A DNA stretch of 64,000 nt from NCBI GenBank assembly GCA_963726745.1, contig CAVSDR010000003.1, forward strand, positions 768,001 through 832,000, in the 5' to 3' direction. The notes below the pieces were generated by a model that was not told the origin of the DNA, did not search any database, and saw only the letters and a program-made list of their open reading frames with translations. This document shows, in pieces, positions 1 to 64,000 of the stretch. This DNA comes from an uncultured Verrucomicrobiae bacterium. Its GTDB lineage: Bacteria > Verrucomicrobiota > Verrucomicrobiia > Chthoniobacterales > UBA10450. The stretch's first letter is position 1. Every line of letters starts with the position of its first letter. Both the position numbers and the translations under genes were made by a program.

Positions 1-1004
1 GCGCGGCCACCAACCTCGTCGCCGGCCAGGTGGATGCGAACAGCTTCCAGGATGTCTTCCTGTGGGATCGGCTGAACGGCCAGACACGACTCGTTAGTCA
101 TGCGCTCGGCCAGCCGGCCACTGCGGGGAATGGTTTCTCGTTCGATTCCCCGCGCACCGGCACGCCCACGCTCAGCCCGGATGGACGCTTCGTTGCCTTC
201 GTTAGCTCCTCGAGCGACCTCGTCGCGGGGCAAAATGATCGCTTCGGCTTCAGCGGCGATCTCTTCCTCTACGAGACGAGCAGCGGGCAAAACATCCTCG
301 TGAGTCACCCTTATGATCGCGCCACCGGCGGCGGCAACAGCGGCTCGGGCGATTCCGAACACGTCGGCGGCCCGGTCTGGAGCGCCGACAATGCGCTGCT
401 TATTTTTGCCAGCCGCGCCTCCGATTTGATCGCGCAGGATCACAACAATCGCGAAGATGTCTTCGCGCTCGCGGTCGGGCCGGTCGCGCGGGTGGTCTCG
501 CGCCGGCAACACGGAGCCGGGGGTCCGTTTTTCGACGTGGACCTGCCGCTGAATGGCGCACCCGGGATCGAATGTCGCGCCGGCGGCAACTACTCGTTAG
601 TCTTTCAATTCCGCGGCCCGGTGACGACCGGCGCAGCCGCGATCACGGCAGGCACCGGCGCGATCGCCGGCACGAGCACCGATGGCAGCAGCGTGACCGT
701 GAACCTGACCGGCGTGTCCTCGCCGCAGCTCGTGCGCGTGAAATTAGCCGACGTGAATGACGGCCTCGCGCGCGCGGATGTGCAGGTGACCATGGCCGTC
801 GTCCTCGGCGACACCAACGCCGATGGCACAACCAATTCCGGCGACGCCCAGCAAACGCGCGGCCGCTCCGGGCAATTGGTCGAGGGCGAGAACTTTCGCT
901 CCGATGTGAACGCAGACGGCACGATCAATAGCGGCGACGCTTTCATCGTCCGGGCGCATTCCGGCGAAGGAATTTCCGCCACCGCGAGCAATGCGCGAAA
1001 GTAG
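1..1004 (+). CDS. Secreted TolB/PD40-like beta-propeller repeat protein with C-terminal dockerin-like domain (5' end outside window)
   Basis: Repeats like PTLSPDGRFVAFVSSSSDLV and PVWSADNALLIFASRASDL; duplicated dockerin-type Ca-loop motifs GDTNADGTTNSGD and SDVNADGTINSGD at the C-terminus; frame is open to the window edge. Confidence 0.75.
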   Translation, partial: AATNLVAGQVDANSFQDVFLWDRLNGQTRLVSHALGQPATAGNGFSFDSPRTGTPTLSPDGRFVAFVSSSSDLVAGQNDRFGFSGDLFLYETSSGQNILVSHPYDRATGGGNSGSGDSEHVGGPVWSADNALLIFASRASDLIAQDHNNREDVFALAVGPVARVVSRRQHGAGGPFFDVDLPLNGAPGIECRAGGNYSLVFQFRGPVTTGAAAITAGTGAIAGTSTDGSSVTVNLTGVSSPQLVRVKLADVNDGLARADVQVTMAVVLGDTNADGTTNSGDAQQTRGRSGQLVEGENFRSDVNADGTINSGDAFIVRAHSGEGISATASNARK

Positions 1005-1036
1005 CGCGTTGCCGGGCGCACTCACGCGAGGACGCT

Positions 1037-1612
1037 CTAGTTCGGCTTCCCGTCGCGCCCGCTGTTCGGGCGTTTGACGGTGAAGATGGTGATCGTGCGC
1101 GCCTGGTTGTCTGCCCCTTCGGCGACCACTCTAAACAGCGGCTGCTTCGGCCGGGCGACATCCCAGGCGACGACCTTTGCATTAGCAATCGGCGCTTTCT
1201 TGACCTCGCCGATCTTGTCGAACGCGAGTTCTTTCCCCGCGCGGAAAAAGCCGGTCATGTTGTTGACCCGTCCGGAGTCATCCGTCTTCAGAAAGATGGT
1301 GGAATAGGGGCCACCCTTCATTTGCCAGAGGACCTTGTAGGCGCCGCCTTCTCCCTCGTCTTCCTCGGTCTCCTGCTTGGTCGGTTGGCCGCCTTCCGCG
1401 AGCGGGTCGAGCTTCCGCCGCGCCGCCTCCACCGTGTCGCCTAATTTCACCCCCAGAAGCGAACCCATCACTTTGACGGTCTCGGCGTTGTGCAACCGCA
1501 CCGCATAGGGCGCGAGGCCGGAGGGGGCGGGCAGCGGCGAGGTTTCAGCGACCGTCTCCGCCTGCGCGTAAGGGACCGCGCAGGCGAAGAGGAGGGCGAA
1601 GGTTTTCTTCAC
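1037..1612 (-). CDS. Exported hypothetical protein
   Basis: Signal peptide MKKTFALLFACAVPYAQA; starts 8 nt after the stop of the 877-aa gene. Confidence 0.7.
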   Translation of the reverse strand: MKKTFALLFACAVPYAQAETVAETSPLPAPSGLAPYAVRLHNAETVKVMGSLLGVKLGDTVEAARRKLDPLAEGGQPTKQETEEDEGEGGAYKVLWQMKGGPYSTIFLKTDDSGRVNNMTGFFRAGKELAFDKIGEVKKAPIANAKVVAWDVARPKQPLFRVVAEGADNQARTITIFTVKRPNSGRDGKPN

Positions 1613-1620
1613 TGCGCGGT

Positions 1621-4254
1621 TCAGAACGGATTCTGAATCGTCAACTCGGTGCCGCCGCGAGTGGAGTCTTCCAACGCGGTGCTGTTCCCAAGCAGCGTCT
1701 GGCCGCGCAGGCCACAGAGGACAGAACCGAAGCCAATCGTCGGCCGATTCGCCCCGGTGAGGAAGCTGTTCAACTTAGACGACGAGATGCGCACGCTGAT
1801 GGTATTATTCTGCGAGTTGAAGAACGCCCGGTCGGCATCGCCCCGCTCGGTGCGGGTAATCCCGCCGCTAAAGGTCCGCACCGCTGTGCCCCACTTGGCC
1901 ACGCGCGTTCCCTGCGCCGAGGTGCGGGCCTCGATGTAGAACTGGTCACCATCGTCCGAAAGGCCGGTCGAATAGGAATTACCCGGGATGTTGATCACGC
2001 CAGTCTCCGGCGCGTTCGCGGTGAAATACATCCGCCAGGTGCCATTGGGCGGGACGGTGCTCAAGTCGGAGACCTTCATGGTCGCGGTGATCACCGGCCC
2101 GGCATTGCTATCCTGGAAGAGATACTTGATCGAGATGATGTCGATCGGGCTGTTGGTCGGCGTGACCGCGAGCAGGCCGCTGTCCTGGTCCTGCGCGAAG
2201 TCGGTCACCTGCTCACCATCAGGACCCGGCTGCATCGGTTGAGGCGATTTCTGCCCGGCGATGGGCGCAACCGTTCCCGGCGTAGCGAAAGGCTGTGCCG
2301 GCAACGCGGAACCTTCGACCTGAGCCGGCAGCGCGCCGGTGCCGTTAAAGGAGGGCCCGGAGATCTGGCGCGCCACAAAGGTGTGGCCGTCAAAGTCGTT
2401 ATGGTCATCCGTGAATCCCACGATGGCCGCGCCGCTCGGGTCGAGCACCACCTGGAAGTAGTCGATTAAATTGCGGTTCGGCGAAACGCCGGTCAGCGGC
2501 AGCCCTTTCAGCGAAATGTTCGAGGCGTGATTCGAATGGCTGCTGGCTTGGACGATGCGGAATTCCGGCGTGGCCGCCTTCGCATTGAAGCTCTGGGCGA
2601 AGTAAACCCGCCAGCGGGCGTTATCGTCGTTCGAGTCGTTGTCGGTCGCATACCAGGCGACGGCGACGGAGCCAGGTACAGGACCGGCCGCCAGCCAGGG
2701 CATGAGGTTCAAACGCTCGCGAGGATCCGCGGAGTCGTTCACCGCGACCGGCGCGCTCCAGGAAGTCCCTTCGTCGGTCGAATGGACCAAGTAGATATTG
2801 CGCCCATCGGAGTAGACCCCGTAGATCGTGTGATCGTCGGCCACGCGGATCGGGAAGAAGATGTTCGCGGAATCGACCGTGGCTGGAACGGCCTGGTGCA
2901 CCACGTAAGTCTGAGGCGCATCCGCTGGAGTGCCGCCTCCGGTATTAGCGGAGGGTTTGCCGACCGCGACTTTGCCGTCGTTGCTGCTCACGTAGACCAC
3001 CCCGGTGGTGCGATCGACTTCCAGCGAGCCCGTTTGCGGGAAGGCCACCCCGCCCGCGGGGAACGCAGGACCGTAGCTGAAGCCGCCATTGGTCGACTGC
3101 TGAATGAAAGCCAGTCCTTGGGCGAAATTGCGATAGACCTGGTAGACGATGTTGTTGTTAAAGAATCCGAGCCATTCGCGGTCGTTGACCGGCACGCCGC
3201 CGATGATGTTGCCGACTGGATTGAAGGCAAACGTCTGACCGCGATCCAGCGTTGTTCCGAGGGTGAGGTTGGCTGCGGTCAAGCTGGAGTAAGCCAGCAC
3301 TGGCACCCCGGGCTCCTGATTTTGGTTCACGTTCCCTTTCGCGCCGGTGTAGGGACCGAAGCCGACGGCTAAATCGATATCGCCCCCGCCCAGGGCACCC
3401 GCGGAGAGCTGCGATTGCAGGGTGGTGTCGAATAACGAATCCGGCTGGCCGCGATATATCGGCACGCGCATGAAAGGATCGTAGTTTGGATTCACCGCCC
3501 CAGGCGCGTTGCCCTCCTGCGTCCGGCGCGCTCGCGCGGCCGAAGACGGCGCCGGCAACGTCGGTCGCAGGTCGAAGTAGAATAAATCAACGCCAGCCGG
3601 CACCCCGCGAATCCCGCAGATGTAATAGTTCCCGAAAGTGTCGATCCGGCTGCTCGGCTCGCCGTCGGAGTTGGCCGTGCCAGTCTTGGTGGGTGAGCTC
3701 GGCGAGAAGGTGATGCCACCGTGGGTATAGGTCGCGGTGCGCAAAGCGGAGCCGGTGAGGACGCTGATGGTGCCCACGGGTTGGTCGGCGCCCGGGGTGT
3801 TTGTGAAGTAGGTGATGTTGACGTTGTATTCGCCGGGAACCACCGGATTGAGCGAGAACTGCTCCTGGGTCGAAGGGGCGCCGCTCCCGGAGGTACCGAT
3901 TTCTTCGCCATCGCTCCCGTCCGGGTTGCGCTTGTGAATCTGGAGATCGTAATCGTTTGCCGGCACCTGCCAGTTGATTCTGATCTGCACGAGCTTGCCC
4001 GTGTAGTCGTTTACATTGCCGGAGATGCTCAGGTGAAAGGTGTCTTTGTTGACCCCCAAAATGGCAGCCGAGGGGTCAGCCGCGCCGGTGCCCACCGCCG
4101 TGCCGGTGAAAGTGCCGGTAAAGGGGGCCACGGGCCCAGCCGGGGTAATCGTGCCTGCCGGCGGAGCAGTGGCGCCGGCGCGTTCCGCCGCGAGGAGGGT
4201 GCAAAGCGCTGCCGCCAGCGTGGCGGAAGAACGAAGGAAGGTTTGGTATTTCAT
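1621..4254 (-). CDS. Secreted BNR/Asp-box (sialidase-like) beta-propeller protein
   Basis: Signal peptide; Asp-box-like motifs TLDRGQTF, STNGGFSY, STDEGTSW; N-terminal ANDYDLQIH module. Confidence 0.7.
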   Translation of the reverse strand: MKYQTFLRSSATLAAALCTLLAAERAGATAPPAGTITPAGPVAPFTGTFTGTAVGTGAADPSAAILGVNKDTFHLSISGNVNDYTGKLVQIRINWQVPANDYDLQIHKRNPDGSDGEEIGTSGSGAPSTQEQFSLNPVVPGEYNVNITYFTNTPGADQPVGTISVLTGSALRTATYTHGGITFSPSSPTKTGTANSDGEPSSRIDTFGNYYICGIRGVPAGVDLFYFDLRPTLPAPSSAARARRTQEGNAPGAVNPNYDPFMRVPIYRGQPDSLFDTTLQSQLSAGALGGGDIDLAVGFGPYTGAKGNVNQNQEPGVPVLAYSSLTAANLTLGTTLDRGQTFAFNPVGNIIGGVPVNDREWLGFFNNNIVYQVYRNFAQGLAFIQQSTNGGFSYGPAFPAGGVAFPQTGSLEVDRTTGVVYVSSNDGKVAVGKPSANTGGGTPADAPQTYVVHQAVPATVDSANIFFPIRVADDHTIYGVYSDGRNIYLVHSTDEGTSWSAPVAVNDSADPRERLNLMPWLAAGPVPGSVAVAWYATDNDSNDDNARWRVYFAQSFNAKAATPEFRIVQASSHSNHASNISLKGLPLTGVSPNRNLIDYFQVVLDPSGAAIVGFTDDHNDFDGHTFVARQISGPSFNGTGALPAQVEGSALPAQPFATPGTVAPIAGQKSPQPMQPGPDGEQVTDFAQDQDSGLLAVTPTNSPIDIISIKYLFQDSNAGPVITATMKVSDLSTVPPNGTWRMYFTANAPETGVINIPGNSYSTGLSDDGDQFYIEARTSAQGTRVAKWGTAVRTFSGGITRTERGDADRAFFNSQNNTISVRISSSKLNSFLTGANRPTIGFGSVLCGLRGQTLLGNSTALEDSTRGGTELTIQNPF

Positions 4255-4275
4255 AATGGAAGGAAAAAACCGCGC

Positions 4276-4962
4276 TCAGGCGCGGCGGCGCCGGGAATAA
4301 AGAGCCAGCGCGCTCAGACCGACGAGGCACAAGGCCACACTCCCCGGCTCCGGCACGGCGGTGCCGGTGAGGGAAAGCGTAGCGAAGATTTGCTGCGTTC
4401 CAGCGAGGTTCTGGTTCGGCAGGCGAAAGCCGTTGGACTGTGAGAGACCGGTGGTGTCGTAGATCGTGGCCACCAGCTGTCCATCCTGCAGGGCGGTGAG
4501 GAGCGCGCTCATGTTCGCCGGCGTGCCGGTGATCGTGAGCGTCACGTAATCTTTGTCCGCCAGGGCAAAGCTCGGGTCGTAATCGTTGAACCCATTCAGG
4601 AGCAACCCTTGCCCAAGATCGATTCCGTCGAGGCGCAGGCCTAACGAGTTTACGTCGAAGTCATCGTCGCCGTACTGCGCGCCATCCGGCGGATAGGGCG
4701 TATCCACGACCCCGTTCGAACCGAGACCAGTGTCGCCGTCGATGATCGTGAGCCGGATCGAGACCGAAGTGATGTCGAGCAATTGCGGCTGCAGCGCGAA
4801 ATTAAAAGCCGCCGCGGCGATCGGCGCCGACTGCCCGGCTCCGGTGGCGCCGTTGAAATTACTCTGGAGCTGGATGTCGCTGATCGTCGCCGCCGGCGAC
4901 TCCGCCAGCAGCCCTCCCGCGAGCACCCACGCCGCGGCAAAAAATACGCTCCGCTTCGTCAT
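4276..4962 (-). CDS. PEP-CTERM sorting domain protein
   Basis: Start revised to MTKRSVFF (ATG at 4962); C-terminal AVPEPGSVALCLVGLSALALYSRRRRA. Confidence 0.85.
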   Translation of the reverse strand: MTKRSVFFAAAWVLAGGLLAESPAATISDIQLQSNFNGATGAGQSAPIAAAAFNFALQPQLLDITSVSIRLTIIDGDTGLGSNGVVDTPYPPDGAQYGDDDFDVNSLGLRLDGIDLGQGLLLNGFNDYDPSFALADKDYVTLTITGTPANMSALLTALQDGQLVATIYDTTGLSQSNGFRLPNQNLAGTQQIFATLSLTGTAVPEPGSVALCLVGLSALALYSRRRRA

Positions 4963-4975
4963 TGGGCGAGCGGGA

Positions 4976-5578
4976 TTAAAGGTTGCGGCGAAAACGGCGC
5001 AACTGCGCCCCACCGGCGACCAGGAGACCCGCGCCCAGAAGCGCAACCGTCGCCGGCTCCGGCACTGCCGTGATCCGCAGGGTCGTCATCGCCATTTCCG
5101 CTCCAGACGGTCCGCCGCCCACGAAGATGTCGTTTGGCTGCAGGATGGTGTCATTAGGATTATTCGTCACGATCGTCCCGACGAAGCGTTTATCGGCAAA
5201 TTGGGCCAGCAGAGACATGGCCACCGCAGGACTCACCGGGCCGGAAATAGTCAACGTGTCCTCCAGGCCGTTGCCGCGAAAGCCATTCAGCGCCAGACCG
5301 GTGTTGATGCCGTCGAGAGCAAGAAAGAGATGATTAAAATCGAACTCCCCCATTGCCGAATTGCCGTCCTGCAAGGTCAGCGTGACTGAGATCGAGGCGA
5401 TCGAAGTGATCGTCGGCTGGCTGGTGAAATCGTAGCCGGTTCCGGTTGTCAGCGTTGCCGGAGTGGTGGTGGAAAGTTGCTGCTGCGTGTTTGTCTGCAG
5501 GTTAGGCGACGAGATGATCGTCTGCGCCGAGAGCGCGAGGGGAAAGAGGAGGGAGGAAAGAAGAAGGAGCCGTTTCAT
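4976..5578 (-). CDS. PEP-CTERM sorting domain protein, paralog of 4276-4962
   Basis: Signal peptide; C-terminal AVPEPATVALLGAGLLVAGGAQLRRFRRNL; core similar to neighbour (ITSIASISVTLTLQDG...FDFN.L.L.LDGI..GL.LNGF). Confidence 0.85.
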   Translation of the reverse strand: MKRLLLLSSLLFPLALSAQTIISSPNLQTNTQQQLSTTTPATLTTGTGYDFTSQPTITSIASISVTLTLQDGNSAMGEFDFNHLFLALDGINTGLALNGFRGNGLEDTLTISGPVSPAVAMSLLAQFADKRFVGTIVTNNPNDTILQPNDIFVGGGPSGAEMAMTTLRITAVPEPATVALLGAGLLVAGGAQLRRFRRNL

Positions 5579-5762
5579 AGTTGGAGAGGGAGCGGGGTTG
5601 AAGTGAGGCGACCTCCGGTGATCCGATTACCGTGAGGTTCCAGACGCAGTCACGTTGTAAACGGGCCGATCCCGCCGTCTGGTTGTGGACCGGACAGAAA
5701 TTTCTGGCGCCTATCGTTTTTTTTGGGGGCTTATGGCCGCCATCCAAACCGCCGGGCCGCGG

Positions 5763-6338
5763 CTAGAGTTTTGCCAGCGCGACCTGCGCGAGACGCTTGC
5801 ACCGCTCGAGCTGGTCTTTGCCGCCGGTGCTCACGCGCAGGATCACGTCGCCTTTGAGCACGTAGAGCGCTCCGCCGACCGCGTTGCCAGCCCAGAAGGC
5901 CTCTTCGCCCACGCCTTCCACTTTCAAGGGCGGCCGCTTTTCCTCGCCCTCTTCCCCGCGCTCGCGTTCGCCCTCTTTTTCGCCCGGGCCGAAAGTCTTT
6001 TCCCAATATTCCTGCGGCTGGCGGCCGGCCGGGCCCTGGCCGCGCTGCGTCACCGTGAGCACAATCGAGTTCGTGTGCGTCGGCAGCGTGTAGAAGCATT
6101 GCGAAACCGTGAAGGCCTGGCCTTCCGCAGGTGCCGTCGGCTTCGTCTCCGCGATCGCTTCGCCCTGGATTTCCTGGACCGCTGCCGCCGGGAGAAGCGC
6201 GCAGGCATCGACCGATCTCACCGGCTCATTCGTGGTCGTCCTCGGCTCCGCCTCCGCGGCTTGCTTCTCCGGCGCTTTTTCACAACCGGCGAGGGCGAGC
6301 GAAAATATCCCGAGCGTAACCAAAAATTTCCGCGCCAT
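5763..6338 (-). CDS. Lipoprotein of unknown function
   Basis: Start revised to MARKFLV (6338); lipobox LALAGC; DACALL and VEGVGEEAFW motifs. Confidence 0.7.
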   Translation of the reverse strand: MARKFLVTLGIFSLALAGCEKAPEKQAAEAEPRTTTNEPVRSVDACALLPAAAVQEIQGEAIAETKPTAPAEGQAFTVSQCFYTLPTHTNSIVLTVTQRGQGPAGRQPQEYWEKTFGPGEKEGERERGEEGEEKRPPLKVEGVGEEAFWAGNAVGGALYVLKGDVILRVSTGGKDQLERCKRLAQVALAKL

Positions 6339-6439
6339 GGCTGCGAGCGTGGCACCTTCGCAGAGCCCGTGCAACTCTCTCCCGTGGACGCGCCGCAAAC
6401 TGTGTGACATCGTCCGCTTCGCCTCCGCAATTGAAATTC

Positions 6440-7177
6440 ATGAAGCGCTTCTTTCCCTTTCTCCTCATCGCGCTCGTCGCCCTCGCCGCCGTCGCCGGTG
6501 GCGCGCTTTTCTACCGCGCGAAAGTGGCCGAGCTCACGCCCCAAGCGAAGGCCGGCACGACCGCCAGTGGCTCCCGCCAGGTCCATCTGCGCGGCAACCC
6601 GAAAGCGAAGGTCACCCTCAAGGAATTTGGCGATTTCCAGTGCCCGCCTTGCGGCATCCTCTCGGGTGTTCTCGCGCGCCTGGAGCACGATCTCGGCGAT
6701 GATCTCGCGGTCGTCTTCCGGAATTTCCCGCTCGAGATGCATCCGCATGCGATGGAGGCCGCCCTTGCCGCCGAGGCCGCCGGGGAGCAGGGAAAATTCT
6801 GGGAGATGCACGATCTCCTCTTCCGTAACCAAATCGCCTGGGCCAAGGAAACCGACGCCAAGCCGATCATCGAATCCTACGCGCGGGATCTCAGTCTCGA
6901 CCTCGAACGCTTCCGCAAGGATCTCGCCAGCCCCGCGCTTCGCGCCCGCATCGAGGAGGACAAGAAACTTGGCGACTCGTTAGGCGTCACCAGCACACCC
7001 ACCCTTTTCATTAACGACCAGCCGCTCGCGCCCTCGCACTTCAACGAGCCTTCGCTGCGCGCCGCCATTGCGGCTGCGCAACGCGGCGAAGCCGTCCCCA
7101 CCCCGCCGCCGCGCCCCTCGGTCCCGTCGCCGGTTTCCGCGACTCCGCCGCCGCTCGCGCCTACCCCGCAACCATGA
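6440..7177 (+). CDS. DsbA-family thioredoxin-fold protein
   Basis: EFGDFQCPPC active site, FRNFPL, GVTSTPTLFIN cis-Pro loop, N-terminal membrane anchor. Confidence 0.9.
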   Translation: MKRFFPFLLIALVALAAVAGGALFYRAKVAELTPQAKAGTTASGSRQVHLRGNPKAKVTLKEFGDFQCPPCGILSGVLARLEHDLGDDLAVVFRNFPLEMHPHAMEAALAAEAAGEQGKFWEMHDLLFRNQIAWAKETDAKPIIESYARDLSLDLERFRKDLASPALRARIEEDKKLGDSLGVTSTPTLFINDQPLAPSHFNEPSLRAAIAAAQRGEAVPTPPPRPSVPSPVSATPPPLAPTPQP

Positions 7178-7638
7178 CGCGCAAAAATAAAAACCCCGCC
7201 CCGCCGACTGAGACCGGCCAGCGCGCCCGCGCGGTCGTCTTCACTTTGGCCGCCGCGATCGCCCTCGCCGGCCTGGCCGAGACCACCTACCTCACGGTGA
7301 TGCATCTCTCCGGGGCCAACGTCGTCTGCGTGGCATCCAGCGGTTGCTCGCAAGTTCTGCGGAGCGCCTGGGCCAGCATCAAGGGCATTCCGCTGGCTAG
7401 TCTCGGCGCGCTCGCCTACTTCAGCGCCTTTAGCGCCGCCACGCTCGCGGCCTTCGGCTATCGCCGCGCCGAGACCTTCCTCGCGTTAATCGTCGGCGTC
7501 ATGTTCCTCGCCACTCTCGGCCTCCTCTACGTCCAGGCCCGCGTCCTCCACGCCTTCTGCGATTACTGCCTGCTCTCCGCCGCCTTCATTTTCCTTCTCT
7601 CCGGCCTGGTCATCGCGCTCCCCCGACGCGCTGCCTAA
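7174..7638 (+). CDS. Vitamin K epoxide reductase (VKOR) family membrane protein
   Basis: Loop cysteines CVASSGCSQV, CDYC redox motif, four hydrophobic segments; overlaps DsbA stop (ATGA). Confidence 0.9.
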   Translation: MTRKNKNPAPPTETGQRARAVVFTLAAAIALAGLAETTYLTVMHLSGANVVCVASSGCSQVLRSAWASIKGIPLASLGALAYFSAFSAATLAAFGYRRAETFLALIVGVMFLATLGLLYVQARVLHAFCDYCLLSAAFIFLLSGLVIALPRRAA

Positions 7639-7708
7639 TTTTCTGCTCGGCGAAGATTTTTTCGCGCATCGGACAGCCGTTGTCCGCCCGGTCTGCTAGG
7701 ATGGGCGG

Positions 7709-10702
7709 GTGCAGCTGGAACTAGAATTGCAACCCGCGGAGCGCGCGCCCGTTCCCACTTTGCTCATCGCCGCCTCTCCCGAGACCGCGTGGCAAGGCGG
7801 TGCGGCGGAGTGGTTCGCCCGGGTCGCCGCGCAAGGCTGGCAAAGTGAACTCCCCGCGCTCGTCGTCGTGCCCACGCGCGGGCAGGCGCAGGCGCTCAAA
7901 GCGCGCGTTCTCTCCGCGGGGCACTCGCTCCTCGGTGTGGAATTTTTCACGCCGCAGTTGTTGCGCGCTTTCCTCGCGCAAAACGCCGAGATCGTTCCGC
8001 CGCCCGCGCAGCATCTCCGCCTTCTCCTGGCGCTCGCGGCGGAGGAGCGTCTCCAGGATTCCGCGCTCTCCGAAGCCGAACGCCTCGCAGCTGTTTCCGT
8101 CCGCCGCACGCCGGCGCATCTTCTGCGTTTGCTCGAGCAACTCGGCGCCGCTGGCTGGGATTTCGAGCGCGCAGACCTGCCGGCTTTCCAGGCCGTCGTG
8201 CAGAAATTTCGACAGCACCTGAAGGCGAATCATTTCGTCCTCACGCCGGAAGCGGATCGCGCGGCGCTGGCCCACGCACAGGGGCAACCGCCGCGCATCG
8301 GCGAGTTGCTCGTCTCCGGATTTCACGGCGCGCATTGGCCGTTGTGGCATTTGTTGCGCGGCGCCGTCGCGACCGCGAAACGCGCCACGATTCTCCTGCA
8401 ATATCCGCGCGACGCGGCCGCCGATCTCGACACTGCCTGGATCGGCGCGTGGGAAGACACCTACGACGAAGCCAAACCGATCGCGCACACGACCGATCCG
8501 GAACCGGCCCTGCGAACCACGCTCTTCCTCGCCGGCCTCGATCTTCAGGAGCAAGCAGTCGCGATCGTCGGCGCGGCCCAGCAATTTTTAGCCGACCAGA
8601 ATTGCACGCGCCTCGGCATCGTCGTGCCGGCGGCGGGCGCGCTTTCCCGCCGCGTAGCCGCCGCGCTCAACCGCGCCGGCCTGCCGCACTACGACGCCGT
8701 CGGGCAAATGGTTCCTGGATTGTTCGAAGCGCCGGACTTCTGGGCCTGGATGGAATTGCAACGCACCCCGCGTCTCCACGCCCTCCGGCGTTTCCTAACG
8801 AGTCTGCCCGCCGCGCACCCACTCTTCGCGAAAATCTCGCGCGAGCAGATTCTCCACGGCCTAACGAAAACGCTCGGAGCGCTCGCGCTCGACGATCTTC
8901 CGTTACTCACCGCTGCTACCAAAGCGGAGATCGGTCACGCGCTCGGCCAGCTGCAGTTTCTCCCGGCGCAGGCCACGCTCGCCCAGTTCCTCGCGCAGAC
9001 CGGCGCCGCTTTCGATGCGCTCGGATGGACCGAGCGCCGCGCGGAAGTTCTCCGGCAGAGCCAATGGGCGGACGGAGTGACCGCGACCGTCTCGCTCACG
9101 TTGTTTCTCAAATGGCTCGAGGAAATCGCGAACACCTTCCGCGTTGCGCGCGACCAACTCGGCGCGCACCCGTATGCGCGCATTCACCTGCTCACGCCCG
9201 CACAGGCCGAGGAGCAAACCTGGTCGCATCTCATCCTCGGCGGGATGAACGAGAACGCCTGGCCGGCCGCGGCGCGCGGCGATTTCCTCCCCGCCACGCA
9301 GGTCGATCAGCTCAACGCAACGGTGCGCAAACTCAATCGCGCGGCCACGCGCGAAGGCCGCCAGGGCGAAGGCCACGTCGCGCTGCGCGAGGGCAAAACC
9401 ATCTTCCTCGGCGCCGCCGAACAGCGGCAGCTCGCGCTCGCGCAGTTCTCCGGCTTGCTCGAATCCACCACGCACGGACTCGCGCTTACCGCCAGCGTGG
9501 TCCAGGAAGCCGCGCCCGAACGCCTCTCGAATCCGAGCGAACTTTTCAGCCAGCTTTATCATCAGGTCCACGGCACCGCGCTGTCGCAAAACGGCCTGCG
9601 CGCGTTGCGCGAGAACACGCGAGCGTGGATGGAGAAATCCGCCTTCCCGCGTGAATCTGCGCCGGACATCTCGCCGGCTATTTCCCAAACCGCCATCGCC
9701 TACCGCGCCCGCCGGCAATTGGCTGCGTCCGATGAATACGATTTCTCCCTAACGACACCACCCGCCGAAATCGAACCGATGCGCGTGAGCGACGTCGAGG
9801 CGCTTTTGCAAGCGCCCGCCCTCGTCTGGATGCGCCGCTTCCTCGGCGTGGAAGGCGCGGAAGATTCCACCTTCGCCTGGAACGCTTCCCTCGGATTGTG
9901 GACCCACGATTGGCTCGCGCGAATCCTGCCGCGGAGCGATCAATTCAGCGCGCTCCCGTCGCCTAACGAGTTCTCCAGCCTGATCGAAACCGCCGCCCGG
10001 CAGAAGCGCGCGCAAGTCCACGAACTTTGCCGACACCTCGGGAAAACCGTGCCCGACTGGTGGGAAAGCGGCTGGGAAAATGCGCACTGCCTGGCGCAGG
10101 TGCTCGGCCGCTTGCTCGGCACCGTCGAGGGTTGGAAGTGGGCCGTGCCCGAATGGAACCTCGCTGGCCAGCCGCTCGCCTTTGGCAAAGACCGCTCGCT
10201 CCTCGTGCGCGGCCGGGCCGATCTCTTGTTAGCCAAAACCGAGAGCGCGCCCGCTTCGCTCGCGGTTCCGGAATTGTGGATCGTCGACTTCAAGACCGGG
10301 AACAAAAAATCCCTCGCCAAACGCAGAGGCACTCCGGAACAACAGGAGAAGCGCATCATCAAAAGCGTGCTCAAGCGCGAAACGCTCCAACTCGCGCTCT
10401 ACGCGCATGCGGCCCACGCGCTCGGCGCTGAAGCTGTTGGCATCAGCCTGCTTTCGCCGCTCGTACGCGAAGCCGAGCCGCAAATGCAGCTCGACGACTT
10501 CGCCCCCGCGCTGCCCGCCTTCCGCGAACTCGCGCGCATGCAGGCAACTGGCAATTTCGGGATGAAAGGCGATCTGCGCGGCGCCTTCACTTTCACCGCC
10601 GATTACCCGCTGGCCACGCTCGCGGTCGATCGCGAAGTGCTCGACGAACGCTGGGAAAAAACGCACGCCGATCTGGCCTTGGACGAGGAGCCGTGGTTTT
10701 GA
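7709..10702 (+). CDS. addB: AddB-like subunit (degenerate helicase plus C-terminal PD-(D/E)XK nuclease)
   Basis: C-terminal VRGRADLLL...IVDFKTG...LQLALYA RecB-type nuclease motifs; immediately upstream of a UvrD-type helicase-nuclease. Confidence 0.7.
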   Translation: MQLELELQPAERAPVPTLLIAASPETAWQGGAAEWFARVAAQGWQSELPALVVVPTRGQAQALKARVLSAGHSLLGVEFFTPQLLRAFLAQNAEIVPPPAQHLRLLLALAAEERLQDSALSEAERLAAVSVRRTPAHLLRLLEQLGAAGWDFERADLPAFQAVVQKFRQHLKANHFVLTPEADRAALAHAQGQPPRIGELLVSGFHGAHWPLWHLLRGAVATAKRATILLQYPRDAAADLDTAWIGAWEDTYDEAKPIAHTTDPEPALRTTLFLAGLDLQEQAVAIVGAAQQFLADQNCTRLGIVVPAAGALSRRVAAALNRAGLPHYDAVGQMVPGLFEAPDFWAWMELQRTPRLHALRRFLTSLPAAHPLFAKISREQILHGLTKTLGALALDDLPLLTAATKAEIGHALGQLQFLPAQATLAQFLAQTGAAFDALGWTERRAEVLRQSQWADGVTATVSLTLFLKWLEEIANTFRVARDQLGAHPYARIHLLTPAQAEEQTWSHLILGGMNENAWPAAARGDFLPATQVDQLNATVRKLNRAATREGRQGEGHVALREGKTIFLGAAEQRQLALAQFSGLLESTTHGLALTASVVQEAAPERLSNPSELFSQLYHQVHGTALSQNGLRALRENTRAWMEKSAFPRESAPDISPAISQTAIAYRARRQLAASDEYDFSLTTPPAEIEPMRVSDVEALLQAPALVWMRRFLGVEGAEDSTFAWNASLGLWTHDWLARILPRSDQFSALPSPNEFSSLIETAARQKRAQVHELCRHLGKTVPDWWESGWENAHCLAQVLGRLLGTVEGWKWAVPEWNLAGQPLAFGKDRSLLVRGRADLLLAKTESAPASLAVPELWIVDFKTGNKKSLAKRRGTPEQQEKRIIKSVLKRETLQLALYAHAAHALGAEAVGISLLSPLVREAEPQMQLDDFAPALPAFRELARMQATGNFGMKGDLRGAFTFTADYPLATLAVDREVLDERWEKTHADLALDEEPWF

Positions 10703-13700
10703 GCGCTCCATCCGACCAGCGCGAGCGCGACCGTTTTGCCAGCGAGCTAAAGACGAATTTCTCCGTCGTCGCTTCCGCCGGCTCCGGCAAAACCACCGCG
10801 ATCACGAAACGCATCGCTGCGGTCGCACAATCCGCCGATGCGCTGACTGCTTTGCCGCGCCTTGTTGTGCTCACCTTCGCCAATCGCGCCGCCGATGAGA
10901 TGCAGCAACGCGCGCGTGAGGAAATCCTGCGCGCGCCAACCTTCGCCGGAAATTCTCGCCGCTTTCAACCGCGCCTGGTTCGGCACGATCCACGCCTTCT
11001 GTCTCAAGCTCCTGAACGATTACGGACATTCCTCGGCCTGCCCGCGCCGCTTGAGCTCGTGACCGACGACGAGGATTTGTGGACTGAGTTTGTCCAACAA
11101 CAGACGCACATTGGCCGCTCACTGCGCGCGGAGGATCGCACCGCGCTCCTGCGTTTCGCTTCCATCAGGAACATCATGGAACTCGGCCGCGGCGCCGACT
11201 CCGCGCTTCTGCGCCCTAACGAGTCAGGACCGTGCCCGCCGGTCGATGTCCAGCCAGTGTTGCAAATCGCTCGCGCCGCCAACCGGAAAAGCGAGGCGAT
11301 CGCGAACTCGATCGCGCAGCTGAAATCCTGGGAAGAAAACTATCGCGCCGGCGACGGGCTTCCTTCGCTGGCCCATCTGCTCGTCGACGACCCGGGAGAT
11401 CGTCGCGAGCTGGAACGAAGCCTTCATCCCCCTGCGCCGCTGGGTTAATCAAGCCGCCATCTGCGTGGCCGCAGAAGTGCAGCGCGATTACCGCAATTTC
11501 CGGCTCGAACGCGGCGTCGTGACCTACGCCGATCAGATCGCGCTCGCCGACGAACTCCTGCAGCATCCCGAAGCCGCGCGCCGCCTGCGCGAGCTCGATC
11601 ACCTCGTGATTCTCGACGAAGCGCAGGACACCGATCCGGCGCAGTTCTCCGTGCTTCTGGAAATCACCCGGCCGCCGGAAGCGACCGGCCGCTGGCTGGA
11701 GACCAAAGCCGATCCGCCGCGGCCCGGACACTTCTCCATGGTCGGCGATTTCCAGCAATCGATCTACGGCGATCGCGCCGACCTGCGGCATTATCGTCGC
11801 GTGCACGAGACGCTCGTCGCGACCGGCGCCGGCGAGGCGCTCAAGTTCTCCGTCACCTTCCGGCTCGACCAGGCGCAGCTCGATTTCGTTAACGCCGCCT
11901 TCCGCGATGTGCTGCACGGCGAGGGCGGGCAGGTGCCGTTCGTCGAGCTGCAGCCGCGTCCGACGGTCCTTCCCGGCCAGGTCCTCCGGCTGAATCTCGT
12001 CGCCGAAAATTTTCGGCGGAAAAGACAAACCCAAGGAGCGCCAGATCGCGCACCTCGAAGCCGCAGAGCTGGCGCGCTGGTTGAAAAAAAGCGGGCTCGC
12101 AAAATTGCGCGCGCGCACCTGGCGCGAGGTCGCGATTCTTTGCCCGCGGAAAGATTGGCTGCGGACAATGGCGGGCGCGTTGCGGCGGGAAAACCTACCG
12201 ATCGAGGTGCAATCGGAGAGCGACCTCCAGGCCGATTCGCCGGCCTACGCGTGGCTCACCGCGCTGTGCGTCATCCTGGTCGAGCCGCGCAATAGCTACG
12301 AAATCGTCGGCGTGCTTCGCGAGGTTTACGGCATCTCCGACAACGATCTCGCCGTTTTCGCCGAGGGGCACGGCGCGCGTTTTCAAATCGAAGAGCCAGT
12401 CGCGGCCGCGGGTGTCGTCTCTTCGACGCTCGCGGAACTGACCGCGCTGCGAGCGGAAGTGCATCGGCCTGCCGCTCTTCGCCGCGGTCGAACAGATCAT
12501 CGCCCGCACCGCGTTGCGCGCGCGCATCGCCACGCTGCCGGGGGAAGATTTCAAGGAACCGCTGGCCGATCTCGAATCGCTCCTCACGCTCGCCGCCGAC
12601 GCCGCCGCCAACGGCGCGACCCTGGCGGATTTTGCCGACAACCTCCGCTCCGAGATGGAACGCCCGCGCGCTGTCCGCCTCTCCGACCGCGACGCCATCC
12701 AACTCATCACCGCGCAAAAAGCAAAAGGCTCCGAATGGGACGTGGTCATCGTGCCGTTTCTCGGCCGGCGAATCGTGGATGCGCCGCCGCGTTATCCGTC
12801 GCTCATGAAACGCCCCGGCAGCGACGAAGTCTTCGCCGCCTTGCACAAGGAAGATTACGAAGACGAGGCGCGAAAGATTTCCAAAATCCTGAAGCGCCAG
12901 GAAATGGAGCGCCTGCTTTACGTCGCGCTCACCCGCGCGCGGCACACGCTCGTGCTCGCGCTCGACCATGAACTCTTCGCCAATTCCGAAGGAAAATTGG
13001 TCGACAACTCGCAGCTCAAATTTCTTCACGGCCCGGATGAGCCCGCCAAGACCGCATTGCTCGAAACGCTGGCGATCAATCCCGCGGCCTGCGCGCAAAC
13101 GACCGCGCTCTGGACCGAAAAGCTGAACCAGCAATTTCCCGCGCCTGCTCCGCTCGCGCCGCTCAACGCTGCTGCCTTAAGCCGCGCGCGAAAACAAGCC
13201 GGCCACTTCGTCCGCAAACAAAACCCGAGCGCCTTCGATCCCCCGGCCGATCGCCCGGCGACCCAGGCCAACCGCTCGTTAGCCGACAACCCGGCGACGC
13301 TCTACGGCAGTTGGTGGCACGGGCTATTCCAGCATTTCCCGTGGAAGAGCGGTCCGGCCCAGCGCGAGACCGCCTTCACGACTTTGCTCCCGGATTCACC
13401 TGATCCGAAACGCTCCGCGGAAGAATGGAAACGACTCCAGGCATCCCTGGAAAAATCCGCGCTCGCGGAATTCCTCCAGCGCCCCGGCGTGCTCGTGCAC
13501 ACGGAATACCCGTTCCTCTGGCGCATGTCCGAGCGCAGTTGCGTCGAAGGCGTGATCGATCTCCTGCTGATCGACCCGGGGGCGCGGCGCTGTCTTCTGC
13601 TCGACTGGAAAACGAATACCGCGAAGAAGGGCGACGCGGAAATCTTGCGCGCGCGTTATCTTGCCCAGATTGCCGCCTATTGGCGCGCCGTCTCCCACTT

Positions 13701-13854
13701 GACCGGCTACGAAGTCGAGGCCGCGCTTTTCTCCACTTCGTTAGGCCAATTGCTCCCCTACGACCAGTCCGCGCTGGCCGTCGAATGGACACGCCTCGAG
13801 AGTCTCCCGCCGGACGATCTCGCCGCCGAGGTCGCGCCGTCCGACGCATTTTGA
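10693..13854 (+). CDS. addA: AddA-like UvrD/SF1A helicase-nuclease, split by about five frameshifts (near 10940, 11030, 11360, 12015, 12465)
   Basis: Walker A ASAGSGKT, LTFANRAADEM, GTIHAFC (alternate frame), ILDEAQDT, VGDFQQSIY, ITAQKAKGSEW, ERLLYVALTRAR, nuclease GVIDLL...LDWKT across successive frames. Confidence 0.8.
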
Positions 13855-13887
13855 TTGAAAATCGGAAGCTCGGTGCAGAATAGGCGG

Positions 13888-15255
13888 ATGCGCTTTCGCT
13901 TCGCCCTGCTCGTTTTGCTGGCGGGCGCGGTTTGCCCGGCGCGGGCGCTGACGCTCGAGGAAGCGGTCGCCCGGGCCCGCGAGCACAACCCGGAGATCGT
14001 GATCGCGCGCAAGCAAGTGGAGGCGGCCCGCGGCGGCGTGCTCGAGGCGCGCGCAGGTTACCTGCCCACGGTCGCTTCCTCCGGCCTGCTGCGGAAGCGC
14101 ACCCAGCAGGAGCAGTCGCGCCTGCGGGACGATGATTACAACGCCTCCGTGCGCGTGATCCAGAGCATCTACACTTCCGGGGCAAATCGCGCCCGCTTGA
14201 AGATCGCGCGCCTGCTCCAGGAAAAGCGCGAGCTCGAGCTGGCGGCCACAACCGCGCGCGTGCTCCAGGATTTGCGCGTGGCTTACTACGAGTTGCTGCT
14301 CAATCGCGCGAAGATCGGCGTGCGCGAGCAATCCCTCCAGGTGATGCGCGACGAGCTGAAGTCGCAGGAAGAGCGTTTTCTCGCGGGCACCGTCGGCGAG
14401 TTGAACGTGCGCCGCGCCGAAGTCTCGCTGGCAAACGAGCAGCCGGAACTTTTCGAGTCGCGGACGCGTTTGCAAAATTCTTACCTGCGCGTGGGCGAAC
14501 TCATGGGCCTGAGCGTGCTGCCTAACGAGCGCCGCCCGCAGTTCGAGGTCGCGGGCGAATTGCGCTACCAGGCGGTTCGCCCGGAACTAAACGACTGCCT
14601 GCAAGCCGCCGCGGCGCGCCGCCCGGAGATGCGTGCGCGCCAGATCGATCTCGAGATCGAGGAGCAACAGTTGATCATCGACCGCGCGGAGTTGCGTCCG
14701 CGGCTGGAGGCGTTTTCCGGTTACGAAGTCTACAGCGAGCGCGATCCGCTGGTGGGGAACGAATTCAACCACGGCTGGGTCGTAGGCCTGAACGCCAGCT
14801 GGCATATCTTCGACGGCTACGCCACGCGCGGGCGGATGCAGGCTACGCGCGCGCGCCGCGACGCCGCGGCCGCTGCGCTCCAGGCGATGCAGACCTCGGT
14901 GGAAGCGGACGTGCGCAGCGCTTTCTTCGATCTCGAGCAAGCCAACCGCGTGCTCGAGTCGGAAACGCGCAATGTGCAGAACGCGACCGAGTCACTCGAG
15001 ATCGCGCGCGGTAATCTCGGCGCCGGCCTTGGGACGCAGCTCGAGGTGCTCCAGGCCGCGGCCGATATCACGCGCGTGCGGACCACGCGGCTGAGCGCGA
15101 TTTACCTGCACAATGCGGCCCTCGCCCGCCTGGCCCGCGCCTGTGCGCGCGAGCCGGACGAGTTGAAGGTGACGCACGCGCCAACGGCGGCGGAAGCGAA
15201 ACGCCAGGCGCGCGCTTTCGATCTCGCCCGACCGCCCTCGAACCTCCCGCGCTGA
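13888..15255 (+). CDS. TolC-family outer membrane efflux protein
   Basis: Signal peptide; LTLEEAVARAREHNPEI, ARAGYLPTV, RPEMR, GLGTQLEVLQA typical of outer membrane factor repeats. Confidence 0.85.
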   Translation: MRFRFALLVLLAGAVCPARALTLEEAVARAREHNPEIVIARKQVEAARGGVLEARAGYLPTVASSGLLRKRTQQEQSRLRDDDYNASVRVIQSIYTSGANRARLKIARLLQEKRELELAATTARVLQDLRVAYYELLLNRAKIGVREQSLQVMRDELKSQEERFLAGTVGELNVRRAEVSLANEQPELFESRTRLQNSYLRVGELMGLSVLPNERRPQFEVAGELRYQAVRPELNDCLQAAAARRPEMRARQIDLEIEEQQLIIDRAELRPRLEAFSGYEVYSERDPLVGNEFNHGWVVGLNASWHIFDGYATRGRMQATRARRDAAAAALQAMQTSVEADVRSAFFDLEQANRVLESETRNVQNATESLEIARGNLGAGLGTQLEVLQAAADITRVRTTRLSAIYLHNAALARLARACAREPDELKVTHAPTAAEAKRQARAFDLARPPSNLPR

Positions 15256-16565
15256 TGAAAGTGCTGGCTCTTTTCGCTGCGCTGATCGTTCCCCTAACGA
15301 GTGGTGCGATCACGCTCGACGCTGCTTTTGCGCGCATCCTCGAGCGCAACCCGCAGATCCAGCAGGCCAAGTTTCAACTCGAGCAGGCCGCTGGGCGGCG
15401 ACTCCTGTTGCGCGCGGTTGGCTACCCGGACGCACGCGTGATTGCCCCGGCGGGCGCGCAAGGCGGAAAGCGCGCGGGCGAAAGCTCGGTGCAGCCGTTC
15501 GCGTTTGGCCAGGGCGCTTTCACCCAGGCGGTTTTCGATCCGGCGGTGCCGGCCTCGTTTCGCCGCGGCGATCTCGAAGTGTTGATCGCGCAGCAGCGCT
15601 TAAACGTGGCCGTGCTCGAGCAACTCCATGCCGCGCGCCTCGCCTACTACACCGCCGTTTACCAGGATGCGCTCCGTGCTTTGGCCGAAGGCCAGCGGCA
15701 GCGCCTGCGGGAGAATGCGCGCACGCAGAGCGACCGTTTTCAGGCCGGGCAGAGCGACCGCCCCGCGATCGCAGTGGCCCGCTTGCTCGAGCAGGAAGTC
15801 GGGCCGCGGATCGAGGAATCGCGCCGCGCTTCCAGCGGAGCGCTGCTGCAACTGGCGCAAGCCATGGGCGCCGACGTGCGCGGCGATCTGCCCACGGCGG
15901 AGGGTTCGCTGGCGTTCGTTAGCCAGCAACTTGATGTCGCCGGGGAGACACGCGCGGCCCTGGCGCAGCGAGCGGATCTGCAGCTCGCCCGTCTGCTTGT
16001 GCGCGCGGGACGCGAAGACGAGCGGATCGCCGCGGCCGGCTACTTTCCGCAGATCGATGCGACCATTTCCGGCACCTACATTCCGGTCTCCGACATCCGC
16101 CGCGGCAGCGAAGGCTCGGCTCGGCGCTCGGATGACATTGTTTCCTCGGAGATGCGTTTTGGCGGCGCCTTCACCTGGCGGGTGATCGACAATGGCCGCG
16201 TGGCCGGCGCGGTCGCGCAGCGGCGTGCGTTGCGGGAAGCCAACGAAGCCGTGCTCGCGCGCCTCGAGGCCGAGGTGCCCCGCGCGCTCACGCGTTTGCG
16301 GAACAATTTGGACTCGTTAGCCGCGCGGCACGAGGCGCTGGCTAAATCCGGAATTGTCGCCGGCCAGACGGTGGCCGCGGTCCAGGCGCAGCTCGCCCAG
16401 GGTCTCTCCTCGCAACTGGAATACCGCACCGCGGAAAGCGATTTCCTCAAGGCCCAGGCCGGGCTCCTGACCGCGGCCTACGAGCAAAACCTCGCCCTGG
16501 CCGAGCGCGACCGGATCACCGGGCGCTACTTTCAATTTTCCCCGGCGCCGCGGAGCGTGCATTAG
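15255..16565 (+). CDS. Second TolC-family outer membrane efflux protein
   Basis: ITLDAAFARILERNPQI, RADLQLA, AAGYFPQI, GLSSQLEYRTAE; translationally coupled (TGATG). Confidence 0.8.
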   Translation: MKVLALFAALIVPLTSGAITLDAAFARILERNPQIQQAKFQLEQAAGRRLLLRAVGYPDARVIAPAGAQGGKRAGESSVQPFAFGQGAFTQAVFDPAVPASFRRGDLEVLIAQQRLNVAVLEQLHAARLAYYTAVYQDALRALAEGQRQRLRENARTQSDRFQAGQSDRPAIAVARLLEQEVGPRIEESRRASSGALLQLAQAMGADVRGDLPTAEGSLAFVSQQLDVAGETRAALAQRADLQLARLLVRAGREDERIAAAGYFPQIDATISGTYIPVSDIRRGSEGSARRSDDIVSSEMRFGGAFTWRVIDNGRVAGAVAQRRALREANEAVLARLEAEVPRALTRLRNNLDSLAARHEALAKSGIVAGQTVAAVQAQLAQGLSSQLEYRTAESDFLKAQAGLLTAAYEQNLALAERDRITGRYFQFSPAPRSVH

Positions 16566-16574
16566 TTAGGGGAC

Positions 16575-17726
16575 TTGAAGTTTCCCTCTTCGAAAAAAAT
16601 TTGGTGGGCCGCCGGCGCCGGTTTGCTCCTGCTCTTCGCGCTCCTTTACTACGCCTTTCTGCCGGTCGCGGAAGTCGCCGTGGTGGCCCGCGGGACCGCG
16701 ATCTCGGCGGTCTACGGGACGGTGCGGATCGAGCCGACTTTCTTGATTCACGTGCGCGCGCAGAACGCCGGCTTCATCCGCCTGAGCGATGCTTTCTCCG
16801 CCGGCCGCGGCGCGATCGGGCGCACGGTCGAGAAAGGCGAACTCTTCGCGACCATCGCTGATGAAGCGACCGCGCGGCAATTGAAGCAAGCCCGCGGCGA
16901 TCTGCAGGCTGCGCGGGAGCGCGCGCAGTTGCCCCTGCCTTCCGCGGAGGCGCTCCGCGTGGCCGAGGACACGCTCGGGCGACTCGAGAAGCTCAGCTCC
17001 TTGAGCAACGTTCCCGCGGTCGAATACGAGAAGGCCAAGAGCGATGTCGCGCGTCTGCGCGGGCAGGTGGAAGCGGAGCGAATCGAGCGCGACCGCAACC
17101 TCGAGAACCTCGACGCCGCCGCGAAGAAGCTCGAGGCGCAGATGAAGAACTCCGAGATCCGCTCGCCCATGGACGGCTTGCTCACGGACGTGAAGACGAT
17201 CGATGGCGATCTCGTGAGCGAAGGGAACGAGCTCTTCGCGGTCGCCTCGCGGAAAAATTACGTGCGCGGCGAAGTGAATGAGGAAGACGTGGGCGAGGTG
17301 AAGCTCGGCATGCCCGCGAAGGTGCAGCTCTACGCTTTCCGCAATCAGCAATTTGATGCGCGCGTGACCGCGATCATGCCTGCGGCCGACCCGGACACGC
17401 AGCGCTACACGATTGTCCTCGATCTCGAGAAAGCGCCGGAAAACCTGCTCGCGGGCATGACTGGCGAGATGAACATCATCACCGGCCGCCATGAAAACGC
17501 GCTCCTCGTGCCGACACGCGCGCTCCTGGTCGATCACGTGCTCACGGTGCGCGCGGGCACGGTCCGCTCACGCGCGGTCCAGGTGGGCTATCGCACGCTC
17601 GATTACACCGAGGTGCTGCAAGGCCTGGAGGAAGGCGCGCACGTGATCATTAGCGACCAGGACAAGTTCCGCCCGGGCCAGCCGGCGCGGCAGCGCGAAG
17701 TCGAGGGCTTGAAGCCACCGGAGTAG
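16575..17726 (+). CDS. Periplasmic adaptor (membrane fusion protein, MacA/HlyD-like)
   Basis: N-terminal TM, lipoyl-like halves (VEKGELFA; IRSPMDG), coiled coil, VNEEDVGEVKLG, ALLVPTRAL. Confidence 0.85.
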   Translation: MKFPSSKKIWWAAGAGLLLLFALLYYAFLPVAEVAVVARGTAISAVYGTVRIEPTFLIHVRAQNAGFIRLSDAFSAGRGAIGRTVEKGELFATIADEATARQLKQARGDLQAARERAQLPLPSAEALRVAEDTLGRLEKLSSLSNVPAVEYEKAKSDVARLRGQVEAERIERDRNLENLDAAAKKLEAQMKNSEIRSPMDGLLTDVKTIDGDLVSEGNELFAVASRKNYVRGEVNEEDVGEVKLGMPAKVQLYAFRNQQFDARVTAIMPAADPDTQRYTIVLDLEKAPENLLAGMTGEMNIITGRHENALLVPTRALLVDHVLTVRAGTVRSRAVQVGYRTLDYTEVLQGLEEGAHVIISDQDKFRPGQPARQREVEGLKPPE

Positions 17727-17727
17727 C

Positions 17728-18963
17728 GTGAAACGCCCGTCGCTTTACATCGGGCTGCGCTTTCTCACCCACCGCAAGCGGGCCTTCTTCCTCAGCCTCA
17801 GCGGCGTGGTCTTCGGCGTAGCCATCTTCATCACCACGCAGGCGCAGACCGCCGGCTTCCAGAAGAACTTCATCGATTCGAACCTCGGGAGTAATGGCGG
17901 CCTCGTCTTGTCGGCTAAAATCCAAGAGCCCACGAACGGTCTCTGGGTGGGCGCGAAAAATCTGAAGAGCTCGCGGCGGCGTTTCTCCGAGGGAATCAGC
18001 GATCCCGGCGGGATCATGCGCGTGAGCCGCGACTTTCCCGACGTCGCCGCGTGTGCCGCGGTCCTGCGTGGCTTGCTGAGCGCGCGCGCCGGTTTCGAGA
18101 CGGCCACGGTGAACCTCTTCGGAATTGATCCTTCGACTTTTGTCGAGGCGACCAATCTGCGTGCGCAAATCTTCGACGGGAGCTTTGACGATTTCCGCAA
18201 CAATTCGCGCGCGCTCATCGTCGGCTCGCGCCTCGCGGAAGCGCTCGGAGTGAAAGCGGGCGACAGCCTCCAGCTTCTTTCACCCGGTGGCGAATACCAG
18301 CGTTTCACGGTCGCGGCACTCGCGCGCAGCGGGATCGGTTCGGCTGATGCCAGCCGCATTTATTGCCACCGCAAGACCGCGCAGAAGTTGCTCCTTAAAC
18401 CCTACAGCGCCTCGATGATCGTCTACAAACTGCGCGACCCGGAACGCGCGCCTGCGCTGGCGCAACATTTCGAGATGCTCTTCCAGCAGCGCGCCGAGAG
18501 TTGGCAGGAGCGCGAGGAAGGGAATCTCCAACTCTTCCGCACCCTCCAAATCTCCGCGGCGATCACCGTCTCGCTGATTATTTTGCTGGCCGGTTTCGGC
18601 ATCTTCAATGTGCTCACCATGACCGTGATCTCGAAGCTCAAGGAGATCGCGATTCTGCGCTCGATCGGCTACCGCCGCGGCGACATCTCCGCGATTTTTC
18701 TCTGGCAAGGCGCGATGATCGCCGTGGGCGGCTCGCTCCTCGGCTGCGCTCTCGGCGCGCTCATGACCTGGGGCGTCTCGCACATCCCGATCAAAGTGCG
18801 CGGCCTGCTCTACGCGAATTACTTCCTCGTGAGCTGGGAATGGTCGCACTACTTCTGGGCCACCGTGCTCGCGATCATCGCGGTCTTTATCGCCAGCTTC
18901 GTGCCCGCGCGCCGGGCGGGCTTGCTCTCGCCGGTGGCCACGCTCCGCGGCTCTGGCGGCTAA
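17728..18963 (+). CDS. ABC transporter permease, LolC/E-MacB (FtsX) family
   Basis: LSLSGVVFGVA; GFGIFNVLTMTVISKLKEIAILRSIG; PARRAGLLSPVATLRG. Confidence 0.9.
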   Translation: MKRPSLYIGLRFLTHRKRAFFLSLSGVVFGVAIFITTQAQTAGFQKNFIDSNLGSNGGLVLSAKIQEPTNGLWVGAKNLKSSRRRFSEGISDPGGIMRVSRDFPDVAACAAVLRGLLSARAGFETATVNLFGIDPSTFVEATNLRAQIFDGSFDDFRNNSRALIVGSRLAEALGVKAGDSLQLLSPGGEYQRFTVAALARSGIGSADASRIYCHRKTAQKLLLKPYSASMIVYKLRDPERAPALAQHFEMLFQQRAESWQEREEGNLQLFRTLQISAAITVSLIILLAGFGIFNVLTMTVISKLKEIAILRSIGYRRGDISAIFLWQGAMIAVGGSLLGCALGALMTWGVSHIPIKVRGLLYANYFLVSWEWSHYFWATVLAIIAVFIASFVPARRAGLLSPVATLRGSGG

Positions 18964-18971
18964 AGCGGAAC

Positions 18972-20076
18972 TCAAAAACGCAGCGGCCGCACGAAAAGCA
19001 CCCAGCCCGCGCGCAGCAGGTGCACCACCGCGGAGACCGCTTCCCACCAGGCGATCACGACGAACGCCGTTCCCGGCGCGCCGAAGAGCAGCCCGACGGT
19101 CAGGATCCAGATGTAAATGTTCCGGCGACCGCCGAACAATCGGATCTTCCGGTCGAGCGGCGTGAGTTCATCGATCAAGCGCCCGTAGCGCCGGATCACG
19201 CTCAGCTTCGCGATGCCATCCAGCCCTTCGCTCACGAGAAGCAAGAGGAGATACCACCAGGCCGCCGGCAAAATCTCTGCGCGCCAAAGGTGAAAGGCCA
19301 GCGCCACCGCCCAGGCGAGCTCGTAGAAAGTATCGAACCAATGCTCGAGCTTCCCGGCTTCCGAGGTCTCCACTTTGACCCGCGCCTGCTTGCCATCGAG
19401 CCCGTCGAGCACGCCCACTGCGAGCGCACACAAAGTGCCGGCTAATAACTGGCCGGTCGCGAAGAGCAGCGCCGCGGCCCAGGCGACGACGTTGCAGAGC
19501 GCGGTCAGTTGATTCGGGGTGATCGACGTCCGGCAAAGCCGCGCGACCAGCGCGGTCTCGATCGGTCCGTGCACGATCGCGGGTAAATCCTGCGAGCCTT
19601 TCTGCGCGGCGTCGAGGATCCGCGCCTCGTCCGCGCGGGTCGGCTGCGGGACCCAAAGCAGCGGCAGGTCGCGGCGCATGTGCAGTGAATAGGTCGGCAA
19701 CTCCGCGATCTCGAGCGTGCGCGGATCGTCCCCGCTGATGAACGCGCCGGTTGGCTGCCCATCTTTGACGAGCACGCACGGCTCCGTCTGCGCGAGGAGT
19801 AATCGGAGCAGCCGCGCATCCCAAAGCGCATCGCCGGGCAGGACCAGCATCCGCTCGTTAGGCGGCGGCAAAGCCTCCCGCACGGTGACCGCGAGCTCGC
19901 TCCGGTGCGCCGATGGCCGGAGCGCCGCGGCCGCCATCTCGCTGTCTCTTTTCGTGATCACGGTCGCCGTGCGCACGCCCTCGCGCGGGAGCATCCGCAG
20001 GAGGCGCTCGAGCACCGTGATCCCACAGAGCTGCGGTGAGCGCGCCCGGCTTTTCCGCCAAAATGACTACCTGCAT
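18972..20076 (-). CDS. CDP-alcohol phosphotransferase with N-terminal degenerate nucleotidyltransferase-like region (frameshift near 20035)
   Basis: ITPNQLT and LDGLDGKQAR motifs; upstream MQVVILAEKPGALT joins QLCGITVLERLLRML across a frame change. Confidence 0.8.
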
Positions 20077-20128
20077 GGGTCGATCAAAATTGCTTCGCGC
20101 GCCTTCCGGTGTTACGCCAGTAACCCCG

Positions 20129-21091
20129 ATGCCGACCGCCGAACTCAGTGCGCCGCCCGTGCGGCCAGCCGCCGCGGAGGAAGTGAATGTGCCCGGGATG
20201 TCGTTTCGGCTGCGATACAGCCCGTTGCTAGCACAGATGGTGATCGTGCGCCGCTGCAATCTCGCCTGCGCCTACTGCACCGAGTTCGATAAAACCAGCG
20301 AGCCGGTCCCCTACGCCACGCTCGAGGCGCAGCTCGTGCGCCTGCGGAATCTCGGCACCTTCGGGATGTCGCTCACCGGCGGTGAACCGACGCTGCATCC
20401 CGATCTGCCGCGGCTCGTCCGGCGTTGCCGCGAGCTCGGATTTTTCCGCACCGGGATGATCACCAACGGCTTCTTCCTGAAGCAGGAGTTGATCGAGAAA
20501 CTGAACGATGCCGGCCTGCAGGAGATGCAAATCTCGATCGATGGCGTGAAGGGCAACGACACGACCCAGAAGGTGCTGGATAACTTGCGCAAGCGGCTCA
20601 TCGCCCTGCGCGACCATGCCAAATTCAACGTCACCGTCAGCGGCGTGATCGGCGCCTGCCCGCCGGAGGAAGCCGAGGAAGTGGTGCAATTTGCCACCGA
20701 GATGGGCTTCACTCCACGCGTCCTCCTGGTGCACGACAGCCATGGGCAATCGAAGCTGAGCGAACGTGAGCTGCAGGTTTACGAGCGCATCGTGAAGCAA
20801 CTCCCGAAGAGCTGGATGGATTTCTCCGGTTACCGGAAGCGCCTGGTGAAGGATGGCGTCGCGCCCTTCAAATGCCGCAGTGGCGCGCGCTATCTCTACG
20901 TGGATGAATTCGGCCGGGTCAACTGGTGCGCGCAAACCCGCGACGTCTGGTCGAAGCCGCTCCTGCAATACACCCAGGCCGATCTGCGGGAGCAATTCCA
21001 CACCCCGAAGTCGTGCAATCCCACCTGCACCATCGGCTGCTCCCGCTCCGCCAGCCAGATCGACAAGTGGCGCGCACAGGCGTTGCCCTAA
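20129..21091 (+). CDS. Radical SAM protein with Cys-rich C-terminal (SPASM/twitch-like) region
   Basis: CNLACAYC; LTGGEPTLHPD; ITNGF; QISIDG; C-terminal CRSG...WC...CNPTCTIGC. Confidence 0.9.
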   Translation: MPTAELSAPPVRPAAAEEVNVPGMSFRLRYSPLLAQMVIVRRCNLACAYCTEFDKTSEPVPYATLEAQLVRLRNLGTFGMSLTGGEPTLHPDLPRLVRRCRELGFFRTGMITNGFFLKQELIEKLNDAGLQEMQISIDGVKGNDTTQKVLDNLRKRLIALRDHAKFNVTVSGVIGACPPEEAEEVVQFATEMGFTPRVLLVHDSHGQSKLSERELQVYERIVKQLPKSWMDFSGYRKRLVKDGVAPFKCRSGARYLYVDEFGRVNWCAQTRDVWSKPLLQYTQADLREQFHTPKSCNPTCTIGCSRSASQIDKWRAQALP

Positions 21092-21109
21092 CGAGTCCAG
21101 CCGCCGCCC

Positions 21110-21826
21110 ATGCCTGAGGACATCTGGCTGAGCTGCCGCGGGCTCGAGCGTTACCTCGGCGAGGAAGACTCGCGGGTGCACGCGCTCCGCGGCGTCTCGT
21201 TAGACCTCGAACCGGGGAGCGTGCACGCGATCGTCGGCCCCTCTGGCTGCGGCAAGAGCACGCTGCTTTACATCCTCGGCCTGCTTGACCGGCCGGATGC
21301 CGGCACGCTCACGATCGATCACCAGCTCGTCTCCGGCCTGCCAGACGACGCCCTGAGCACGAAGCGCAACGAGCTCCTCGGCTTCATCTTTCAATTCCAT
21401 TTCCTCCTCGAAGATTTCACCGCCGAGGAAAACATCATGATCCCGATGCGCCGCCTCGGCCGCGCGAGCGAGGAGGAAATGCGCGAGCGCGCCGGCGTGC
21501 TCCTCGACGCCGTCGGCTTGAAAGCCAAACGCGCGCGGCCCAGCCGGCATCTTTCCGGCGGCGAACAGCAGCGCGTCGCGATCGCGCGCGCCTTGGCCAA
21601 CGATCCGAAAGTGATTTTAGCCGACGAGCCGACGGGAAATTTAGACAGCGCCAACTCGCAGCGCGCCTTCGAGCTCCTGCAAAAGATCGTGCAGGAAGGC
21701 AACAAGGCGCTCCTGCTCGTGACTCACAATCCGGCGATCGCGGAGCTCTGCGATTGGATCCACGAAATGCAGGACGGCGTGATCATCGGCAGCCATCCGC
21801 GCGGCGGCGCCACCCGGCCGACATGA
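21110..21826 (+). CDS. ABC transporter ATP-binding protein (LolD/MacB-like)
   Basis: GPSGCGKST, LSGGEQQRVAIARAL, ILADEPTGNLD, VTHN. Confidence 0.93.
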   Translation: MPEDIWLSCRGLERYLGEEDSRVHALRGVSLDLEPGSVHAIVGPSGCGKSTLLYILGLLDRPDAGTLTIDHQLVSGLPDDALSTKRNELLGFIFQFHFLLEDFTAEENIMIPMRRLGRASEEEMRERAGVLLDAVGLKAKRARPSRHLSGGEQQRVAIARALANDPKVILADEPTGNLDSANSQRAFELLQKIVQEGNKALLLVTHNPAIAELCDWIHEMQDGVIIGSHPRGGATRPT

Positions 21827-23304
21827 GCAGCGAAGCCGCGGAGCTGAAGCGCGGCGCGCTCGTCAACACCGTCGCGCTTCTCGCCTCGAATTTCGCGGCC
21901 TCTTCACCTTCCTGGTGGCGCGGATTCTCGGGCCGGCGGCGCTCGGCACCTTCCTCGTCGCCTGGAACGCGGTCGAGGTCCTGAGCAAGCTCAGCCTCTT
22001 CGGCCTCGAGAACACCACCATCGCTTTCATCGCCCGCGCCGAGGCCGCGGGCGATCGCGCGCGCAGCCGCGCGCTCTCGCTCCTGGTGCTCGCGCTCGCG
22101 CTCGGGCAAAGCCTGCTCGTGGCCGGGGTCGCGCTTCTGGTCCTCCAGCTTTTCGGCCGGCGCTGGGGCTTCGATCCGCGCCTGGTGAGCTCGCTGACTA
22201 TCCTCCTGTGCGCGCTCCCGGGGATGTCGCTCTACGCGATCAACACCGCGGTCTCGCGCGGCCGCAAGGTCATGCGGCACGACATTTTTTCCCGCGGCCT
22301 GACCGAGTCGACCGTGACCACCGGCGTCTTCCTCCTCGCGCTCGCGCTCGGCGCGCACACTTTCGGCGCGGCCTACGCCGCGGTTGCCGGTGCGACGGCT
22401 TCAGGCGTTGGTCGCGCTCCTGCTCGCGCGCTCGTTATTTAGCCGGCAAGATGGCGCGGCCCGGTTTCGGCGCCGCGCGCCGAAGCCCGGCGCCTCCTCT
22501 CCTACTCCGCGCACATCAGCATCTACGAACTGCTCAATGCGCTCATCGTGCGCATGGACGTGATGCTGCTGGCGGCGTTTCGTCGGCCGCGCGCCGGGCG
22601 TGACTTTGCCGGTCGTTGGGATCTACGCCGCGGTCGTCGAGATCGCGGGCGGGCTGCGAAAAGTCCATCAATCATTCAATCCCATCTTCGCGCCGGTGAT
22701 CGCGGGCTTGACCGCGGAAGGCGCGATCGACCGGGCGGCGGCCGCCTTTGCGCGGGTCGCGCAATGGATGCTCTGGGTCCTCGTGCCGCTGCTCGCGGTG
22801 ATGATTTTTGCCGGCGGCCTTATCCTCAGCATCTACGGCCCGGAGTTTCGCATCGGGAGCACGTGGCTGATGGTCGTCGCGCTGGCTTGCGGGACAAACG
22901 CCTTCGTTGGCCTGGCCGAGACCGTGATCATGGTCCAGCAGCCGCGGCTGAATGTGATCAACTCCGCGGTCACCTGCGTGGTCGCCTTCATCGCGAATCT
23001 TTTCCTCATCCGCGCCTTCGGCGTCATGGGCGCGGCCTTCGGCATTCTCCTGCCCTACCTTCTCCTCGGCGGGCTGCGCTACCGCGCGCTCCATCGCATT
23101 TTCCGCTGGCGCCAGCCCTGGGCCGGGCTGGGCGCGCCGTTTTTCTGGGGAGCGGTCGCGTTCCTCCCGGCGCTCGCGAGCCGCGCACTTCTCCGCGGCG
23201 TCCCGGGAGAAATTGCCAGCACGCTCACCTTCCTGGTGGTCTACTTTTTCGCCTGGCGCCGCCATCGCGCCCGCCAGCCGCGCGCAGCCAGCAAACTTCC
23301 CTAA
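21823..23304 (+). CDS. Wzx/MurJ-like (MOP superfamily) flippase, several frameshifts (near 21895, 22410, 22580)
   Basis: ARILGPAALGTF; RMDVMLL; VGIYAAVVEIA; NLFLIRAFGVMGAA; many TM segments over three frames. Confidence 0.75.
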
Positions 23305-24188
23305 CGAGCCGCGAAAACTTTCCAGTCGCCGGCGAAATGACGGATCACCTCGTTGTTGTTGTTTTGCCGGCCATCCGGCACGTCGGCCAGGGTCATCGTC
23401 CGCCGCTGGGCGCGGACGCTCCGCATGTGCCCGGAGCCGGGCACGACGAATTTCTCCACCCCGCGGCGATCGAGACAACCGCTCACCCAGATGTCGTCCA
23501 TGAAAAAGGCGGCCGGGGGCGCCGCGCGGTAATCCCACAGCGAAGCATCGAAGAAGCGCGGCTTCAGCAGATAACTGCCGCAACCGGTGATCACCGCCAT
23601 CGGCCGCGGTTCGCGGATGCAATTGGCCCGTGTCATCCGCGAGTCCCGCCAGTCCAGGTTCCGCGGCATGGTCGCGCCGCGAAAACAGAGCGCCGCCTCC
23701 GGCAGGAGACGCTCGAAGTGGGCATAAGTTTCAAGCGCGTCGCGCGGATACACCCGATCGTCGTCCACCACCATGATGAGCGTGTCGCCGCGTCCCGCCG
23801 CGAGCTCGCGCTGGATCGCCGGGATAAACTTCGTCGCCGGGCCCCAATCGCGCCCGCAGCGCAAAACGTGCAGCTGCGGGATCGCACGCAAAAATTCCGG
23901 CAGCTCGTAGCCGCGCTGCTGCCGCTGGGAGAAGTCCGGCAGCGCGAGCACGATCTCATCCGGCGGCCGCGTTTGCGCGAGCAGACAGCGCAGGGTCGGC
24001 TCGAGCTGCGCGATCCGGTCCGGCAAAGTCGAGAGCGAGACGATGACTCGACGATCGTCCGGCGCGCCTGCGTGGGCGCCGAGCAGGCCGCGGAGGAAGC
24101 TCCGCTGTTGTTGCCCTTTCCAGTGGAACCAAAGCAGCGGGCCGAGCAGACCCGCGAGCGCGCCGGTGAAGATTATTCGGGGCCGCAT
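23301..24188 (-). CDS. GT-A fold glycosyltransferase with N-terminal membrane anchor
   Basis: Start revised to MRPRIIF; VIVSLSTLPDRI, DWGPATKF, VDDDRVY, FMDDIWVSG. Confidence 0.7.
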   Translation of the reverse strand: MRPRIIFTGALAGLLGPLLWFHWKGQQQRSFLRGLLGAHAGAPDDRRVIVSLSTLPDRIAQLEPTLRCLLAQTRPPDEIVLALPDFSQRQQRGYELPEFLRAIPQLHVLRCGRDWGPATKFIPAIQRELAAGRGDTLIMVVDDDRVYPRDALETYAHFERLLPEAALCFRGATMPRNLDWRDSRMTRANCIREPRPMAVITGCGSYLLKPRFFDASLWDYRAAPPAAFFMDDIWVSGCLDRRGVEKFVVPGSGHMRSVRAQRRTMTLADVPDGRQNNNNEVIRHFAGDWKVFAAR

Positions 24189-24270
24189 CGCGTACCTCGT
24201 TGCATCCCGCCGTTCGCATGATTTCCTCTGGCCATCGGCGCGCGCCAAGATGCCGCGCAAAATCGTTTTC

Positions 24271-25074
24271 ATGAAGAAAATCTTTCTCACCGGCGCCAGC
24301 TCCGGCATCGGGCGCGCCACTGCGGAGCTGCTCTGCGCGCAAGGCCACGAAGTCTGGGGGACTTCGCGCGAGCCGGCGCGGCTTCCGGCGCTGGCCCGCC
24401 TCCATCCGGTGCGTCTCGATTTAACCGAGCCCGCTTCGATCGCGGACGCGTGGGAGCGCGCGCGCGCGGAAGCCGGCGGCTTCGAGGTGGTGATCAACAA
24501 CGCCGGCGCCGGGCACTTCGATCCCGCGGCCACGCTTTCCGCGGAAACGCTCGCGCGGCAATTCCAGCTCCTGCTCTTCGGGCAGATCGAAATTAGCCAG
24601 CAAGCTCTGCGCGCCTGGCGCACCCAGCCGCGCGGTTTGTTGATCAATGTGACCTCGCTCGCGGCGCGCCTCCCGATGCCTTTCAGCGCAGCCTACAATG
24701 CGGCCAAAGCCGCCATGTCCGCCTACACCACCACGCTCCAGCTCGAGCTGGCCGGCTCCTCCGTGCGCGTGGTCGACCTGCAACCGGGCGACATCTCCAC
24801 GGATTTTAACGACCACCTCACGCGCGCTCCAGCGCTGGACGCGCAAGACGCGGCCGCGATGCAACGGGCCTGGGAAGTGATCCAGCGGACGATGCAAAAA
24901 GCGCCGCCGCCAGAGTTGGTCGCGCGGGAAATTGCGCGCCTTCTGGAACGGGCGCATCCGCCGGCACGCGTGACCGTGGGCGACCCTTTCCAGCGCACCT
25001 TCGCGCCCGCGATCTTTGCGCTCCTGCCTCCCACCTGGCGCATCTGGGCGCTGCGCCGGCACTACAAACTTTGA
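24271..25074 (+). CDS. Classical SDR oxidoreductase (candidate 3-keto-sphingoid reductase by context)
   Basis: TGASSGIG, NNAG, catalytic S...YNAAK, QPGDISTDF. Confidence 0.85.
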   Translation: MKKIFLTGASSGIGRATAELLCAQGHEVWGTSREPARLPALARLHPVRLDLTEPASIADAWERARAEAGGFEVVINNAGAGHFDPAATLSAETLARQFQLLLFGQIEISQQALRAWRTQPRGLLINVTSLAARLPMPFSAAYNAAKAAMSAYTTTLQLELAGSSVRVVDLQPGDISTDFNDHLTRAPALDAQDAAAMQRAWEVIQRTMQKAPPPELVAREIARLLERAHPPARVTVGDPFQRTFAPAIFALLPPTWRIWALRRHYKL

Positions 25075-25814
25075 GCTCGCCCGCACTCGCACCGACCGAC
25101 GCCGTCATCCTCATGGCCGGCGCCGGGTCGCGCCTGGGCCCGGCCAGCGGAGCCCTGGCCAAGCCGCTCGTCCCCATCGCCGGCCGGCCGTTGATCGCGC
25201 ACACCCTCGATCCTCTCGCCGCCCTCGGCGTGCGCACGCTGCACATCATCACCGGCGCGAATGGCTCGCAGCTCGCCCAGGAAATCGCGCGTCTGCTTCC
25301 GGAAAAGATGGCGCTGAACGCGATCGCGAATCCCGCGTGGGAAAAGCAGAACGGTGTCTCCGTGCTCTGCGCGCAGGGCGCGGTGCGGGCGCCATTTTTC
25401 CTCGCGATGGGCGATCACCTTTTCGACGCGGCCGTTTTCCATCGCCTCCTCCAAGGCGCCGAGCCGGCGCAGCTCAACCTTGCGATCGATCGCAAGGTCG
25501 CCGCCGTCTTCGACCTGGACGACGCCATGAAGGTGGTCACGCGCGACGAGCAGGTGGTCGAAATCGGCAAAACGCTGCCTGTTTATGATGCGATCGACAC
25601 CGGCCTTTTTCTTTGCCCCGATGAGTTGTTCGACTACCTGCGACGCGCGCAACGCGCGGGCGATTGCAGCCTGGCCGATGGCGTGCGCCTGATGGCGGCC
25701 GACCGGAAAGTGCGCGCGGTCGACATCGGTGCCGCCTGGTGGCAGGACGTGGACACGCCCGAGATGTATGCACAGGCCGAGGCGCACTTCCGCGTGCGTC
25801 AGAGCGCGCGCTGA
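25071..25814 (+). CDS. Nucleotidyltransferase (LicC/inositol-phosphate cytidylyltransferase-like)
   Basis: AVILMAGAGSRL...KPLVPIAG; QNGVSV; MGDHLF; DAMKV; IDTGLF; WQDVDTPE. Confidence 0.85.
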   Translation: MSSPALAPTDAVILMAGAGSRLGPASGALAKPLVPIAGRPLIAHTLDPLAALGVRTLHIITGANGSQLAQEIARLLPEKMALNAIANPAWEKQNGVSVLCAQGAVRAPFFLAMGDHLFDAAVFHRLLQGAEPAQLNLAIDRKVAAVFDLDDAMKVVTRDEQVVEIGKTLPVYDAIDTGLFLCPDELFDYLRRAQRAGDCSLADGVRLMAADRKVRAVDIGAAWWQDVDTPEMYAQAEAHFRVRQSAR

Positions 25815-26940
25815 AAGATCCGGTAGGTCTTGTAACGCTGCGCGCCGATCGCCTCGAGGAAGCGATTGATCAGCCGGTTGTTCTCCAGGGTCATGCTCAA
25901 CTCGCCGACCCACCCGCGCTTCACCATTCCCTCCTCGATCACCCGCAGCACGAGCGTTTCCGCGATCCCGAAGCGGCGAAACTTCGGCACCACGCCGAGC
26001 GCGACCAGGCGTCCGCGCTTCAGCCGGCTCTTGTGCCAGAGCAATTTAGCCAGCGGGATGGGCAGGCCATAACTCGTTAGGCGGCCGTTGATTTTTTGAA
26101 AGGCGGCGTTGATGTCGGGCACCGCGAGGATGAATCCGGCCGGCTCGCCGTTCACCTCCGCGACCAGCACCAGCTCCGGCATCGCCAGCGGCTTCAGCTC
26201 CTTCACCAGGTGATCGAACTCCGCTTCGGTGAAGGGGACGAAGCCCCAGTTCTTCTGCCAGGCCTGGTTGTAAACCGCGCGCAGCCCGGCGGCCTCGTCT
26301 TTGATCCGCGAAGATCGATCGGGCGAATCGTGACCTCGCTCTTGTCGCCGAAGCGCGTTGCGATCTTGCGCAGGCGCACCGCTGCTTCCGCGGGCTCGGC
26401 AAACCACCAGGCATACCAATCGATCGCCTTCTCGAAACCCGCGCGCTCGATCAGACCGCGGTAATACGGCGGATTGTGCGGCGTGAGCAGCGTCGGCGGA
26501 AACTCAAAGCCATCGATCAGGAGCGCGCAGACATAATTCGTCGAGTAATCGATCGGCCCCATGATCTCGCGGCGGCCGCGCGCGCGCAGCCAATCGCTCG
26601 CCGCCGCGAAGAGCGCGTCGGCTACCGCCTGGTCATCGATCGACTCAAACAAGCCGAAGCAGCCGACATTCGACCCGTGCTCGGCGTTGTAGTTCGGGTC
26701 GTCGCTCGCCATGATCCGGCCGACGATTTGGCCGCCGCGCCGCGCGAGAAAGAGCTCCGCAGCGCCATGCTCGTAGAAGGGATGCTTCGCGCGATCGAGA
26801 AAATCGCGCCGCTCCAGGATCAACGGCGGGACCCACGCCGGATCGCCGCGGTAGATCTGCCAAGGGAACTCGATGAAGACGTCGCGCTCGGCCTTGGACC
26901 GGACCGGAGTGATTTCGATCTGCGCCACGTCAGCGCCCAT
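25799..26940 (-). CDS. GNAT-fold YghO-like protein, bacterial ceramide synthase (bCerS) family candidate (frameshift near 26315)
   Basis: FIEFPWQIYRGDPAWVPPL, HPFYEH, GCFGLFE, GPIDYSTNY, HNPPYY, AWQKNWGFVPFT, PDIN, ELSMTLENN, YKTYRIF, recognised from memory of this family. Confidence 0.75.
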
Positions 26941-27020
26941 CTCGCTGGGCGACGGCACCGGCGCAAGGCGGAAATGCCTTTGCAGCCGCGCGCAAAACTG
27001 CGTAGTAGCACGGCCTTCCC

Positions 27021-27891
27021 ATGCCGCCGCAGGCCTCATCGACCAACGCGCCCGGGCTCGCTTTCCAAGCCCGCGAGATCGAGGAACTGGCGGACGTTTA
27101 TTTCTTCCGGCCGCTCGGCATCCTGATCGCGCGCCCCGCGGCGGCGCTCGGCTTGCACGCCGACACAGGTGACGTGGGCGAGCATGGTGATCGGGATCGC
27201 CGGCGGCACGTTGCTCTACCGGCCGCAGACTTACGGCCTGGCGGCTTTCGTTCTCTTGATCGTCTACAGCATCTTCGACTCGGCCGACGGCCAGCTCGCG
27301 CGCCTAACGAATCAAGCGAGCGAGTTTGGCCGCGTGCTCGACGGCGCGATCGGCTACGTGGTTTACACCGCGGTCTACCTCGCGCTCACCCTGGGGCTGC
27401 TGGAGCGCGGCGCGCCGCCGGCTATCGTGGTGGTGATGTTGCTGGCTGTTTTGTCGAACATCGCCCAGGCGCAGATGTACGAATACCACCGGCACCAATA
27501 CGTCATGGTCGTGGTCAAAGGCCGCGTCCTCCTGGACGACCCGGCGAAGGTCCACTCGCCGCTGGTCGCCTGGATTTACCAGCGCTATCTCGCGATGCAG
27601 CGCGCGCTCAATGGCCTCCATGTCGAGGTCGAGCGGACGCTCGCGGCGCGTGCGGAAAATGGCGTCGTCCCGGAGCGCGACCGCCTGCGCTATCGCCAGC
27701 ATTTCTACTGGCCGGTGCGCGGCTGGAATTTGCTCGGCGATAACACCCGCTTCTATGCCATCGGGGTGCTCGCGTGGTGCGGTCGGCTCGATCTCTTTTT
27801 CCTCGTCCTCCTTTTACCGCTTAACCTCGCGCTGGCCGTCCTCTGGTTTTGGCAACGCCGGGCCGACCGCGCTTTTCTCCGCGAGCCATGA
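27021..27891 (+). CDS. CDP-alcohol phosphotransferase (frameshift near 27160)
   Basis: EIEELADVYFFRPLG; FDSADGQLAR...GRVLDG; multiple TM segments. Confidence 0.82.
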
Positions 27892-28559
27892 TCCGGACGA
27901 TCTTCTTCGATCTTGGCGGCACGCTTGACGGCAGCGGCGGCCACTGGCTGGAGCGTTTTCTCCGGCTCTACCGCGCGGCTGGCTTGGAACTCCCACGCGA
28001 AACTATCCGCGGCGCCTTCGACTTTGCGGAACGCCGCGCGGCTACAGACGACGAGATCGCGTCGGCTAATTTTGCGCAGATGGTCGCGCTCCATGTGCGC
28101 TGGCAACTGGAACATCTCGGGTTGCCTAACGAATCGCTCGCGCAAACCCTGGTCGCAGGCTTTGTCGAGCCGGTGCGCCCGGCCGTCGCGGAAAACGTGC
28201 GCCTCCTGCGCGAGCTGCACACGCGCGGCTTCACCCTCGGCGTGATCTCGAATGGCTGCGGCAACGTCGCCGCGCTTTGCGAAGATTTTGGCTACGCGCC
28301 CTTTCTCGCGCTCACGCTCGACTCGCGCCGGCTCGGCCTTTCCAAACCCGATCCCGCGATCTACCGCCACGCCGTCGCGCAGCTCGGTGGAGAAACAGGC
28401 AGCATGCTCATGGTCGGCGATTCTCTCGAGCGCGACATCTTGCCGGCTAAATCCATCGGCCTGCAAACCGCGTGGCTCGACGACTCTGCCATGCCGAGCG
28501 ATCCCGCGGTCGACTTCCGCCTGCGCACACTCGCGGAATTGCCGGCGCTTTTACGATGA
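27888..28559 (+). CDS. HAD-superfamily hydrolase (phosphatase)
   Basis: FFDLGGTLD motif I, ISN motif II, KPDPAIY, MVGDSLERDI motif IV. Confidence 0.88.
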   Translation: MIRTIFFDLGGTLDGSGGHWLERFLRLYRAAGLELPRETIRGAFDFAERRAATDDEIASANFAQMVALHVRWQLEHLGLPNESLAQTLVAGFVEPVRPAVAENVRLLRELHTRGFTLGVISNGCGNVAALCEDFGYAPFLALTLDSRRLGLSKPDPAIYRHAVAQLGGETGSMLMVGDSLERDILPAKSIGLQTAWLDDSAMPSDPAVDFRLRTLAELPALLR

Positions 28560-30031
28560 AAGCCGGCATCCTGGCCGCGGGTCGCGGCGAACGTTTGCTC
28601 CGCGCCGCGCCGCTGAAGCCGCTGGCTAAAGTCGGTGGCCGCGCCTTGATCGAGCATGTTCTGCACTCGTTCGCCGACGCAGGCGCAATCGAGGTGACGA
28701 TCATCATCAACGCGGACTCGAGCGCGGTGCGCGACTTTGTCGAAGGGCGGAACTGGCCGTTCGCTCTCCGCTGGATCGTCGAGAGCACGCCGACTTCGAT
28801 GCACAGTTTCCTGCGGCTGGTGGAAACGCTCGCGGCCGGCGGGGACGACGGGCCGTTTCTCCTTTCGACCGTCGATACCGTGGCCGGGCCGCAAACCTAC
28901 CGACGCTTCTTTGCCGCCGCGCAGGCGAGTGCGGCGGACGTGACCCTGGCCTTGACCGCGCCGGGCGATGACGAGAAGCCGCTGCTTGTCCGGCTGGAGG
29001 ACGCGCGCGTCAGCGCGATCGGAAAAGAGGCAGCGGGTTCGGCGCACGCCACCGCGGGAATTTACGCCGTCCGCGCGAGCGTCCTGCGCGAGGCCACCGC
29101 GAGCGCGGGGCTCGGGGCGCTCCGGGAATTTCTTGGGCGACTGCACACGCGCGGCTACCGGCTCGAAGGGATTCCCATCGAACCGACGATCGACGTCGAC
29201 CGCCCGGCCGACCTCGAGACGGCGGCGCGATTTTTTAGCCGGCGACTTGTGGGAATTTATCGCGAGCCGGAATACTCGCCCGGGCGCCACCTCTCGAACG
29301 ACGCCATCCTGCTCGACCAGATCGCGGCGCGCCTGGAGAACGTGGAGCTGCGGCAAATCGAGGAGCTGCCGGAGCAACCGGCGGCGGCGCTGATTTTTTC
29401 CATGTGCCAGGGGCGCGCCGCGCTCGAGCGGCTCGCGGAATGGGAACGCGCCGGCGCGCGGATCGTCAATCGCCCGGAAGCCGCGCGCAACACCCACCGC
29501 GATCGCCTGCCCGGGCTCCTGCGCGCGGCCGGGCTTCCTTTCCCGCGGACCGAGCTGGTCGAGACGCGGGGCCAGCACTCGTTAGGGGAAATCGGCGCCG
29601 GCCTTTGGCTGAAGCGCGGCGACGTCCACGCCTCGGTCGCAGCCGATGTGCAATGGCTCGACTCCGCGGAGCGGGTGGAGGCCGGGCTGGAGGACTTCGC
29701 GCGGCGCGGGATCGAGCGCGCGGTTTTGCAGGAACACCGCGCGGGCGATGAGGTGAAATTCTACGGCGTCGGCCCGGGCGAATTCTTCCATTGGTTCTAC
29801 TCGCGGGAAGCGGCCGGTCATCCGCTGGACGAGAGGGCGCTGGCGGAGTTGGCCGCGCGCGCTGCGACGGTCTGCGGGCTGGAGATTTTTGGCGGCGACA
29901 TGATAATCGGGCCGGACGGCGAACTGACCTTGATCGACCTGAACGACTGGCCTTCCTTTGCCCCCTGCCGCGAAGCAGCGAGCGCGGCGATTGCCCAACA
30001 CCTCCGGAGACGCACCCATCATGTTGCTTGA
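28556..30031 (+). CDS. Nucleotidyltransferase fused to an ATP-grasp domain
   Basis: N-half GILAAGRGERL...KPL, STPTSMHSF, STVDT, IDVDRPAD; C-half WLKRGD, LQEH, VKFYGVG, IFGGDMII, LIDLNDWPSF; continuous ORF. Confidence 0.8.
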   Translation: MKAGILAAGRGERLLRAAPLKPLAKVGGRALIEHVLHSFADAGAIEVTIIINADSSAVRDFVEGRNWPFALRWIVESTPTSMHSFLRLVETLAAGGDDGPFLLSTVDTVAGPQTYRRFFAAAQASAADVTLALTAPGDDEKPLLVRLEDARVSAIGKEAAGSAHATAGIYAVRASVLREATASAGLGALREFLGRLHTRGYRLEGIPIEPTIDVDRPADLETAARFFSRRLVGIYREPEYSPGRHLSNDAILLDQIAARLENVELRQIEELPEQPAAALIFSMCQGRAALERLAEWERAGARIVNRPEAARNTHRDRLPGLLRAAGLPFPRTELVETRGQHSLGEIGAGLWLKRGDVHASVAADVQWLDSAERVEAGLEDFARRGIERAVLQEHRAGDEVKFYGVGPGEFFHWFYSREAAGHPLDERALAELAARAATVCGLEIFGGDMIIGPDGELTLIDLNDWPSFAPCREAASAAIAQHLRRRTHHVA

Positions 30032-31328
30032 AGAAAAATCGTCCACGCAGAGCCGCGCGCTTTTTGCCGAGGAGCAAAAGCACATCGCGCCGGGCATCCA
30101 GACGATCGCGCTCCTCTCCGAACTAACGATCGCGCACGGCCGCGGAAGCACCCTCACCGATGTCGATGGCCGGACGTATCTCGACTTCAACGCCGGCGTT
30201 TCCGTGGCCAGTCTCGGGCATGCGCATCCGCGCTATGTCGCGGCGATGACCGCGCAACTGCAGGCGGTCACAGTAGGGAGTTTCACTTCGCCAGCGCGCG
30301 CGGAATTAGTGCGGCTGATCGCCGAGCTCACGCCCGGGGAGCTCACGCGCACGCAGTTTTTCAGCGGTGGCGCGGAGGCGGTGGAAGCAGCTTTCCGGCT
30401 GGCGCGTTCTTACACCAAGCGCACCGAGATCATCGGTTTCACCCACGCCTTCCACGGCAAAACCGCGGGCGTCCTGCCGATCTCCGACGTCGACTGGAAA
30501 CACGACGTCGGTCCACTGGCGCCGCATCACCCGATCGCGCCTTTCCCCGACCCGACGCGCTTCGACGGCACCCCGGAGGAATGCGCGCAGCACTCGTTAG
30601 GGGAATTGCGCCGCGTCATCGAAGAACAGGCCGGCGGGCGGCCGGCGGCGATCATCATGGAGCCGATCCAGGGGACTGCGGGCAACATCGTGCCGCCGCC
30701 GGGATTCTTTGCCGCGGTCCGCGCGATGGCCACGGAGTATGGCGCGCTTTTGATTGCCGACGAGATGATCACTGGCTTCGGGCGCACCGGACGGATGTTT
30801 GCCAGCGAATGGGACGGCGTGATCCCGGACATCCTGACCGTGGGCAAAGGGATGGCCGCGGGCTACCCGGTCAGCGCAGTCATCTCGACCGACGAGATCA
30901 TGGCCGCGAAGCCGTTCTCGCTCCCGAGCGCCTCTTCTTCGAGCTATGGTGGAAATCCACTCGCGGCCGCGGCGGTGTTGGTCACCTTGCAGACGATCGT
31001 GGAGGAAGACCTGACCGCGCACGGCGCGAAAGTCGGCGCCATTTTGCAGGATGGCTTGCGCGCGCTGGCGGAGAAACACGGCACGATCGCGCAGGTGCGC
31101 GGACGCGGCTTGCTCGTCGGTTTTGACCTGGTCGAGCAAAATAGCCAGCAAGCTCTCTGGCCGAAGCCGCGCTGCATCGAGTTCTTTCAGCGTTGCCTGG
31201 CCGAGGGACTAATCATGATGAGCTACACGCCGCGGGTGCGGGTGCATCCGCCGCTGATCCTGCGCGTGGAGGAAGCGGAGCGCGGGCTCGCGATCATGGA
31301 TCGCGTGCTCGGAGAGATGGGCGCCTGA
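30021..31328 (+). CDS. Class III PLP-dependent aminotransferase
   Basis: DVDGRTYLDF, SGGAEAVEAA, FHGKT, MEPIQGTAG, LIADEMITGFGRTG, TVGKGMAAG. Confidence 0.92.
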   Translation: MLLEEKSSTQSRALFAEEQKHIAPGIQTIALLSELTIAHGRGSTLTDVDGRTYLDFNAGVSVASLGHAHPRYVAAMTAQLQAVTVGSFTSPARAELVRLIAELTPGELTRTQFFSGGAEAVEAAFRLARSYTKRTEIIGFTHAFHGKTAGVLPISDVDWKHDVGPLAPHHPIAPFPDPTRFDGTPEECAQHSLGELRRVIEEQAGGRPAAIIMEPIQGTAGNIVPPPGFFAAVRAMATEYGALLIADEMITGFGRTGRMFASEWDGVIPDILTVGKGMAAGYPVSAVISTDEIMAAKPFSLPSASSSSYGGNPLAAAAVLVTLQTIVEEDLTAHGAKVGAILQDGLRALAEKHGTIAQVRGRGLLVGFDLVEQNSQQALWPKPRCIEFFQRCLAEGLIMMSYTPRVRVHPPLILRVEEAERGLAIMDRVLGEMGA

Positions 31329-32297
31329 TGCTGCGCGGCGCGCTGGTTGGTTTCGGAAACGTCGCAGAGTTCGGTCACTGGCCCGGCTACCGGGAGAACG
31401 ATGCGGTTGAACTCGTGGCGGTGGTCGACGCCTCGCCCGCGCGTCGGGCGCGCGCGCAAGAGCACTCGTTAGCCGCCTACGCCTCGCTCGCGGAGATCCC
31501 GGAGGGCACGATCGATTTCGTCGATATCTGCACGCCGCCGGCGCAACATGCGCGGGCCGATGCTGGAGGCGCTTGCGCGCGGCTGGCACGTGCTTTGTGA
31601 AAAGCCGTTCCTGCTCGACGCGGCCGTGCTCGAGGAAGTGCGCGCGCGCCGGGGCGAGCTCGCGGTGATGCCGGTGCACAATTGGAAATACGCGCCCGTC
31701 ATCCGCGCGGCCAAGCAACGCCTGCCGGAACTGGGCCCGCTCCGGCGCGTGGAAATCCAGACCCTGCGGATGGAAGACGCCGCGGCCGCCGATTCCTCCA
31801 ACTGGCGGCGCGACCCGGCGATCGCCGGCGGCGGCATCCTGCTCGATCACGGCTGGCATTCGCTCTACCTCGCGCAACATTTCTTCGAGGCGGTGCCGCG
31901 GGAAATTAGCGCGCAACTTCATCGCCCGGCACCGGGCGCGGCGGAGGACGAGGCCATCGTGGAACTTGAGTTTGCCGAGGGAAGCGCGCGGATCGAGCTC
32001 AGCTGGAACGCGTCGACGCGGAGCAATCGCCTCCGCTTCCTCGGCGACGCGGGCGAGATGCTCCTGGCCGATGGCGTGCTCCAATTAGCCGACGAGACGC
32101 AAATTTACCCAGCGCTTTCCGCGGGCTCGCATCACCCGGAATGGTTCGCGGCGATGCTGCCGGAGGTGCTCGCGGCTTTTCGGGAGCCGGCGCTTGCACA
32201 CGCGAGCTTCGAGGAAGCGGCTGCCTGCCTCTCGTTAGTCCAGCGGGCGTACGCGACCGCAGATTGGCGGAGCGAAGCGCTTGCGCTTACGCCGTAG
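31328..32297 (+). CDS. Gfo/Idh/MocA-family NAD(P) dehydrogenase (frameshift near 31550)
   Basis: GALVGFGNVA, VDICTPP..H, HVLCEKPF, WRRDPAIAGGGILLDHGWH. Confidence 0.88.
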
Positions 32298-33618
32298 CCA
32301 CGCGCGCGAGGCGCTGCTTCGGCAGGAAAGTGTCGGCAATGATGTTGAGCGCTTCGTCGAGGTCGGCGCGCGAATGGTTCGCGGTCACGCAGGCGCGGAA
32401 GCAGATGCCTTCCTGCGGCACTGCGGGATAATCCACCGGCGCAACCCAGAGACCGCGGCGGCGCAGCTCGTGGCCGAGTTGATACATGCGCGCGCGGTCG
32501 CCCACGATCAGCGGCATGATGTAAGTGGTCGAGGCGCCGGTGTTGATCCCCATGGCGTTGACCTGCGCACGGAAATAGTCGGCATTTTCCCAAAGGCGCT
32601 GGCGCAGCTGCGGCTCGCGGTTGGCGATCTTGAGCGCGGTCAAAATGGCGGCAATGACCACCGGCGGGAGCGCGCAAGAGTAGACGTAGGAATGCGCGTA
32701 GAGCCGGAGGTAATCGAGCGTCTCGCGCGGGCCGGCGACGAAACCGCCAAGCGCGCCGAAGGCTTTCGAAAAGGTGCCGTAGATCAGCGGAATGCGATCG
32801 CCGAGGCCGAAGTGCTCGGCCGCGCCGCGACCGGTGGGGCCGCAGGCGAGCATCGAGTGCGCTTCGTCGATGAAGACGCTCGCGCCATGCGTGTCGGCCA
32901 CGTCGAGCAGCTCCTGAAGATTTCCGAAATCGCCATCCATCGAGTAGATGCCCTCGACGATCACGAGCTGGCGCTTGCCTTTGCGGCGCTGGAGCGCGGC
33001 GTCGAGCGAAGCGGCGTCGTTGTGCTCGAAGCGCTCCATCCGGCAACGCGAAAGGACGGCGCCATCGCGCGAACTCAAGTGCGAGCGATTATCCATCACC
33101 GCGACGTCGGTCTTGCGGAGCAATCCGGAGATCGTGCCGAGCGCGCCGCCGAATCCGCTATTGAACAGAATCGCGTCGTCGCGTCCGAGAAATTGGGCGA
33201 TCGCGCTCTCGAGCTCGCGATGGAGATCGGTCATCCCGGAAAGCGTGGGCGAGCCGCAGGCGCCGACGCCATATTTAGCCAGCGCCTCGTTCGCCGCGGC
33301 GATGACCTCGGGGTGATTCGCAAGGCCGAGGTAATTGTAGGAGCAAAGGTTGATCACCGGCTGCTCTTCGCCCTCGTAACGGATGGTAGTGCGGGCGTCG
33401 GCGCTGCCGAGCATGGCCGGCTCGTAGAGGGCGGCTTCCCACGCGCCGGCCTGGCGCCATGCGGTGAAGCCGGCGGGCGGAATGAGCGGGTCGCTGCTCT
33501 CGCCGACGACGAAATCACCCAAGCTCAGGGAGGAATCAAATCCGTCTGGCGACGGTGAGTCCTCTCGTTTGCGCACGTGCACTGAGTCAGGATTGGGACA
33601 AATCTGCATGGGAATCAA
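32287..33618 (-). CDS. Alpha-oxoamine synthase, serine palmitoyltransferase-like (start 33618 or 33609)
   Basis: CSYNYLGL, FEHND, EGIYSMDGD, IDEAHS, GTFSKAF (PLP lysine); GTFSK resembles SPT more than KBL; co-located with a bCerS-like gene. Confidence 0.75.
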   Translation of the reverse strand: MIPMQICPNPDSVHVRKREDSPSPDGFDSSLSLGDFVVGESSDPLIPPAGFTAWRQAGAWEAALYEPAMLGSADARTTIRYEGEEQPVINLCSYNYLGLANHPEVIAAANEALAKYGVGACGSPTLSGMTDLHRELESAIAQFLGRDDAILFNSGFGGALGTISGLLRKTDVAVMDNRSHLSSRDGAVLSRCRMERFEHNDAASLDAALQRRKGKRQLVIVEGIYSMDGDFGNLQELLDVADTHGASVFIDEAHSMLACGPTGRGAAEHFGLGDRIPLIYGTFSKAFGALGGFVAGPRETLDYLRLYAHSYVYSCALPPVVIAAILTALKIANREPQLRQRLWENADYFRAQVNAMGINTGASTTYIMPLIVGDRARMYQLGHELRRRGLWVAPVDYPAVPQEGICFRACVTANHSRADLDEALNIIADTFLPKQRLARVATA

Positions 33619-33778
33619 CGCAATATCTCAGGGAAGTTCTCCCGGACGCCCGATGCCTGGCGGGAGAGCGCGACCCTAAGGGACGCGTCTGGCTCGCGCA
33701 TGTCTTTTTTCCGGAAGCCGGCGAGGCGAGCGCCGGGAGCAATCCGTGTCTCCGAAGCGCGCAGACCGCGCGAGCGGC

Positions 33779-34378
33779 CTAGGCCGAGGGCGCCGCGCTG
33801 ATCTCGTAGCGAATCGGCTTGAAGCGATAGTTGTTCGACATTTCCGCCGAGCAAGCGGTGAGGCCGACGATCAAGTCCATCTCCGCGCGCAGAGTAATGC
33901 TGTCGCCAGCTTTGGATTTCGGCGGGAGAATCGAAAGCGTCCCAGTCGTCGGATCGACCTCGACGTTCATGAAAAGGTTTAACGTGGTCGGGATGGCGTC
34001 GGGCGCGATCCCGAAGGGCTCGAGGTTGCGCACGAGATTCTCGAAGCAACTCGGATGATAGGCGTCGTTCTGATAAATAATTTCGAAGGTCTCCGGGCTG
34101 CAAGGCGTGAGGAGAAAATCGTGCCGGCCGACGGTGTCGTCGAGGATGGTGAACATCGGCCGGCTGCGATTGGAATAAAGCAGGTGGCCTTTGGTCAGGT
34201 AAATCGTGTTCGCGTAGTCGATGCTGCGACCGGAAGAGAGCCATTCCGCGCGATCCGCCTGGTTAAACGCGGTCAAGTCGGCGACCTGCTCGCCCTCGGG
34301 ATCGATCACGCGCAGGATTTGGCCGCGAGCCAACGTGAACGCGCCGCCGGTTTGCGGCGCCAGGTGATGCGAGGTCAT
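33779..34378 (-). CDS. DUF1989 / urea-carboxylase-associated family protein
   Basis: Start revised to MTSHHLA; RVIDPEGEQVADL, HDFLLTPC, SCFENL, LNLFMNV, LTACSA. Confidence 0.85.
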   Translation of the reverse strand: MTSHHLAPQTGGAFTLARGQILRVIDPEGEQVADLTAFNQADRAEWLSSGRSIDYANTIYLTKGHLLYSNRSRPMFTILDDTVGRHDFLLTPCSPETFEIIYQNDAYHPSCFENLVRNLEPFGIAPDAIPTTLNLFMNVEVDPTTGTLSILPPKSKAGDSITLRAEMDLIVGLTACSAEMSNNYRFKPIRYEISAAPSA

Positions 34379-34382
34379 GAAG

Positions 34383-35105
34383 CTAGTGCGCGAATGGGCA
34401 GCGCGCCGGTGCAGAGTTGGCGCTGGCCGCCTCGACGTGGAATGGCGCCTGCCAATCCTCCGACACCTGCCGTCCGGAGTATTGCCGGGCCTCGGAGCGT
34501 TCGCCGAAGTTGCTGAGCATGGGGTTGAAGCTTCCCTGCAAGGCCACGTCGCGCGAGCGAATTGCCTTCTGCATCCGCTCCCATTTTCCTTCGCGCCGCA
34601 GCCGCTCGAATTGCTCATGCGGATTGAAGACCAGGGCCGGGAACGGGAACTGGCGCGCAAAGCGCGAGCTCCCTGGATGCAAGCCCACGATGTAAAGCGC
34701 AACGCCGGCAAAGCCGAAGGAGAAAAATGGATCGGCTGGATCGGTCGCCGCCGGCCAGGGATCGGTCGCCGCGTCGATGCGATGGAGCTCGCGCAGCTGC
34801 TTCCAGAGAAGCCCCTCAAATTCCTCCTCGGTGCTTTGTCGCGGTTCGCGAAACAGGGCCACGAAAGTGGCAAAGCTATCACCGCTCCGCTCCCCTTGCG
34901 CGAAGGCGGCGAGCGCCGGCGCGAGCTGCGCCGCGGCGACAGACGATCCCAGTTCCTCGCACACCGCCACGCTGACTGCGCCAGAGTTTAGCGCCGCGTG
35001 CGCGCCGAGGCAGGGGAAGCCGGCGTCGCCGATAAAGGCAAGGAATTCCTCCCGCAACGCTTCTTCGGAAAGCTCGTCATTTTCAGCCAAAATCTTCGCA
35101 CGCAT
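34383..35105 (-). CDS. YqcI/YcgG family protein (heme-dependent guanidine N-hydroxylase family)
   Basis: FPCLGA, DPADPFFSFGFAG, GLHPGSSRFAR, VFNPHEQFERLR, SEARQYSG, C-terminal CPF. Confidence 0.85.
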   Translation of the reverse strand: MRAKILAENDELSEEALREEFLAFIGDAGFPCLGAHAALNSGAVSVAVCEELGSSVAAAQLAPALAAFAQGERSGDSFATFVALFREPRQSTEEEFEGLLWKQLRELHRIDAATDPWPAATDPADPFFSFGFAGVALYIVGLHPGSSRFARQFPFPALVFNPHEQFERLRREGKWERMQKAIRSRDVALQGSFNPMLSNFGERSEARQYSGRQVSEDWQAPFHVEAASANSAPARCPFAH

Positions 35106-35231
35106 TTCACTGATGAACGCCCTATGGCCGATTCCCGGATGCGCGCTGCATTCGGGATTAGGAAAAGTCCTAGCTGCGAATCCGCTTCGTCCCAGACCCG
35201 TTGCGCGGCGCGGTGAAGCGAATCGGAGACG

Positions 35232-36242
35232 ATGGCGCCCGGTTGCAGCTACCTCCTGCCGATTCGGCGGACGACTTACTCCGCGCCGGAGACGGAGGAG
35301 CTGCGCGCTTACTTTCTATCGCTCGCACCCACCGGTTGCGAACTTCTGGTGATCGATGGTTCGCCGGACGCCGTTTTTCAGCAACACGCGCAGGCATGGG
35401 GAAAAATTTGCCGGCATCTTCCGGTGGAGCGCCGCTTCGGTTTTCGGAATGACAAGGTCAACGGCGTGCACACCGGCGTGGCCGCGGCACAAGGCGACAA
35501 GATCATCCTGGCCGATGACGACATTCGCTACACGCCGGACGAGATCGCGGCGGTGCTGGCGTTGCTCGATCGATTCGAAGTCGTGCGCCCGCAAAATTTC
35601 CTCCAGCCGCTTCCGTGGTGGGGCAAAACGGAAGCCGCGCGCATGCTCGTGAATCGCGCCACGCTCCGCACCGCCGACTATCCTGGCACCTGCGCCTTCC
35701 GCCGCGCGACCATGCTCGCGCACGGCGAGTACGACGGCGATGTCCTTTTCGATAACGAAGAGATTCTGCGGAACTTCGCGGCGCAAGGTTGTCGGATAAC
35801 TTACGAGACCGACCTCTTCGTGCGGAAGCGCCCACCGCATTTCCGCAAATGGCTCGAGCAACGTCCGCGGCAGGCTTACGAAGACTTCGGCCTGCGCGGA
35901 AAAACGGCGCTGTTTCTGGCGCTTCCCTTTGCCGTGATCCTGCCGGCTATTTGCTTCGGCTGGGCAGGCGCCGGTCGTTCCGTGGCGCTGCTCGCGATCG
36001 TCGCAATCCTCGTCGCCGAAGTCGGACGCCGACGGGGCCGCGCGGCCGAGTTCTTCCCGTTCCGCGTCTCGTTCTTCGCGCCGCTTTGGATCACCGAGCG
36101 CAGCCTGAGCACTTATCTCGCGCTCTACTGGTTCTTCCGGCATGGAGGCTACCCCTTCGGCGATCGCTTCCTTTCGCGAGGCGTCGGGCGCGCCTGGAAA
36201 ATCGGTGGCCGCCTGGCCGCGGCACAGGTCCGGCCGCGCTAA
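35232..36242 (+). CDS. Membrane GT-A glycosyltransferase (GT2/GT21-like)
   Basis: VIDGS, DKVNGV, ILADDDIRY, QRPRQ, C-terminal TM helices. Confidence 0.7.
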   Translation: MAPGCSYLLPIRRTTYSAPETEELRAYFLSLAPTGCELLVIDGSPDAVFQQHAQAWGKICRHLPVERRFGFRNDKVNGVHTGVAAAQGDKIILADDDIRYTPDEIAAVLALLDRFEVVRPQNFLQPLPWWGKTEAARMLVNRATLRTADYPGTCAFRRATMLAHGEYDGDVLFDNEEILRNFAAQGCRITYETDLFVRKRPPHFRKWLEQRPRQAYEDFGLRGKTALFLALPFAVILPAICFGWAGAGRSVALLAIVAILVAEVGRRRGRAAEFFPFRVSFFAPLWITERSLSTYLALYWFFRHGGYPFGDRFLSRGVGRAWKIGGRLAAAQVRPR

Positions 36243-37541
36243 ACGAGGGCCGGGACCTTCTCGCTCACCGCTTCCGCTTCCCGGAGCCGGCACCACCAGC
36301 CGCTTTCGGCCAACGCCGGATGCTCAAAAGCTTCCCCGCGGCTTAGCGCCCGCAGCGCCTCGCCCAGGATCGTCGTCCGCACCTGACCGTCGCTCAGGTC
36401 AAAGACTCCGGCTTCATAGTGTTCGTTAGGCTGCGTCACCAGGCTGTCCCAATCGAAGGCGCCGAGAAGCGACCACGCTGTCAGCGCCCGCACTTCAATC
36501 CCCTCGGCCCGGGCCGTGGTTGCGGCTTCCCAGGCCGCCATCAACCAGCGCAGTTGTTCCTCCGGCGCCGCGGCCAAATGCACTTCTGTGAGCGCAATCG
36601 GCCGGCGATAACGCTCGTGCGCTTCGCGAATCGCCCGCTCGAATCCACAACCCACCTCCGCCGCTCGCACCGCCACTTCATCGGCGTAAACTTCAAAGCC
36701 ATTCCTGCCGTGCGTTCGCTCTTGGTAATTCTCGATCTGCTCGTCCAGAAACCGATCGCTGGTCACGTAGTGATTGATCCCGATGATGTCCGGCGGCGAC
36801 AGCTTGTCGGCTAACGAGTCCAACTCCGCCGCCGTGGCGCCGTGCGCGAGCAGATGCGCTCGCAGGGGATGGCCTGGCTGCACCCGGCCACTGAGTAAAT
36901 CCCATCCAAGCCAGCGGCGCTCGTTATTGAAATCCGCCTGGTAACGCAATCGCGGCGTGCTGAAGGTGCGCCCGAGATCGTCGGTCTGCACAAAGAATAG
37001 CCGACGAGTTCACCCGACGGATCGCCCTCATCGCCAGGTCGCTTCCGCGGGCTTGCTGGAGCAGGGCCCGCACGAAAGTCGCCTCGTCACGGCCGTGCGG
37101 AAACCAGTGTCCGTAAAGTCCGCAAAAGCGCGCGGTCGTTACAGGTTCGTTGATCGGCGTGTAGGCGTCGATCCATGGATAACGTTCCGCCACGCGCGCG
37201 GCAAAGGCGGCAAACTTTTCCGGAAACGCCGGGTCCACCAGGCTGGTGTAACGCGGCCCGCTTCCATGGTGCAGCAGGCCGGCAATCGGCCGCAGCCCAA
37301 GTTCCCGCAAGCGCGCGAGGCCAGCGTCCGTCCAGCGCCAGTCGCACTCCTCCGGGGAATCAGGAGCGATAGTTTCCCACAAGATGGGAAATCGCAGCCG
37401 CTGGAGCCCCAGCGCCGCAAAACGCCCGAGATCTTCCAGCGCGCGTTCCCAGTGGCCGGTGCGTTCCAGTTGGTTCGAGAAGCGGTTGCCGACCCGGTTG
37501 ATCGTGCACTCCGCTCCGCCCCAAATCTCCAGCGCGTCCAT
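36239..37541 (-). CDS. Glycoside hydrolase family 1-like protein (frameshift near 36990)
   Basis: WGGAECTINR, LRFPILWE, LLHHGSGP, TPINEP (acid/base), GINHY, ALTEVH (nucleophile), WSLLGAFDW. Confidence 0.8.
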
Positions 37542-37571
37542 CGGGTTCTCCGCGTCTGCGCGGAAGCTTCG

Positions 37572-38783
37572 TTAGGCCGCAGTGATCTCGAGTGCGCGCT
37601 CATCCACGAGCACATCCTCAATGTGCTGCTCGAGCTGCTCGACGATCGATTCCCAGGAATTCTCCTCGGCCAGGGCGATCCCCCGCTCGATCCGCACGGC
37701 GTCGGGATGCGCCGCCGCCTGCGCGCACGCCCGGGTAAAGCTCGCATGATCCGGAGCCACCAGGACGACATCGCTAAATTGCCGCACCACGTCCTGCACC
37801 GGCGTGGAGACAATCGGACGGCCGGTGGCCATGTATTCCAGCGCCTTGGTCGGATTGATAAATCGGGTCGCTTCGTTCATCGCGAACGGCATCAGGCAGA
37901 CATCGAAGCCCCTGGCGTAGCTCGGCAGCTCGGCGTAATCGCGTCCGCCCAGCCAATGGAGATTGGCGCGTTGCGGGAAGCTTTGCGGGTCGACCTTGGT
38001 ATGCGGGCCCACCACGACCACGCTGCCCTTCGTCTCGTCGGCTAATTTGCCTAACAAGTCGTAATCCATCCGCTCATCGACCACCCCGATGTAGCCGAAA
38101 ACGGGCCCGGGGAGGCCTGCCAGGTCCGCCGGCAATTCCGTCAAGGGATCGCGCGCACGGCCGAAGTGATCGTGCTCCACCCCGCAACCGAAGGAATAGC
38201 AGTTTGGGTTCAGGACACGCTTGGCTTCCCAGATCTTCGGGCCGCCGGCAAAGACCACGTCCGCCAAAGCCAGCAACTCGCGTTCGCGGCGGACCAGTTC
38301 CGCCTGCGCGCCGCGGAAAAGCGAGAGCTCATCCATGCAATCGTAGACGATCGCGCGTTGCCCGAGGTGCCCGGCAAAAGCGGTCACCGCCATCGGATCG
38401 TAAAACCACTGCACCGGCGACCGGAAACTCTGCCCGAGCGGCCCAGCGAGCACTGCCTCGACCACGCGCCGGCGTTCGCTATCCACCCAGGCACCATCGC
38501 TCCAGCGCGCGGCCGGAATTTTTGTTTCCAGGACGACGACGTTTGGATAGTCGGCCACTTCACGGAGCACCGTCTCGGAATGCGTAACCTCAGTGGACGG
38601 CGTGGGACCCTCGACGAAAAGGACGCGATGCCGTTGCGATAAACGCGAATGAAACTGCTGCGGCCGCTGCCAGACCCAATCCCAACGCAGATGCGAGTGC
38701 ACGATGATTGGATAATCATTGAGCGCTTCCAGCTCCGTGCCCCATTGCTTCCCATCCCGCTGGCTAATTGATCCCGATATCAT
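37572..38783 (-). CDS. GT-B glycosyltransferase
   Basis: SHLRWDWVWQRPQQF, VYDCMDEL, GYIGVVDERMD, INPTKALEYMATGRPIVST. Confidence 0.85.
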   Translation of the reverse strand: MISGSISQRDGKQWGTELEALNDYPIIVHSHLRWDWVWQRPQQFHSRLSQRHRVLFVEGPTPSTEVTHSETVLREVADYPNVVVLETKIPAARWSDGAWVDSERRRVVEAVLAGPLGQSFRSPVQWFYDPMAVTAFAGHLGQRAIVYDCMDELSLFRGAQAELVRRERELLALADVVFAGGPKIWEAKRVLNPNCYSFGCGVEHDHFGRARDPLTELPADLAGLPGPVFGYIGVVDERMDYDLLGKLADETKGSVVVVGPHTKVDPQSFPQRANLHWLGGRDYAELPSYARGFDVCLMPFAMNEATRFINPTKALEYMATGRPIVSTPVQDVVRQFSDVVLVAPDHASFTRACAQAAAHPDAVRIERGIALAEENSWESIVEQLEQHIEDVLVDERALEITAA

Positions 38784-38910
38784 GTGCGGGATGATTCGTT
38801 GCGGCCTGCCGATTTGGTTTCCGATATTTCGGTAAAATCAGGCACTACGACTTTTCCTGACGAAGCGCGCGCCCTGCGGTGGAATCACGCCCGCGCAAGG
38901 CGGGAAAGAG

Positions 38911-38986
38911 TGGCGACCCTAACGGGATTCGAACCCGTGTTACCGCCGTGAAAGGGCGGTGTCCTAGGCCACTGGACGATAGGGTC
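38911..38986 (-). tRNA. tRNA-Glu (anticodon UUC)
   Basis: Reverse complement GACCCTATCGTCCAGTGGCCTAGGACACCGCCCTTTCACGGCGGTAACACGGGTTCGAATCCCGTTAGGGTCGCCA: 76 nt, 7-bp acceptor stem, CCGCC/GGCGG anticodon stem around TTC, GTTCGAAT T-loop, encoded CCA. Confidence 0.97.
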
Positions 38987-39039
38987 AGGAAGCGGGCCAA
39001 TATCAGAAGCCCGGTCTGCGGGCGCAAGTTATTTGCGGC

Positions 39040-40351
39040 TCAAAGCGCGGTCCGCCTTGGCCGCGGCAACGCGAGCAATAACTCCGCGGTCCGCACGGTC
39101 GCGCCGTGATGCGCCGCCAGGACCGCCTTGGCCTCGTGCACGAGCCCGGCGCAGCGCGCGGGATCGAGTAATAACGCCTCCAAAATGCCGGCTAATTCCC
39201 CGGCGGCGGCGATCTGCACCGCGCCCCGGCGTTCCACCAGGGTGCGCGAAAGCACGGCAAAATTTTCCATGTGCGGGCCGAAGACCACCGGGCGCCCGGC
39301 GAGAATCGGCTCCACCGGATTCTGCCCGCCTGTGGTCGTTAGGCTCTTGCCCACGAAGACGACCGTAGCCACGCCATACCAAGCGCGCAGCTCACCCGTG
39401 GTATCGAGCAGGAGAGCGTCAAAGCCGGCCGCCGCTGCTTCCCCGGCCAGCTCGCTCCGGCGCACCCAGCGCAGGCCTAACGAGTCCAGCATCCGCGCGA
39501 TCTCGGTGGTGCGCTCGACGTGACGCGGGGCGATGATCAAGAAGGCGTCGGCTAAGCACGCGCGCAGCTCCAGGAAGGCGCGCGCGAGGATTTCCTCCTC
39601 GCCATCGTGCGTGCTCCCGCCGAGGACGATCGGGCGCGTGCGGGCGATGCCGGCCGTTTCCAGAAGCGCGCGCGGGCCGGCGGAATCAGGCGCGGCTTCG
39701 CTTGGGTCGTATTTAATGCTGCCGACTTCGTGAATCGTCTCCGGGCGCACGCCGATGGCTTGCCAGCGCTCCGGGTCGCCGCGCTCCTGTACGCAGACGA
39801 GGTCGAGCCGGCGAAAGATCGGGCGCACGAAAGCGCGGAACTTCCGGAAGCGGCGCTCGGAACGTGGCGAGAGCCGGGCGTTCACGAGTGCCAGTGGAAT
39901 CCCGCGCGCCTCGGCCAACGCGGCCAGGTTCGGCCAGACTTCCGCTTCCACGAGGACGATCCGCTCCGGACGCAGGACGGCGAACGCGCGGCGCATGATC
40001 GGCCAAAAATCGAGCGCGTTGTAGAGCACCAGCATCCACTCTGGCGCCTCACGCTTCGCGAAGGCGTAGCCGGTGGTCGTGGTCGTGGTCAGGGCGCAGC
40101 GGAAATCCGGATCGAGCTCGCGCAATTTAGCCGACAACTTGAGCGCGATCGCGACCTCGCCCACGCTGACCGCGTGCATCCAGGTGTGCGGACGCGCCGC
40201 CGAGCCGCGCCCGCACTTCCTCGGAGTAAACGCCGAAACGCTGCCCAAAATTTTCCCGGTAACCGCCCCGGCGCCGCATCTTCAGGAAGTAGCCCGGGAG
40301 AAAGAAGAGCAGCCCGAGCGGAAAGAGCAGGTTGTAAAGCAGCCGGATCAT
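39040..40351 (-). CDS. waaA: 3-deoxy-D-manno-octulosonic acid (Kdo) transferase (frameshift near 40200)
   Basis: WMHAVSVGEV, TTTTTTG, VEAEVWPN, VNARLS, GSIKYD, GSTHDGEE, IAPRHVER, DTTGEL, GGQNPVEP, GPHMENF. Confidence 0.92.
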
Positions 40352-40354
40352 TCG

Positions 40355-40909
40355 TTAGGCCGGGACGAGGAAGAGCACCTCGGTGGCGCCGTAGGTTTTT
40401 CGGCGAAGCACGCTCCAAAGCGCGGATTCGAACAGCTCTTCCTCCGGCCGTTTCTCGAGCACGAACAGGCCGTCGGGCGCGAGCAACTTCGGCAGCATTT
40501 CGTGCTCCAGAAGTTGCCGGGTAAATTCGCCGCCGGCCTTGGTCTTCTCATACGGAGGATCGGCGAAAATGAGGTCGAAGATTTCGCTCGCGGCCGGCCC
40601 GCGATTGAGAAAACCGAAGACTTCCTGCTGCGTGATCCGGCCGCGGAGTTTCGTGCGCACGAAGTTTTGCTCGATCGCCTGGACGGCGGCGCGGTTCTCC
40701 TCCACGAACAAGGCCGAGGCCGCGCCGCGGCTGAGCGCCTCGATCCCAAGCGCGCCGGTGCCGGCGAAGAGATCGAGCACGCGCGCGCCGAGCACGCGGT
40801 CGGCCAGGCTGGAAAAGATCGCGGCCTTCACGCGATCCATCGTCGGGCGCACGTCGGTCTCCGGCACGGCCAGGCGGAGGCCGCCGGCGCTTCCGGCGAT
40901 CACCCTCAT
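40355..40909 (-). CDS. rsmD: 16S rRNA (guanine966-N2) methyltransferase
   Basis: MRVIAG...RPTMDRVKAAIFS, LDLFAGTGALGIEALSRGA, IFADPPY, YGAT. Confidence 0.93.
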   Translation of the reverse strand: MRVIAGSAGGLRLAVPETDVRPTMDRVKAAIFSSLADRVLGARVLDLFAGTGALGIEALSRGAASALFVEENRAAVQAIEQNFVRTKLRGRITQQEVFGFLNRGPAASEIFDLIFADPPYEKTKAGGEFTRQLLEHEMLPKLLAPDGLFVLEKRPEEELFESALWSVLRRKTYGATEVLFLVPA

Positions 40910-42414
40910 GGCTGCTCGCCCGCGGGGGTGGGAATCGCTTCCGGTTCCGCCGCGGGCGCGGAAGCTTCGGCAGGCTTGCGCTTTTCTTTCCGGCCGCCGC
41001 CGAAAAAGCCGCTGATGATCCCGCCGAGGTCGTTCAGGTCGCGGCCGACGAGTTTGCCGACGAGATCGGTCTTCGGCTTTTGCAGAGTACCGGTGATCTT
41101 GAAGTCGAGCGCGGCGAAGCCGGGCTCCTCCGTCGGCTGGAAACTTTCGCGCATCCCGCGCAGCAATTGCCCGCGCACCCGATCGTCCACCGCAAGCCGC
41201 GAATCGAGCCGGAGCCGGCCGTCAAAACCGAGCGTGCCGCGCGCGGTCACGCGCAGGTTGGTGGAGCTGAGCATGAGCTCATCGATCAAAACCACGCCGG
41301 GCGTGATGTGATATTTCACGTGCGCCTCCTCGAAGCGGAGCTGCGAAAGCTCATCGATCCGGAGCAATTGTCCCAAGGCCACGAGCAGGCTGTATTCCCG
41401 CACCTGGCCGTCGCGCAGGCGAATCTCGCCGGCGCCGGTGAGCGCGTTCGGATCGGCGGTTTTGCCAGCAGCTTCGAGCTCGCCCTCGATGCGTCCCTGG
41501 ATCATGCCCGCCGGGCCGCCAGCCTCGCGCACGAGACGGTTTGCCTGGACCTCGCGAAAATTTACCCGCGCGCGAAAAGGCGAGCCGGGATCGGCCGGGC
41601 GCATGCTGAAGTCGCCCGCAATTTCGCCGCCGGCGGCCTCCGCGCCGATGCGGGAAAACTCGAGCTGCCCCGGCGCGTAGGTGATGGGCGACTTGAGTTG
41701 CTTGAGGAAAAACCGATCGCGCAACGAGACCTCGGCCACGGAGACATCGCCACGCAGTTCCGCGGTGCGGCGGAAGGTGGAGCGAAAGCCAACCGCGCTG
41801 AAGGTGGCGACGGTGCGGCCCTGGGCGTCGAGGAAATGGAAGTTGCCGTTGGTCAGCTGGACGCGCTTGATCTCGGGGGTAAACGAGGGGGCGGAAGGGG
41901 CGGCGGGCGTGGGCTCGGGCGTCGCGGGCTGGCTCTCCTGCGCGGGGGCCGGCGGCGGGAACTTGATCCCTTCATCCGCAGGCTCGGCAGGCTCGGGGCT
42001 CGCCGTTCCTGGTTCGGGCGCGACCGTCGCCGGCAGGCGCCATTTCCCGGTCTCGTTCTGCGCCCAGTAGACCGTGGGATTAACCAGCGAGATCTCTTTG
42101 ATCACGAGCTCGCCGCTGAAGAGGGAGGAAAAACGCACGCGCAGCCGGAAGGTTTGCGCCTCGAGAAACTGCTCCGTGAGGGTGGTCGAAGCGTCCTGCG
42201 GAATGGTGATGCCGGTGAGCTTGAGGCCCCACCACGGGGTCACGCTGATGCGATCGATCCGCAGCCGCGCGCCGATGCGCCGGCTCAGTTCATCCTGAAT
42301 CCGCGCTTGTGTGCCCTGCGACTGGACATACAAGTTCACTGCCAGGAGCAGCCCCGCGAGCAGCACCAGGAGCGCGCCCAAAACGTAGAGCAGGGCGCGG
42401 CTGAGTTTTTTCAC
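40906..42414 (-). CDS. AsmA-family protein
   Basis: N-terminal TM anchor, beta-rich body, C-terminal FKITGTLQKPK typical of the AsmA-like C-terminus. Confidence 0.7.
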   Translation of the reverse strand: MKKLSRALLYVLGALLVLLAGLLLAVNLYVQSQGTQARIQDELSRRIGARLRIDRISVTPWWGLKLTGITIPQDASTTLTEQFLEAQTFRLRVRFSSLFSGELVIKEISLVNPTVYWAQNETGKWRLPATVAPEPGTASPEPAEPADEGIKFPPPAPAQESQPATPEPTPAAPSAPSFTPEIKRVQLTNGNFHFLDAQGRTVATFSAVGFRSTFRRTAELRGDVSVAEVSLRDRFFLKQLKSPITYAPGQLEFSRIGAEAAGGEIAGDFSMRPADPGSPFRARVNFREVQANRLVREAGGPAGMIQGRIEGELEAAGKTADPNALTGAGEIRLRDGQVREYSLLVALGQLLRIDELSQLRFEEAHVKYHITPGVVLIDELMLSSTNLRVTARGTLGFDGRLRLDSRLAVDDRVRGQLLRGMRESFQPTEEPGFAALDFKITGTLQKPKTDLVGKLVGRDLNDLGGIISGFFGGGRKEKRKPAEASAPAAEPEAIPTPAGEQP

Positions 42415-42472
42415 GCGGCAAGGTTACGCAGCGGCTCCCCCATGAAAAGATGAAAGCCCGCCCGCGCCGCCC

Positions 42473-43387
42473 GTGAAGAGCACCGCCATTATCCTCAATC
42501 CCGCGGCCCGCGGCGAACGCGCCCGCCGCCTGGCTGCGCGCGTGGAAAAGATGACCCACGGCGCGGTCCTGCGCGCGACCGCCCGGAGCGGCGACGCCGA
42601 GACGCTGGCGCGCGCCGCGGTCAAGGAAGGCTACCGCAAGATCATCGCCGCCGGCGGCGACGGCACGATCAACGAAGTGGTCAACGGCATCGCGGGGAGC
42701 GAGGTCACGCTCGGTCTTTTGCCGATCGGCACGATGAACGTTTTTGCCACCGAGCTGGGCCTGCCGGTTTCCGACATCGAGGCCTGTTGGCAGGTGATCC
42801 GCGACGGGAAAACGCGCGCGATCGATCTCCCGAGCGCGAACGGGAAACACTTTGTGCAGCTCGCCGGCGTAGGCTTCGACGCGCAGGTGGTCAAGGAAAC
42901 CAGCCGGGCGCTTAAGCGCAGCTTCGGCCCGCTCAGTTACATGCTCTCGGCTGCGCAGATCGCCGCGCGCACCCCGCCGCGGCTGCGGATCGAATCGGAG
43001 CATGCGGTGGCCGAGGAAGGCTCCTTCGTCCTCATCGGAAATGGCCGGCTCTACGGCGGGCCGTTTCCGTTTTTCAAGAAGGCGGTGATCGATGACGGCC
43101 GCTTCGACGTCCTCGTCTTCAAGCGCTTCAACTACATCGAGATCATCCGCTACATGCAGGACGTGATCTTCAGCAAACAGATCACCTCGCCCGAGGTGGA
43201 GTATTTCCAGACCACCTTCCTGCGCGTGCAGAGCGAGGGCGATGTGCCGGTGGAAATAGACGGCGAGCTCATCGGGAATTGCCCGGTGGAATTCCAGATC
43301 CGTCGGCATGGGCTGCGGGTCTTCGCGCCCGCGAAAGCGACGCGGCGGCGCACGATTAAGCCAACCGCCGCAAGGGCCGGGAATTAA
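42473..43387 (+). CDS. Soluble diacylglycerol-kinase-family lipid kinase (YegS/DgkB-like)
   Basis: ILNPAA, AGGDGTINEVVNG, LPIGTMNVFA, AGVGFDA, GNGRLYGG, EIDGE. Confidence 0.9.
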   Translation: MKSTAIILNPAARGERARRLAARVEKMTHGAVLRATARSGDAETLARAAVKEGYRKIIAAGGDGTINEVVNGIAGSEVTLGLLPIGTMNVFATELGLPVSDIEACWQVIRDGKTRAIDLPSANGKHFVQLAGVGFDAQVVKETSRALKRSFGPLSYMLSAAQIAARTPPRLRIESEHAVAEEGSFVLIGNGRLYGGPFPFFKKAVIDDGRFDVLVFKRFNYIEIIRYMQDVIFSKQITSPEVEYFQTTFLRVQSEGDVPVEIDGELIGNCPVEFQIRRHGLRVFAPAKATRRRTIKPTAARAGN

Positions 43388-44226
43388 ACCGCCGGCGCGT
43401 CGGTCACCGTCTCGCCGCCCGGCGCGGCGGAGTCGAGCTCCCAGAGAAGCCAATCGTCGTTGGTGACATATTTGCGGAGCTTGTTGTCCCAGCGTTGCGG
43501 AATTTCGCGCGAAAGTTTCTCGAGGAACGGGAGGAGCGGGTTCTGTGGCGGGTGGCGTTCTTCGCGCTCGTCCATCGGGATCGCTTTCCAGTCGAAACGC
43601 TCGCGATATTGCGCAAAGCCGAAGCCGTCGAAGAAATTGCCCGCGCCAATAAGCGGCATGTACCACAGGCTGGGGATGCCGCGCGGGTTTGGCTTTACCG
43701 GGACTTCGTTGGCTAATTTAGCCAGCAACTCGGCGCCCTTGGGATCGTCGCGCAAGTGTTCCTGCAAAGCGTCGAACGCCGGGAAACTCACCGGCGGACT
43801 AACGAACAGCACCGGCTTCATCTGCTGGCGCGAAAGGATGATCTCGTGCGCGGTCCCGACGCTGTAAATATTCGTCGGGCAATAGGCGATGGTGAAGTCG
43901 CTCGTATCGACCATCCGCAAGTCGATGTGGAGCGTTTCCCAAAAGTTCTCCGCGCAGCGTGCGCGGGTTTCGTCGCCCGCCTGCCCGGGCTCGAAGCTCC
44001 AGGTCTCGCGCACGTCGATCGTGTTGATGTCCTCGAGGCCGTATTGATGCAGCCCGCGCACGGCCGGCTTAAACCAGGGATCGAAGACGACTGAGCCTAA
44101 CGAGCGCAGGAAATCGCCCACGCGATTGCGCCAGCCGGCGGTTTTCTCCTCCACGCGTGAGGCCACGAAATCCATCGGCCCGGAGAGGTAGATGCGCGCG
44201 CCGCGCAGGTGATTGTTCGTGCTCAT
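43384..44226 (-). CDS. Nucleoside 2-deoxyribosyltransferase-like protein
   Basis: RIYLSGPMDF, VFDPW, DLRMVDTSDF, SVGTAHEI, KPVL pattern of the NDT/Rcl fold. Confidence 0.6.
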   Translation of the reverse strand: MSTNNHLRGARIYLSGPMDFVASRVEEKTAGWRNRVGDFLRSLGSVVFDPWFKPAVRGLHQYGLEDINTIDVRETWSFEPGQAGDETRARCAENFWETLHIDLRMVDTSDFTIAYCPTNIYSVGTAHEIILSRQQMKPVLFVSPPVSFPAFDALQEHLRDDPKGAELLAKLANEVPVKPNPRGIPSLWYMPLIGAGNFFDGFGFAQYRERFDWKAIPMDEREERHPPQNPLLPFLEKLSREIPQRWDNKLRKYVTNDDWLLWELDSAAPGGETVTDAPAV

Positions 44227-44257
44227 GGGGCTGGAGGCGCGGGGGTGAAAGTGCCGG

Positions 44258-44647
44258 CTATTTCTTGGCCTCGTCCTCTTTTGGCTTCTCGGCGGCTTCT
44301 TTCACTTTGATCTGCGAGGCCGAGGTCACCACGATCTCGACCTTGTCCTTGAACTCGACAATCTTGCCACTGACTGCGAGCTCCTTGCCTTTGTATTGCT
44401 CGACGTCGCCGACGGCGGCCGCATCCTTGGTGCTGATGAAGACCGTGAAGCGCGCGCCGCCGCTGCTCAGTTCGATGAAGGTGTTGCCGCCACTGGCTTT
44501 ATTCACCCGCTCGGCTTTGCCGGTGACGGTGGCGGTTTCGCCGATGTGCTTGGCGGCTTCCTCGGCGGTGTATTCCGCGCCGCTCTCGGCGTGCGCTAAC
44601 GAAACCAAGGTCGCGGCCAGGATGCTGACTAATTTTATCGCTCGCAT
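44258..44647 (-). CDS. Small exported OB-fold protein
   Basis: Start revised to MRAIKLV; signal peptide; AEEAAKHIGETATVTG, FTVFI, YKGKELAVSGKI, EIVVTSASQI. Confidence 0.65.
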   Translation of the reverse strand: MRAIKLVSILAATLVSLAHAESGAEYTAEEAAKHIGETATVTGKAERVNKASGGNTFIELSSGGARFTVFISTKDAAAVGDVEQYKGKELAVSGKIVEFKDKVEIVVTSASQIKVKEAAEKPKEDEAKK

Positions 44648-44678
44648 AAGTGCCGCAAAATCAGCGATGGGTATCGCG

Positions 44679-45721
44679 ATGTCGAGCCGGAAGCACCTTC
44701 TTCTTCTCCTTTGTTCGCTGCTCTCCGGCGCGGTCGTGCTCTCCGCGCCGCCGCCGATGCCGAATGATCCAGATTTGTTACCGCTCGACCTGAGCAATTG
44801 GCCCTGCCGCGACGAACCCGGCGGCTCCGCGAAAACGCCCGATGGCGTGGAGCGCAATCACGGGAAGAATCGCCCACCGGTATCGCTCGCCGGGTTGAAC
44901 ATCCCGAACTATGAGACCGCGAGCTTCCTGCAAAAAGTGAGCGCGTTTGAAGCGACCACGAAGGGGAAGCGGCGGACGGATTTAAACGCGGCCGAGCGCA
45001 AGCAGCTCGAGGCGTTGGAAAAGGAAATCGTCTCCTTCACCGGCTACCTGGTGATGGCCTACGCCAATGGCGCGGAGACGACGAACTGCAAGGACGCCGC
45101 GGTGCACGACTGGCATCTGGAAGTATTCGAGAAGCCGGCCGATCATCCGCCGCATCCCGGCGACCCCACGCCGATCGTCTGCGAGATCACGCCGCGCACG
45201 CAGGACCTGCTTTACAAGGCCGGCATCCGGATGCGCGACCTCGCGGCTTTCATTCGCCGGCCGGACATGACCGCAGAGCCGACCGGACACAAGGCGGCGC
45301 GAATCAAATTAACCGGCTACTTGCTCTGGGACGACGACCACAACGGGAAGGCCGACATCGGGCCGAAGATCGAGACGATCACCGCCGGCAACGGCTACCA
45401 TCATCCCTGGCGCTCGACCGCGTGGGAGGTCCATCCGGTGATGAAGATCGAGGTGCTCGATGGCGCCGCGCCTTCAGTTGCGACGCTCCGCCGCCCACGA
45501 CCACGCCGGCCGCGACCATGGCGCCGCTGCCGCCGGCGACGATCCAACCCGCAACCGTGACCTTGCTCGTGCCAACCAGAGTGAAAATCCCTTACGGCGA
45601 GACCGTGCTCCCGCGCGGGACAAAGTTGGAAGTGATCGCGCAGGACGCGCAAAGCGTGACCCTGCGCTACCTTGGGAATCCGGTGCGCGTCCCGCGCGCC
45701 TCGACCGACCTCAAACCATGA
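44679..45721 (+). CDS. Exported hypothetical protein (frameshift near 45490)
   Basis: Signal peptide MSSRKHLLLLLCSLL; HDWHLE, IVCEITPR, WDDDH, AWEVHPV; C-terminus continues in the 45422-45721 frame. Confidence 0.6.
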
Positions 45722-46161
45722 GCAGCGATCCCTTTCTCCAGGCGGCCCTCGAAGAAGCCCGCACCGGCCTCGCCGCCGGCGGCATTCCCATCGGCAGCGT
45801 GCTCGTTTTAGACGGCAAGATCATTGGCCGCGGGCATAACCAGCGCGTGCAAAAAGGGAGCGTGATCCACCACGCGGAAATGAATTGCCTGGAAAATGCC
45901 GGCCGTTTGCCGGGCGAAGTTTACCGGCGCTGCACGATTTACTCGACGCTTTCACCCTGCCCGATGTGCAGCGGCGCGATCGTCCTTTACGGCATCCCGC
46001 AGGTAATCATCGGCGAGAACCAGACCTTCCTCGGCGCCGAGGAAACCCTGCGGTCGCACGGCGTGAGCGTGGAGGTGCGGCAGGACGCGGAGTGCATCGA
46101 GATGATGCGGCGTTTCATTGCCGAACAGCCGCAGCTCTGGAACGAAGATATCGGCGTCTAA
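45718..46161 (+). CDS. Zn-dependent nucleoside/cytosine deaminase
   Basis: GGIPIGSVL, HAEMNCLENAG, STLSPCPMCSGA, WNEDIG. Confidence 0.9.
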   Translation: MSSDPFLQAALEEARTGLAAGGIPIGSVLVLDGKIIGRGHNQRVQKGSVIHHAEMNCLENAGRLPGEVYRRCTIYSTLSPCPMCSGAIVLYGIPQVIIGENQTFLGAEETLRSHGVSVEVRQDAECIEMMRRFIAEQPQLWNEDIGV

Positions 46162-46172
46162 CGAGTCGTCTC

Positions 46173-47706
46173 CTAGGCGACCCGGCTGAGCTGCGCGCGC
46201 AAGGCCGCGCTACCTTCGATCGTTTCCTGGAGCAGATGCTGCGCGTCGGGGAAAGCGCGCACCCGCAGGCAGACCTGGTAGGAGAAGAGGCTGCGCGAAA
46301 GTTTAAGCAGCAGACTGTTGAGCCCGAGGAGCGCGCGGCTCCAGCGATTCGTCCCGAGGGCGAGCGGGAACGGCGCGGGCACGCCGCGTTCCTCGAGCAC
46401 TTCGTAGCCGGCTTGCTCGAAGAGGGCGCGCAGCGACGCAAAGGTGAAGAGCCGGCGATGACCCAGGCCGAGAATGCCTTTGCGACTGTAATTAAATTGC
46501 CCGAGCAGGAGCATCGCGCGGGTGACAAAGAAAGCCACGTTGGCCGCGGTCACGATCACTTCCGGCTGCTGCCCCGCGCATCCGCCGGCGGAGGTCGTCG
46601 ACAAAAGTTTCCGGGTCGTGCAAATGCTCGACCAAGTCCATCAGGAGGATCTGGTCGAAATTGCCGACATCCTCTGGCAAGCGCGGCGCGGGCACATAGG
46701 GCACTGGCTGCGCGAGGTCGTTAGCCGCGAAATCAAGCGCGGTCACGCTGCAATCGCGCGCGCGCAATTCCGCGGCGACATTCTCGTGGCCGAGGCCAAG
46801 CTGGAGGACCGACTTTCCACGCGGGCAAGCCTCGAGCGCGAAAGTTTGCGAGGATTCGAAGCCGAGCTTGTCGCTGTGCCGGCCGAGCGCGGGGTTCACG
46901 TCGAACTTCCGGTCGTAAAACAAATGGATCCCGCAGAGGCGCGCCTTGATCGTCGCCTTGCAGACGTCCCAGGCATACTTCATCCCGTTCACGTGGCAGA
47001 TCTCGTCGCCGTAGAAAGTCGGGATCGGCAGCTCGGCGATGTGCAGTTTGCGCAGGACGAACTGGATGATGATCTCGGTGTCGAAATGGAAATCGTTGGT
47101 GTTTTTCTCGAACGGCACCTGGGCGAGCGCCGCGGTGGAGTAGAGTCGGTAGCCGCTGTGGAACTCCGAGAGCTGCGTGCCGAGCAGGCGGTTTTGAAAT
47201 TGTGTCAGCACCTGATTGCCGAGCCATTTGTAAGCCGGCATGCCGCCGGCGCGGGCCGCGGCCTTGTCGATCATGCGCGAGCCAAAAACCGCATCGGCTT
47301 GGCCCCGGACGAGCGGTTCCAAAAGAGCCGGCAACTTCTCGGGCGCGTATTGCCCGTCGCCATGGACCAGCGCGACGATGTCGAAGCCATGATCGATCGC
47401 GTAGCGGTAGCCGAGTTTTTGATTCCCGCCGTAGCCCTGGTTCCGCGGGGTGCGCAGGATGGTGATCTTGAACGCCGCGCTTCCCTGCTGAAAGCGCAGG
47501 CTGCTGGCAAAGGTGTTGTCCTTCGAGGAGTCGTCGATGATCAGGACCTCGACGTCGGGTGAATGCAGGCTCGCCGGGATGCGGGCGAGGACGCGTTCGA
47601 TCGTCGTCTCCGCATTATAGGCGACGATGAAAATGAGCAGACGCTTGCCGTTCAGGTCAAAAACAGCCGGCGTGCTGGGGGTTGAGTCCGCGCGCATGCC
47701 TCCCAA
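46173..47706 (-). CDS. GT2 glycosyltransferase fused to class I SAM methyltransferase-like domain (frameshift near 46580; start uncertain)
   Basis: FIVAYNAE, IDDSSKD, NQGYGGNQK, HGDGQY, FHSGYRLY, FHFDTE; then DLVEHLHDPE and GQFNYSRKGIL. Confidence 0.8.
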
Positions 47707-47782
47707 GTTCAGCTAGAAGCAGGCCAAGTCCAATGCCGAGACCGCTTGCGCCCGCGGCAGAGCTCGTGCTTAAGGAGCGCGC

Positions 47783-48567
47783 ATGCCCTGCGCTCCGCTT
47801 CGTTATCTTGGCCTCGTTTTCCTCGCGCTCGCCGCGACGCCCGCCGGGGCGCAATCGAAAGCGGAGGCAACGCCGACCTTTTGGCAGCGCGATCCGGCAG
47901 CTGCTTTCGCGGATGAAGGCCGGATGCATTGCGCCCCGACCGCGGCCGCCGACGGCTTGATTTATTTAGCCAACGCTTTCGAACTTGAAGACCTGGTGCC
48001 GGGCGCCGGCCATGAGGAGCAGATCGAGCTGATCAAAGAATTAGCCGACGACTTCGAGACCGATCCGGCGATCGGCGGGACGAACCCGGACAAGATTCTC
48101 ACCGGCCTGCGCGCTTACGTGGAGAGCAAAGGCTACCAGCTCAGCCGGCTGGAATTGAAAAGCTGGCGCGGCGTCAGCGCGGCCAACCGGAAATGCTTGC
48201 TCGGCCTGCGGCCCGACCTGCCGTGGATGCAGAGCGCCGCGGAGGACGAGGAAACGGTCGTGCTCTTTAATTTCGGCTGGTACGAGGAGAACGATGCAGG
48301 CGGCTACACCCGCAACGGCGGCCACTGGGTCGCAGTCGTCGGACGGGGCGAGGAGCCGACGGAGTTTCTCGTGCACAATCCGCTGCTGCGCCCGGAATGC
48401 AGGAGGAGGAAAAATCCATCGAGCTCACCCTGATCGAGGAAGACTTCCCGGTCGGGAACGGGAACCTGCGCGGCTACTTCGAAGGCCGCGGCCCCGGCCT
48501 GCCGCACAGCGAGAAGTTTACCGCGATCCTCGACGCGGTGATCGTCTTCAGCCTCGAGCGGGAGTGA
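47783..48567 (+). CDS. Exported papain/C39-like cysteine peptidase-fold protein (frameshift near 48400)
   Basis: Signal peptide; Q...HCAPTAAA, GGHWVAVVG, VHNP give a Cys-His-Asn order. Confidence 0.55.
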
Positions 48568-48583
48568 TTTTGCCCCACCTGCG

Positions 48584-48967
48584 CTACGTGAGGAAGCGGA
48601 TCGTGAGTGGGTAGCGGAAGAACTTCCCGTCGCTGGCCTTGATCGAGGCAATGATCACGAGCACGGCGTTAAGCACCCAGAGCGCGGCGAGGAAAACAAA
48701 GCCGATGAGGATGAGGCAGAAGACCGCCGCGATCACGTTATAGAGCAACATCGAGAGCTGGAAATTCAGCGACTCCTTGCCGTGGGCGTCGATCTCCGGG
48801 GAGTCGTCGCGCTTGGCTGCCCAGACGACCAGCGGCCCGAGGACATGACCGGGGAAGTGGAAGAAAACGCCGAGCAAGGCGCTGGCGTGGCAGAAGACAT
48901 TCCAGAGGCGCACGTTGCTGTCGGTGGCCGGGGGATTGACGGGGGCGGGTGGGTAGGTGGTTTCCAT
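48584..48967 (-). CDS. DUF4870 membrane protein
   Basis: CHASAL, GPLVVW..KRD, HGKESLNFQLS, IKASDG..FRYPLTIR. Confidence 0.85.
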   Translation of the reverse strand: METTYPPAPVNPPATDSNVRLWNVFCHASALLGVFFHFPGHVLGPLVVWAAKRDDSPEIDAHGKESLNFQLSMLLYNVIAAVFCLILIGFVFLAALWVLNAVLVIIASIKASDGKFFRYPLTIRFLT

Positions 48968-49090
48968 GGCTTCTCCCAATAGATGCAACCGGAGGCGGCT
49001 TTGGATTCAAAGATTTTTTTCGCGCGTGGTCGCGGTCTCGAGGCTTGCGGCTTGACCATCTCGCTGCCTAACGAATAGCGTGCGCCCTTA

Positions 49091-49555
49091 ATGGATCCGC
49101 TGCCTGCCTCGCCTGCACCCACGCCGATCCCCGCTCCTCGGCCTGGGTGGTGGTCGCGCAATTGGAAATGGTTTCTGCCCGTGGGCTGCCTGACGATGAT
49201 CGCCGGCTTCCTCGTTTTCATCGGCGCGATCGTGCTCCTGGTCTTTGGCGCGATGAAGTCGAGCGATGCCTATAAAGGCGCGCTGGCACAGGCGCGGGCG
49301 AACCCGGCGGTGACGGAAGCGCTCGGGTCGCCGATCAAGGACGGCTGGTTTGTTTCCGGGAAGACGAACGTGGACGGCAGCGGCGGCGACGCGAATTTAG
49401 CCATCCCGCTCTCCGGGCCGAAAGCTGCGGGCAAGCTCTACGTAGTCGCGACAAAGACTGCCGGCCGCTGGCATTACACGACTCTCGAGCTGGAAGTGGA
49501 AGGGCGCGCGGAGCGAGTGGAATTGCTTGGGGAAAGCACCGGCGAAGAACCGTAG
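49091..49555 (+). CDS. Coa1-family membrane-anchored protein
   Basis: WWSRNWKWFLPVGC, ALGSPI, SG..N, ANLAIPLSGPK, W.Y. Confidence 0.75.
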   Translation: MDPLPASPAPTPIPAPRPGWWSRNWKWFLPVGCLTMIAGFLVFIGAIVLLVFGAMKSSDAYKGALAQARANPAVTEALGSPIKDGWFVSGKTNVDGSGGDANLAIPLSGPKAAGKLYVVATKTAGRWHYTTLELEVEGRAERVELLGESTGEEP

Positions 49556-49636
49556 CCCATCTTGCTGGGAAAGATTTCTGAATCCGGATGCGCGGGCCGG
49601 CGCATCTCATCAGGGAACGACACAATCGCCCTTGCA

Positions 49637-50323
49637 ATGAACACTTCCTCCGTCCCCGTCCGTCCCTTCGCGCTGCTCAAGCTGATCGTCCTCAGTTTGC
49701 TTGCGCTCGCGCTCTTTTTCCTCAACGCCTGCGACTGGGTGGGCGTGATCGAGGGCAATGGCCACACCACCACCGAGGAGCGCCCGGTGACTGGCTTTTC
49801 GAAGATCGAGGCCGGCGGCGCCTTCACCATCACCTGGACGCCCGGACCGGTGAAGGTCGCGATCACGACCGACGAAAATTTGCTCAAACACATCACCACC
49901 CATGTGAATGGCGACACCTTGAAGATCGAATGGGAAGAGCCGGTCCACGGGACGGACGGGATCAAGGTAAACCTCTCCAGCCCGCAGCTCACCGGGGCGC
50001 AGCTCAACGGCGCCACCCGCACCACGGCCACGGGATTGAGCGGTTCGGAGTTCTACCTGGAGGCAAATGGTGCCAGCCGCATTGTCCTGAGCGGCGCGGT
50101 TAACGCCCTTTCCGGCGAGCTGAACGGCGCGAGCAAACTCGTCGCCACCGACCTGCAAACGCGCGCGATGGAACTCTCGATCAGCGGCGCCGGGCGCGCC
50201 GATGTAAATGCGAGCGAAGTCTTGAAGGTCGACATCTCCGGTGCCGGCAAGGTGACCTACGAGGGCAACCCCGCGATCTCAAAGCAGATCAGCGGCGCCG
50301 GCAGCGTGAAGCGGCGCGATTGA
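49637..50323 (+). CDS. DUF2807 (head GIN domain) lipoprotein
   Basis: Lipobox FLNAC; EGNG..TTEER.V.GFSKI, DENLL, repeated SGAG, Y.GNP. Confidence 0.85.
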   Translation: MNTSSVPVRPFALLKLIVLSLLALALFFLNACDWVGVIEGNGHTTTEERPVTGFSKIEAGGAFTITWTPGPVKVAITTDENLLKHITTHVNGDTLKIEWEEPVHGTDGIKVNLSSPQLTGAQLNGATRTTATGLSGSEFYLEANGASRIVLSGAVNALSGELNGASKLVATDLQTRAMELSISGAGRADVNASEVLKVDISGAGKVTYEGNPAISKQISGAGSVKRRD

Positions 50324-50370
50324 TTTTTTCCCGCTTGCCGTCCGCGGACGCCGCGCGGAAGAGAAACGCC

Positions 50371-50772
50371 ATGAGCGAGCGACCTGCGGACACGTCCCCG
50401 AGCGGCTTTTCCTACAATACGCACCTCGATCTCCTGCACCGGCCGCTGGAGGTCATTGACATCGCCGGGCTGGTGGCCGCCTCACAGCATCAGTGGTGGA
50501 ACCAAACGCTTTGCCAGGTGGACGAGTCCGTCGTCCGCCTGGGCGTGGTTGAGGGTGAATACCATTGGCATCACCACGAAAACGAGGACGAGTTTTTCTA
50601 CGTCGTCAGCGGCCGTTTCCTGATCGATCTCGAAGAGCGCACCGTCGAGCTCGTCGGCGGGCAGGCTTTCGTGGTTCCGAAAGGCGTGCGGCATCGCCCG
50701 CGCGCGACCGAGCGCACGGTGATCTTGATGGTCGAGCGCGCCGGGATCGTTCCCACCGGACAGGCCGCCTGA
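50371..50772 (+). CDS. Cupin domain protein
   Basis: GEYHWHHHENEDEFFYV and VVPKGVRHRP cupin motifs. Confidence 0.88.
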   Translation: MSERPADTSPSGFSYNTHLDLLHRPLEVIDIAGLVAASQHQWWNQTLCQVDESVVRLGVVEGEYHWHHHENEDEFFYVVSGRFLIDLEERTVELVGGQAFVVPKGVRHRPRATERTVILMVERAGIVPTGQAA

Positions 50773-50773
50773 G

Positions 50774-51223
50774 CTACTCGTCGGCGTCTTTTTTACCCAG
50801 CGTTTTCAGCCGGGTCCGTAGCTCCTTGAGCCGGGCTTCGGTGTAGGTCAGCTCCGCATTATTCGCCTCGAGGGGCGCCAGCGAGCCGCCTTCGGAATCA
50901 ATTCCCTCCTTGGCCACTTTCGGCCGCTTTTTCAGCCACGCGGTCTGCTCCTGGAACAACTTCGTCCGCTCCTTTGTGGATAGTTTTTCGTAAAGGCGCA
51001 CGTAGGCGATGTAGAGCTGCGCGTCGGTCAGGTCGGCCACGTGGCGGCTCAAGCGGTTCATCTCCGCCTGCGTCTCGGCTTGGCGGAGATCTTGCAGGGA
51101 AGTTTTGATCGCCGGTGAAAGCGCCGGATACCAATCGTCCGGGGTGATCGCGCGGCTGCCCTGCGCGGAGGCGAACGTGCCTAACGAGAGGAAAAAGAGC
51201 GCGCCAAGAAAGAACTTTCGCAT
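50774..51223 (-). CDS. LprI/DUF1311 family exported protein
   Basis: Signal peptide; TQAEMN, EQTAWLKKR, GGSLAP, T.AR..EL. Confidence 0.75.
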   Translation of the reverse strand: MRKFFLGALFFLSLGTFASAQGSRAITPDDWYPALSPAIKTSLQDLRQAETQAEMNRLSRHVADLTDAQLYIAYVRLYEKLSTKERTKLFQEQTAWLKKRPKVAKEGIDSEGGSLAPLEANNAELTYTEARLKELRTRLKTLGKKDADE

Positions 51224-51254
51224 TCCGTTGCAATGCGCGACCTCGCCCGCTTTT

Positions 51255-52454
51255 TCAAGCTTTACTCGGCTCCGCCGGGCGCTCCGTCCCCTGCTCCAGC
51301 AGGCGCACGCGCTGGTCGAGATATGGCAGGCGAATCGTGAGCGTGAGGCCTTTGCCCTCGTTGCTCTCGAGCGAGAGTTCGCCGCCGTGTTCGCGCACGA
51401 TCCGGCGCACGATCAAGAGGCCCAGGCCGGAGCCGTTTTCTTTCGTGGTGTGATACGGTTCGAAGACCCGGCTGAGGCTTTCGGCCGACATTCCCCCGCC
51501 GCTATCGGTAAAGCTCACGAGCACGTGCTTCTCCTCGCGGTCCGTGCGGATGCGCAGGAGACCGCGGCGCTTCATCGCCTCGAAGCTGTTCTTGATCACG
51601 TTGTAAAACGCCTGCTTCATCTGGTCGCGATCCAGCTGCACGGCGGGCAAATCCGAGCGCAATTCCTGTTCGACCACGATGTCGCGATCCTCGATCTCGG
51701 CGGCAAAAAAGCGCACCGCTTCCGCGAGAATGCTGTTTAAATCTTCCGGCTGCAGCTGCGGCTTCGAGGGCCGGATCGCTTTCAGGAATTGGGTCACGAT
51801 CGAGTCCAGCCGGTTGATTTCCGAACGCGCGATGTCGATCGATTCCTGCAAGGGCGCGCGCAGCTCGCTGTCTAATTGTCGCACCTTCCGCTCCATCAAT
51901 TGCAGGTGAATCGTGAGCGAGTTCAGTGGGTTGCCGATCTCGTGGGCCACGCCCGCGGCCAGGAGAGTCAGCGCATTGAATCGCTCCGACTCGATCGTTT
52001 TCTCGGTCGAGCGCCGGCTCTCGGTGATGTCGCGCAGGATCATCGCATGGCCGACCGGCTGTCCGATTTCGCCCGCGCCATCCGCTCGCTTCTCCATCAC
52101 CAGCGGGACGGTGTAGAAATTGATGAAGCGGTTCGCCGGGTAGAACACCTCCATGTCGCGGCTGACCGCGCCCTCGGAACGCGAAAGCGCATCCCAGTCG
52201 ATCCCGCGCATGCGCTCGTCAAGCCGCTTGCCTAACGAGTTTTCCGCCTCGATCCCAAGCAGCTCGCAGGCGGCATCGTTCACGTAGGTGATCCGGCCTT
52301 TGGCGTCGGTGACAATGATCCCTTCCTGGATGGCATTGAAGACCGTCTCGATCAGGCCTTTCTCCTGCGCCAGCCGGAGCAGGTAATTCTGCACCTCCTC
52401 CGGGCCCACCCGGCCCAGGCGCTCGATCAACTTGTCGAGAAAGCCGGATTTCAT
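51255..52454 (-). CDS. PAS-domain sensor histidine kinase (NtrB-like)
   Basis: PAS ([15 protein letters not shown]), H-box AHEIGNPL, N-box NVIKNS, DSGGG, GSGLGL. Confidence 0.92.
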
Positions 52455-52516
52455 GGGCCCAGTCTAAGACGGCCCCATGACTTCCGCCAAGGATCGGGCG
52501 GGATTACGGCCTTCAG

Positions 52517-53245
52517 TCAGCGAGCGCGCCGGACGATGCGCCCGGTCCCGAGCAAGCCCGCCAAGGCCAGCCCCAGAAGCGTCAAAGTGCCGCTTGTTTC
52601 CGGCACCGCCGCGGGTCCGCCAGTCGCGCGGATGAGCCAATTTCCAGCAAACCCGATGCTTTCTGTCGAGGTCACGGGAAGGCCGTTGCTGTTGAGATTA
52701 TTGATGTTGCCCGCGCCCGCAGTGCCGGCGGCAATGAAAGAGCGATTGGCAAAAGTAGGCGCGGTTTGGTCCAAAGCCGCGGGAAAAGCCCCCGCGGGGT
52801 GGGTAATGCGGAAGCCGACAAAAAAGTTTGCCGTCAGGACGGTCGTCGGCGCAATTGCAATGTTGACGAAGGTGTTCGTCCCGAAGCCGGAGATCACGCC
52901 CGCCGCGGTGGCCAGGACCATGGCGTCGCCGGGTAGGCCGTCCCCGTTCGGATCGCTCCAGAGAACCGCGGTGAAGGAAGTTCCGTTCAAATTCGTGCCG
53001 TTGCCCGCACGCCCGAAGGCGATCGAAATACTGGAGATGGTGTTGAATCCCGGCAGGGTGGAGAAGGAGTTCAGCGCGATGAGATCCCCACCGCTAGTGA
53101 GCCCAATAGCGTTGTCGGCCGTGCCGTTATCGATCAGATAATTCTGCGCTTGCAGCGAAACTCCCGCCCCGGCGAGCACAAGGGCGGCGGCGGCGAGACC
53201 GAGAATCCGAGAGAAAGGAGAAAAACGGCGGCCTGAAGTTTTCAT
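52517..53245 (-). CDS. Surface protein with VPDSG-CTERM-like sorting signal
   Basis: Start revised to MKTSGRR; signal peptide; C-terminal AVPETSGTLTLLGLALAGLLGTGRIVRRAR. Confidence 0.8.
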   Translation of the reverse strand: MKTSGRRFSPFSRILGLAAAALVLAGAGVSLQAQNYLIDNGTADNAIGLTSGGDLIALNSFSTLPGFNTISSISIAFGRAGNGTNLNGTSFTAVLWSDPNGDGLPGDAMVLATAAGVISGFGTNTFVNIAIAPTTVLTANFFVGFRITHPAGAFPAALDQTAPTFANRSFIAAGTAGAGNINNLNSNGLPVTSTESIGFAGNWLIRATGGPAAVPETSGTLTLLGLALAGLLGTGRIVRRAR

Positions 53246-53461
53246 ACCGAGGCGAATAGCAATAATGATTCCCAAGAGAAACAGATGGAATCCTGCAGCT
53301 CGCGAACTGCTAGATAACCCATTCATTTCCTTTTGGTTAGAACCTATAGTGAAATTTTTTGGCGGATTCCGGAGCCGTTCTCACATCTGCAAATCCGTAA
53401 AAATGGCCGACACTTTCTTGCGAAGACGCGTCTGCGGGGAGGTGGCTAACGAATCTTGCAC

Positions 53462-54844
53462 ATGAGCCTTGCCGGCATCGAATCGGAACGAGTCGCACCG
53501 CTGAATGAGCGCCTTGTCGCGCGCGGCGACTACGTGCTCTACTGGATGCAGCAAGCGCAGCGAGCGCGGTTCAATCACGCGCTCGAGTATGCGATTGCGC
53601 GGGCGAACAAGCTCGGGCAGCCGCTGCTCGTCGCCTTCGGCTTGATGGACGATTACCCGGAGGCAAACGCGCGGCATTACGCCTTTCTGCTCGATGGACT
53701 GCGCGACGTGGGCCTGGCGCTGGAGGCGCGCGGGATCGGCTTTGCGGTGCAACATGGCGCGCCGGCCACGGTGGCCATCTCGCTGGCTAAAAACGCTTCG
53801 CTTCTGGTTTGCGATCGCGGCTACCTGACGCCGCAGAAAGCCTGGCGCACTGAGGTAGCGCAAGCCGCCAAGTGCGCGGTGGTGCAAGTCGAGAGCGACG
53901 TCGTCGTCCCGGTAAATGCGGCCTCGGATAAACGCGAGTTTGCCGCCCGCACCCTGCGCCCAAAGCTCACCCGTCTCTGGCCAAAATATCTCCAGCCGGT
54001 CCGCGCCGTCCGGTTGGAAAAGCAGAGCGTGGAGCTGGCGCCGCGCGGGCTCGATTGGCGCAAGCCGGAGAAGTTGCTGGCTAAACTGAAACTCGACCGC
54101 TCAGTCCCACCGGTGCCGCAGCATTTCCGCGGTGGCACCCGGGAGGCAGAGCGCGTCTTCCGGCACTTTTGCCGCGCGCTTTTCGCGGACTACAAGGAGA
54201 CGCGCAATCAGCCGCAAACCGACAACGTCTCGCAGATGAGCAAGTATCTGCACTTCGGCCAGGTCTCGCCGATCTGGCTGGCGCTCGAAGCGCGCCGACA
54301 CGCCGAAGCTGCCGGCAAAACGAACGTCGACAGCTTCATCGATGAGCTCCTGGTCCGGCGCGAACTCTCGATGAATTGGTGCGAGTTCACCCCGGGCTAC
54401 GAAAGTTACCAAGTGCTGCCCGACTGGGCGCAGAAGACGCTGGCTAAACATGCACGCGACCCGCGCCCGCACGTCTACTCCCGTGCCGAGCTCGAACAGG
54501 CCGCAACGCATGATCCCTATTGGAACGCAGCCATGAACGAGATGGTCGCGACCGGTTACATGCACAATCACATGCGCATGTACTGGGGCAAAAAAATCCT
54601 CGAGTGGAGCGCGACGCCGGAGGAAGGACACGCGGCTGCGCTGGCCTTAAACAACAAGTTTTTCCTCGATGGCCGCGACGCTAATTCCTTCGCGAACATC
54701 GCCTGGGTCTTCGGGCAGCACGATCGCCCGTGGCCAGAGCGCCCGGTCTTTGGCAAGGTGCGCTATATGAACGCCGCCGGCCTCGAGCGGAAGTGCGATA
54801 TCGCCGGCTATGTCGCAAAGGTGAACGCGCTGGCTACGCGGTGA
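53462..54844 (+). CDS. phr: Class II CPD photolyase
   Basis: VLYWMQQAQR..NHAL, ARTLRPK, S.YLHFGQ, THDPYWNAA, GYMHNHMRMYWGKKILEW, DGRDANS, VRYMN. Confidence 0.92.
   Translation: MSLAGIESERVAPLNERLVARGDYVLYWMQQAQRARFNHALEYAIARANKLGQPLLVAFGLMDDYPEANARHYAFLLDGLRDVGLALEARGIGFAVQHGAPATVAISLAKNASLLVCDRGYLTPQKAWRTEVAQAAKCAVVQVESDVVVPVNAASDKREFAARTLRPKLTRLWPKYLQPVRAVRLEKQSVELAPRGLDWRKPEKLLAKLKLDRSVPPVPQHFRGGTREAERVFRHFCRALFADYKETRNQPQTDNVSQMSKYLHFGQVSPIWLALEARRHAEAAGKTNVDSFIDELLVRRELSMNWCEFTPGYESYQVLPDWAQKTLAKHARDPRPHVYSRAELEQAATHDPYWNAAMNEMVATGYMHNHMRMYWGKKILEWSATPEEGHAAALALNNKFFLDGRDANSFANIAWVFGQHDRPWPERPVFGKVRYMNAAGLERKCDIAGYVAKVNALATR
54587..54831 (+). repeat. Direct repeat copy A (3' 245 nt of photolyase)
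   Basis: Aligns without gaps to 55902-56146; 10 mismatches counted by eye. Confidence 0.93.
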
Positions 54845-55580
54845 CGCTTCTGCGGAGCAAAGCGAGGCCGCTCAAGGCAAAGGCGAGGAGGGCAAGCGTG
54901 CTCCCGGTTTCCGGCACCGATGCCGGACCGGACGGGATCTGGCGCAACTGGAAACCGTTGATGTAGCCGACTTCCTCCCAAGAGAAAGAGATGTTCTGGG
55001 TCGCGGAATCGGCGGTAAAACTGCCGAGCACGTACTCGCCTAGCCCGCCGACCGCGTGGTCGTCGTTGCTGTAGAGCGTCACGCTCGTCGTGCCGGTGGT
55101 CAGCTTGTTGTCGTAGCTGAATTGGTCGGAAGATTGGTTCACCCAAAGTTGGAACTGATACTGCACACCGGCGATCAAGCCGGACATAATGAGGTTGAGC
55201 GTGCCGGAAACGCCTACGACGTGCGACATGAGCAGGGCCTGATACTGCGCGGTGAGCGTGCTGAAGGGTGCGCTCGAGGAGCCGGAATCCACGTTGCTGG
55301 CAAAAGTCCCGCCGCTCGAAGCGAGGGTGAAATTACCCACGGTGCCATTGCCGCCGGGGGCGGCGAAGCTTTGGAACGGGACGCCATTGACGGTCGTGCT
55401 CGGGACCCCGACACCACCGACGTTAAAGGCACCAACGAGGTTACCGTTTGTGCTCACATCGGCGTTGCCTGAGATCTGGGCGGGGACACCCCAGGCGATG
55501 TCGGCCGCGCCTGCGGAGTGGAGGAATAGCGCGGAGAGGCCGGCAACGGCCACAACAACGACAGCGAATCGCTTCTTCAT
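54834..55580 (-). CDS. Surface protein with VPDSG-CTERM-like sorting signal
   Basis: Start revised to MKKRFAV; signal peptide; C-terminal SVPETGSTLALLAFALSGLALLRRSVTA. Confidence 0.82.
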   Translation of the reverse strand: MKKRFAVVVVAVAGLSALFLHSAGAADIAWGVPAQISGNADVSTNGNLVGAFNVGGVGVPSTTVNGVPFQSFAAPGGNGTVGNFTLASSGGTFASNVDSGSSSAPFSTLTAQYQALLMSHVVGVSGTLNLIMSGLIAGVQYQFQLWVNQSSDQFSYDNKLTTGTTSVTLYSNDDHAVGGLGEYVLGSFTADSATQNISFSWEEVGYINGFQLRQIPSGPASVPETGSTLALLAFALSGLALLRRSVTA

Positions 55581-55723
55581 AGTTTCGGGGAAGGGAGGGG
55601 GTAGACCAGCTTCTCTGGACGCCTGCGCGTCGCTGGATTGCGGCTTTTGAAACAAAAGCCACAAGCCGTGTCCAGTGGAAATTCCATACAGAATCCACGC
55701 CCCCGACGAGCCGGCGGAGCCCA

Positions 55724-55885
55724 TCACTGCGCCGGCGGGACCAAATCCCAGTCTTTCGGCACCGGGTCCACTTCGAGATGCCGGGAGGACTCGGTCTTGG
55801 CAAACTCGGCCGCACGCGCGAGGCCGACGACGACCACGAAGGTCACGATGACCCCAAGGATGAAGATGGCGATGAGGTATTCCAT
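55724..55885 (-). CDS. 53-aa single-TM small protein, copy A (not in ORF track)
   Basis: Manual translation MEYLIAIFILGVIVTFVVVVGLARAAEFAKTESSRHLEVDPVPKDWDLVPPAQ; same-length paralog at 56199-56360. Confidence 0.8.
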   Translation of the reverse strand: MEYLIAIFILGVIVTFVVVVGLARAAEFAKTESSRHLEVDPVPKDWDLVPPAQ

Positions 55886-55901
55886 CGCCTTCTAGCCTTG
55901 T

Positions 55902-56171
55902 GGCAAAAAAATCCTCGAGTGGAGCGCGACCCCGCAGGAAGGACATGCGGCTGCGCTGGCCTTAAACAACAAGTTTTTCCTCGATGGCCGCGACGCTAAT
56001 TCCTTCGCGAACATCGCCTGGGTCTTCGGGCAGCACGACCGGCCGTGGCCCGAGCGCCCGGTCTTTGGCAAAGTGCGCTACATGAACGCCGCCGGCCTTG
56101 AGCGGAAGTGCGATATCGCCGGCTATGTCGCGAAGGTGAACGCGCTCATGGCGCGCTCCAGACAGAGCTAA
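55902..56171 (+). pseudogene. Orphan 3' fragment of class II photolyase (direct repeat copy B, 55902-56146, with its own stop at 56171)
   Basis: Translates GKKILEWSATPQEGH...VNALMARSRQS*; no upstream photolyase sequence. Confidence 0.85.
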
Positions 56172-56198
56172 CTCGGACGCGGAGAAAAGCGAGCGACT

Positions 56199-56360
56199 CT
56201 ATTCTGGCGGAGGCACCAAATCCCAATCCTTCGGAACGGGATCGATTTCCAGATGCGTGGCCGTTTCCGTCTTGGCAAACTCCGCGGCCCGCGCCAGCCC
56301 GACGATGACAATGAAGGTGACGATCACCCCAAGGAGGAAGATGGCGATGACGTAGTCCAT
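56199..56360 (-). CDS. 53-aa single-TM small protein, copy B (not in ORF track)
   Basis: Manual translation MDYVIAIFLLGVIVTFIVIVGLARAAEFAKTETATHLEIDPVPKDWDLVPPPE; 42/53 identical to copy A; starts 6 nt after the 64-aa gene stop. Confidence 0.82.
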   Translation of the reverse strand: MDYVIAIFLLGVIVTFIVIVGLARAAEFAKTETATHLEIDPVPKDWDLVPPPE

Positions 56361-56366
56361 CGCGCC

Positions 56367-56561
56367 TCACCCTTTCCGAATACGACTGACGGTGCCGGCG
56401 AGGAGGACGACACGCACGCCCACCCAAAGGGCGAGAATGCTTGGGACCCAAAGGCCGACGAAAACGCCGTAGTCGCGGTTAACGAGAAACCAGAGGGCAA
56501 TGCTGGCCGCGAGACTTGCGACCGTCGCGATGAGAAAAGGATAGTCGATTTTTGTAAACAT
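56367..56561 (-). CDS. 64-aa two-TM small membrane protein
   Basis: SLAASIALWF and GVFVGLWVPSIL hydrophobic segments; divergent from the (6-4) photolyase. Confidence 0.7.
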   Translation of the reverse strand: MFTKIDYPFLIATVASLAASIALWFLVNRDYGVFVGLWVPSILALWVGVRVVLLAGTVSRIRKG

Positions 56562-56653
56562 AGGCGTGGAAGGTTACCCAGGCTTACGGCTGTTCCGCCA
56601 GCGCGGACTCAATCACGCGCGTCCGCCCGCCGGGGGGTCGCGAAGTAATAACG

Positions 56654-58180
56654 GTGGAGACGATCTGGATATTAGGCGACCAGCTCTCGCCGGAGCATGC
56701 CGCGCTCGCGCGCGCCAGACCCACGGATGCGCGCGTGCTCATGGTGGAATCGAAGGCGCGCGGCTCGGCGCTGCGTTATCACAAGCTCAAGCTCGTGCTG
56801 GTTTACAGCGCGATGCGGCACTTCGCGGCGGAGCTGCGTGCGCAGGGCTGGACGGTGGATTATCAACCACTCGAGACGAACGCGACTTTTGCCGACGGGC
56901 TGCAGCGTCACCTGAAGAAATTTCGCCCAACCAAGTTGGTCCTGGCCGAGCCCAACTCGTTTGCCGAAACAGACGCGGTCACAAAACTGGCGGCGAAGTT
57001 TTGCATTCCACTTGAACTGCTGCCGACCACGCAGTTTCTCCTGCCGCGCGCGGATTTCCTCGACTGGGCCGGCGGTTCGAAGCGCCTCCTGATGGAGAAT
57101 CATTACCGACGAATGCGGAAACGCTTCGGCTGGCTGATGGACCAGAAGGGCGAGCCAGTTGGTGGTGCGTGGAATTTCGACGCAGAGAATCGCGCGACCT
57201 TCAACAGTTGGAAACGCGCGGACCGCCCGCGCCCGAAGAGCGCGCCGCAGGAAAAGCCGGATGAGGTCACCCGCGAGGTCATGGAAATGGTGACGCGTGA
57301 ATTTCCGGATCATCCGGGCAAGGTCGAGGAGTTTTGGCTGCCAGTGGATCGCGCGGGCGCGCGCCGTTGGCTGCGGCGGTTCATCCAGGAAGCGCTGCCT
57401 AACTTCGGCGCCTACGAAGATCTGATGGTGGCAGGCGAGCCGTTCCTTTTTCACTCCGTGCTTTCGCCGATGCTCAACCTCGGCCTGCTCACTCCGCGCG
57501 AGTGTATCGAGGCCGCGATCGTCGCCTACGAGAAGAAAGCTGCGCCGCTCAATTCGGTCGAAGGATTCGTTAGGCAGATCGCCGGCTGGCGGGAATTCAT
57601 CAACGGGGTCTACTGGCTGCGCGGACCGGACTACAAGAATTTGAACTCGTTAGGTGCCACGCGTCCGTTGCCGGTGTGGTTCAACAGCGGGGAGACGGAG
57701 ATGAATTGCCTCCACCAGGTCATCGGGCAAACCCGCACCCTCGGCTGGAATCATCACATCCAGCGGCTCATGATCCTGGGCAATTTTCTACTGCTGAGCG
57801 GAATCAATCCGCAAGAGGCGCTGCGCTGGTTCAACGAAATGTATATCGACGCCTACGACTGGGTGATGGCGGCGAATGTCATCGGCATGGCGCTGCACGC
57901 CGATGGCGGCTTCATGGCCACGAAGCCTTACGCCGCGAGCAGCACCTACATCAATCGCATGAGCGATTACTGCGCCGGTTGCCGCTTTCAGCCGGCGCTC
58001 AAAACCGGGCCCGACGCTTGCCCGTTCAATTATCTCTACTGGCACTTCATCGATGAGCACGCGGACCGCTTTGGGAAAAACCCGCGCATGAGCACAATCG
58101 TCGGTGGCTGGCTGCGGCGGACGGACGCGAGCAAGCAAGCGGTGCGCGATTCCGCGGGCGCTTTTTTGAAGCAGCTGTAA
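56654..58180 (+). CDS. FeS-cluster bacterial cryptochrome/(6-4) photolyase (FeS-BCP, PhrB/CryB-like)
   Basis: ILGDQL, HKLKL..SAMRHFA, MENHYRRMR, GG.WNFDAENR, EGFVRQIAGWREF, MNC, HHIQRLM, KPYAAS, SDYCAGC, ACPFN (four Cys ligands). Confidence 0.92.
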   Translation: METIWILGDQLSPEHAALARARPTDARVLMVESKARGSALRYHKLKLVLVYSAMRHFAAELRAQGWTVDYQPLETNATFADGLQRHLKKFRPTKLVLAEPNSFAETDAVTKLAAKFCIPLELLPTTQFLLPRADFLDWAGGSKRLLMENHYRRMRKRFGWLMDQKGEPVGGAWNFDAENRATFNSWKRADRPRPKSAPQEKPDEVTREVMEMVTREFPDHPGKVEEFWLPVDRAGARRWLRRFIQEALPNFGAYEDLMVAGEPFLFHSVLSPMLNLGLLTPRECIEAAIVAYEKKAAPLNSVEGFVRQIAGWREFINGVYWLRGPDYKNLNSLGATRPLPVWFNSGETEMNCLHQVIGQTRTLGWNHHIQRLMILGNFLLLSGINPQEALRWFNEMYIDAYDWVMAANVIGMALHADGGFMATKPYAASSTYINRMSDYCAGCRFQPALKTGPDACPFNYLYWHFIDEHADRFGKNPRMSTIVGGWLRRTDASKQAVRDSAGAFLKQL

Positions 58181-58270
58181 GCGCGCGGCCGGATGGCGCG
58201 AGTTGCCCGCAGCGACTGCCGACCTTAGCCTGCCCTCGCATCGCCGCTCAGCAGGCATGCACTCCACTCC

Positions 58271-58681
58271 ATGAAGGTCGAAATTTTTACGCTTTGCGAT
58301 GCCGCCACGGCCGATGCCGGCGGGAAACTAAACATCCTCGGCTCGTTCGATCGCCTGCATGCTGCCTCCGTGCCGGTGACCCATCCGCTCTGCGCCTTGG
58401 CAATGAAATTGCGCTTCGAGAAACTGGAGGAAGGACAGAAGCGGGTGCGCATTTCCTTCATGGATTCCGACGGCACGGCGGTGATGCCGACGCTCGACGC
58501 GGCCACGCAGGTTTCCTTCCCGCCGGAGGAACACAGCGTAACCGCCTGCCTGGTCCTGCAGATTCAACAACTCAAGCTGCCGAACTACGGAGAATATTCG
58601 ATCGATCTGGCGATCGACGGCCGGATCGAGGCGACCGTGCCACTGTTCGTTAGACCGGTGCCGGGCGCGCCGGCTGGTTAG
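58271..58681 (+). CDS. Conserved hypothetical protein (DUF6941-like)
   Basis: LCDAAT...GKLNILG.FD, G.YSIDL.IDG. Confidence 0.65.
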   Translation: MKVEIFTLCDAATADAGGKLNILGSFDRLHAASVPVTHPLCALAMKLRFEKLEEGQKRVRISFMDSDGTAVMPTLDAATQVSFPPEEHSVTACLVLQIQQLKLPNYGEYSIDLAIDGRIEATVPLFVRPVPGAPAG

Positions 58682-60441
58682 GTCTTCGGTTTCGCTTTCG
58701 TCGCGATCCAGGCGTCGACGTTGCGCTCGAGAAGATCGAGCGGAACCGCGCCGGAAAGCAGGACAACATCGTGAAACTCGCGCAGGTCGAACTTCTCGCC
58801 GAGCGCGCTCTGCGCACGCCCGCGCAGCTCCTTGATCTTCAGCTCGCCGATCTTGTAGGCCAGGGCCTGACCGGGCATGGAGATGTAGCGATCGATCTCG
58901 TTGACGATGTCCTGCTCGGTCTTGGCGGCGTTTTCCTTGAAGAAATCGATCGCCTGCTGCCGGCTCCAATGTTTCACGTGCATCCCGGTGTCGACCACCA
59001 GGCGCACCGCGCGCCACATCTCGTAGGTTAATTGCCCGAACTTCGAATACGGATCGTCATACAGGCCCATATCTTCGCCTAACGACTCCGCGTAGAGCCC
59101 CCAGCCCTCGGTGAACGCGGTGTAGCCGCCGAACCGGCGGAACTTTGGGATCTCGCCCAGCTCCTGCGCGAGTGCGATTTGCAGGTGATGCCCGGGCACG
59201 GCCTCGTGCAGGGAAAGCGCCATCATCTCCCACTTCGGCCGCGTCTCCGGCTTGTAGAGATTCACGTAGTAGCTCCCGGCGCGGGAGCCATCGGCCGCCG
59301 GGCCGTTGTAATAGGCGGTCGTGGTATCGGGCGCAGTTTTGTCCGGAATGGGCACGACGCCGTAAGGCGTGCGCGGCAAAGTCTTGAAGACCTTCACCAG
59401 GTTGGGATCGATCCGCTTGGCCAGGGCGCGGTAGCCTTGCAGGAGCTCGTCGGGCGTCTTGTAGAAGAACTGCTCGTCCGTCCGGAGCTTGGTGAAAAAC
59501 TCCTGCAGCGTCCCCTTGAACCCGACCTGGTCCATGATCGCCTGCATTTGCCCGCGGATGCGCGCGACCTCGCTCAATCCTTTCTGGTGAATCTCCTCGG
59601 GGGTCAGGTCGGTCGTGGTGTAGCGCCGGGCCAGCCAGGTATAAAGCGCGTCGCCCTGCGGCATCTGCCAGACGCCCACCTCGGGGAAGGCCGCCGGCAG
59701 ATACTCGCGATTGAAATACTCCTTCAGTTTCGCGAACGCCGGAACGATCCCGGTCTTGATCGCTTCCCGTGCGGCTTTCGTCAGGCGCTCGCGGTCGGCC
59801 GCGGAGATGTCGTTAGGCCATTTTTTGAAGGGCTTGAAAAACGGGGAGTCCTCCGGGTTCTCGACGATTTGTTTGTCGATCTGCGCCGGGACGCGCTCGA
59901 GCACGACCTTCGGCCACATGATCTTCGCCTTCACGCCCTCGCGCATCAGGGCGAGGTTTTGCTCCATCGATTGTGGGAATGTCTGGAGGCGCTTGAGCCA
60001 GTCCTCGTAGTCCTGCAACGTCTCGAAGCGCAGAAGCTCCGCGATCTCGTCGGCTGTCTGGATGCCGCCGCGCTGGTTGATCGGGAGGAGGAACATCCGG
60101 AAGGGATAACCGGCGATCTCGGTCTCGAGATTCTTCTGGAAGAGGTCGTAGTTCAGTTGGTCGGCCGGCGAGAGTTTGCTGCGGTCGAGCTTCTTCAATT
60201 CCTCGAGCGCAGCCTTCGTGTGCGCTTCCTGTTTCGCCTGCGCCTCCAGGCTGTCGTCGTCCCAGCGGTCGTTCCAACGGCGGTCGCCCAGGGTCGAGGC
60301 GCGGACCGGGTGTTGCTCCATGCGCCATTCCCACTCGCGGTCGAAAAACGCCTGCAAAGCTTTGCCGGCATCCTCCGGGGCCGCTTGGCCTAACGAGCGG
60401 AAAAGAGCAAGAGACAGCAGGATGAGCGCGGATTTTTTCAT
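58678..60441 (-). CDS. DUF885 family exported protein (metallopeptidase-like)
   Basis: Signal peptide; HEAVPGHHLQ, FTEGWGLYAE, RAVRLVVDTGMH, EIDRY..PGQALAYKIG. Confidence 0.9.
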   Translation of the reverse strand: MKKSALILLSLALFRSLGQAAPEDAGKALQAFFDREWEWRMEQHPVRASTLGDRRWNDRWDDDSLEAQAKQEAHTKAALEELKKLDRSKLSPADQLNYDLFQKNLETEIAGYPFRMFLLPINQRGGIQTADEIAELLRFETLQDYEDWLKRLQTFPQSMEQNLALMREGVKAKIMWPKVVLERVPAQIDKQIVENPEDSPFFKPFKKWPNDISAADRERLTKAAREAIKTGIVPAFAKLKEYFNREYLPAAFPEVGVWQMPQGDALYTWLARRYTTTDLTPEEIHQKGLSEVARIRGQMQAIMDQVGFKGTLQEFFTKLRTDEQFFYKTPDELLQGYRALAKRIDPNLVKVFKTLPRTPYGVVPIPDKTAPDTTTAYYNGPAADGSRAGSYYVNLYKPETRPKWEMMALSLHEAVPGHHLQIALAQELGEIPKFRRFGGYTAFTEGWGLYAESLGEDMGLYDDPYSKFGQLTYEMWRAVRLVVDTGMHVKHWSRQQAIDFFKENAAKTEQDIVNEIDRYISMPGQALAYKIGELKIKELRGRAQSALGEKFDLREFHDVVLLSGAVPLDLLERNVDAWIATKAKPKT

Positions 60442-60601
60442 GGAGCGGGTCCCCGAGAGCTAGCCGCCCGCACTGGGCGCGGTCAACAAATAGAAGTTGC
60501 CGGGAGGGGGAGCTTCCACGATTTATTTCCGCCGGTCCCGACAGGCCCCACGCCCGTCCCGCGCAGCGCGCGGCTCACCTCGCCGGCGCCAGAGCTTCCC
60601 T

Positions 60602-62404
60602 ATGAACGACGTCGAACTTCAGCGGCAAAAGGAAATGCAGCAGGCCGAGGAGCTGCTCTTCAGCGGCCACCAGGAGCTTGGTTTTGCCAAGGGCCTTTTC
60701 CTTGGACGCTTCGTGGCCGATTGGGCCATGCCCTACCCGCGGCTTTCCCCAGCGCAGCAAAAGGATCTCGATGCCGCGCTCGCGGAAGTGATCCCATTTT
60801 TAGACAGCGAATTGAGCGCCGAGGAAGTGGATCGCGCCGCGGACATCCCGCGGAGCGTAATCGACGGGCTGGGCCGCGTGGGCGTGCTCGGCATGACCGC
60901 TCCCAAAGCAGTCGGTGGCCGCGGCTTTTCGCAGATGCAGTATTGCAAAGTGCTGGAGGAAATCGGCCGGCGCGATGCCTCGACCGCGGTCTTTACGAAC
61001 GCGCACCACTCCATCGGCGTGCGCGGTTTGCTCCTTTTCGGCACCGAGGAACAGAAAGCCACCTGGCTCCCGCGTTTGATGGATGGGAAGCAGCTCGCTG
61101 CTTTTGCCCTGACGGAACGCGAAGCCGGCTCTGATGCGGCCAACGTGCAGATGACCGCGACGCCTACGGACGATGGCGCGGCCTACATTTTGAATGGCGA
61201 AAAGCGTTACATCACCAACGCCTCCATCGCGCAGGTGCTCACGGTCATGGCGCGCACGCCCGACCCGAAAAAGCCGGGTAAGACGAGCATCACCGCGTTC
61301 CTGGTCACGCCGGACATGGAAGGCTTTGAGATGCTCGAGCCGCGCATGCCGAAGCTCGGGATTCGCGGGACCGCGACGGGACGCTTCGCCTGCAAGAACG
61401 TGCGCGTGCCGAAGGAAAACATCCTCGGCCCGGTGGGCAAAGGCCTGCGCGTCGCGCTCACCGTGCTCGACTTCGGGCGCACCACTTTTGGCGCTTGCTG
61501 CACCGGCGCGGCCAAGACCTGCCTCGATCTCGCGGTGAAACACGCGAACACGCGCCGGCAGTTCAACAAAACGCTGGGCGACTTCGAGCTGGTGAAAAAG
61601 AAAATCGGACGCATGGCGGCCGACATCTACGCGATGGAAGCGATGACCCAGGTGACCGCGTCGCTGATCGATCGCGGCCTCGAGGACTACATGATCGAGA
61701 CCGCGATGCTGAAGGTCTTCACCACCGAGCGGCTCTGGGAAGCGGTCAACGACTCCTTCCAGATCCAGGGAGGCGCGGCTTACTTCGACGATAACCCGAT
61801 GGGCCGGATGCTGCGCGACGCGCGCATTAACCAGATCGGCGAAGGCTCAAACGAAGTGCTCACCTCCTTCATCGCGCTCGTCGGCATGCGCGGGCCGGGC
61901 ATGGAGTTCAAGGAACTCTACGACACCATGCTCAAGCCGTGGCGGCAGGACGGGGTGAAGTCGGCCTTCGACGCGGGGATGAAACGCCTCAACGCGGCGG
62001 TCAAGGTGCCGCAGGTGCCGGTGCAAAACGCGAGCCTCAAAAATTTAGCCAGCCAGCTCGGCCGGCTCGTCTGGCGCTTCAATCTCACGGTCAACCGCGC
62101 GCTCATCCAATACCGCGAGCCGATTCTCGACATGCAACTGATCCAGGAACGCATCGCGGTTTGTGCGACCGAGATGTTCGCCAGCGCCTGCACCTTGAGC
62201 CGGCTGGACGCGGAATTAACCAGCCACTTGAACGGCGCCTCCGCGCCGGCGAATCGCCAGGCGGGCGAGCTTTTCCTCCGCCAGTCGTTCGCCCGTATTC
62301 GGCGCGCGCTCGCGGAGTTTGGCGAAAACGAAGACCGCCGTTTACTCGCGACCGCCGATGCCGTCCTCGGCAAGACTCCGGTCTCGGGCAAAAACGGCGC
62401 CTAG
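60602..62404 (+). CDS. Acyl-CoA dehydrogenase (VLCAD/ACAD9-like long form)
   Basis: Start revised to MNDVEL; AFALTE..AGSDA, LNGEKRYITN, KLGIRG, R.QF, RDARINQIGEGSNEV. Confidence 0.9.
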   Translation: MNDVELQRQKEMQQAEELLFSGHQELGFAKGLFLGRFVADWAMPYPRLSPAQQKDLDAALAEVIPFLDSELSAEEVDRAADIPRSVIDGLGRVGVLGMTAPKAVGGRGFSQMQYCKVLEEIGRRDASTAVFTNAHHSIGVRGLLLFGTEEQKATWLPRLMDGKQLAAFALTEREAGSDAANVQMTATPTDDGAAYILNGEKRYITNASIAQVLTVMARTPDPKKPGKTSITAFLVTPDMEGFEMLEPRMPKLGIRGTATGRFACKNVRVPKENILGPVGKGLRVALTVLDFGRTTFGACCTGAAKTCLDLAVKHANTRRQFNKTLGDFELVKKKIGRMAADIYAMEAMTQVTASLIDRGLEDYMIETAMLKVFTTERLWEAVNDSFQIQGGAAYFDDNPMGRMLRDARINQIGEGSNEVLTSFIALVGMRGPGMEFKELYDTMLKPWRQDGVKSAFDAGMKRLNAAVKVPQVPVQNASLKNLASQLGRLVWRFNLTVNRALIQYREPILDMQLIQERIAVCATEMFASACTLSRLDAELTSHLNGASAPANRQAGELFLRQSFARIRRALAEFGENEDRRLLATADAVLGKTPVSGKNGA

Positions 62405-62820
62405 GTTCGGCGAAAGATGCGCAGCAGTTGGTGCGCACGCGACGGGTCGGAAGCGAATTCGAAGACGGAGAAATCCGCCTCGAGAAACGAGGAAAAGCCC
62501 GGGAGCTCGCGCACCGGCGCGTCGTCGAGGGCGTTGAAACCCATCGACCACTCGGCGAAATCGCGCTCGGCCGAGTCGCCTTCGAGCAGCTTGGTCGCCT
62601 CGCGATGGCGCGGATCCGCCGCGATCCTTTCGTAGGTCGCGAGCACCGCCTCCTTCGGTCCTTCGAGCAGCTGCATGAACCGGCGCTTCCGATAAAGCAG
62701 CATTCCGGTAATGCCATCTCGCTGGTTATTTCGGCGGCTGGTCTCGAGAATGTCGACCAGGTCCTTCTCGGAGAGGTCGCCATTGGCGAGGCTTAGGTAG
62801 ATCAGAAAATGCACGGGCAC
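62401..62820 (-). CDS. Stand-alone BLUF blue-light sensor protein (GTG start 62820 or 62814)
   Basis: LIYLS, ILETSRRNN..GITGMLL, FMQLLEG, IAADPRH, R.FAEWSMGF (conserved Tyr, Gln, Trp, Met). Confidence 0.9.
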   Translation of the reverse strand: MPVHFLIYLSLANGDLSEKDLVDILETSRRNNQRDGITGMLLYRKRRFMQLLEGPKEAVLATYERIAADPRHREATKLLEGDSAERDFAEWSMGFNALDDAPVRELPGFSSFLEADFSVFEFASDPSRAHQLLRIFRRT

Positions 62821-62872
62821 CGCCCTATTTCGCAGCGCAGCACGTCCGCAGTTGCATGCTAGTTTCACGAAA

Positions 62873-63574
62873 ATGAGCCGCGCATTGGGAATCATCGGGG
62901 GCACCGGTCCGGAATCGACCGTGGAATATTATCGCCGCCTCATTGCGGCCTACCGCGCGCGAACGGTCGATGGCAGCGCGCCCGCGCTGGTGATCAACAG
63001 CGTCGACAACAAGCGCTTGATCGACTGGTTTACCCGCGGGGAAATGGAGCAGGCGACCGCTTATCTCGCGGTGGAATTGGAACGCCTGGCCGCGGCCGGG
63101 GTCGACTTTGCCATCATCTCGGCAAACACTCCGCATCTCGTCTTCGACGAGCTGCAACGGCGGGTCGCGTTGCCGCTGCTCAGCATCGTGGAAGCAACCG
63201 CGGATACGGCGAAACGCAGCGGCCTTCGGCGCTTTGCGCTCTTTGGCACCCGCTTCACCATGCAAGCGGCGCTTTTCCCGGAAGCCTTTGCGCTCCGCGG
63301 ACTCGAGATCGTGTCGCCTAACGAGTCCGAGCGGGAGTTCATCCACGGGAAATACATGGGCGAACTCTTCGTTGGGCAGGTTCTCGACCAGACGCGCGCG
63401 GCGCTGCTCGAGATCGTGGAGACGATGAAAGCGCGCGACGGCGTCGAGGCGCTGATTCTCGGCGGGACGGAGTTGTCGCTGCTTTTCCGCGAGCCGGTTG
63501 CCGCGGGCTTGCCGGTGCTCGACACCACGCAGATCCACGTCGAGGCGGCGATCGAGCGGCTACTGCGGCCCTGA
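62873..63574 (+). CDS. Aspartate/glutamate racemase-family protein lacking both catalytic cysteines
   Basis: GIIGGTGPEST..YY, ANTPH, GTRFTM, ILGGTEL, DTTQIH. Confidence 0.85.
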   Translation: MSRALGIIGGTGPESTVEYYRRLIAAYRARTVDGSAPALVINSVDNKRLIDWFTRGEMEQATAYLAVELERLAAAGVDFAIISANTPHLVFDELQRRVALPLLSIVEATADTAKRSGLRRFALFGTRFTMQAALFPEAFALRGLEIVSPNESEREFIHGKYMGELFVGQVLDQTRAALLEIVETMKARDGVEALILGGTELSLLFREPVAAGLPVLDTTQIHVEAAIERLLRP

Positions 63575-64000
63575 TTCCTCGATATCCTGCAAGCGCGGCC
63601 CGAAGCGCGCGCCGATCCGGTTAGCCGAGGTAAAGAGGAGCACGTAGAAGACGACCAAGGCGAGGCCGAGGATCGCGGCCGTGGTCCAGTGATGCGCCCG
63701 CATGCGCACCAGCGGCGGCATGAACGCGAGCCAGCCAAAGACGCTCAGGATCACGACGACCGCGTCAAAACTCCCGCGCTGCCAATAGCCGCCGCCCAGG
63801 TGAAACCACATCCCAAATTCATCGAAGGTAAGCGCCATCCCGAACCCGTAGAGCAGCGCGCAGGCTTTGCGCAGCCGGTCGGAAGGCGCAGGCACAAAGA
63901 CCAGCAGCGCCCCCACCGCCGCGAGGAGAAAAATCCCGTAGTTCAGGTGATGCACATGCGTCCCGCGGCTGTGCAGGAAGAGGCTCGGGATTTGCCGCGT
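63560..64000 (-). CDS. Conserved membrane protein (5' end outside window)
   Basis: HHLNYGIFLL, YGFGMALTFDEFGMW, YWQRGSFDAVV; several TM segments. Confidence 0.7.
   Translation of the reverse strand, partial: TRQIPSLFLHSRGTHVHHLNYGIFLLAAVGALLVFVPAPSDRLRKACALLYGFGMALTFDEFGMWFHLGGGYWQRGSFDAVVVILSVFGWLAFMPPLVRMRAHHWTTAAILGLALVVFYVLLFTSANRIGARFGPRLQDIEESGPQ

Follow-up and report, generated by a model that had tools for sequence, protein, structure and literature searches.

The genome of an uncultured Verrucomicrobiae bacterium (G000) is strewn with the short word GCCTAACGA(G), which reads (C)TCGTTAGGC on the opposite strand and constitutes a genome-wide "self word" of one soil Verrucomicrobiota family; its most likely cause, put forward tentatively, is a DUS/USS-type molecular drive that is linked to DNA transfer. 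The word came to attention in the window, a stretch of 64,000 nucleotides of this genome, in which a first-pass annotation had recognized a frame-independent DNA-level signal with a density like that of DUS, USS or HIP1. This part of the reading is borne out by codon-preserving shuffles and by orthologous sites, while the identity of the word with the R' end of integron attC sites and its recurrence in Gemmatimonadaceae had gone unnoticed. The annotation knew of no such motif for this lineage, and no published description came up here either: literature searches with the word strings returned only primers and unrelated papers, and a search for DNA uptake sequences in Verrucomicrobia gave nothing relevant among the matches listed.

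Abundance and DNA-level character of the word

All 50 copies of CTAACGA listed for the window (26 on the plus and 24 on the minus strand) were found at their coordinates, against a mean of 2.95 (sd 1.35, maximum 8) in dinucleotide-preserving shuffles, none of 100 of which reached 50. The rough expectation of ~4 was close to this mean, and the GC content of ~66% was slightly high (0.616-0.670 in 4-kb windows, 0.62-0.64 per contig). As had been described, most copies extend to G[CG]CTAACGA (31 of 50; 24 GCC and 7 GGC), often with G directly after CTAACGA (29 of 50). The enrichment is genuine and is confirmed genome-wide beyond the window: under an order-3 Markov model the nine-letter word occurs 1312 times in G000 against 19.7 expected and the 10-mer GCCTAACGAG 820 times against 6.1, and CTAACGA itself has 2025 copies (0.59 per kb). 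The substitution-intolerant bases are T[C/T]GTTAG. Flanks past ~11 bases are unconserved around the copies, and the word is thus no part of a longer repeat.

The word occupies all four stop-free frames on both strands, as well as stop codons and intergenic DNA, and the frame that reads TAA or TAG in phase is found at gene ends only. By our own crude gene calls, 41 of the window copies lie within coding sequences, 5 run across the stop codon that ends a gene and 4 fall between genes (Table 1). Coding sequences of the genome hold 914 copies, whereas 20 synonymous shuffles that preserve each protein and the codon usage of each gene give 21.1 (sd 4.6, maximum 29), so the enrichment survives this null as well. 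Of the TTA codons in the genome, 21.6% fall within the word core, as do 19.8% of the CTA codons. In 417 of 724 cases Ser-Leu-Gly is encoded as TCGTTAGGC, against 4.0 expected, and the tripeptides themselves are over-represented (SLG, 724 versus 460; PNE, 233 versus 97). These results support a frame-independent signal at the DNA level that makes use of rare codons.

Table 1. Copies of the word in the window, with the position of the CTAACGA match and its context by crude gene calls; two copies are marked as core only
Copy	Position	Strand	Context
GACTAACGAGT	91..97	-	in CDS, antisense
AGCTAACGAAG	199..205	-	in CDS, antisense
GACTAACGAGT	594..600	-	in CDS, antisense
GCCTAACGAGT	4641..4647	+	CDS 4276-5046(-), antisense
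GCCTAACGAGT	6977..6983	-	CDS 6404-7177(+), antisense
TCCTAACGAGT	8795..8801	+	CDS 7709-10702(+), sense
GCCTAACGAAA	8861..8867	+	CDS 7709-10702(+), sense
CCCTAACGACA	9749..9755	+	CDS 7709-10702(+), sense
GCCTAACGAGT	9963..9969	+	CDS 7709-10702(+), sense, other phase
CCCTAACGAGT	11216..11222	+	CDS 10693-11448(+), sense
GGCTAACGAGC	13276..13282	-	CDS 12514-13854(+), antisense
GCCTAACGAAG	13738..13744	-	CDS 12514-13854(+), antisense
GCCTAACGAGC	14522..14528	+	CDS 13855-15255(+), sense
CCCTAACGAGT	15294..15300	+	CDS 15255-16565(+), sense
GGCTAACGAAC	15916..15922	-	CDS 15255-16565(+), antisense; overlaps second word CTGGCTAA (15919-15926)
GGCTAACGAGT	16314..16320	-	CDS 15255-16565(+), antisense
GCCTAACGAGC	19855..19861	-	CDS 18972-20015(-), sense
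CCCTAACGAGT	21088..21094	+	TAA = stop codon of gene 20036-21091(+)
GTCTAACGAGA	21197..21203	-	CDS 21110-21826(+), antisense
CCCTAACGAGC	23301..23307	+	TAA = stop codon of gene 22600-23304(+)
GCCTAACGAGT	26074..26080	-	CDS 25799-26419(-), sense
GCCTAACGAAT	27304..27310	+	CDS 27169-27891(+), sense
GCCTAACGAAT	28126..28132	+	CDS 27849-28559(+), sense
CCCTAACGAGT	29579..29585	-	intergenic
AACTAACGATC (core only)	30123..30129	+	CDS 29958-31328(+), sense
CCCTAACGAGT	30594..30600	-	CDS 29958-31328(+), antisense
GGCTAACGAGT	31466..31472	-	intergenic
GACTAACGAGA	32232..32238	-	CDS 31548-32297(+), antisense
GCCTAACGAAC	36423..36429	-	CDS 36239-36991(-), sense
GGCTAACGAGT	36811..36817	+	CDS 36239-36991(-), antisense
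GCCTAACGAAG	37569..37575	-	overlaps stop codon of gene 37572-38783(-)
GCCTAACGACC	39336..39342	-	CDS 39040-40248(-), sense
GCCTAACGAGT	39477..39483	+	CDS 39040-40248(-), antisense
GCCTAACGAAT	40352..40358	-	overlaps stop codon of gene 40355-40909(-)
GACTAACGAAC	43799..43805	+	CDS 43384-44226(-), antisense
GCCTAACGAGC	44097..44103	+	CDS 43384-44226(-), antisense
CGCTAACGAAA (core only)	44596..44602	+	CDS 44258-44857(-), antisense
GTCTAACGAGT	46158..46164	+	TAA = stop codon of gene 45460-46161(+)
GGCTAACGACC	46718..46724	-	CDS 46492-47706(-), sense
GCCTAACGAAT	49068..49074	+	intergenic
GCCTAACGAGA	51181..51187	+	CDS 50774-51223(-), antisense
GCCTAACGAGT	52232..52238	+	CDS 51255-52454(-), antisense
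GGCTAACGAAT	53446..53452	+	intergenic
GCCTAACGAAT	57567..57573	-	CDS 56654-58180(+), antisense
ACCTAACGAGT	57647..57653	-	CDS 56654-58180(+), antisense
GTCTAACGAAC	58647..58653	-	CDS 58271-58681(+), antisense
GCCTAACGACT	59079..59085	+	CDS 58678-60441(-), antisense
GCCTAACGACA	59810..59816	-	CDS 58678-60441(-), sense
GCCTAACGAGC	60390..60396	+	CDS 58678-60441(-), antisense
GCCTAACGAGT	63318..63324	+	CDS 62852-63574(+), sense

Spacing, conservation and spread

The check for strand skew revealed no polarity: CTAACGA is balanced genome-wide (1034 plus and 991 minus, p = 0.35), 762 of 1507 neighbouring pairs share their orientation, and there is neither replication polarity across 50-kb bins nor a sign pattern along the ~1 Mb contigs. 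The 9-mer is spread evenly at ~20 copies per 50 kb, and close pairs are avoided, with 8 gaps of up to 50 bp (33.5 expected), 13 of 50-100 bp (32.8 expected) and 34 of 100-200 bp (63.4 expected), against 183 of 200-500 bp (174 expected). The deficit is weaker in five other family genomes pooled (29 versus 49.8 at <=100 bp), in which neighbour orientation is random too. Within a lower-GC exopolysaccharide island of 70 kb, 7 word cores are present versus 41.6 expected.

Comparison of G000 with the word-dense relative G013 (71% amino-acid identity) reveals that 34 of 85 orthologous sites are identical, against 9.6% of control windows, and that the mismatch spectrum of these sites is bimodal; among sites with unchanged amino acids, identity rises to 30 of 36 (control, 22.9%). 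The sparse relative G002 retains 1 of 53 sites (control, 10%). Across the 151 genomes and 36 genera sampled from the family, most genomes are enriched over the reversed-word control, and G079 carries 4336 copies against 78; in the genus of G000, each of the 18 genomes sampled shows enrichment. Four further genera use the same 9-mer with a genus-specific tenth base, and genus g19 has counts of only 0.5-2.6 times control; density ranges ~100-fold among genera and ~15-fold inside the genus of G000. Twelve sister families of the same order have 0-14 copies each and no enrichment. Outside the phylum, a Gemmatimonadaceae genome has a hyper-abundance of the 8-letter core (895 versus 87); of the five Gemmatimonadota genomes probed, it is the only one with the word. 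We also note a second hyper-abundant word in G000, GCTGGCTAA (479 versus 55), which is young and species-level.

Relation to integron attC sites

In sequence, the word and the R' crossover end of integron attC sites in this lineage are one and the same. The consensus of the attC R' core is GTTRRRY; the word contains GTTAGGC together with three inner attC bases, and its intolerant bases straddle the crossover point. The match to the attC sites of this order is seen in the arrays of G022 and in 15 attC-type sites of one array of G000, which carries 15 cassettes, and 24 of 25 attC-like sites from five family genera end in CTCGTTAG. Cassette arrays carry the word at ~2 per kb. In contrast to attC, however, the genome-wide copies stand without the rest of the site and demand a GC ending that attC does not. 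The commonest attC ending of the family, CTCGTTAGAT (11 of 25), does not occur once beyond the array (3.9 expected), whereas the GC ending, present in 4 of 25 attC sites, has 814 genome-wide occurrences; the other attC end, CTAACCA, is not enriched in G000 (74 versus 105.9 expected).

No integron integrase was found in G000 (best score 80 bits, cut-off 265, and none beside the array). An integrase over the cut-off is present in 88 of the 151 family genomes, versus 0 of 14 controls, and the sparse genera g21 and g28 have it in 10 and 9, respectively, of 13 genomes each. In the Gemmatimonadaceae genome G177, attC sites bear GCCTAACG at either end, and this very 8-mer, with a single conserved inner base, is the genome-wide word; in G175 and G176, which have an integrase, the 8-mer occurs just 21 and 35 times. 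By itself, the integrase is not what reads the word.

A proposed transfer drive and its alternatives

Among the three actions proposed by the first-pass annotation (uptake bias, methylation-linked repair and a nucleoid-protein site), the genomic signature appears to fit an uptake-type drive best. When relatives exchange DNA, one step would favour word-bearing fragments, most plausibly the binding of double-stranded DNA by the genome-encoded type IV pilus and competence machinery, and homologous recombination would then write word-bearing alleles into the chromosome where the protein tolerates them. Such a drive would give copies in all frames and orientations, short-range repulsion and absence from recently acquired DNA. 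The bias is inferred to act during uptake or transfer, with a competence or pilus protein as the putative reader. The competence-gene check found ComEC, DprA, a ComEA-like HhH protein, 3 secretins and 19 prepilin-type genes in G000. ComEC is present in 142 of the 151 genomes of the family, among them all 13 of g19, and in 10 of 14 controls, and its occurrence in low-word g19 and in controls deprives the competence genes of discriminating power. Uptake bias might further funnel cassette DNA into cells; at ~2 words per kb the arrays would be favoured, which could explain the coincidence of the word with the attC end.

Several observations are counted against the uptake drive. A plain DUS model predicts neither the identity of the word with the attC R' core nor the abundance of the 8-mer in a Gemmatimonadaceae genome, and this recurrence in another phylum is hard to square with a tag private to one lineage. 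The second hyper-abundant word lies in the same genome, and we know of only one word in each DUS/USS genome. Repulsion extends over only ~200 bp, which is probably shorter than kilobase uptake fragments would produce.

A reader of a different kind, namely the integron integrase or a host factor of the attC R-box, with the genomic copies as double-stranded secondary sites that this contact would maintain or multiply, is unlikely but carries some weight. The identity with the R' core and three inner bases, the intolerant bases around the crossover point, the agreement between the attC ends and the genome-wide 8-mer of G177, and an integrase that is unusually common in the family all speak for it, and integrases are described as able to use double-stranded genomic sites (bioRxiv 10.1101/2022.09.11.507474), although the attG sites described there need only GWT. 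Nevertheless, G000 keeps its 1312 copies with no integrase found, g21, g28, G175 and G176 have the enzyme but few copies, and the commonest attC ending of the family is missing outside the array, with the other attC end unenriched. No mechanism can be named by which a recombinase multiplies its own site within essential genes, and conversion initiated by cleavage should rather remove such sites. A HIP1-like process, in which a methyltransferase or sequence-specific mismatch repair biases conversion or repair so that copies would accumulate with no need of an uptake bias, or in which methylation of the word promotes transformation, as has been proposed for HIP1, is a somewhat weaker contender. 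It equally expects a lineage-restricted drive and depletion in foreign DNA, it shares the density, conservation and quasi-regular spacing described for HIP1 (PMC13756078), and the second word would suit the fast-changing specificity of readers such as methyltransferases. Against this, the word is non-palindromic, no Vsr endonuclease was found in G000, and repair bias would not be expected to produce close-pair repulsion. In a survey of C5 methyltransferases, the sole such enzyme occurs in 20 of 151 genomes and 10 of 36 genera, and its sequence identities do not track kinship; so patchy an enzyme cannot account for a family-wide word.

The even density, avoidance of close pairs, indifference to orientation and conservation among dense relatives are also what a binding site of a nucleoid or chromosome-organizing protein, selected for regular spacing, would display. 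The nucleoid-protein sites known so far are degenerate and much less numerous, density here varies ~100-fold among genera and ~15-fold within the genus of G000 with viability unaffected, two dense relatives differ at 60% of sites, and no candidate protein was identified for the word; we regard this reading as improbable. A Chi- or KOPS-type sequence that guides recombination or segregation resembles the word in being short, over-represented and of similar copy number, but polarity is lacking in the strand counts, in the neighbour orientation and along the contigs of G000, as well as in the neighbour orientation of five other family genomes, and the enrichment of ~67-fold is far above that of Chi; this reading is already close to refuted. 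Least credible, to the point of being negligible, are a systematic basecalling artefact and a repeat of the REP/MITE type. The miscall is rejected by the confinement of in-phase stop readings to gene ends, by presence in 151 genomes with enrichment across 36 genera and by the 34 of 85 identical orthologous sites, and the repeat by the unconserved flanks, the absence of hairpin-forming word pairs among the G000 copies and a search that yielded no Rfam family apart from one tRNA.

Comparison with known systems

The pattern has the genomic hallmarks of DUS/USS uptake sequences, with uptake as a candidate role. DUS of Neisseriaceae are read by the minor pilin ComP, and their inverted pairs frequently form terminators. 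Unlike DUS, the word shares its core with another phylum, forms no such terminator pairs (at a distance of up to 100 bp there are just 4 convergent and 6 divergent ones), and is accompanied by no ComP_DUS-family pilin over the cut-off in the profile comparison (best 21.9 bits versus 27.3). Like DUS, it is depleted in foreign DNA, resides in genomes with type IV pilus and competence genes, and is a family word of 10-12 bases with dialect variation at its ends; the dialects of DUS are described in PMC3630211. Uptake sequences are reported in PMC1939737 to occur in hundreds to thousands of copies, many within ORFs, with even spacing and no orientation bias. The word resembles the USS of Pasteurellaceae in being short, non-palindromic and present in ~1,300-1,500 copies (PMC1939737; PMC2817400), mostly in genes and in several frames, with no orientation bias and with spacing more even than random, and in being family-wide with dialects and shaping the proteome. 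It differs from USS in phylum and sequence, in its coincidence with an attC end, in the second word of G000, and in that no helically phased AT-rich flank is seen; the uptake preference here is a candidate one.

HIP1 of cyanobacteria, GCGATCGC, is a palindrome recognized by two known methylases, whereas the word is non-palindromic and no conserved methylase was found in the C5 survey. Both reach a density of roughly one per kb, show more conservation than codons require and recur quasi-periodically; HIP1 has been connected with transformation and put forward as an uptake recognition sequence (PMC13756078; bioRxiv 10.1101/2024.09.10.611283). The Gemmatimonadaceae word CGTTAGGC, for which word-string literature searches found no description in print, has the same 8-letter core and is likewise non-polar and scattered. 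It is the R-box arm of the attC sites of that lineage, as checked in G177 and G175, and is extended by [A/G]CC on the 3' side, in contrast to the 5' (A)CT in the lineage of G000.

Copy Number and Form of the Word

All 50 positions that the first-pass annotation had given for the 7-mer CTAACGA (TCGTTAG on the other strand) were found in the window at identical coordinates, 26 on the forward and 24 on the reverse strand. Dinucleotide-preserving shuffles of the window (n = 100) contain 2.95 copies on average and 8 at most, and none of the 100 reaches 50. The window corresponds to C3:768001-832000 of the source assembly G000 (3,406,779 bases in 7 contigs, 94.7% complete), which holds 2025 copies of this core, or 0.59 per kb. 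The annotation had also noted that orientation is balanced. Enrichment and balance both hold across the genome, where the 9-mer GCCTAACGA occurs 1312 times versus 19.7 expected from an order-3 Markov model, and where 1034 copies of the core lie on one strand and 991 on the other (p = 0.35). Under the same model, the 10-mer GCCTAACGAG is found 820 times versus 6.1 expected and GCCTAACGAGT 321 times versus 0.6, and versions of the word head the over-representation ranking at each length from 7 to 11.

Alignment of all copies in G000 reveals that the core is preceded by G (0.87) and C (0.75) and followed by G (0.64) and then T (0.44). Conservation stops about 11 bases out and nothing farther in the flanks is conserved, which makes this a self-contained word, 9 to 11 bases long, rather than a fragment of a longer repeat. 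A REP or MITE repeat, with its longer conserved unit and usual hairpin, is excluded by this limit, and the rarity of inverted pairs at close range also contradicts the hairpin. An artefact is excluded as an explanation of the word as well.

An Rfam search of the window returned a tRNA gene as its single match, and the protein clusters nearest to a window protein belong to Verrucomicrobiota. About 5% of the sampled words recur in just two sequencing runs, both from a single study. Their contigs, 88-95% alike, cover parts of window positions 8001-12000 including word sites, and have no bearing on the bases of the word. The annotation knew of no such motif for this lineage, and our literature search likewise found, among the matches listed, no description of the word for Verrucomicrobia, in a coverage that leaves most subscription journals outside and so does not prove its absence from print. 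The listed papers that contain the word's letters concern primers or unrelated subjects.

A Signal at the Level of DNA

Within our own crude set of gene calls (2598 genes, 83% of G000), the core occupies all four stop-free reading frames, and in the two frames that read TAA or TAG it is restricted to gene ends. Of the 2025 copies, 434 lie between genes and another 143 run across the end of one; the density is 0.74 per kb between genes versus 0.51 per kb within them. A synonymous-codon shuffle within genes, which keeps every protein and the codon usage of each gene, leaves 21.1 copies of GCCTAACGA (sd 4.6, maximum 29, n = 20) versus 914 observed, and this bears out the earlier claim of a frame-independent signal acting at the DNA level. 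We rely on this null, as a context-restricted codon shuffle (310 versus 914 observed) is a weak control in which most codons stay put.

The word also weighs on rare codons. TTA makes up 2.9% of leucine codons and CTA 1.5%, and 21.6% of all TTA and 19.8% of all CTA lie within the core. TCGTTAGGC encodes 417 of the 724 Ser-Leu-Gly tripeptides, where codon usage predicts 4.0, and CCTAACGAG encodes 143 of the 233 Pro-Asn-Glu tripeptides, where it predicts 7.5. Amino-acid composition alone would give fewer of either tripeptide (460 versus 724 observed, and 97 versus 233 observed), so the word has also nudged protein sequences. A proteome imprint is likewise described for the Pasteurellaceae uptake word USS (PMC2817400).

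The bases that the word requires were obtained by comparing single-substitution variants of CTCGTTAGGC (820 copies) with expectation. At position 1 (C), the variants G, T, and A reach 51, 56, and 6 times expectation, and at position 3 (C) the variant T reaches 39 times. Position 9 (G) tolerates C, T, and A (32, 33, and 17 times), and position 10 (C) tolerates G and T (40 and 9 times). Variants remain at 0-6 times expectation at position 2 (T) and at 0-2 times at positions 4-8 (GTTAG). The part that the word cannot do without is T[C/T]GTTAG, the 7-mer of the first-pass annotation.

Distribution along the Chromosome

The word has no polarity. Neighbours share orientation in 762 of 1507 pairs (p = 0.68), and 50-kb bins hold about 20 copies of the 9-mer each without single-strand runs. 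Orientation is unskewed with replication and patternless along the contigs, and this absence of polarity excludes polar signals of the Chi or KOPS type. Terminator-like inverted pairs are absent in G000, where only 4 convergent and 6 divergent pairs lie within 100 bp.

Close copies repel each other, with a reach of about 200 bp. Gaps between neighbours of up to 50 bp number 8 versus 33.5 expected, those of 50-100 bp 13 versus 32.8, and those of 100-200 bp 34 versus 63.4, while gaps of 200-500 bp (183 versus 174) lie near expectation. In five other genomes of the family, pooled, the deficit is weaker, with 29 gaps of up to 100 bp versus 49.8 expected (P = 0.001) and 77 of up to 200 bp versus 95.5 (P = 0.03).

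The longest word-free stretch is situated within C7:30-100 kb, a region of GC 0.58-0.62 with 7 cores versus 41.6 expected (P = 4e-11). Surface-polysaccharide islands of the kind found there are often swapped among strains. The locations of this and other features are collected in the table below.

Locations of features in the source genome (G000) and in relatives
Feature	Location	Strand	Description
tRNA gene	window 38914-38986	-	Rfam match
Second word, (G)CTGGCTAA(W)	window 15919, 16338, 24593, 26046, 28622, 33275, 38760, 43718, 53783, 54077, 54440, 62045		8 bases each
C5 DNA methyltransferase gene	C5:212447-214066 (L288:1471-3093)		the only one in G000
Cassette array	C6 about 736,570-744,900	one orientation	15 attC-type sites at intervals of 350-1200 bases
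Surroundings of the array	C6:737,459-745,361		no ordinary genes called; right neighbour a 556-residue symporter-like gene
C7 island	G000:C7:28001-104000		exopolysaccharide or O-antigen-like, nearly free of main and second word; exosortase EpsH, many glycosyltransferases, Wzy, Wzz, DegT-type aminotransferases, Poly_export, 1869-residue surface protein
Word-free interval, 13.6 kb	G000:C3:1022430-1035984		among the longest; GC 0.61-0.62; prepilin-type gene cluster
Word-free interval, 11.6 kb	G000:C6:622689-634302		among the longest; GC 0.61-0.62; prepilin-type gene cluster, about 2 kb from dprA
Family integron integrases (examples)	L244-L247, L249:694-1716
Four word copies in 2.5 kb, coding-like	G022:C2 about 640.6-643.0 kb (L227:2080-4510)		near contig end
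Abundant AAGATCGACA	G056:C2:1-100000 (L270-L274)		genus g39
Abundant run-of-A 10-mer	G093:C13:1-100000 (L265-L269)

Spread among Relatives

The 10-mer is enriched in all 18 sampled genomes of the genus, with 51 to 1404 copies versus 10-57 for reversed-word controls, and occurs 0-14 times in 12 genomes from 12 other families of the order. Across the family (151 genomes, 36 genera), most genomes exceed their reversed-word control, over a wide range. Genus g38 carries 1442-4336 copies of the 9-mer, the maximum being that of G079 (4336 in 3.2 Mb, control 78), and genera g16, g31, and g39 are dense too. Genus g19 has 22-198 copies with controls of 28-77, and G053 (13 versus control 29) and G063 (60 versus control 79) are at background level. 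The tallies on relatives include the unpublished genomes G001, G008, G032, G036, G043, and G162, of which no individual count is given here, and the conclusions are unchanged without them.

Samples of 100 kb from g38, g16, g31, and g39 yield the identical 9-mer, TCGTTAGGC, at 0.51-0.85 per kb, with a tenth base that varies by genus, which points to dialects at one end of the word. No other dialect was found in the sparse relative G002, where this 9-mer continues to rank first (21 versus 1.0 in 400 kb).

Conservation of individual sites was assessed in protein-guided codon alignments of 202 orthologues with the dense relative G013 (amino-acid identity 0.71) and 148 with G002 (0.68), in which third positions are 58-59% identical where the residue is kept. 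With G013, 34 of 85 sites are identical (control windows 9.6%), including 30 of 36 with residues kept (control 22.9%). With G002, 1 of 53 sites is identical (control windows 10%), and 1 of 14 with residues kept (control 25.1%). Apart from 8 sites, the comparison with G013 gives either no mismatch or at least 3 per site; dense lineages therefore hold their sites as whole words, gained or lost as units.

Identity with the Crossover End of Integron attC Sites

The few matches of the 10-mer in G022, a genome of another family of the same order, are integron cassette arrays, with attC sites about 100 bases long that are spaced by 400-900 bases. On the strand of the cassette ORFs, these sites start with GCCTAACCA and end with CTCGTTAGGC; CTCGTTAG is terminal in the attC sites of G022, G147, G000, and others. 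The consensus of the integron R' core is GTTRRRY, and the crossover point lies between G and TT. Judged from the reading of the attC strand, the word is this R' core plus three inner bases of the lineage's attC sites, CTCG|TTAGGC. The crossover point falls midway in the substitution-intolerant core. Sites were sought with a fold-based and later with a signature-based filter. The family yielded 25 attC-like sites (nine loci, five genera), of which 24 carry the terminal CTCGTTAG; their last two bases are AT in 11, GT in 7, GC in 4, and AC in 3. A literature search on integron attC sites in Verrucomicrobia and Gemmatimonadetes gave two unrelated papers and no account of the word.

Two side observations concern these sites. 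One attC type is common to several genera of the family and a neighbouring family. G022, in which the word is otherwise confined to integron arrays, has one further piece with four copies (see table) that may have been acquired from the word-bearing family or been misbinned.

G000 itself contains one cassette array, on contig C6, with 15 attC-type sites like those of G022. An integrase ORF was not found beside it, and the array is thus a CALIN; nor was an integron integrase found anywhere in the assembly (best match 80 bits versus a cut-off of 265). The full attC structure, an R''-L''...L'-R' folding inverted repeat within an array, is limited to the 15 sites of this array. The remaining copies, about 1300, are not attC sites, as their flanks are unconserved, the R'' side is not enriched, and no intI was found in G000. 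For the other attC end, CTAACCA occurs 74 times versus 105.9 expected. In the rest of the genome, the two bases after CTCGTTAG are GC (814), CC (166), GG (99), TC (81), AC (53), or GT (29), and AT in 0 cases versus 3.9 expected. In the family, integron integrases exceed the TIGR02249 cut-off in 88 of 151 genomes versus 0 of 14 control genomes, and matches at E <= 1e-40 occur in 28 of 36 genera. These unusually common integrases often lie at contig ends, and several have internal stops.

Recurrence in Gemmatimonadaceae

Five Gemmatimonadetes genomes, reached via a published Gemmatimonadetes primer (PMC9530729), were probed. The Gemmatimonadaceae genome G177 holds 895 copies of GCCTAACG (control 87), and the remaining four hold 9-35 (controls 110-317). 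The reverse complement, CGTTAGGC, occurs 84 times in 300 kb of G177 versus 3.3 expected. An apparent strand polarity in this genome was rejected, since 180 kb of its sequence contain 26 forward copies and 28 reverse ones. Conserved flanks are C preceding GTTAGGC and [A/G]CC after it; the word is thus extended on the side opposite to that of the Verrucomicrobia word. The attC sites of G177 carry GCCTAACG at both ends. Together with the counts, these ends confirm that an 8-letter core is shared across phyla and is identical to the local attC R-box arm. An integron integrase is present in G175, G176, and G177, and the genome-wide word in G177 only; the integrase is insufficient here too.

Possible Readers and Function

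By analogy with the uptake words of Neisseriaceae (DUS) and Pasteurellaceae (USS), the word may work like an uptake sequence, a reading that we hold to be quite possible, if short of probable. All genomic hallmarks of DUS/USS are present, namely copy number, frame independence, lack of polarity, more-even-than-random spacing, proteome imprint, family-wide dialects, depletion in foreign DNA (one island), and whole-word turnover. This comparison is based on PMC1939737. G000 encodes a competence set comprising ComEC (849-residue frame), DprA, a small ComEA-like HhH protein, three secretins, and 19 prepilin-type genes. Such competence genes are common in bacteria, and the defining functional feature of DUS/USS is that competent cells preferentially take up DNA bearing the word. 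ComEC is rejected as the discriminating reader, since 142 of the 151 genomes sampled in the family encode it, among them every one of the 13 from the word-poor genus g19. No pilin passes the ComP_DUS cut-off of 27.3 bits, the best score being 21.9.

Four features exceed what a plain DUS model covers or run counter to it: the match to the crossover end of attC, the recurrence in a second phylum, the short-range repulsion, and the presence in G000 of a further word of recent origin. The first could point to a reader inside the cell that is linked to the integron, which we consider unlikely. The integrase is rejected as a necessary reader, as none was found in the assemblies of the dense genomes G000, G088, and G067, and as a sufficient one, as it is present in the sparse genera g21 (10 of 13 genomes) and g28 (9 of 13 genomes). 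Either the integron integrase does not read the word at all, or it does not do so by itself. A methylation or repair drive of the HIP1 type appears improbable. HIP1 is a palindrome targeted by conserved methyltransferases, whereas the present word is non-palindromic, Vsr was not found in G000, and the single C5 methylase is patchy. This enzyme is rejected as the reader, since only 20 of 151 genomes have it and its sequence identities are at odds with kinship; they amount to 81% for a genome of another genus and 64% for one of the same genus, and the gene is hence probably mobile. That the word marks a nucleoid site is more doubtful still.

The uptake reading could be joined to the attC identity if self word and integron crossover site were one signal in at least two soil phyla, in the Verrucomicrobiota family and in some Gemmatimonadaceae, a proposal to which we give little credence at present. 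The DNA-import machinery would have adapted to recognise the R' end of attC sites from its own lineage, transformation would preferentially import gene cassettes, with a word about every 500 bp, and the spread of that word across the core genome would follow as a by-product of molecular drive. In Vibrio cholerae, transformation supplies cassettes to the chromosomal integron (PMC12614218).

A word with the genomic signature of DUS/USS is found in no fewer than 36 genera of a soil family that is abundant and for the most part uncultured. To our knowledge, sequence-tagged self DNA has been established experimentally in Neisseriaceae and Pasteurellaceae only, and was lately proposed for cyanobacterial HIP1. 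A function in uptake would extend self-DNA tagging to one more phylum and to the soil, a habitat in which exchange of DNA is difficult to follow. We know of no current model that predicts the integron-core coincidence, repeated in a second phylum, and it offers a concrete, testable handle on mechanism. If uptake word and crossover site were indeed one signal, DNA-uptake specificity would be linked to integron cassette capture, and these would be the first uptake-type sequences beyond Proteobacteria, the HIP1 proposal aside. Word density differs by roughly 100-fold between relatives, and this range and the young second word provide contrasts for finding the reader by phylogenetic correlation, an approach already applied to HIP1 (PMC13756078). 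The word can also serve as a marker of native versus foreign DNA, and of misbinned contigs in metagenome-assembled genomes.

Other Abundant Words and Repeats

The second word occurs 12 times in the window versus 0.54 expected and 514 times in G000, where it uses either strand and more than one frame; as far as 8 positions upstream, bases are conserved more weakly. Its left half, G[GC]CTAA, is also that of the main word. Counts of GCTGGCTAA are 479 in G000 and 127 in G015, with controls of 55 and 47, and do not exceed the control in any of the 14 remaining genomes sampled from the genus, of which two are unpublished; its rise in G000 and G015 alone marks it as a young, species-level word.

In G056, AAGATCGACA occurs beside the main word 164 times in 100 kb versus 1.1 expected. 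The 12-mer GTTGGCGTTGGC and its shifts number about 145 across G000 versus 0.5 expected, as though the assembly contained a tandem repeat with a hexamer unit. The run-of-A 10-mer of G093 reaches 428 copies in 100 kb versus 5.2 expected; these counts reflect at least one poly-A/T tract of great length, which may be an oddity of the assembly.
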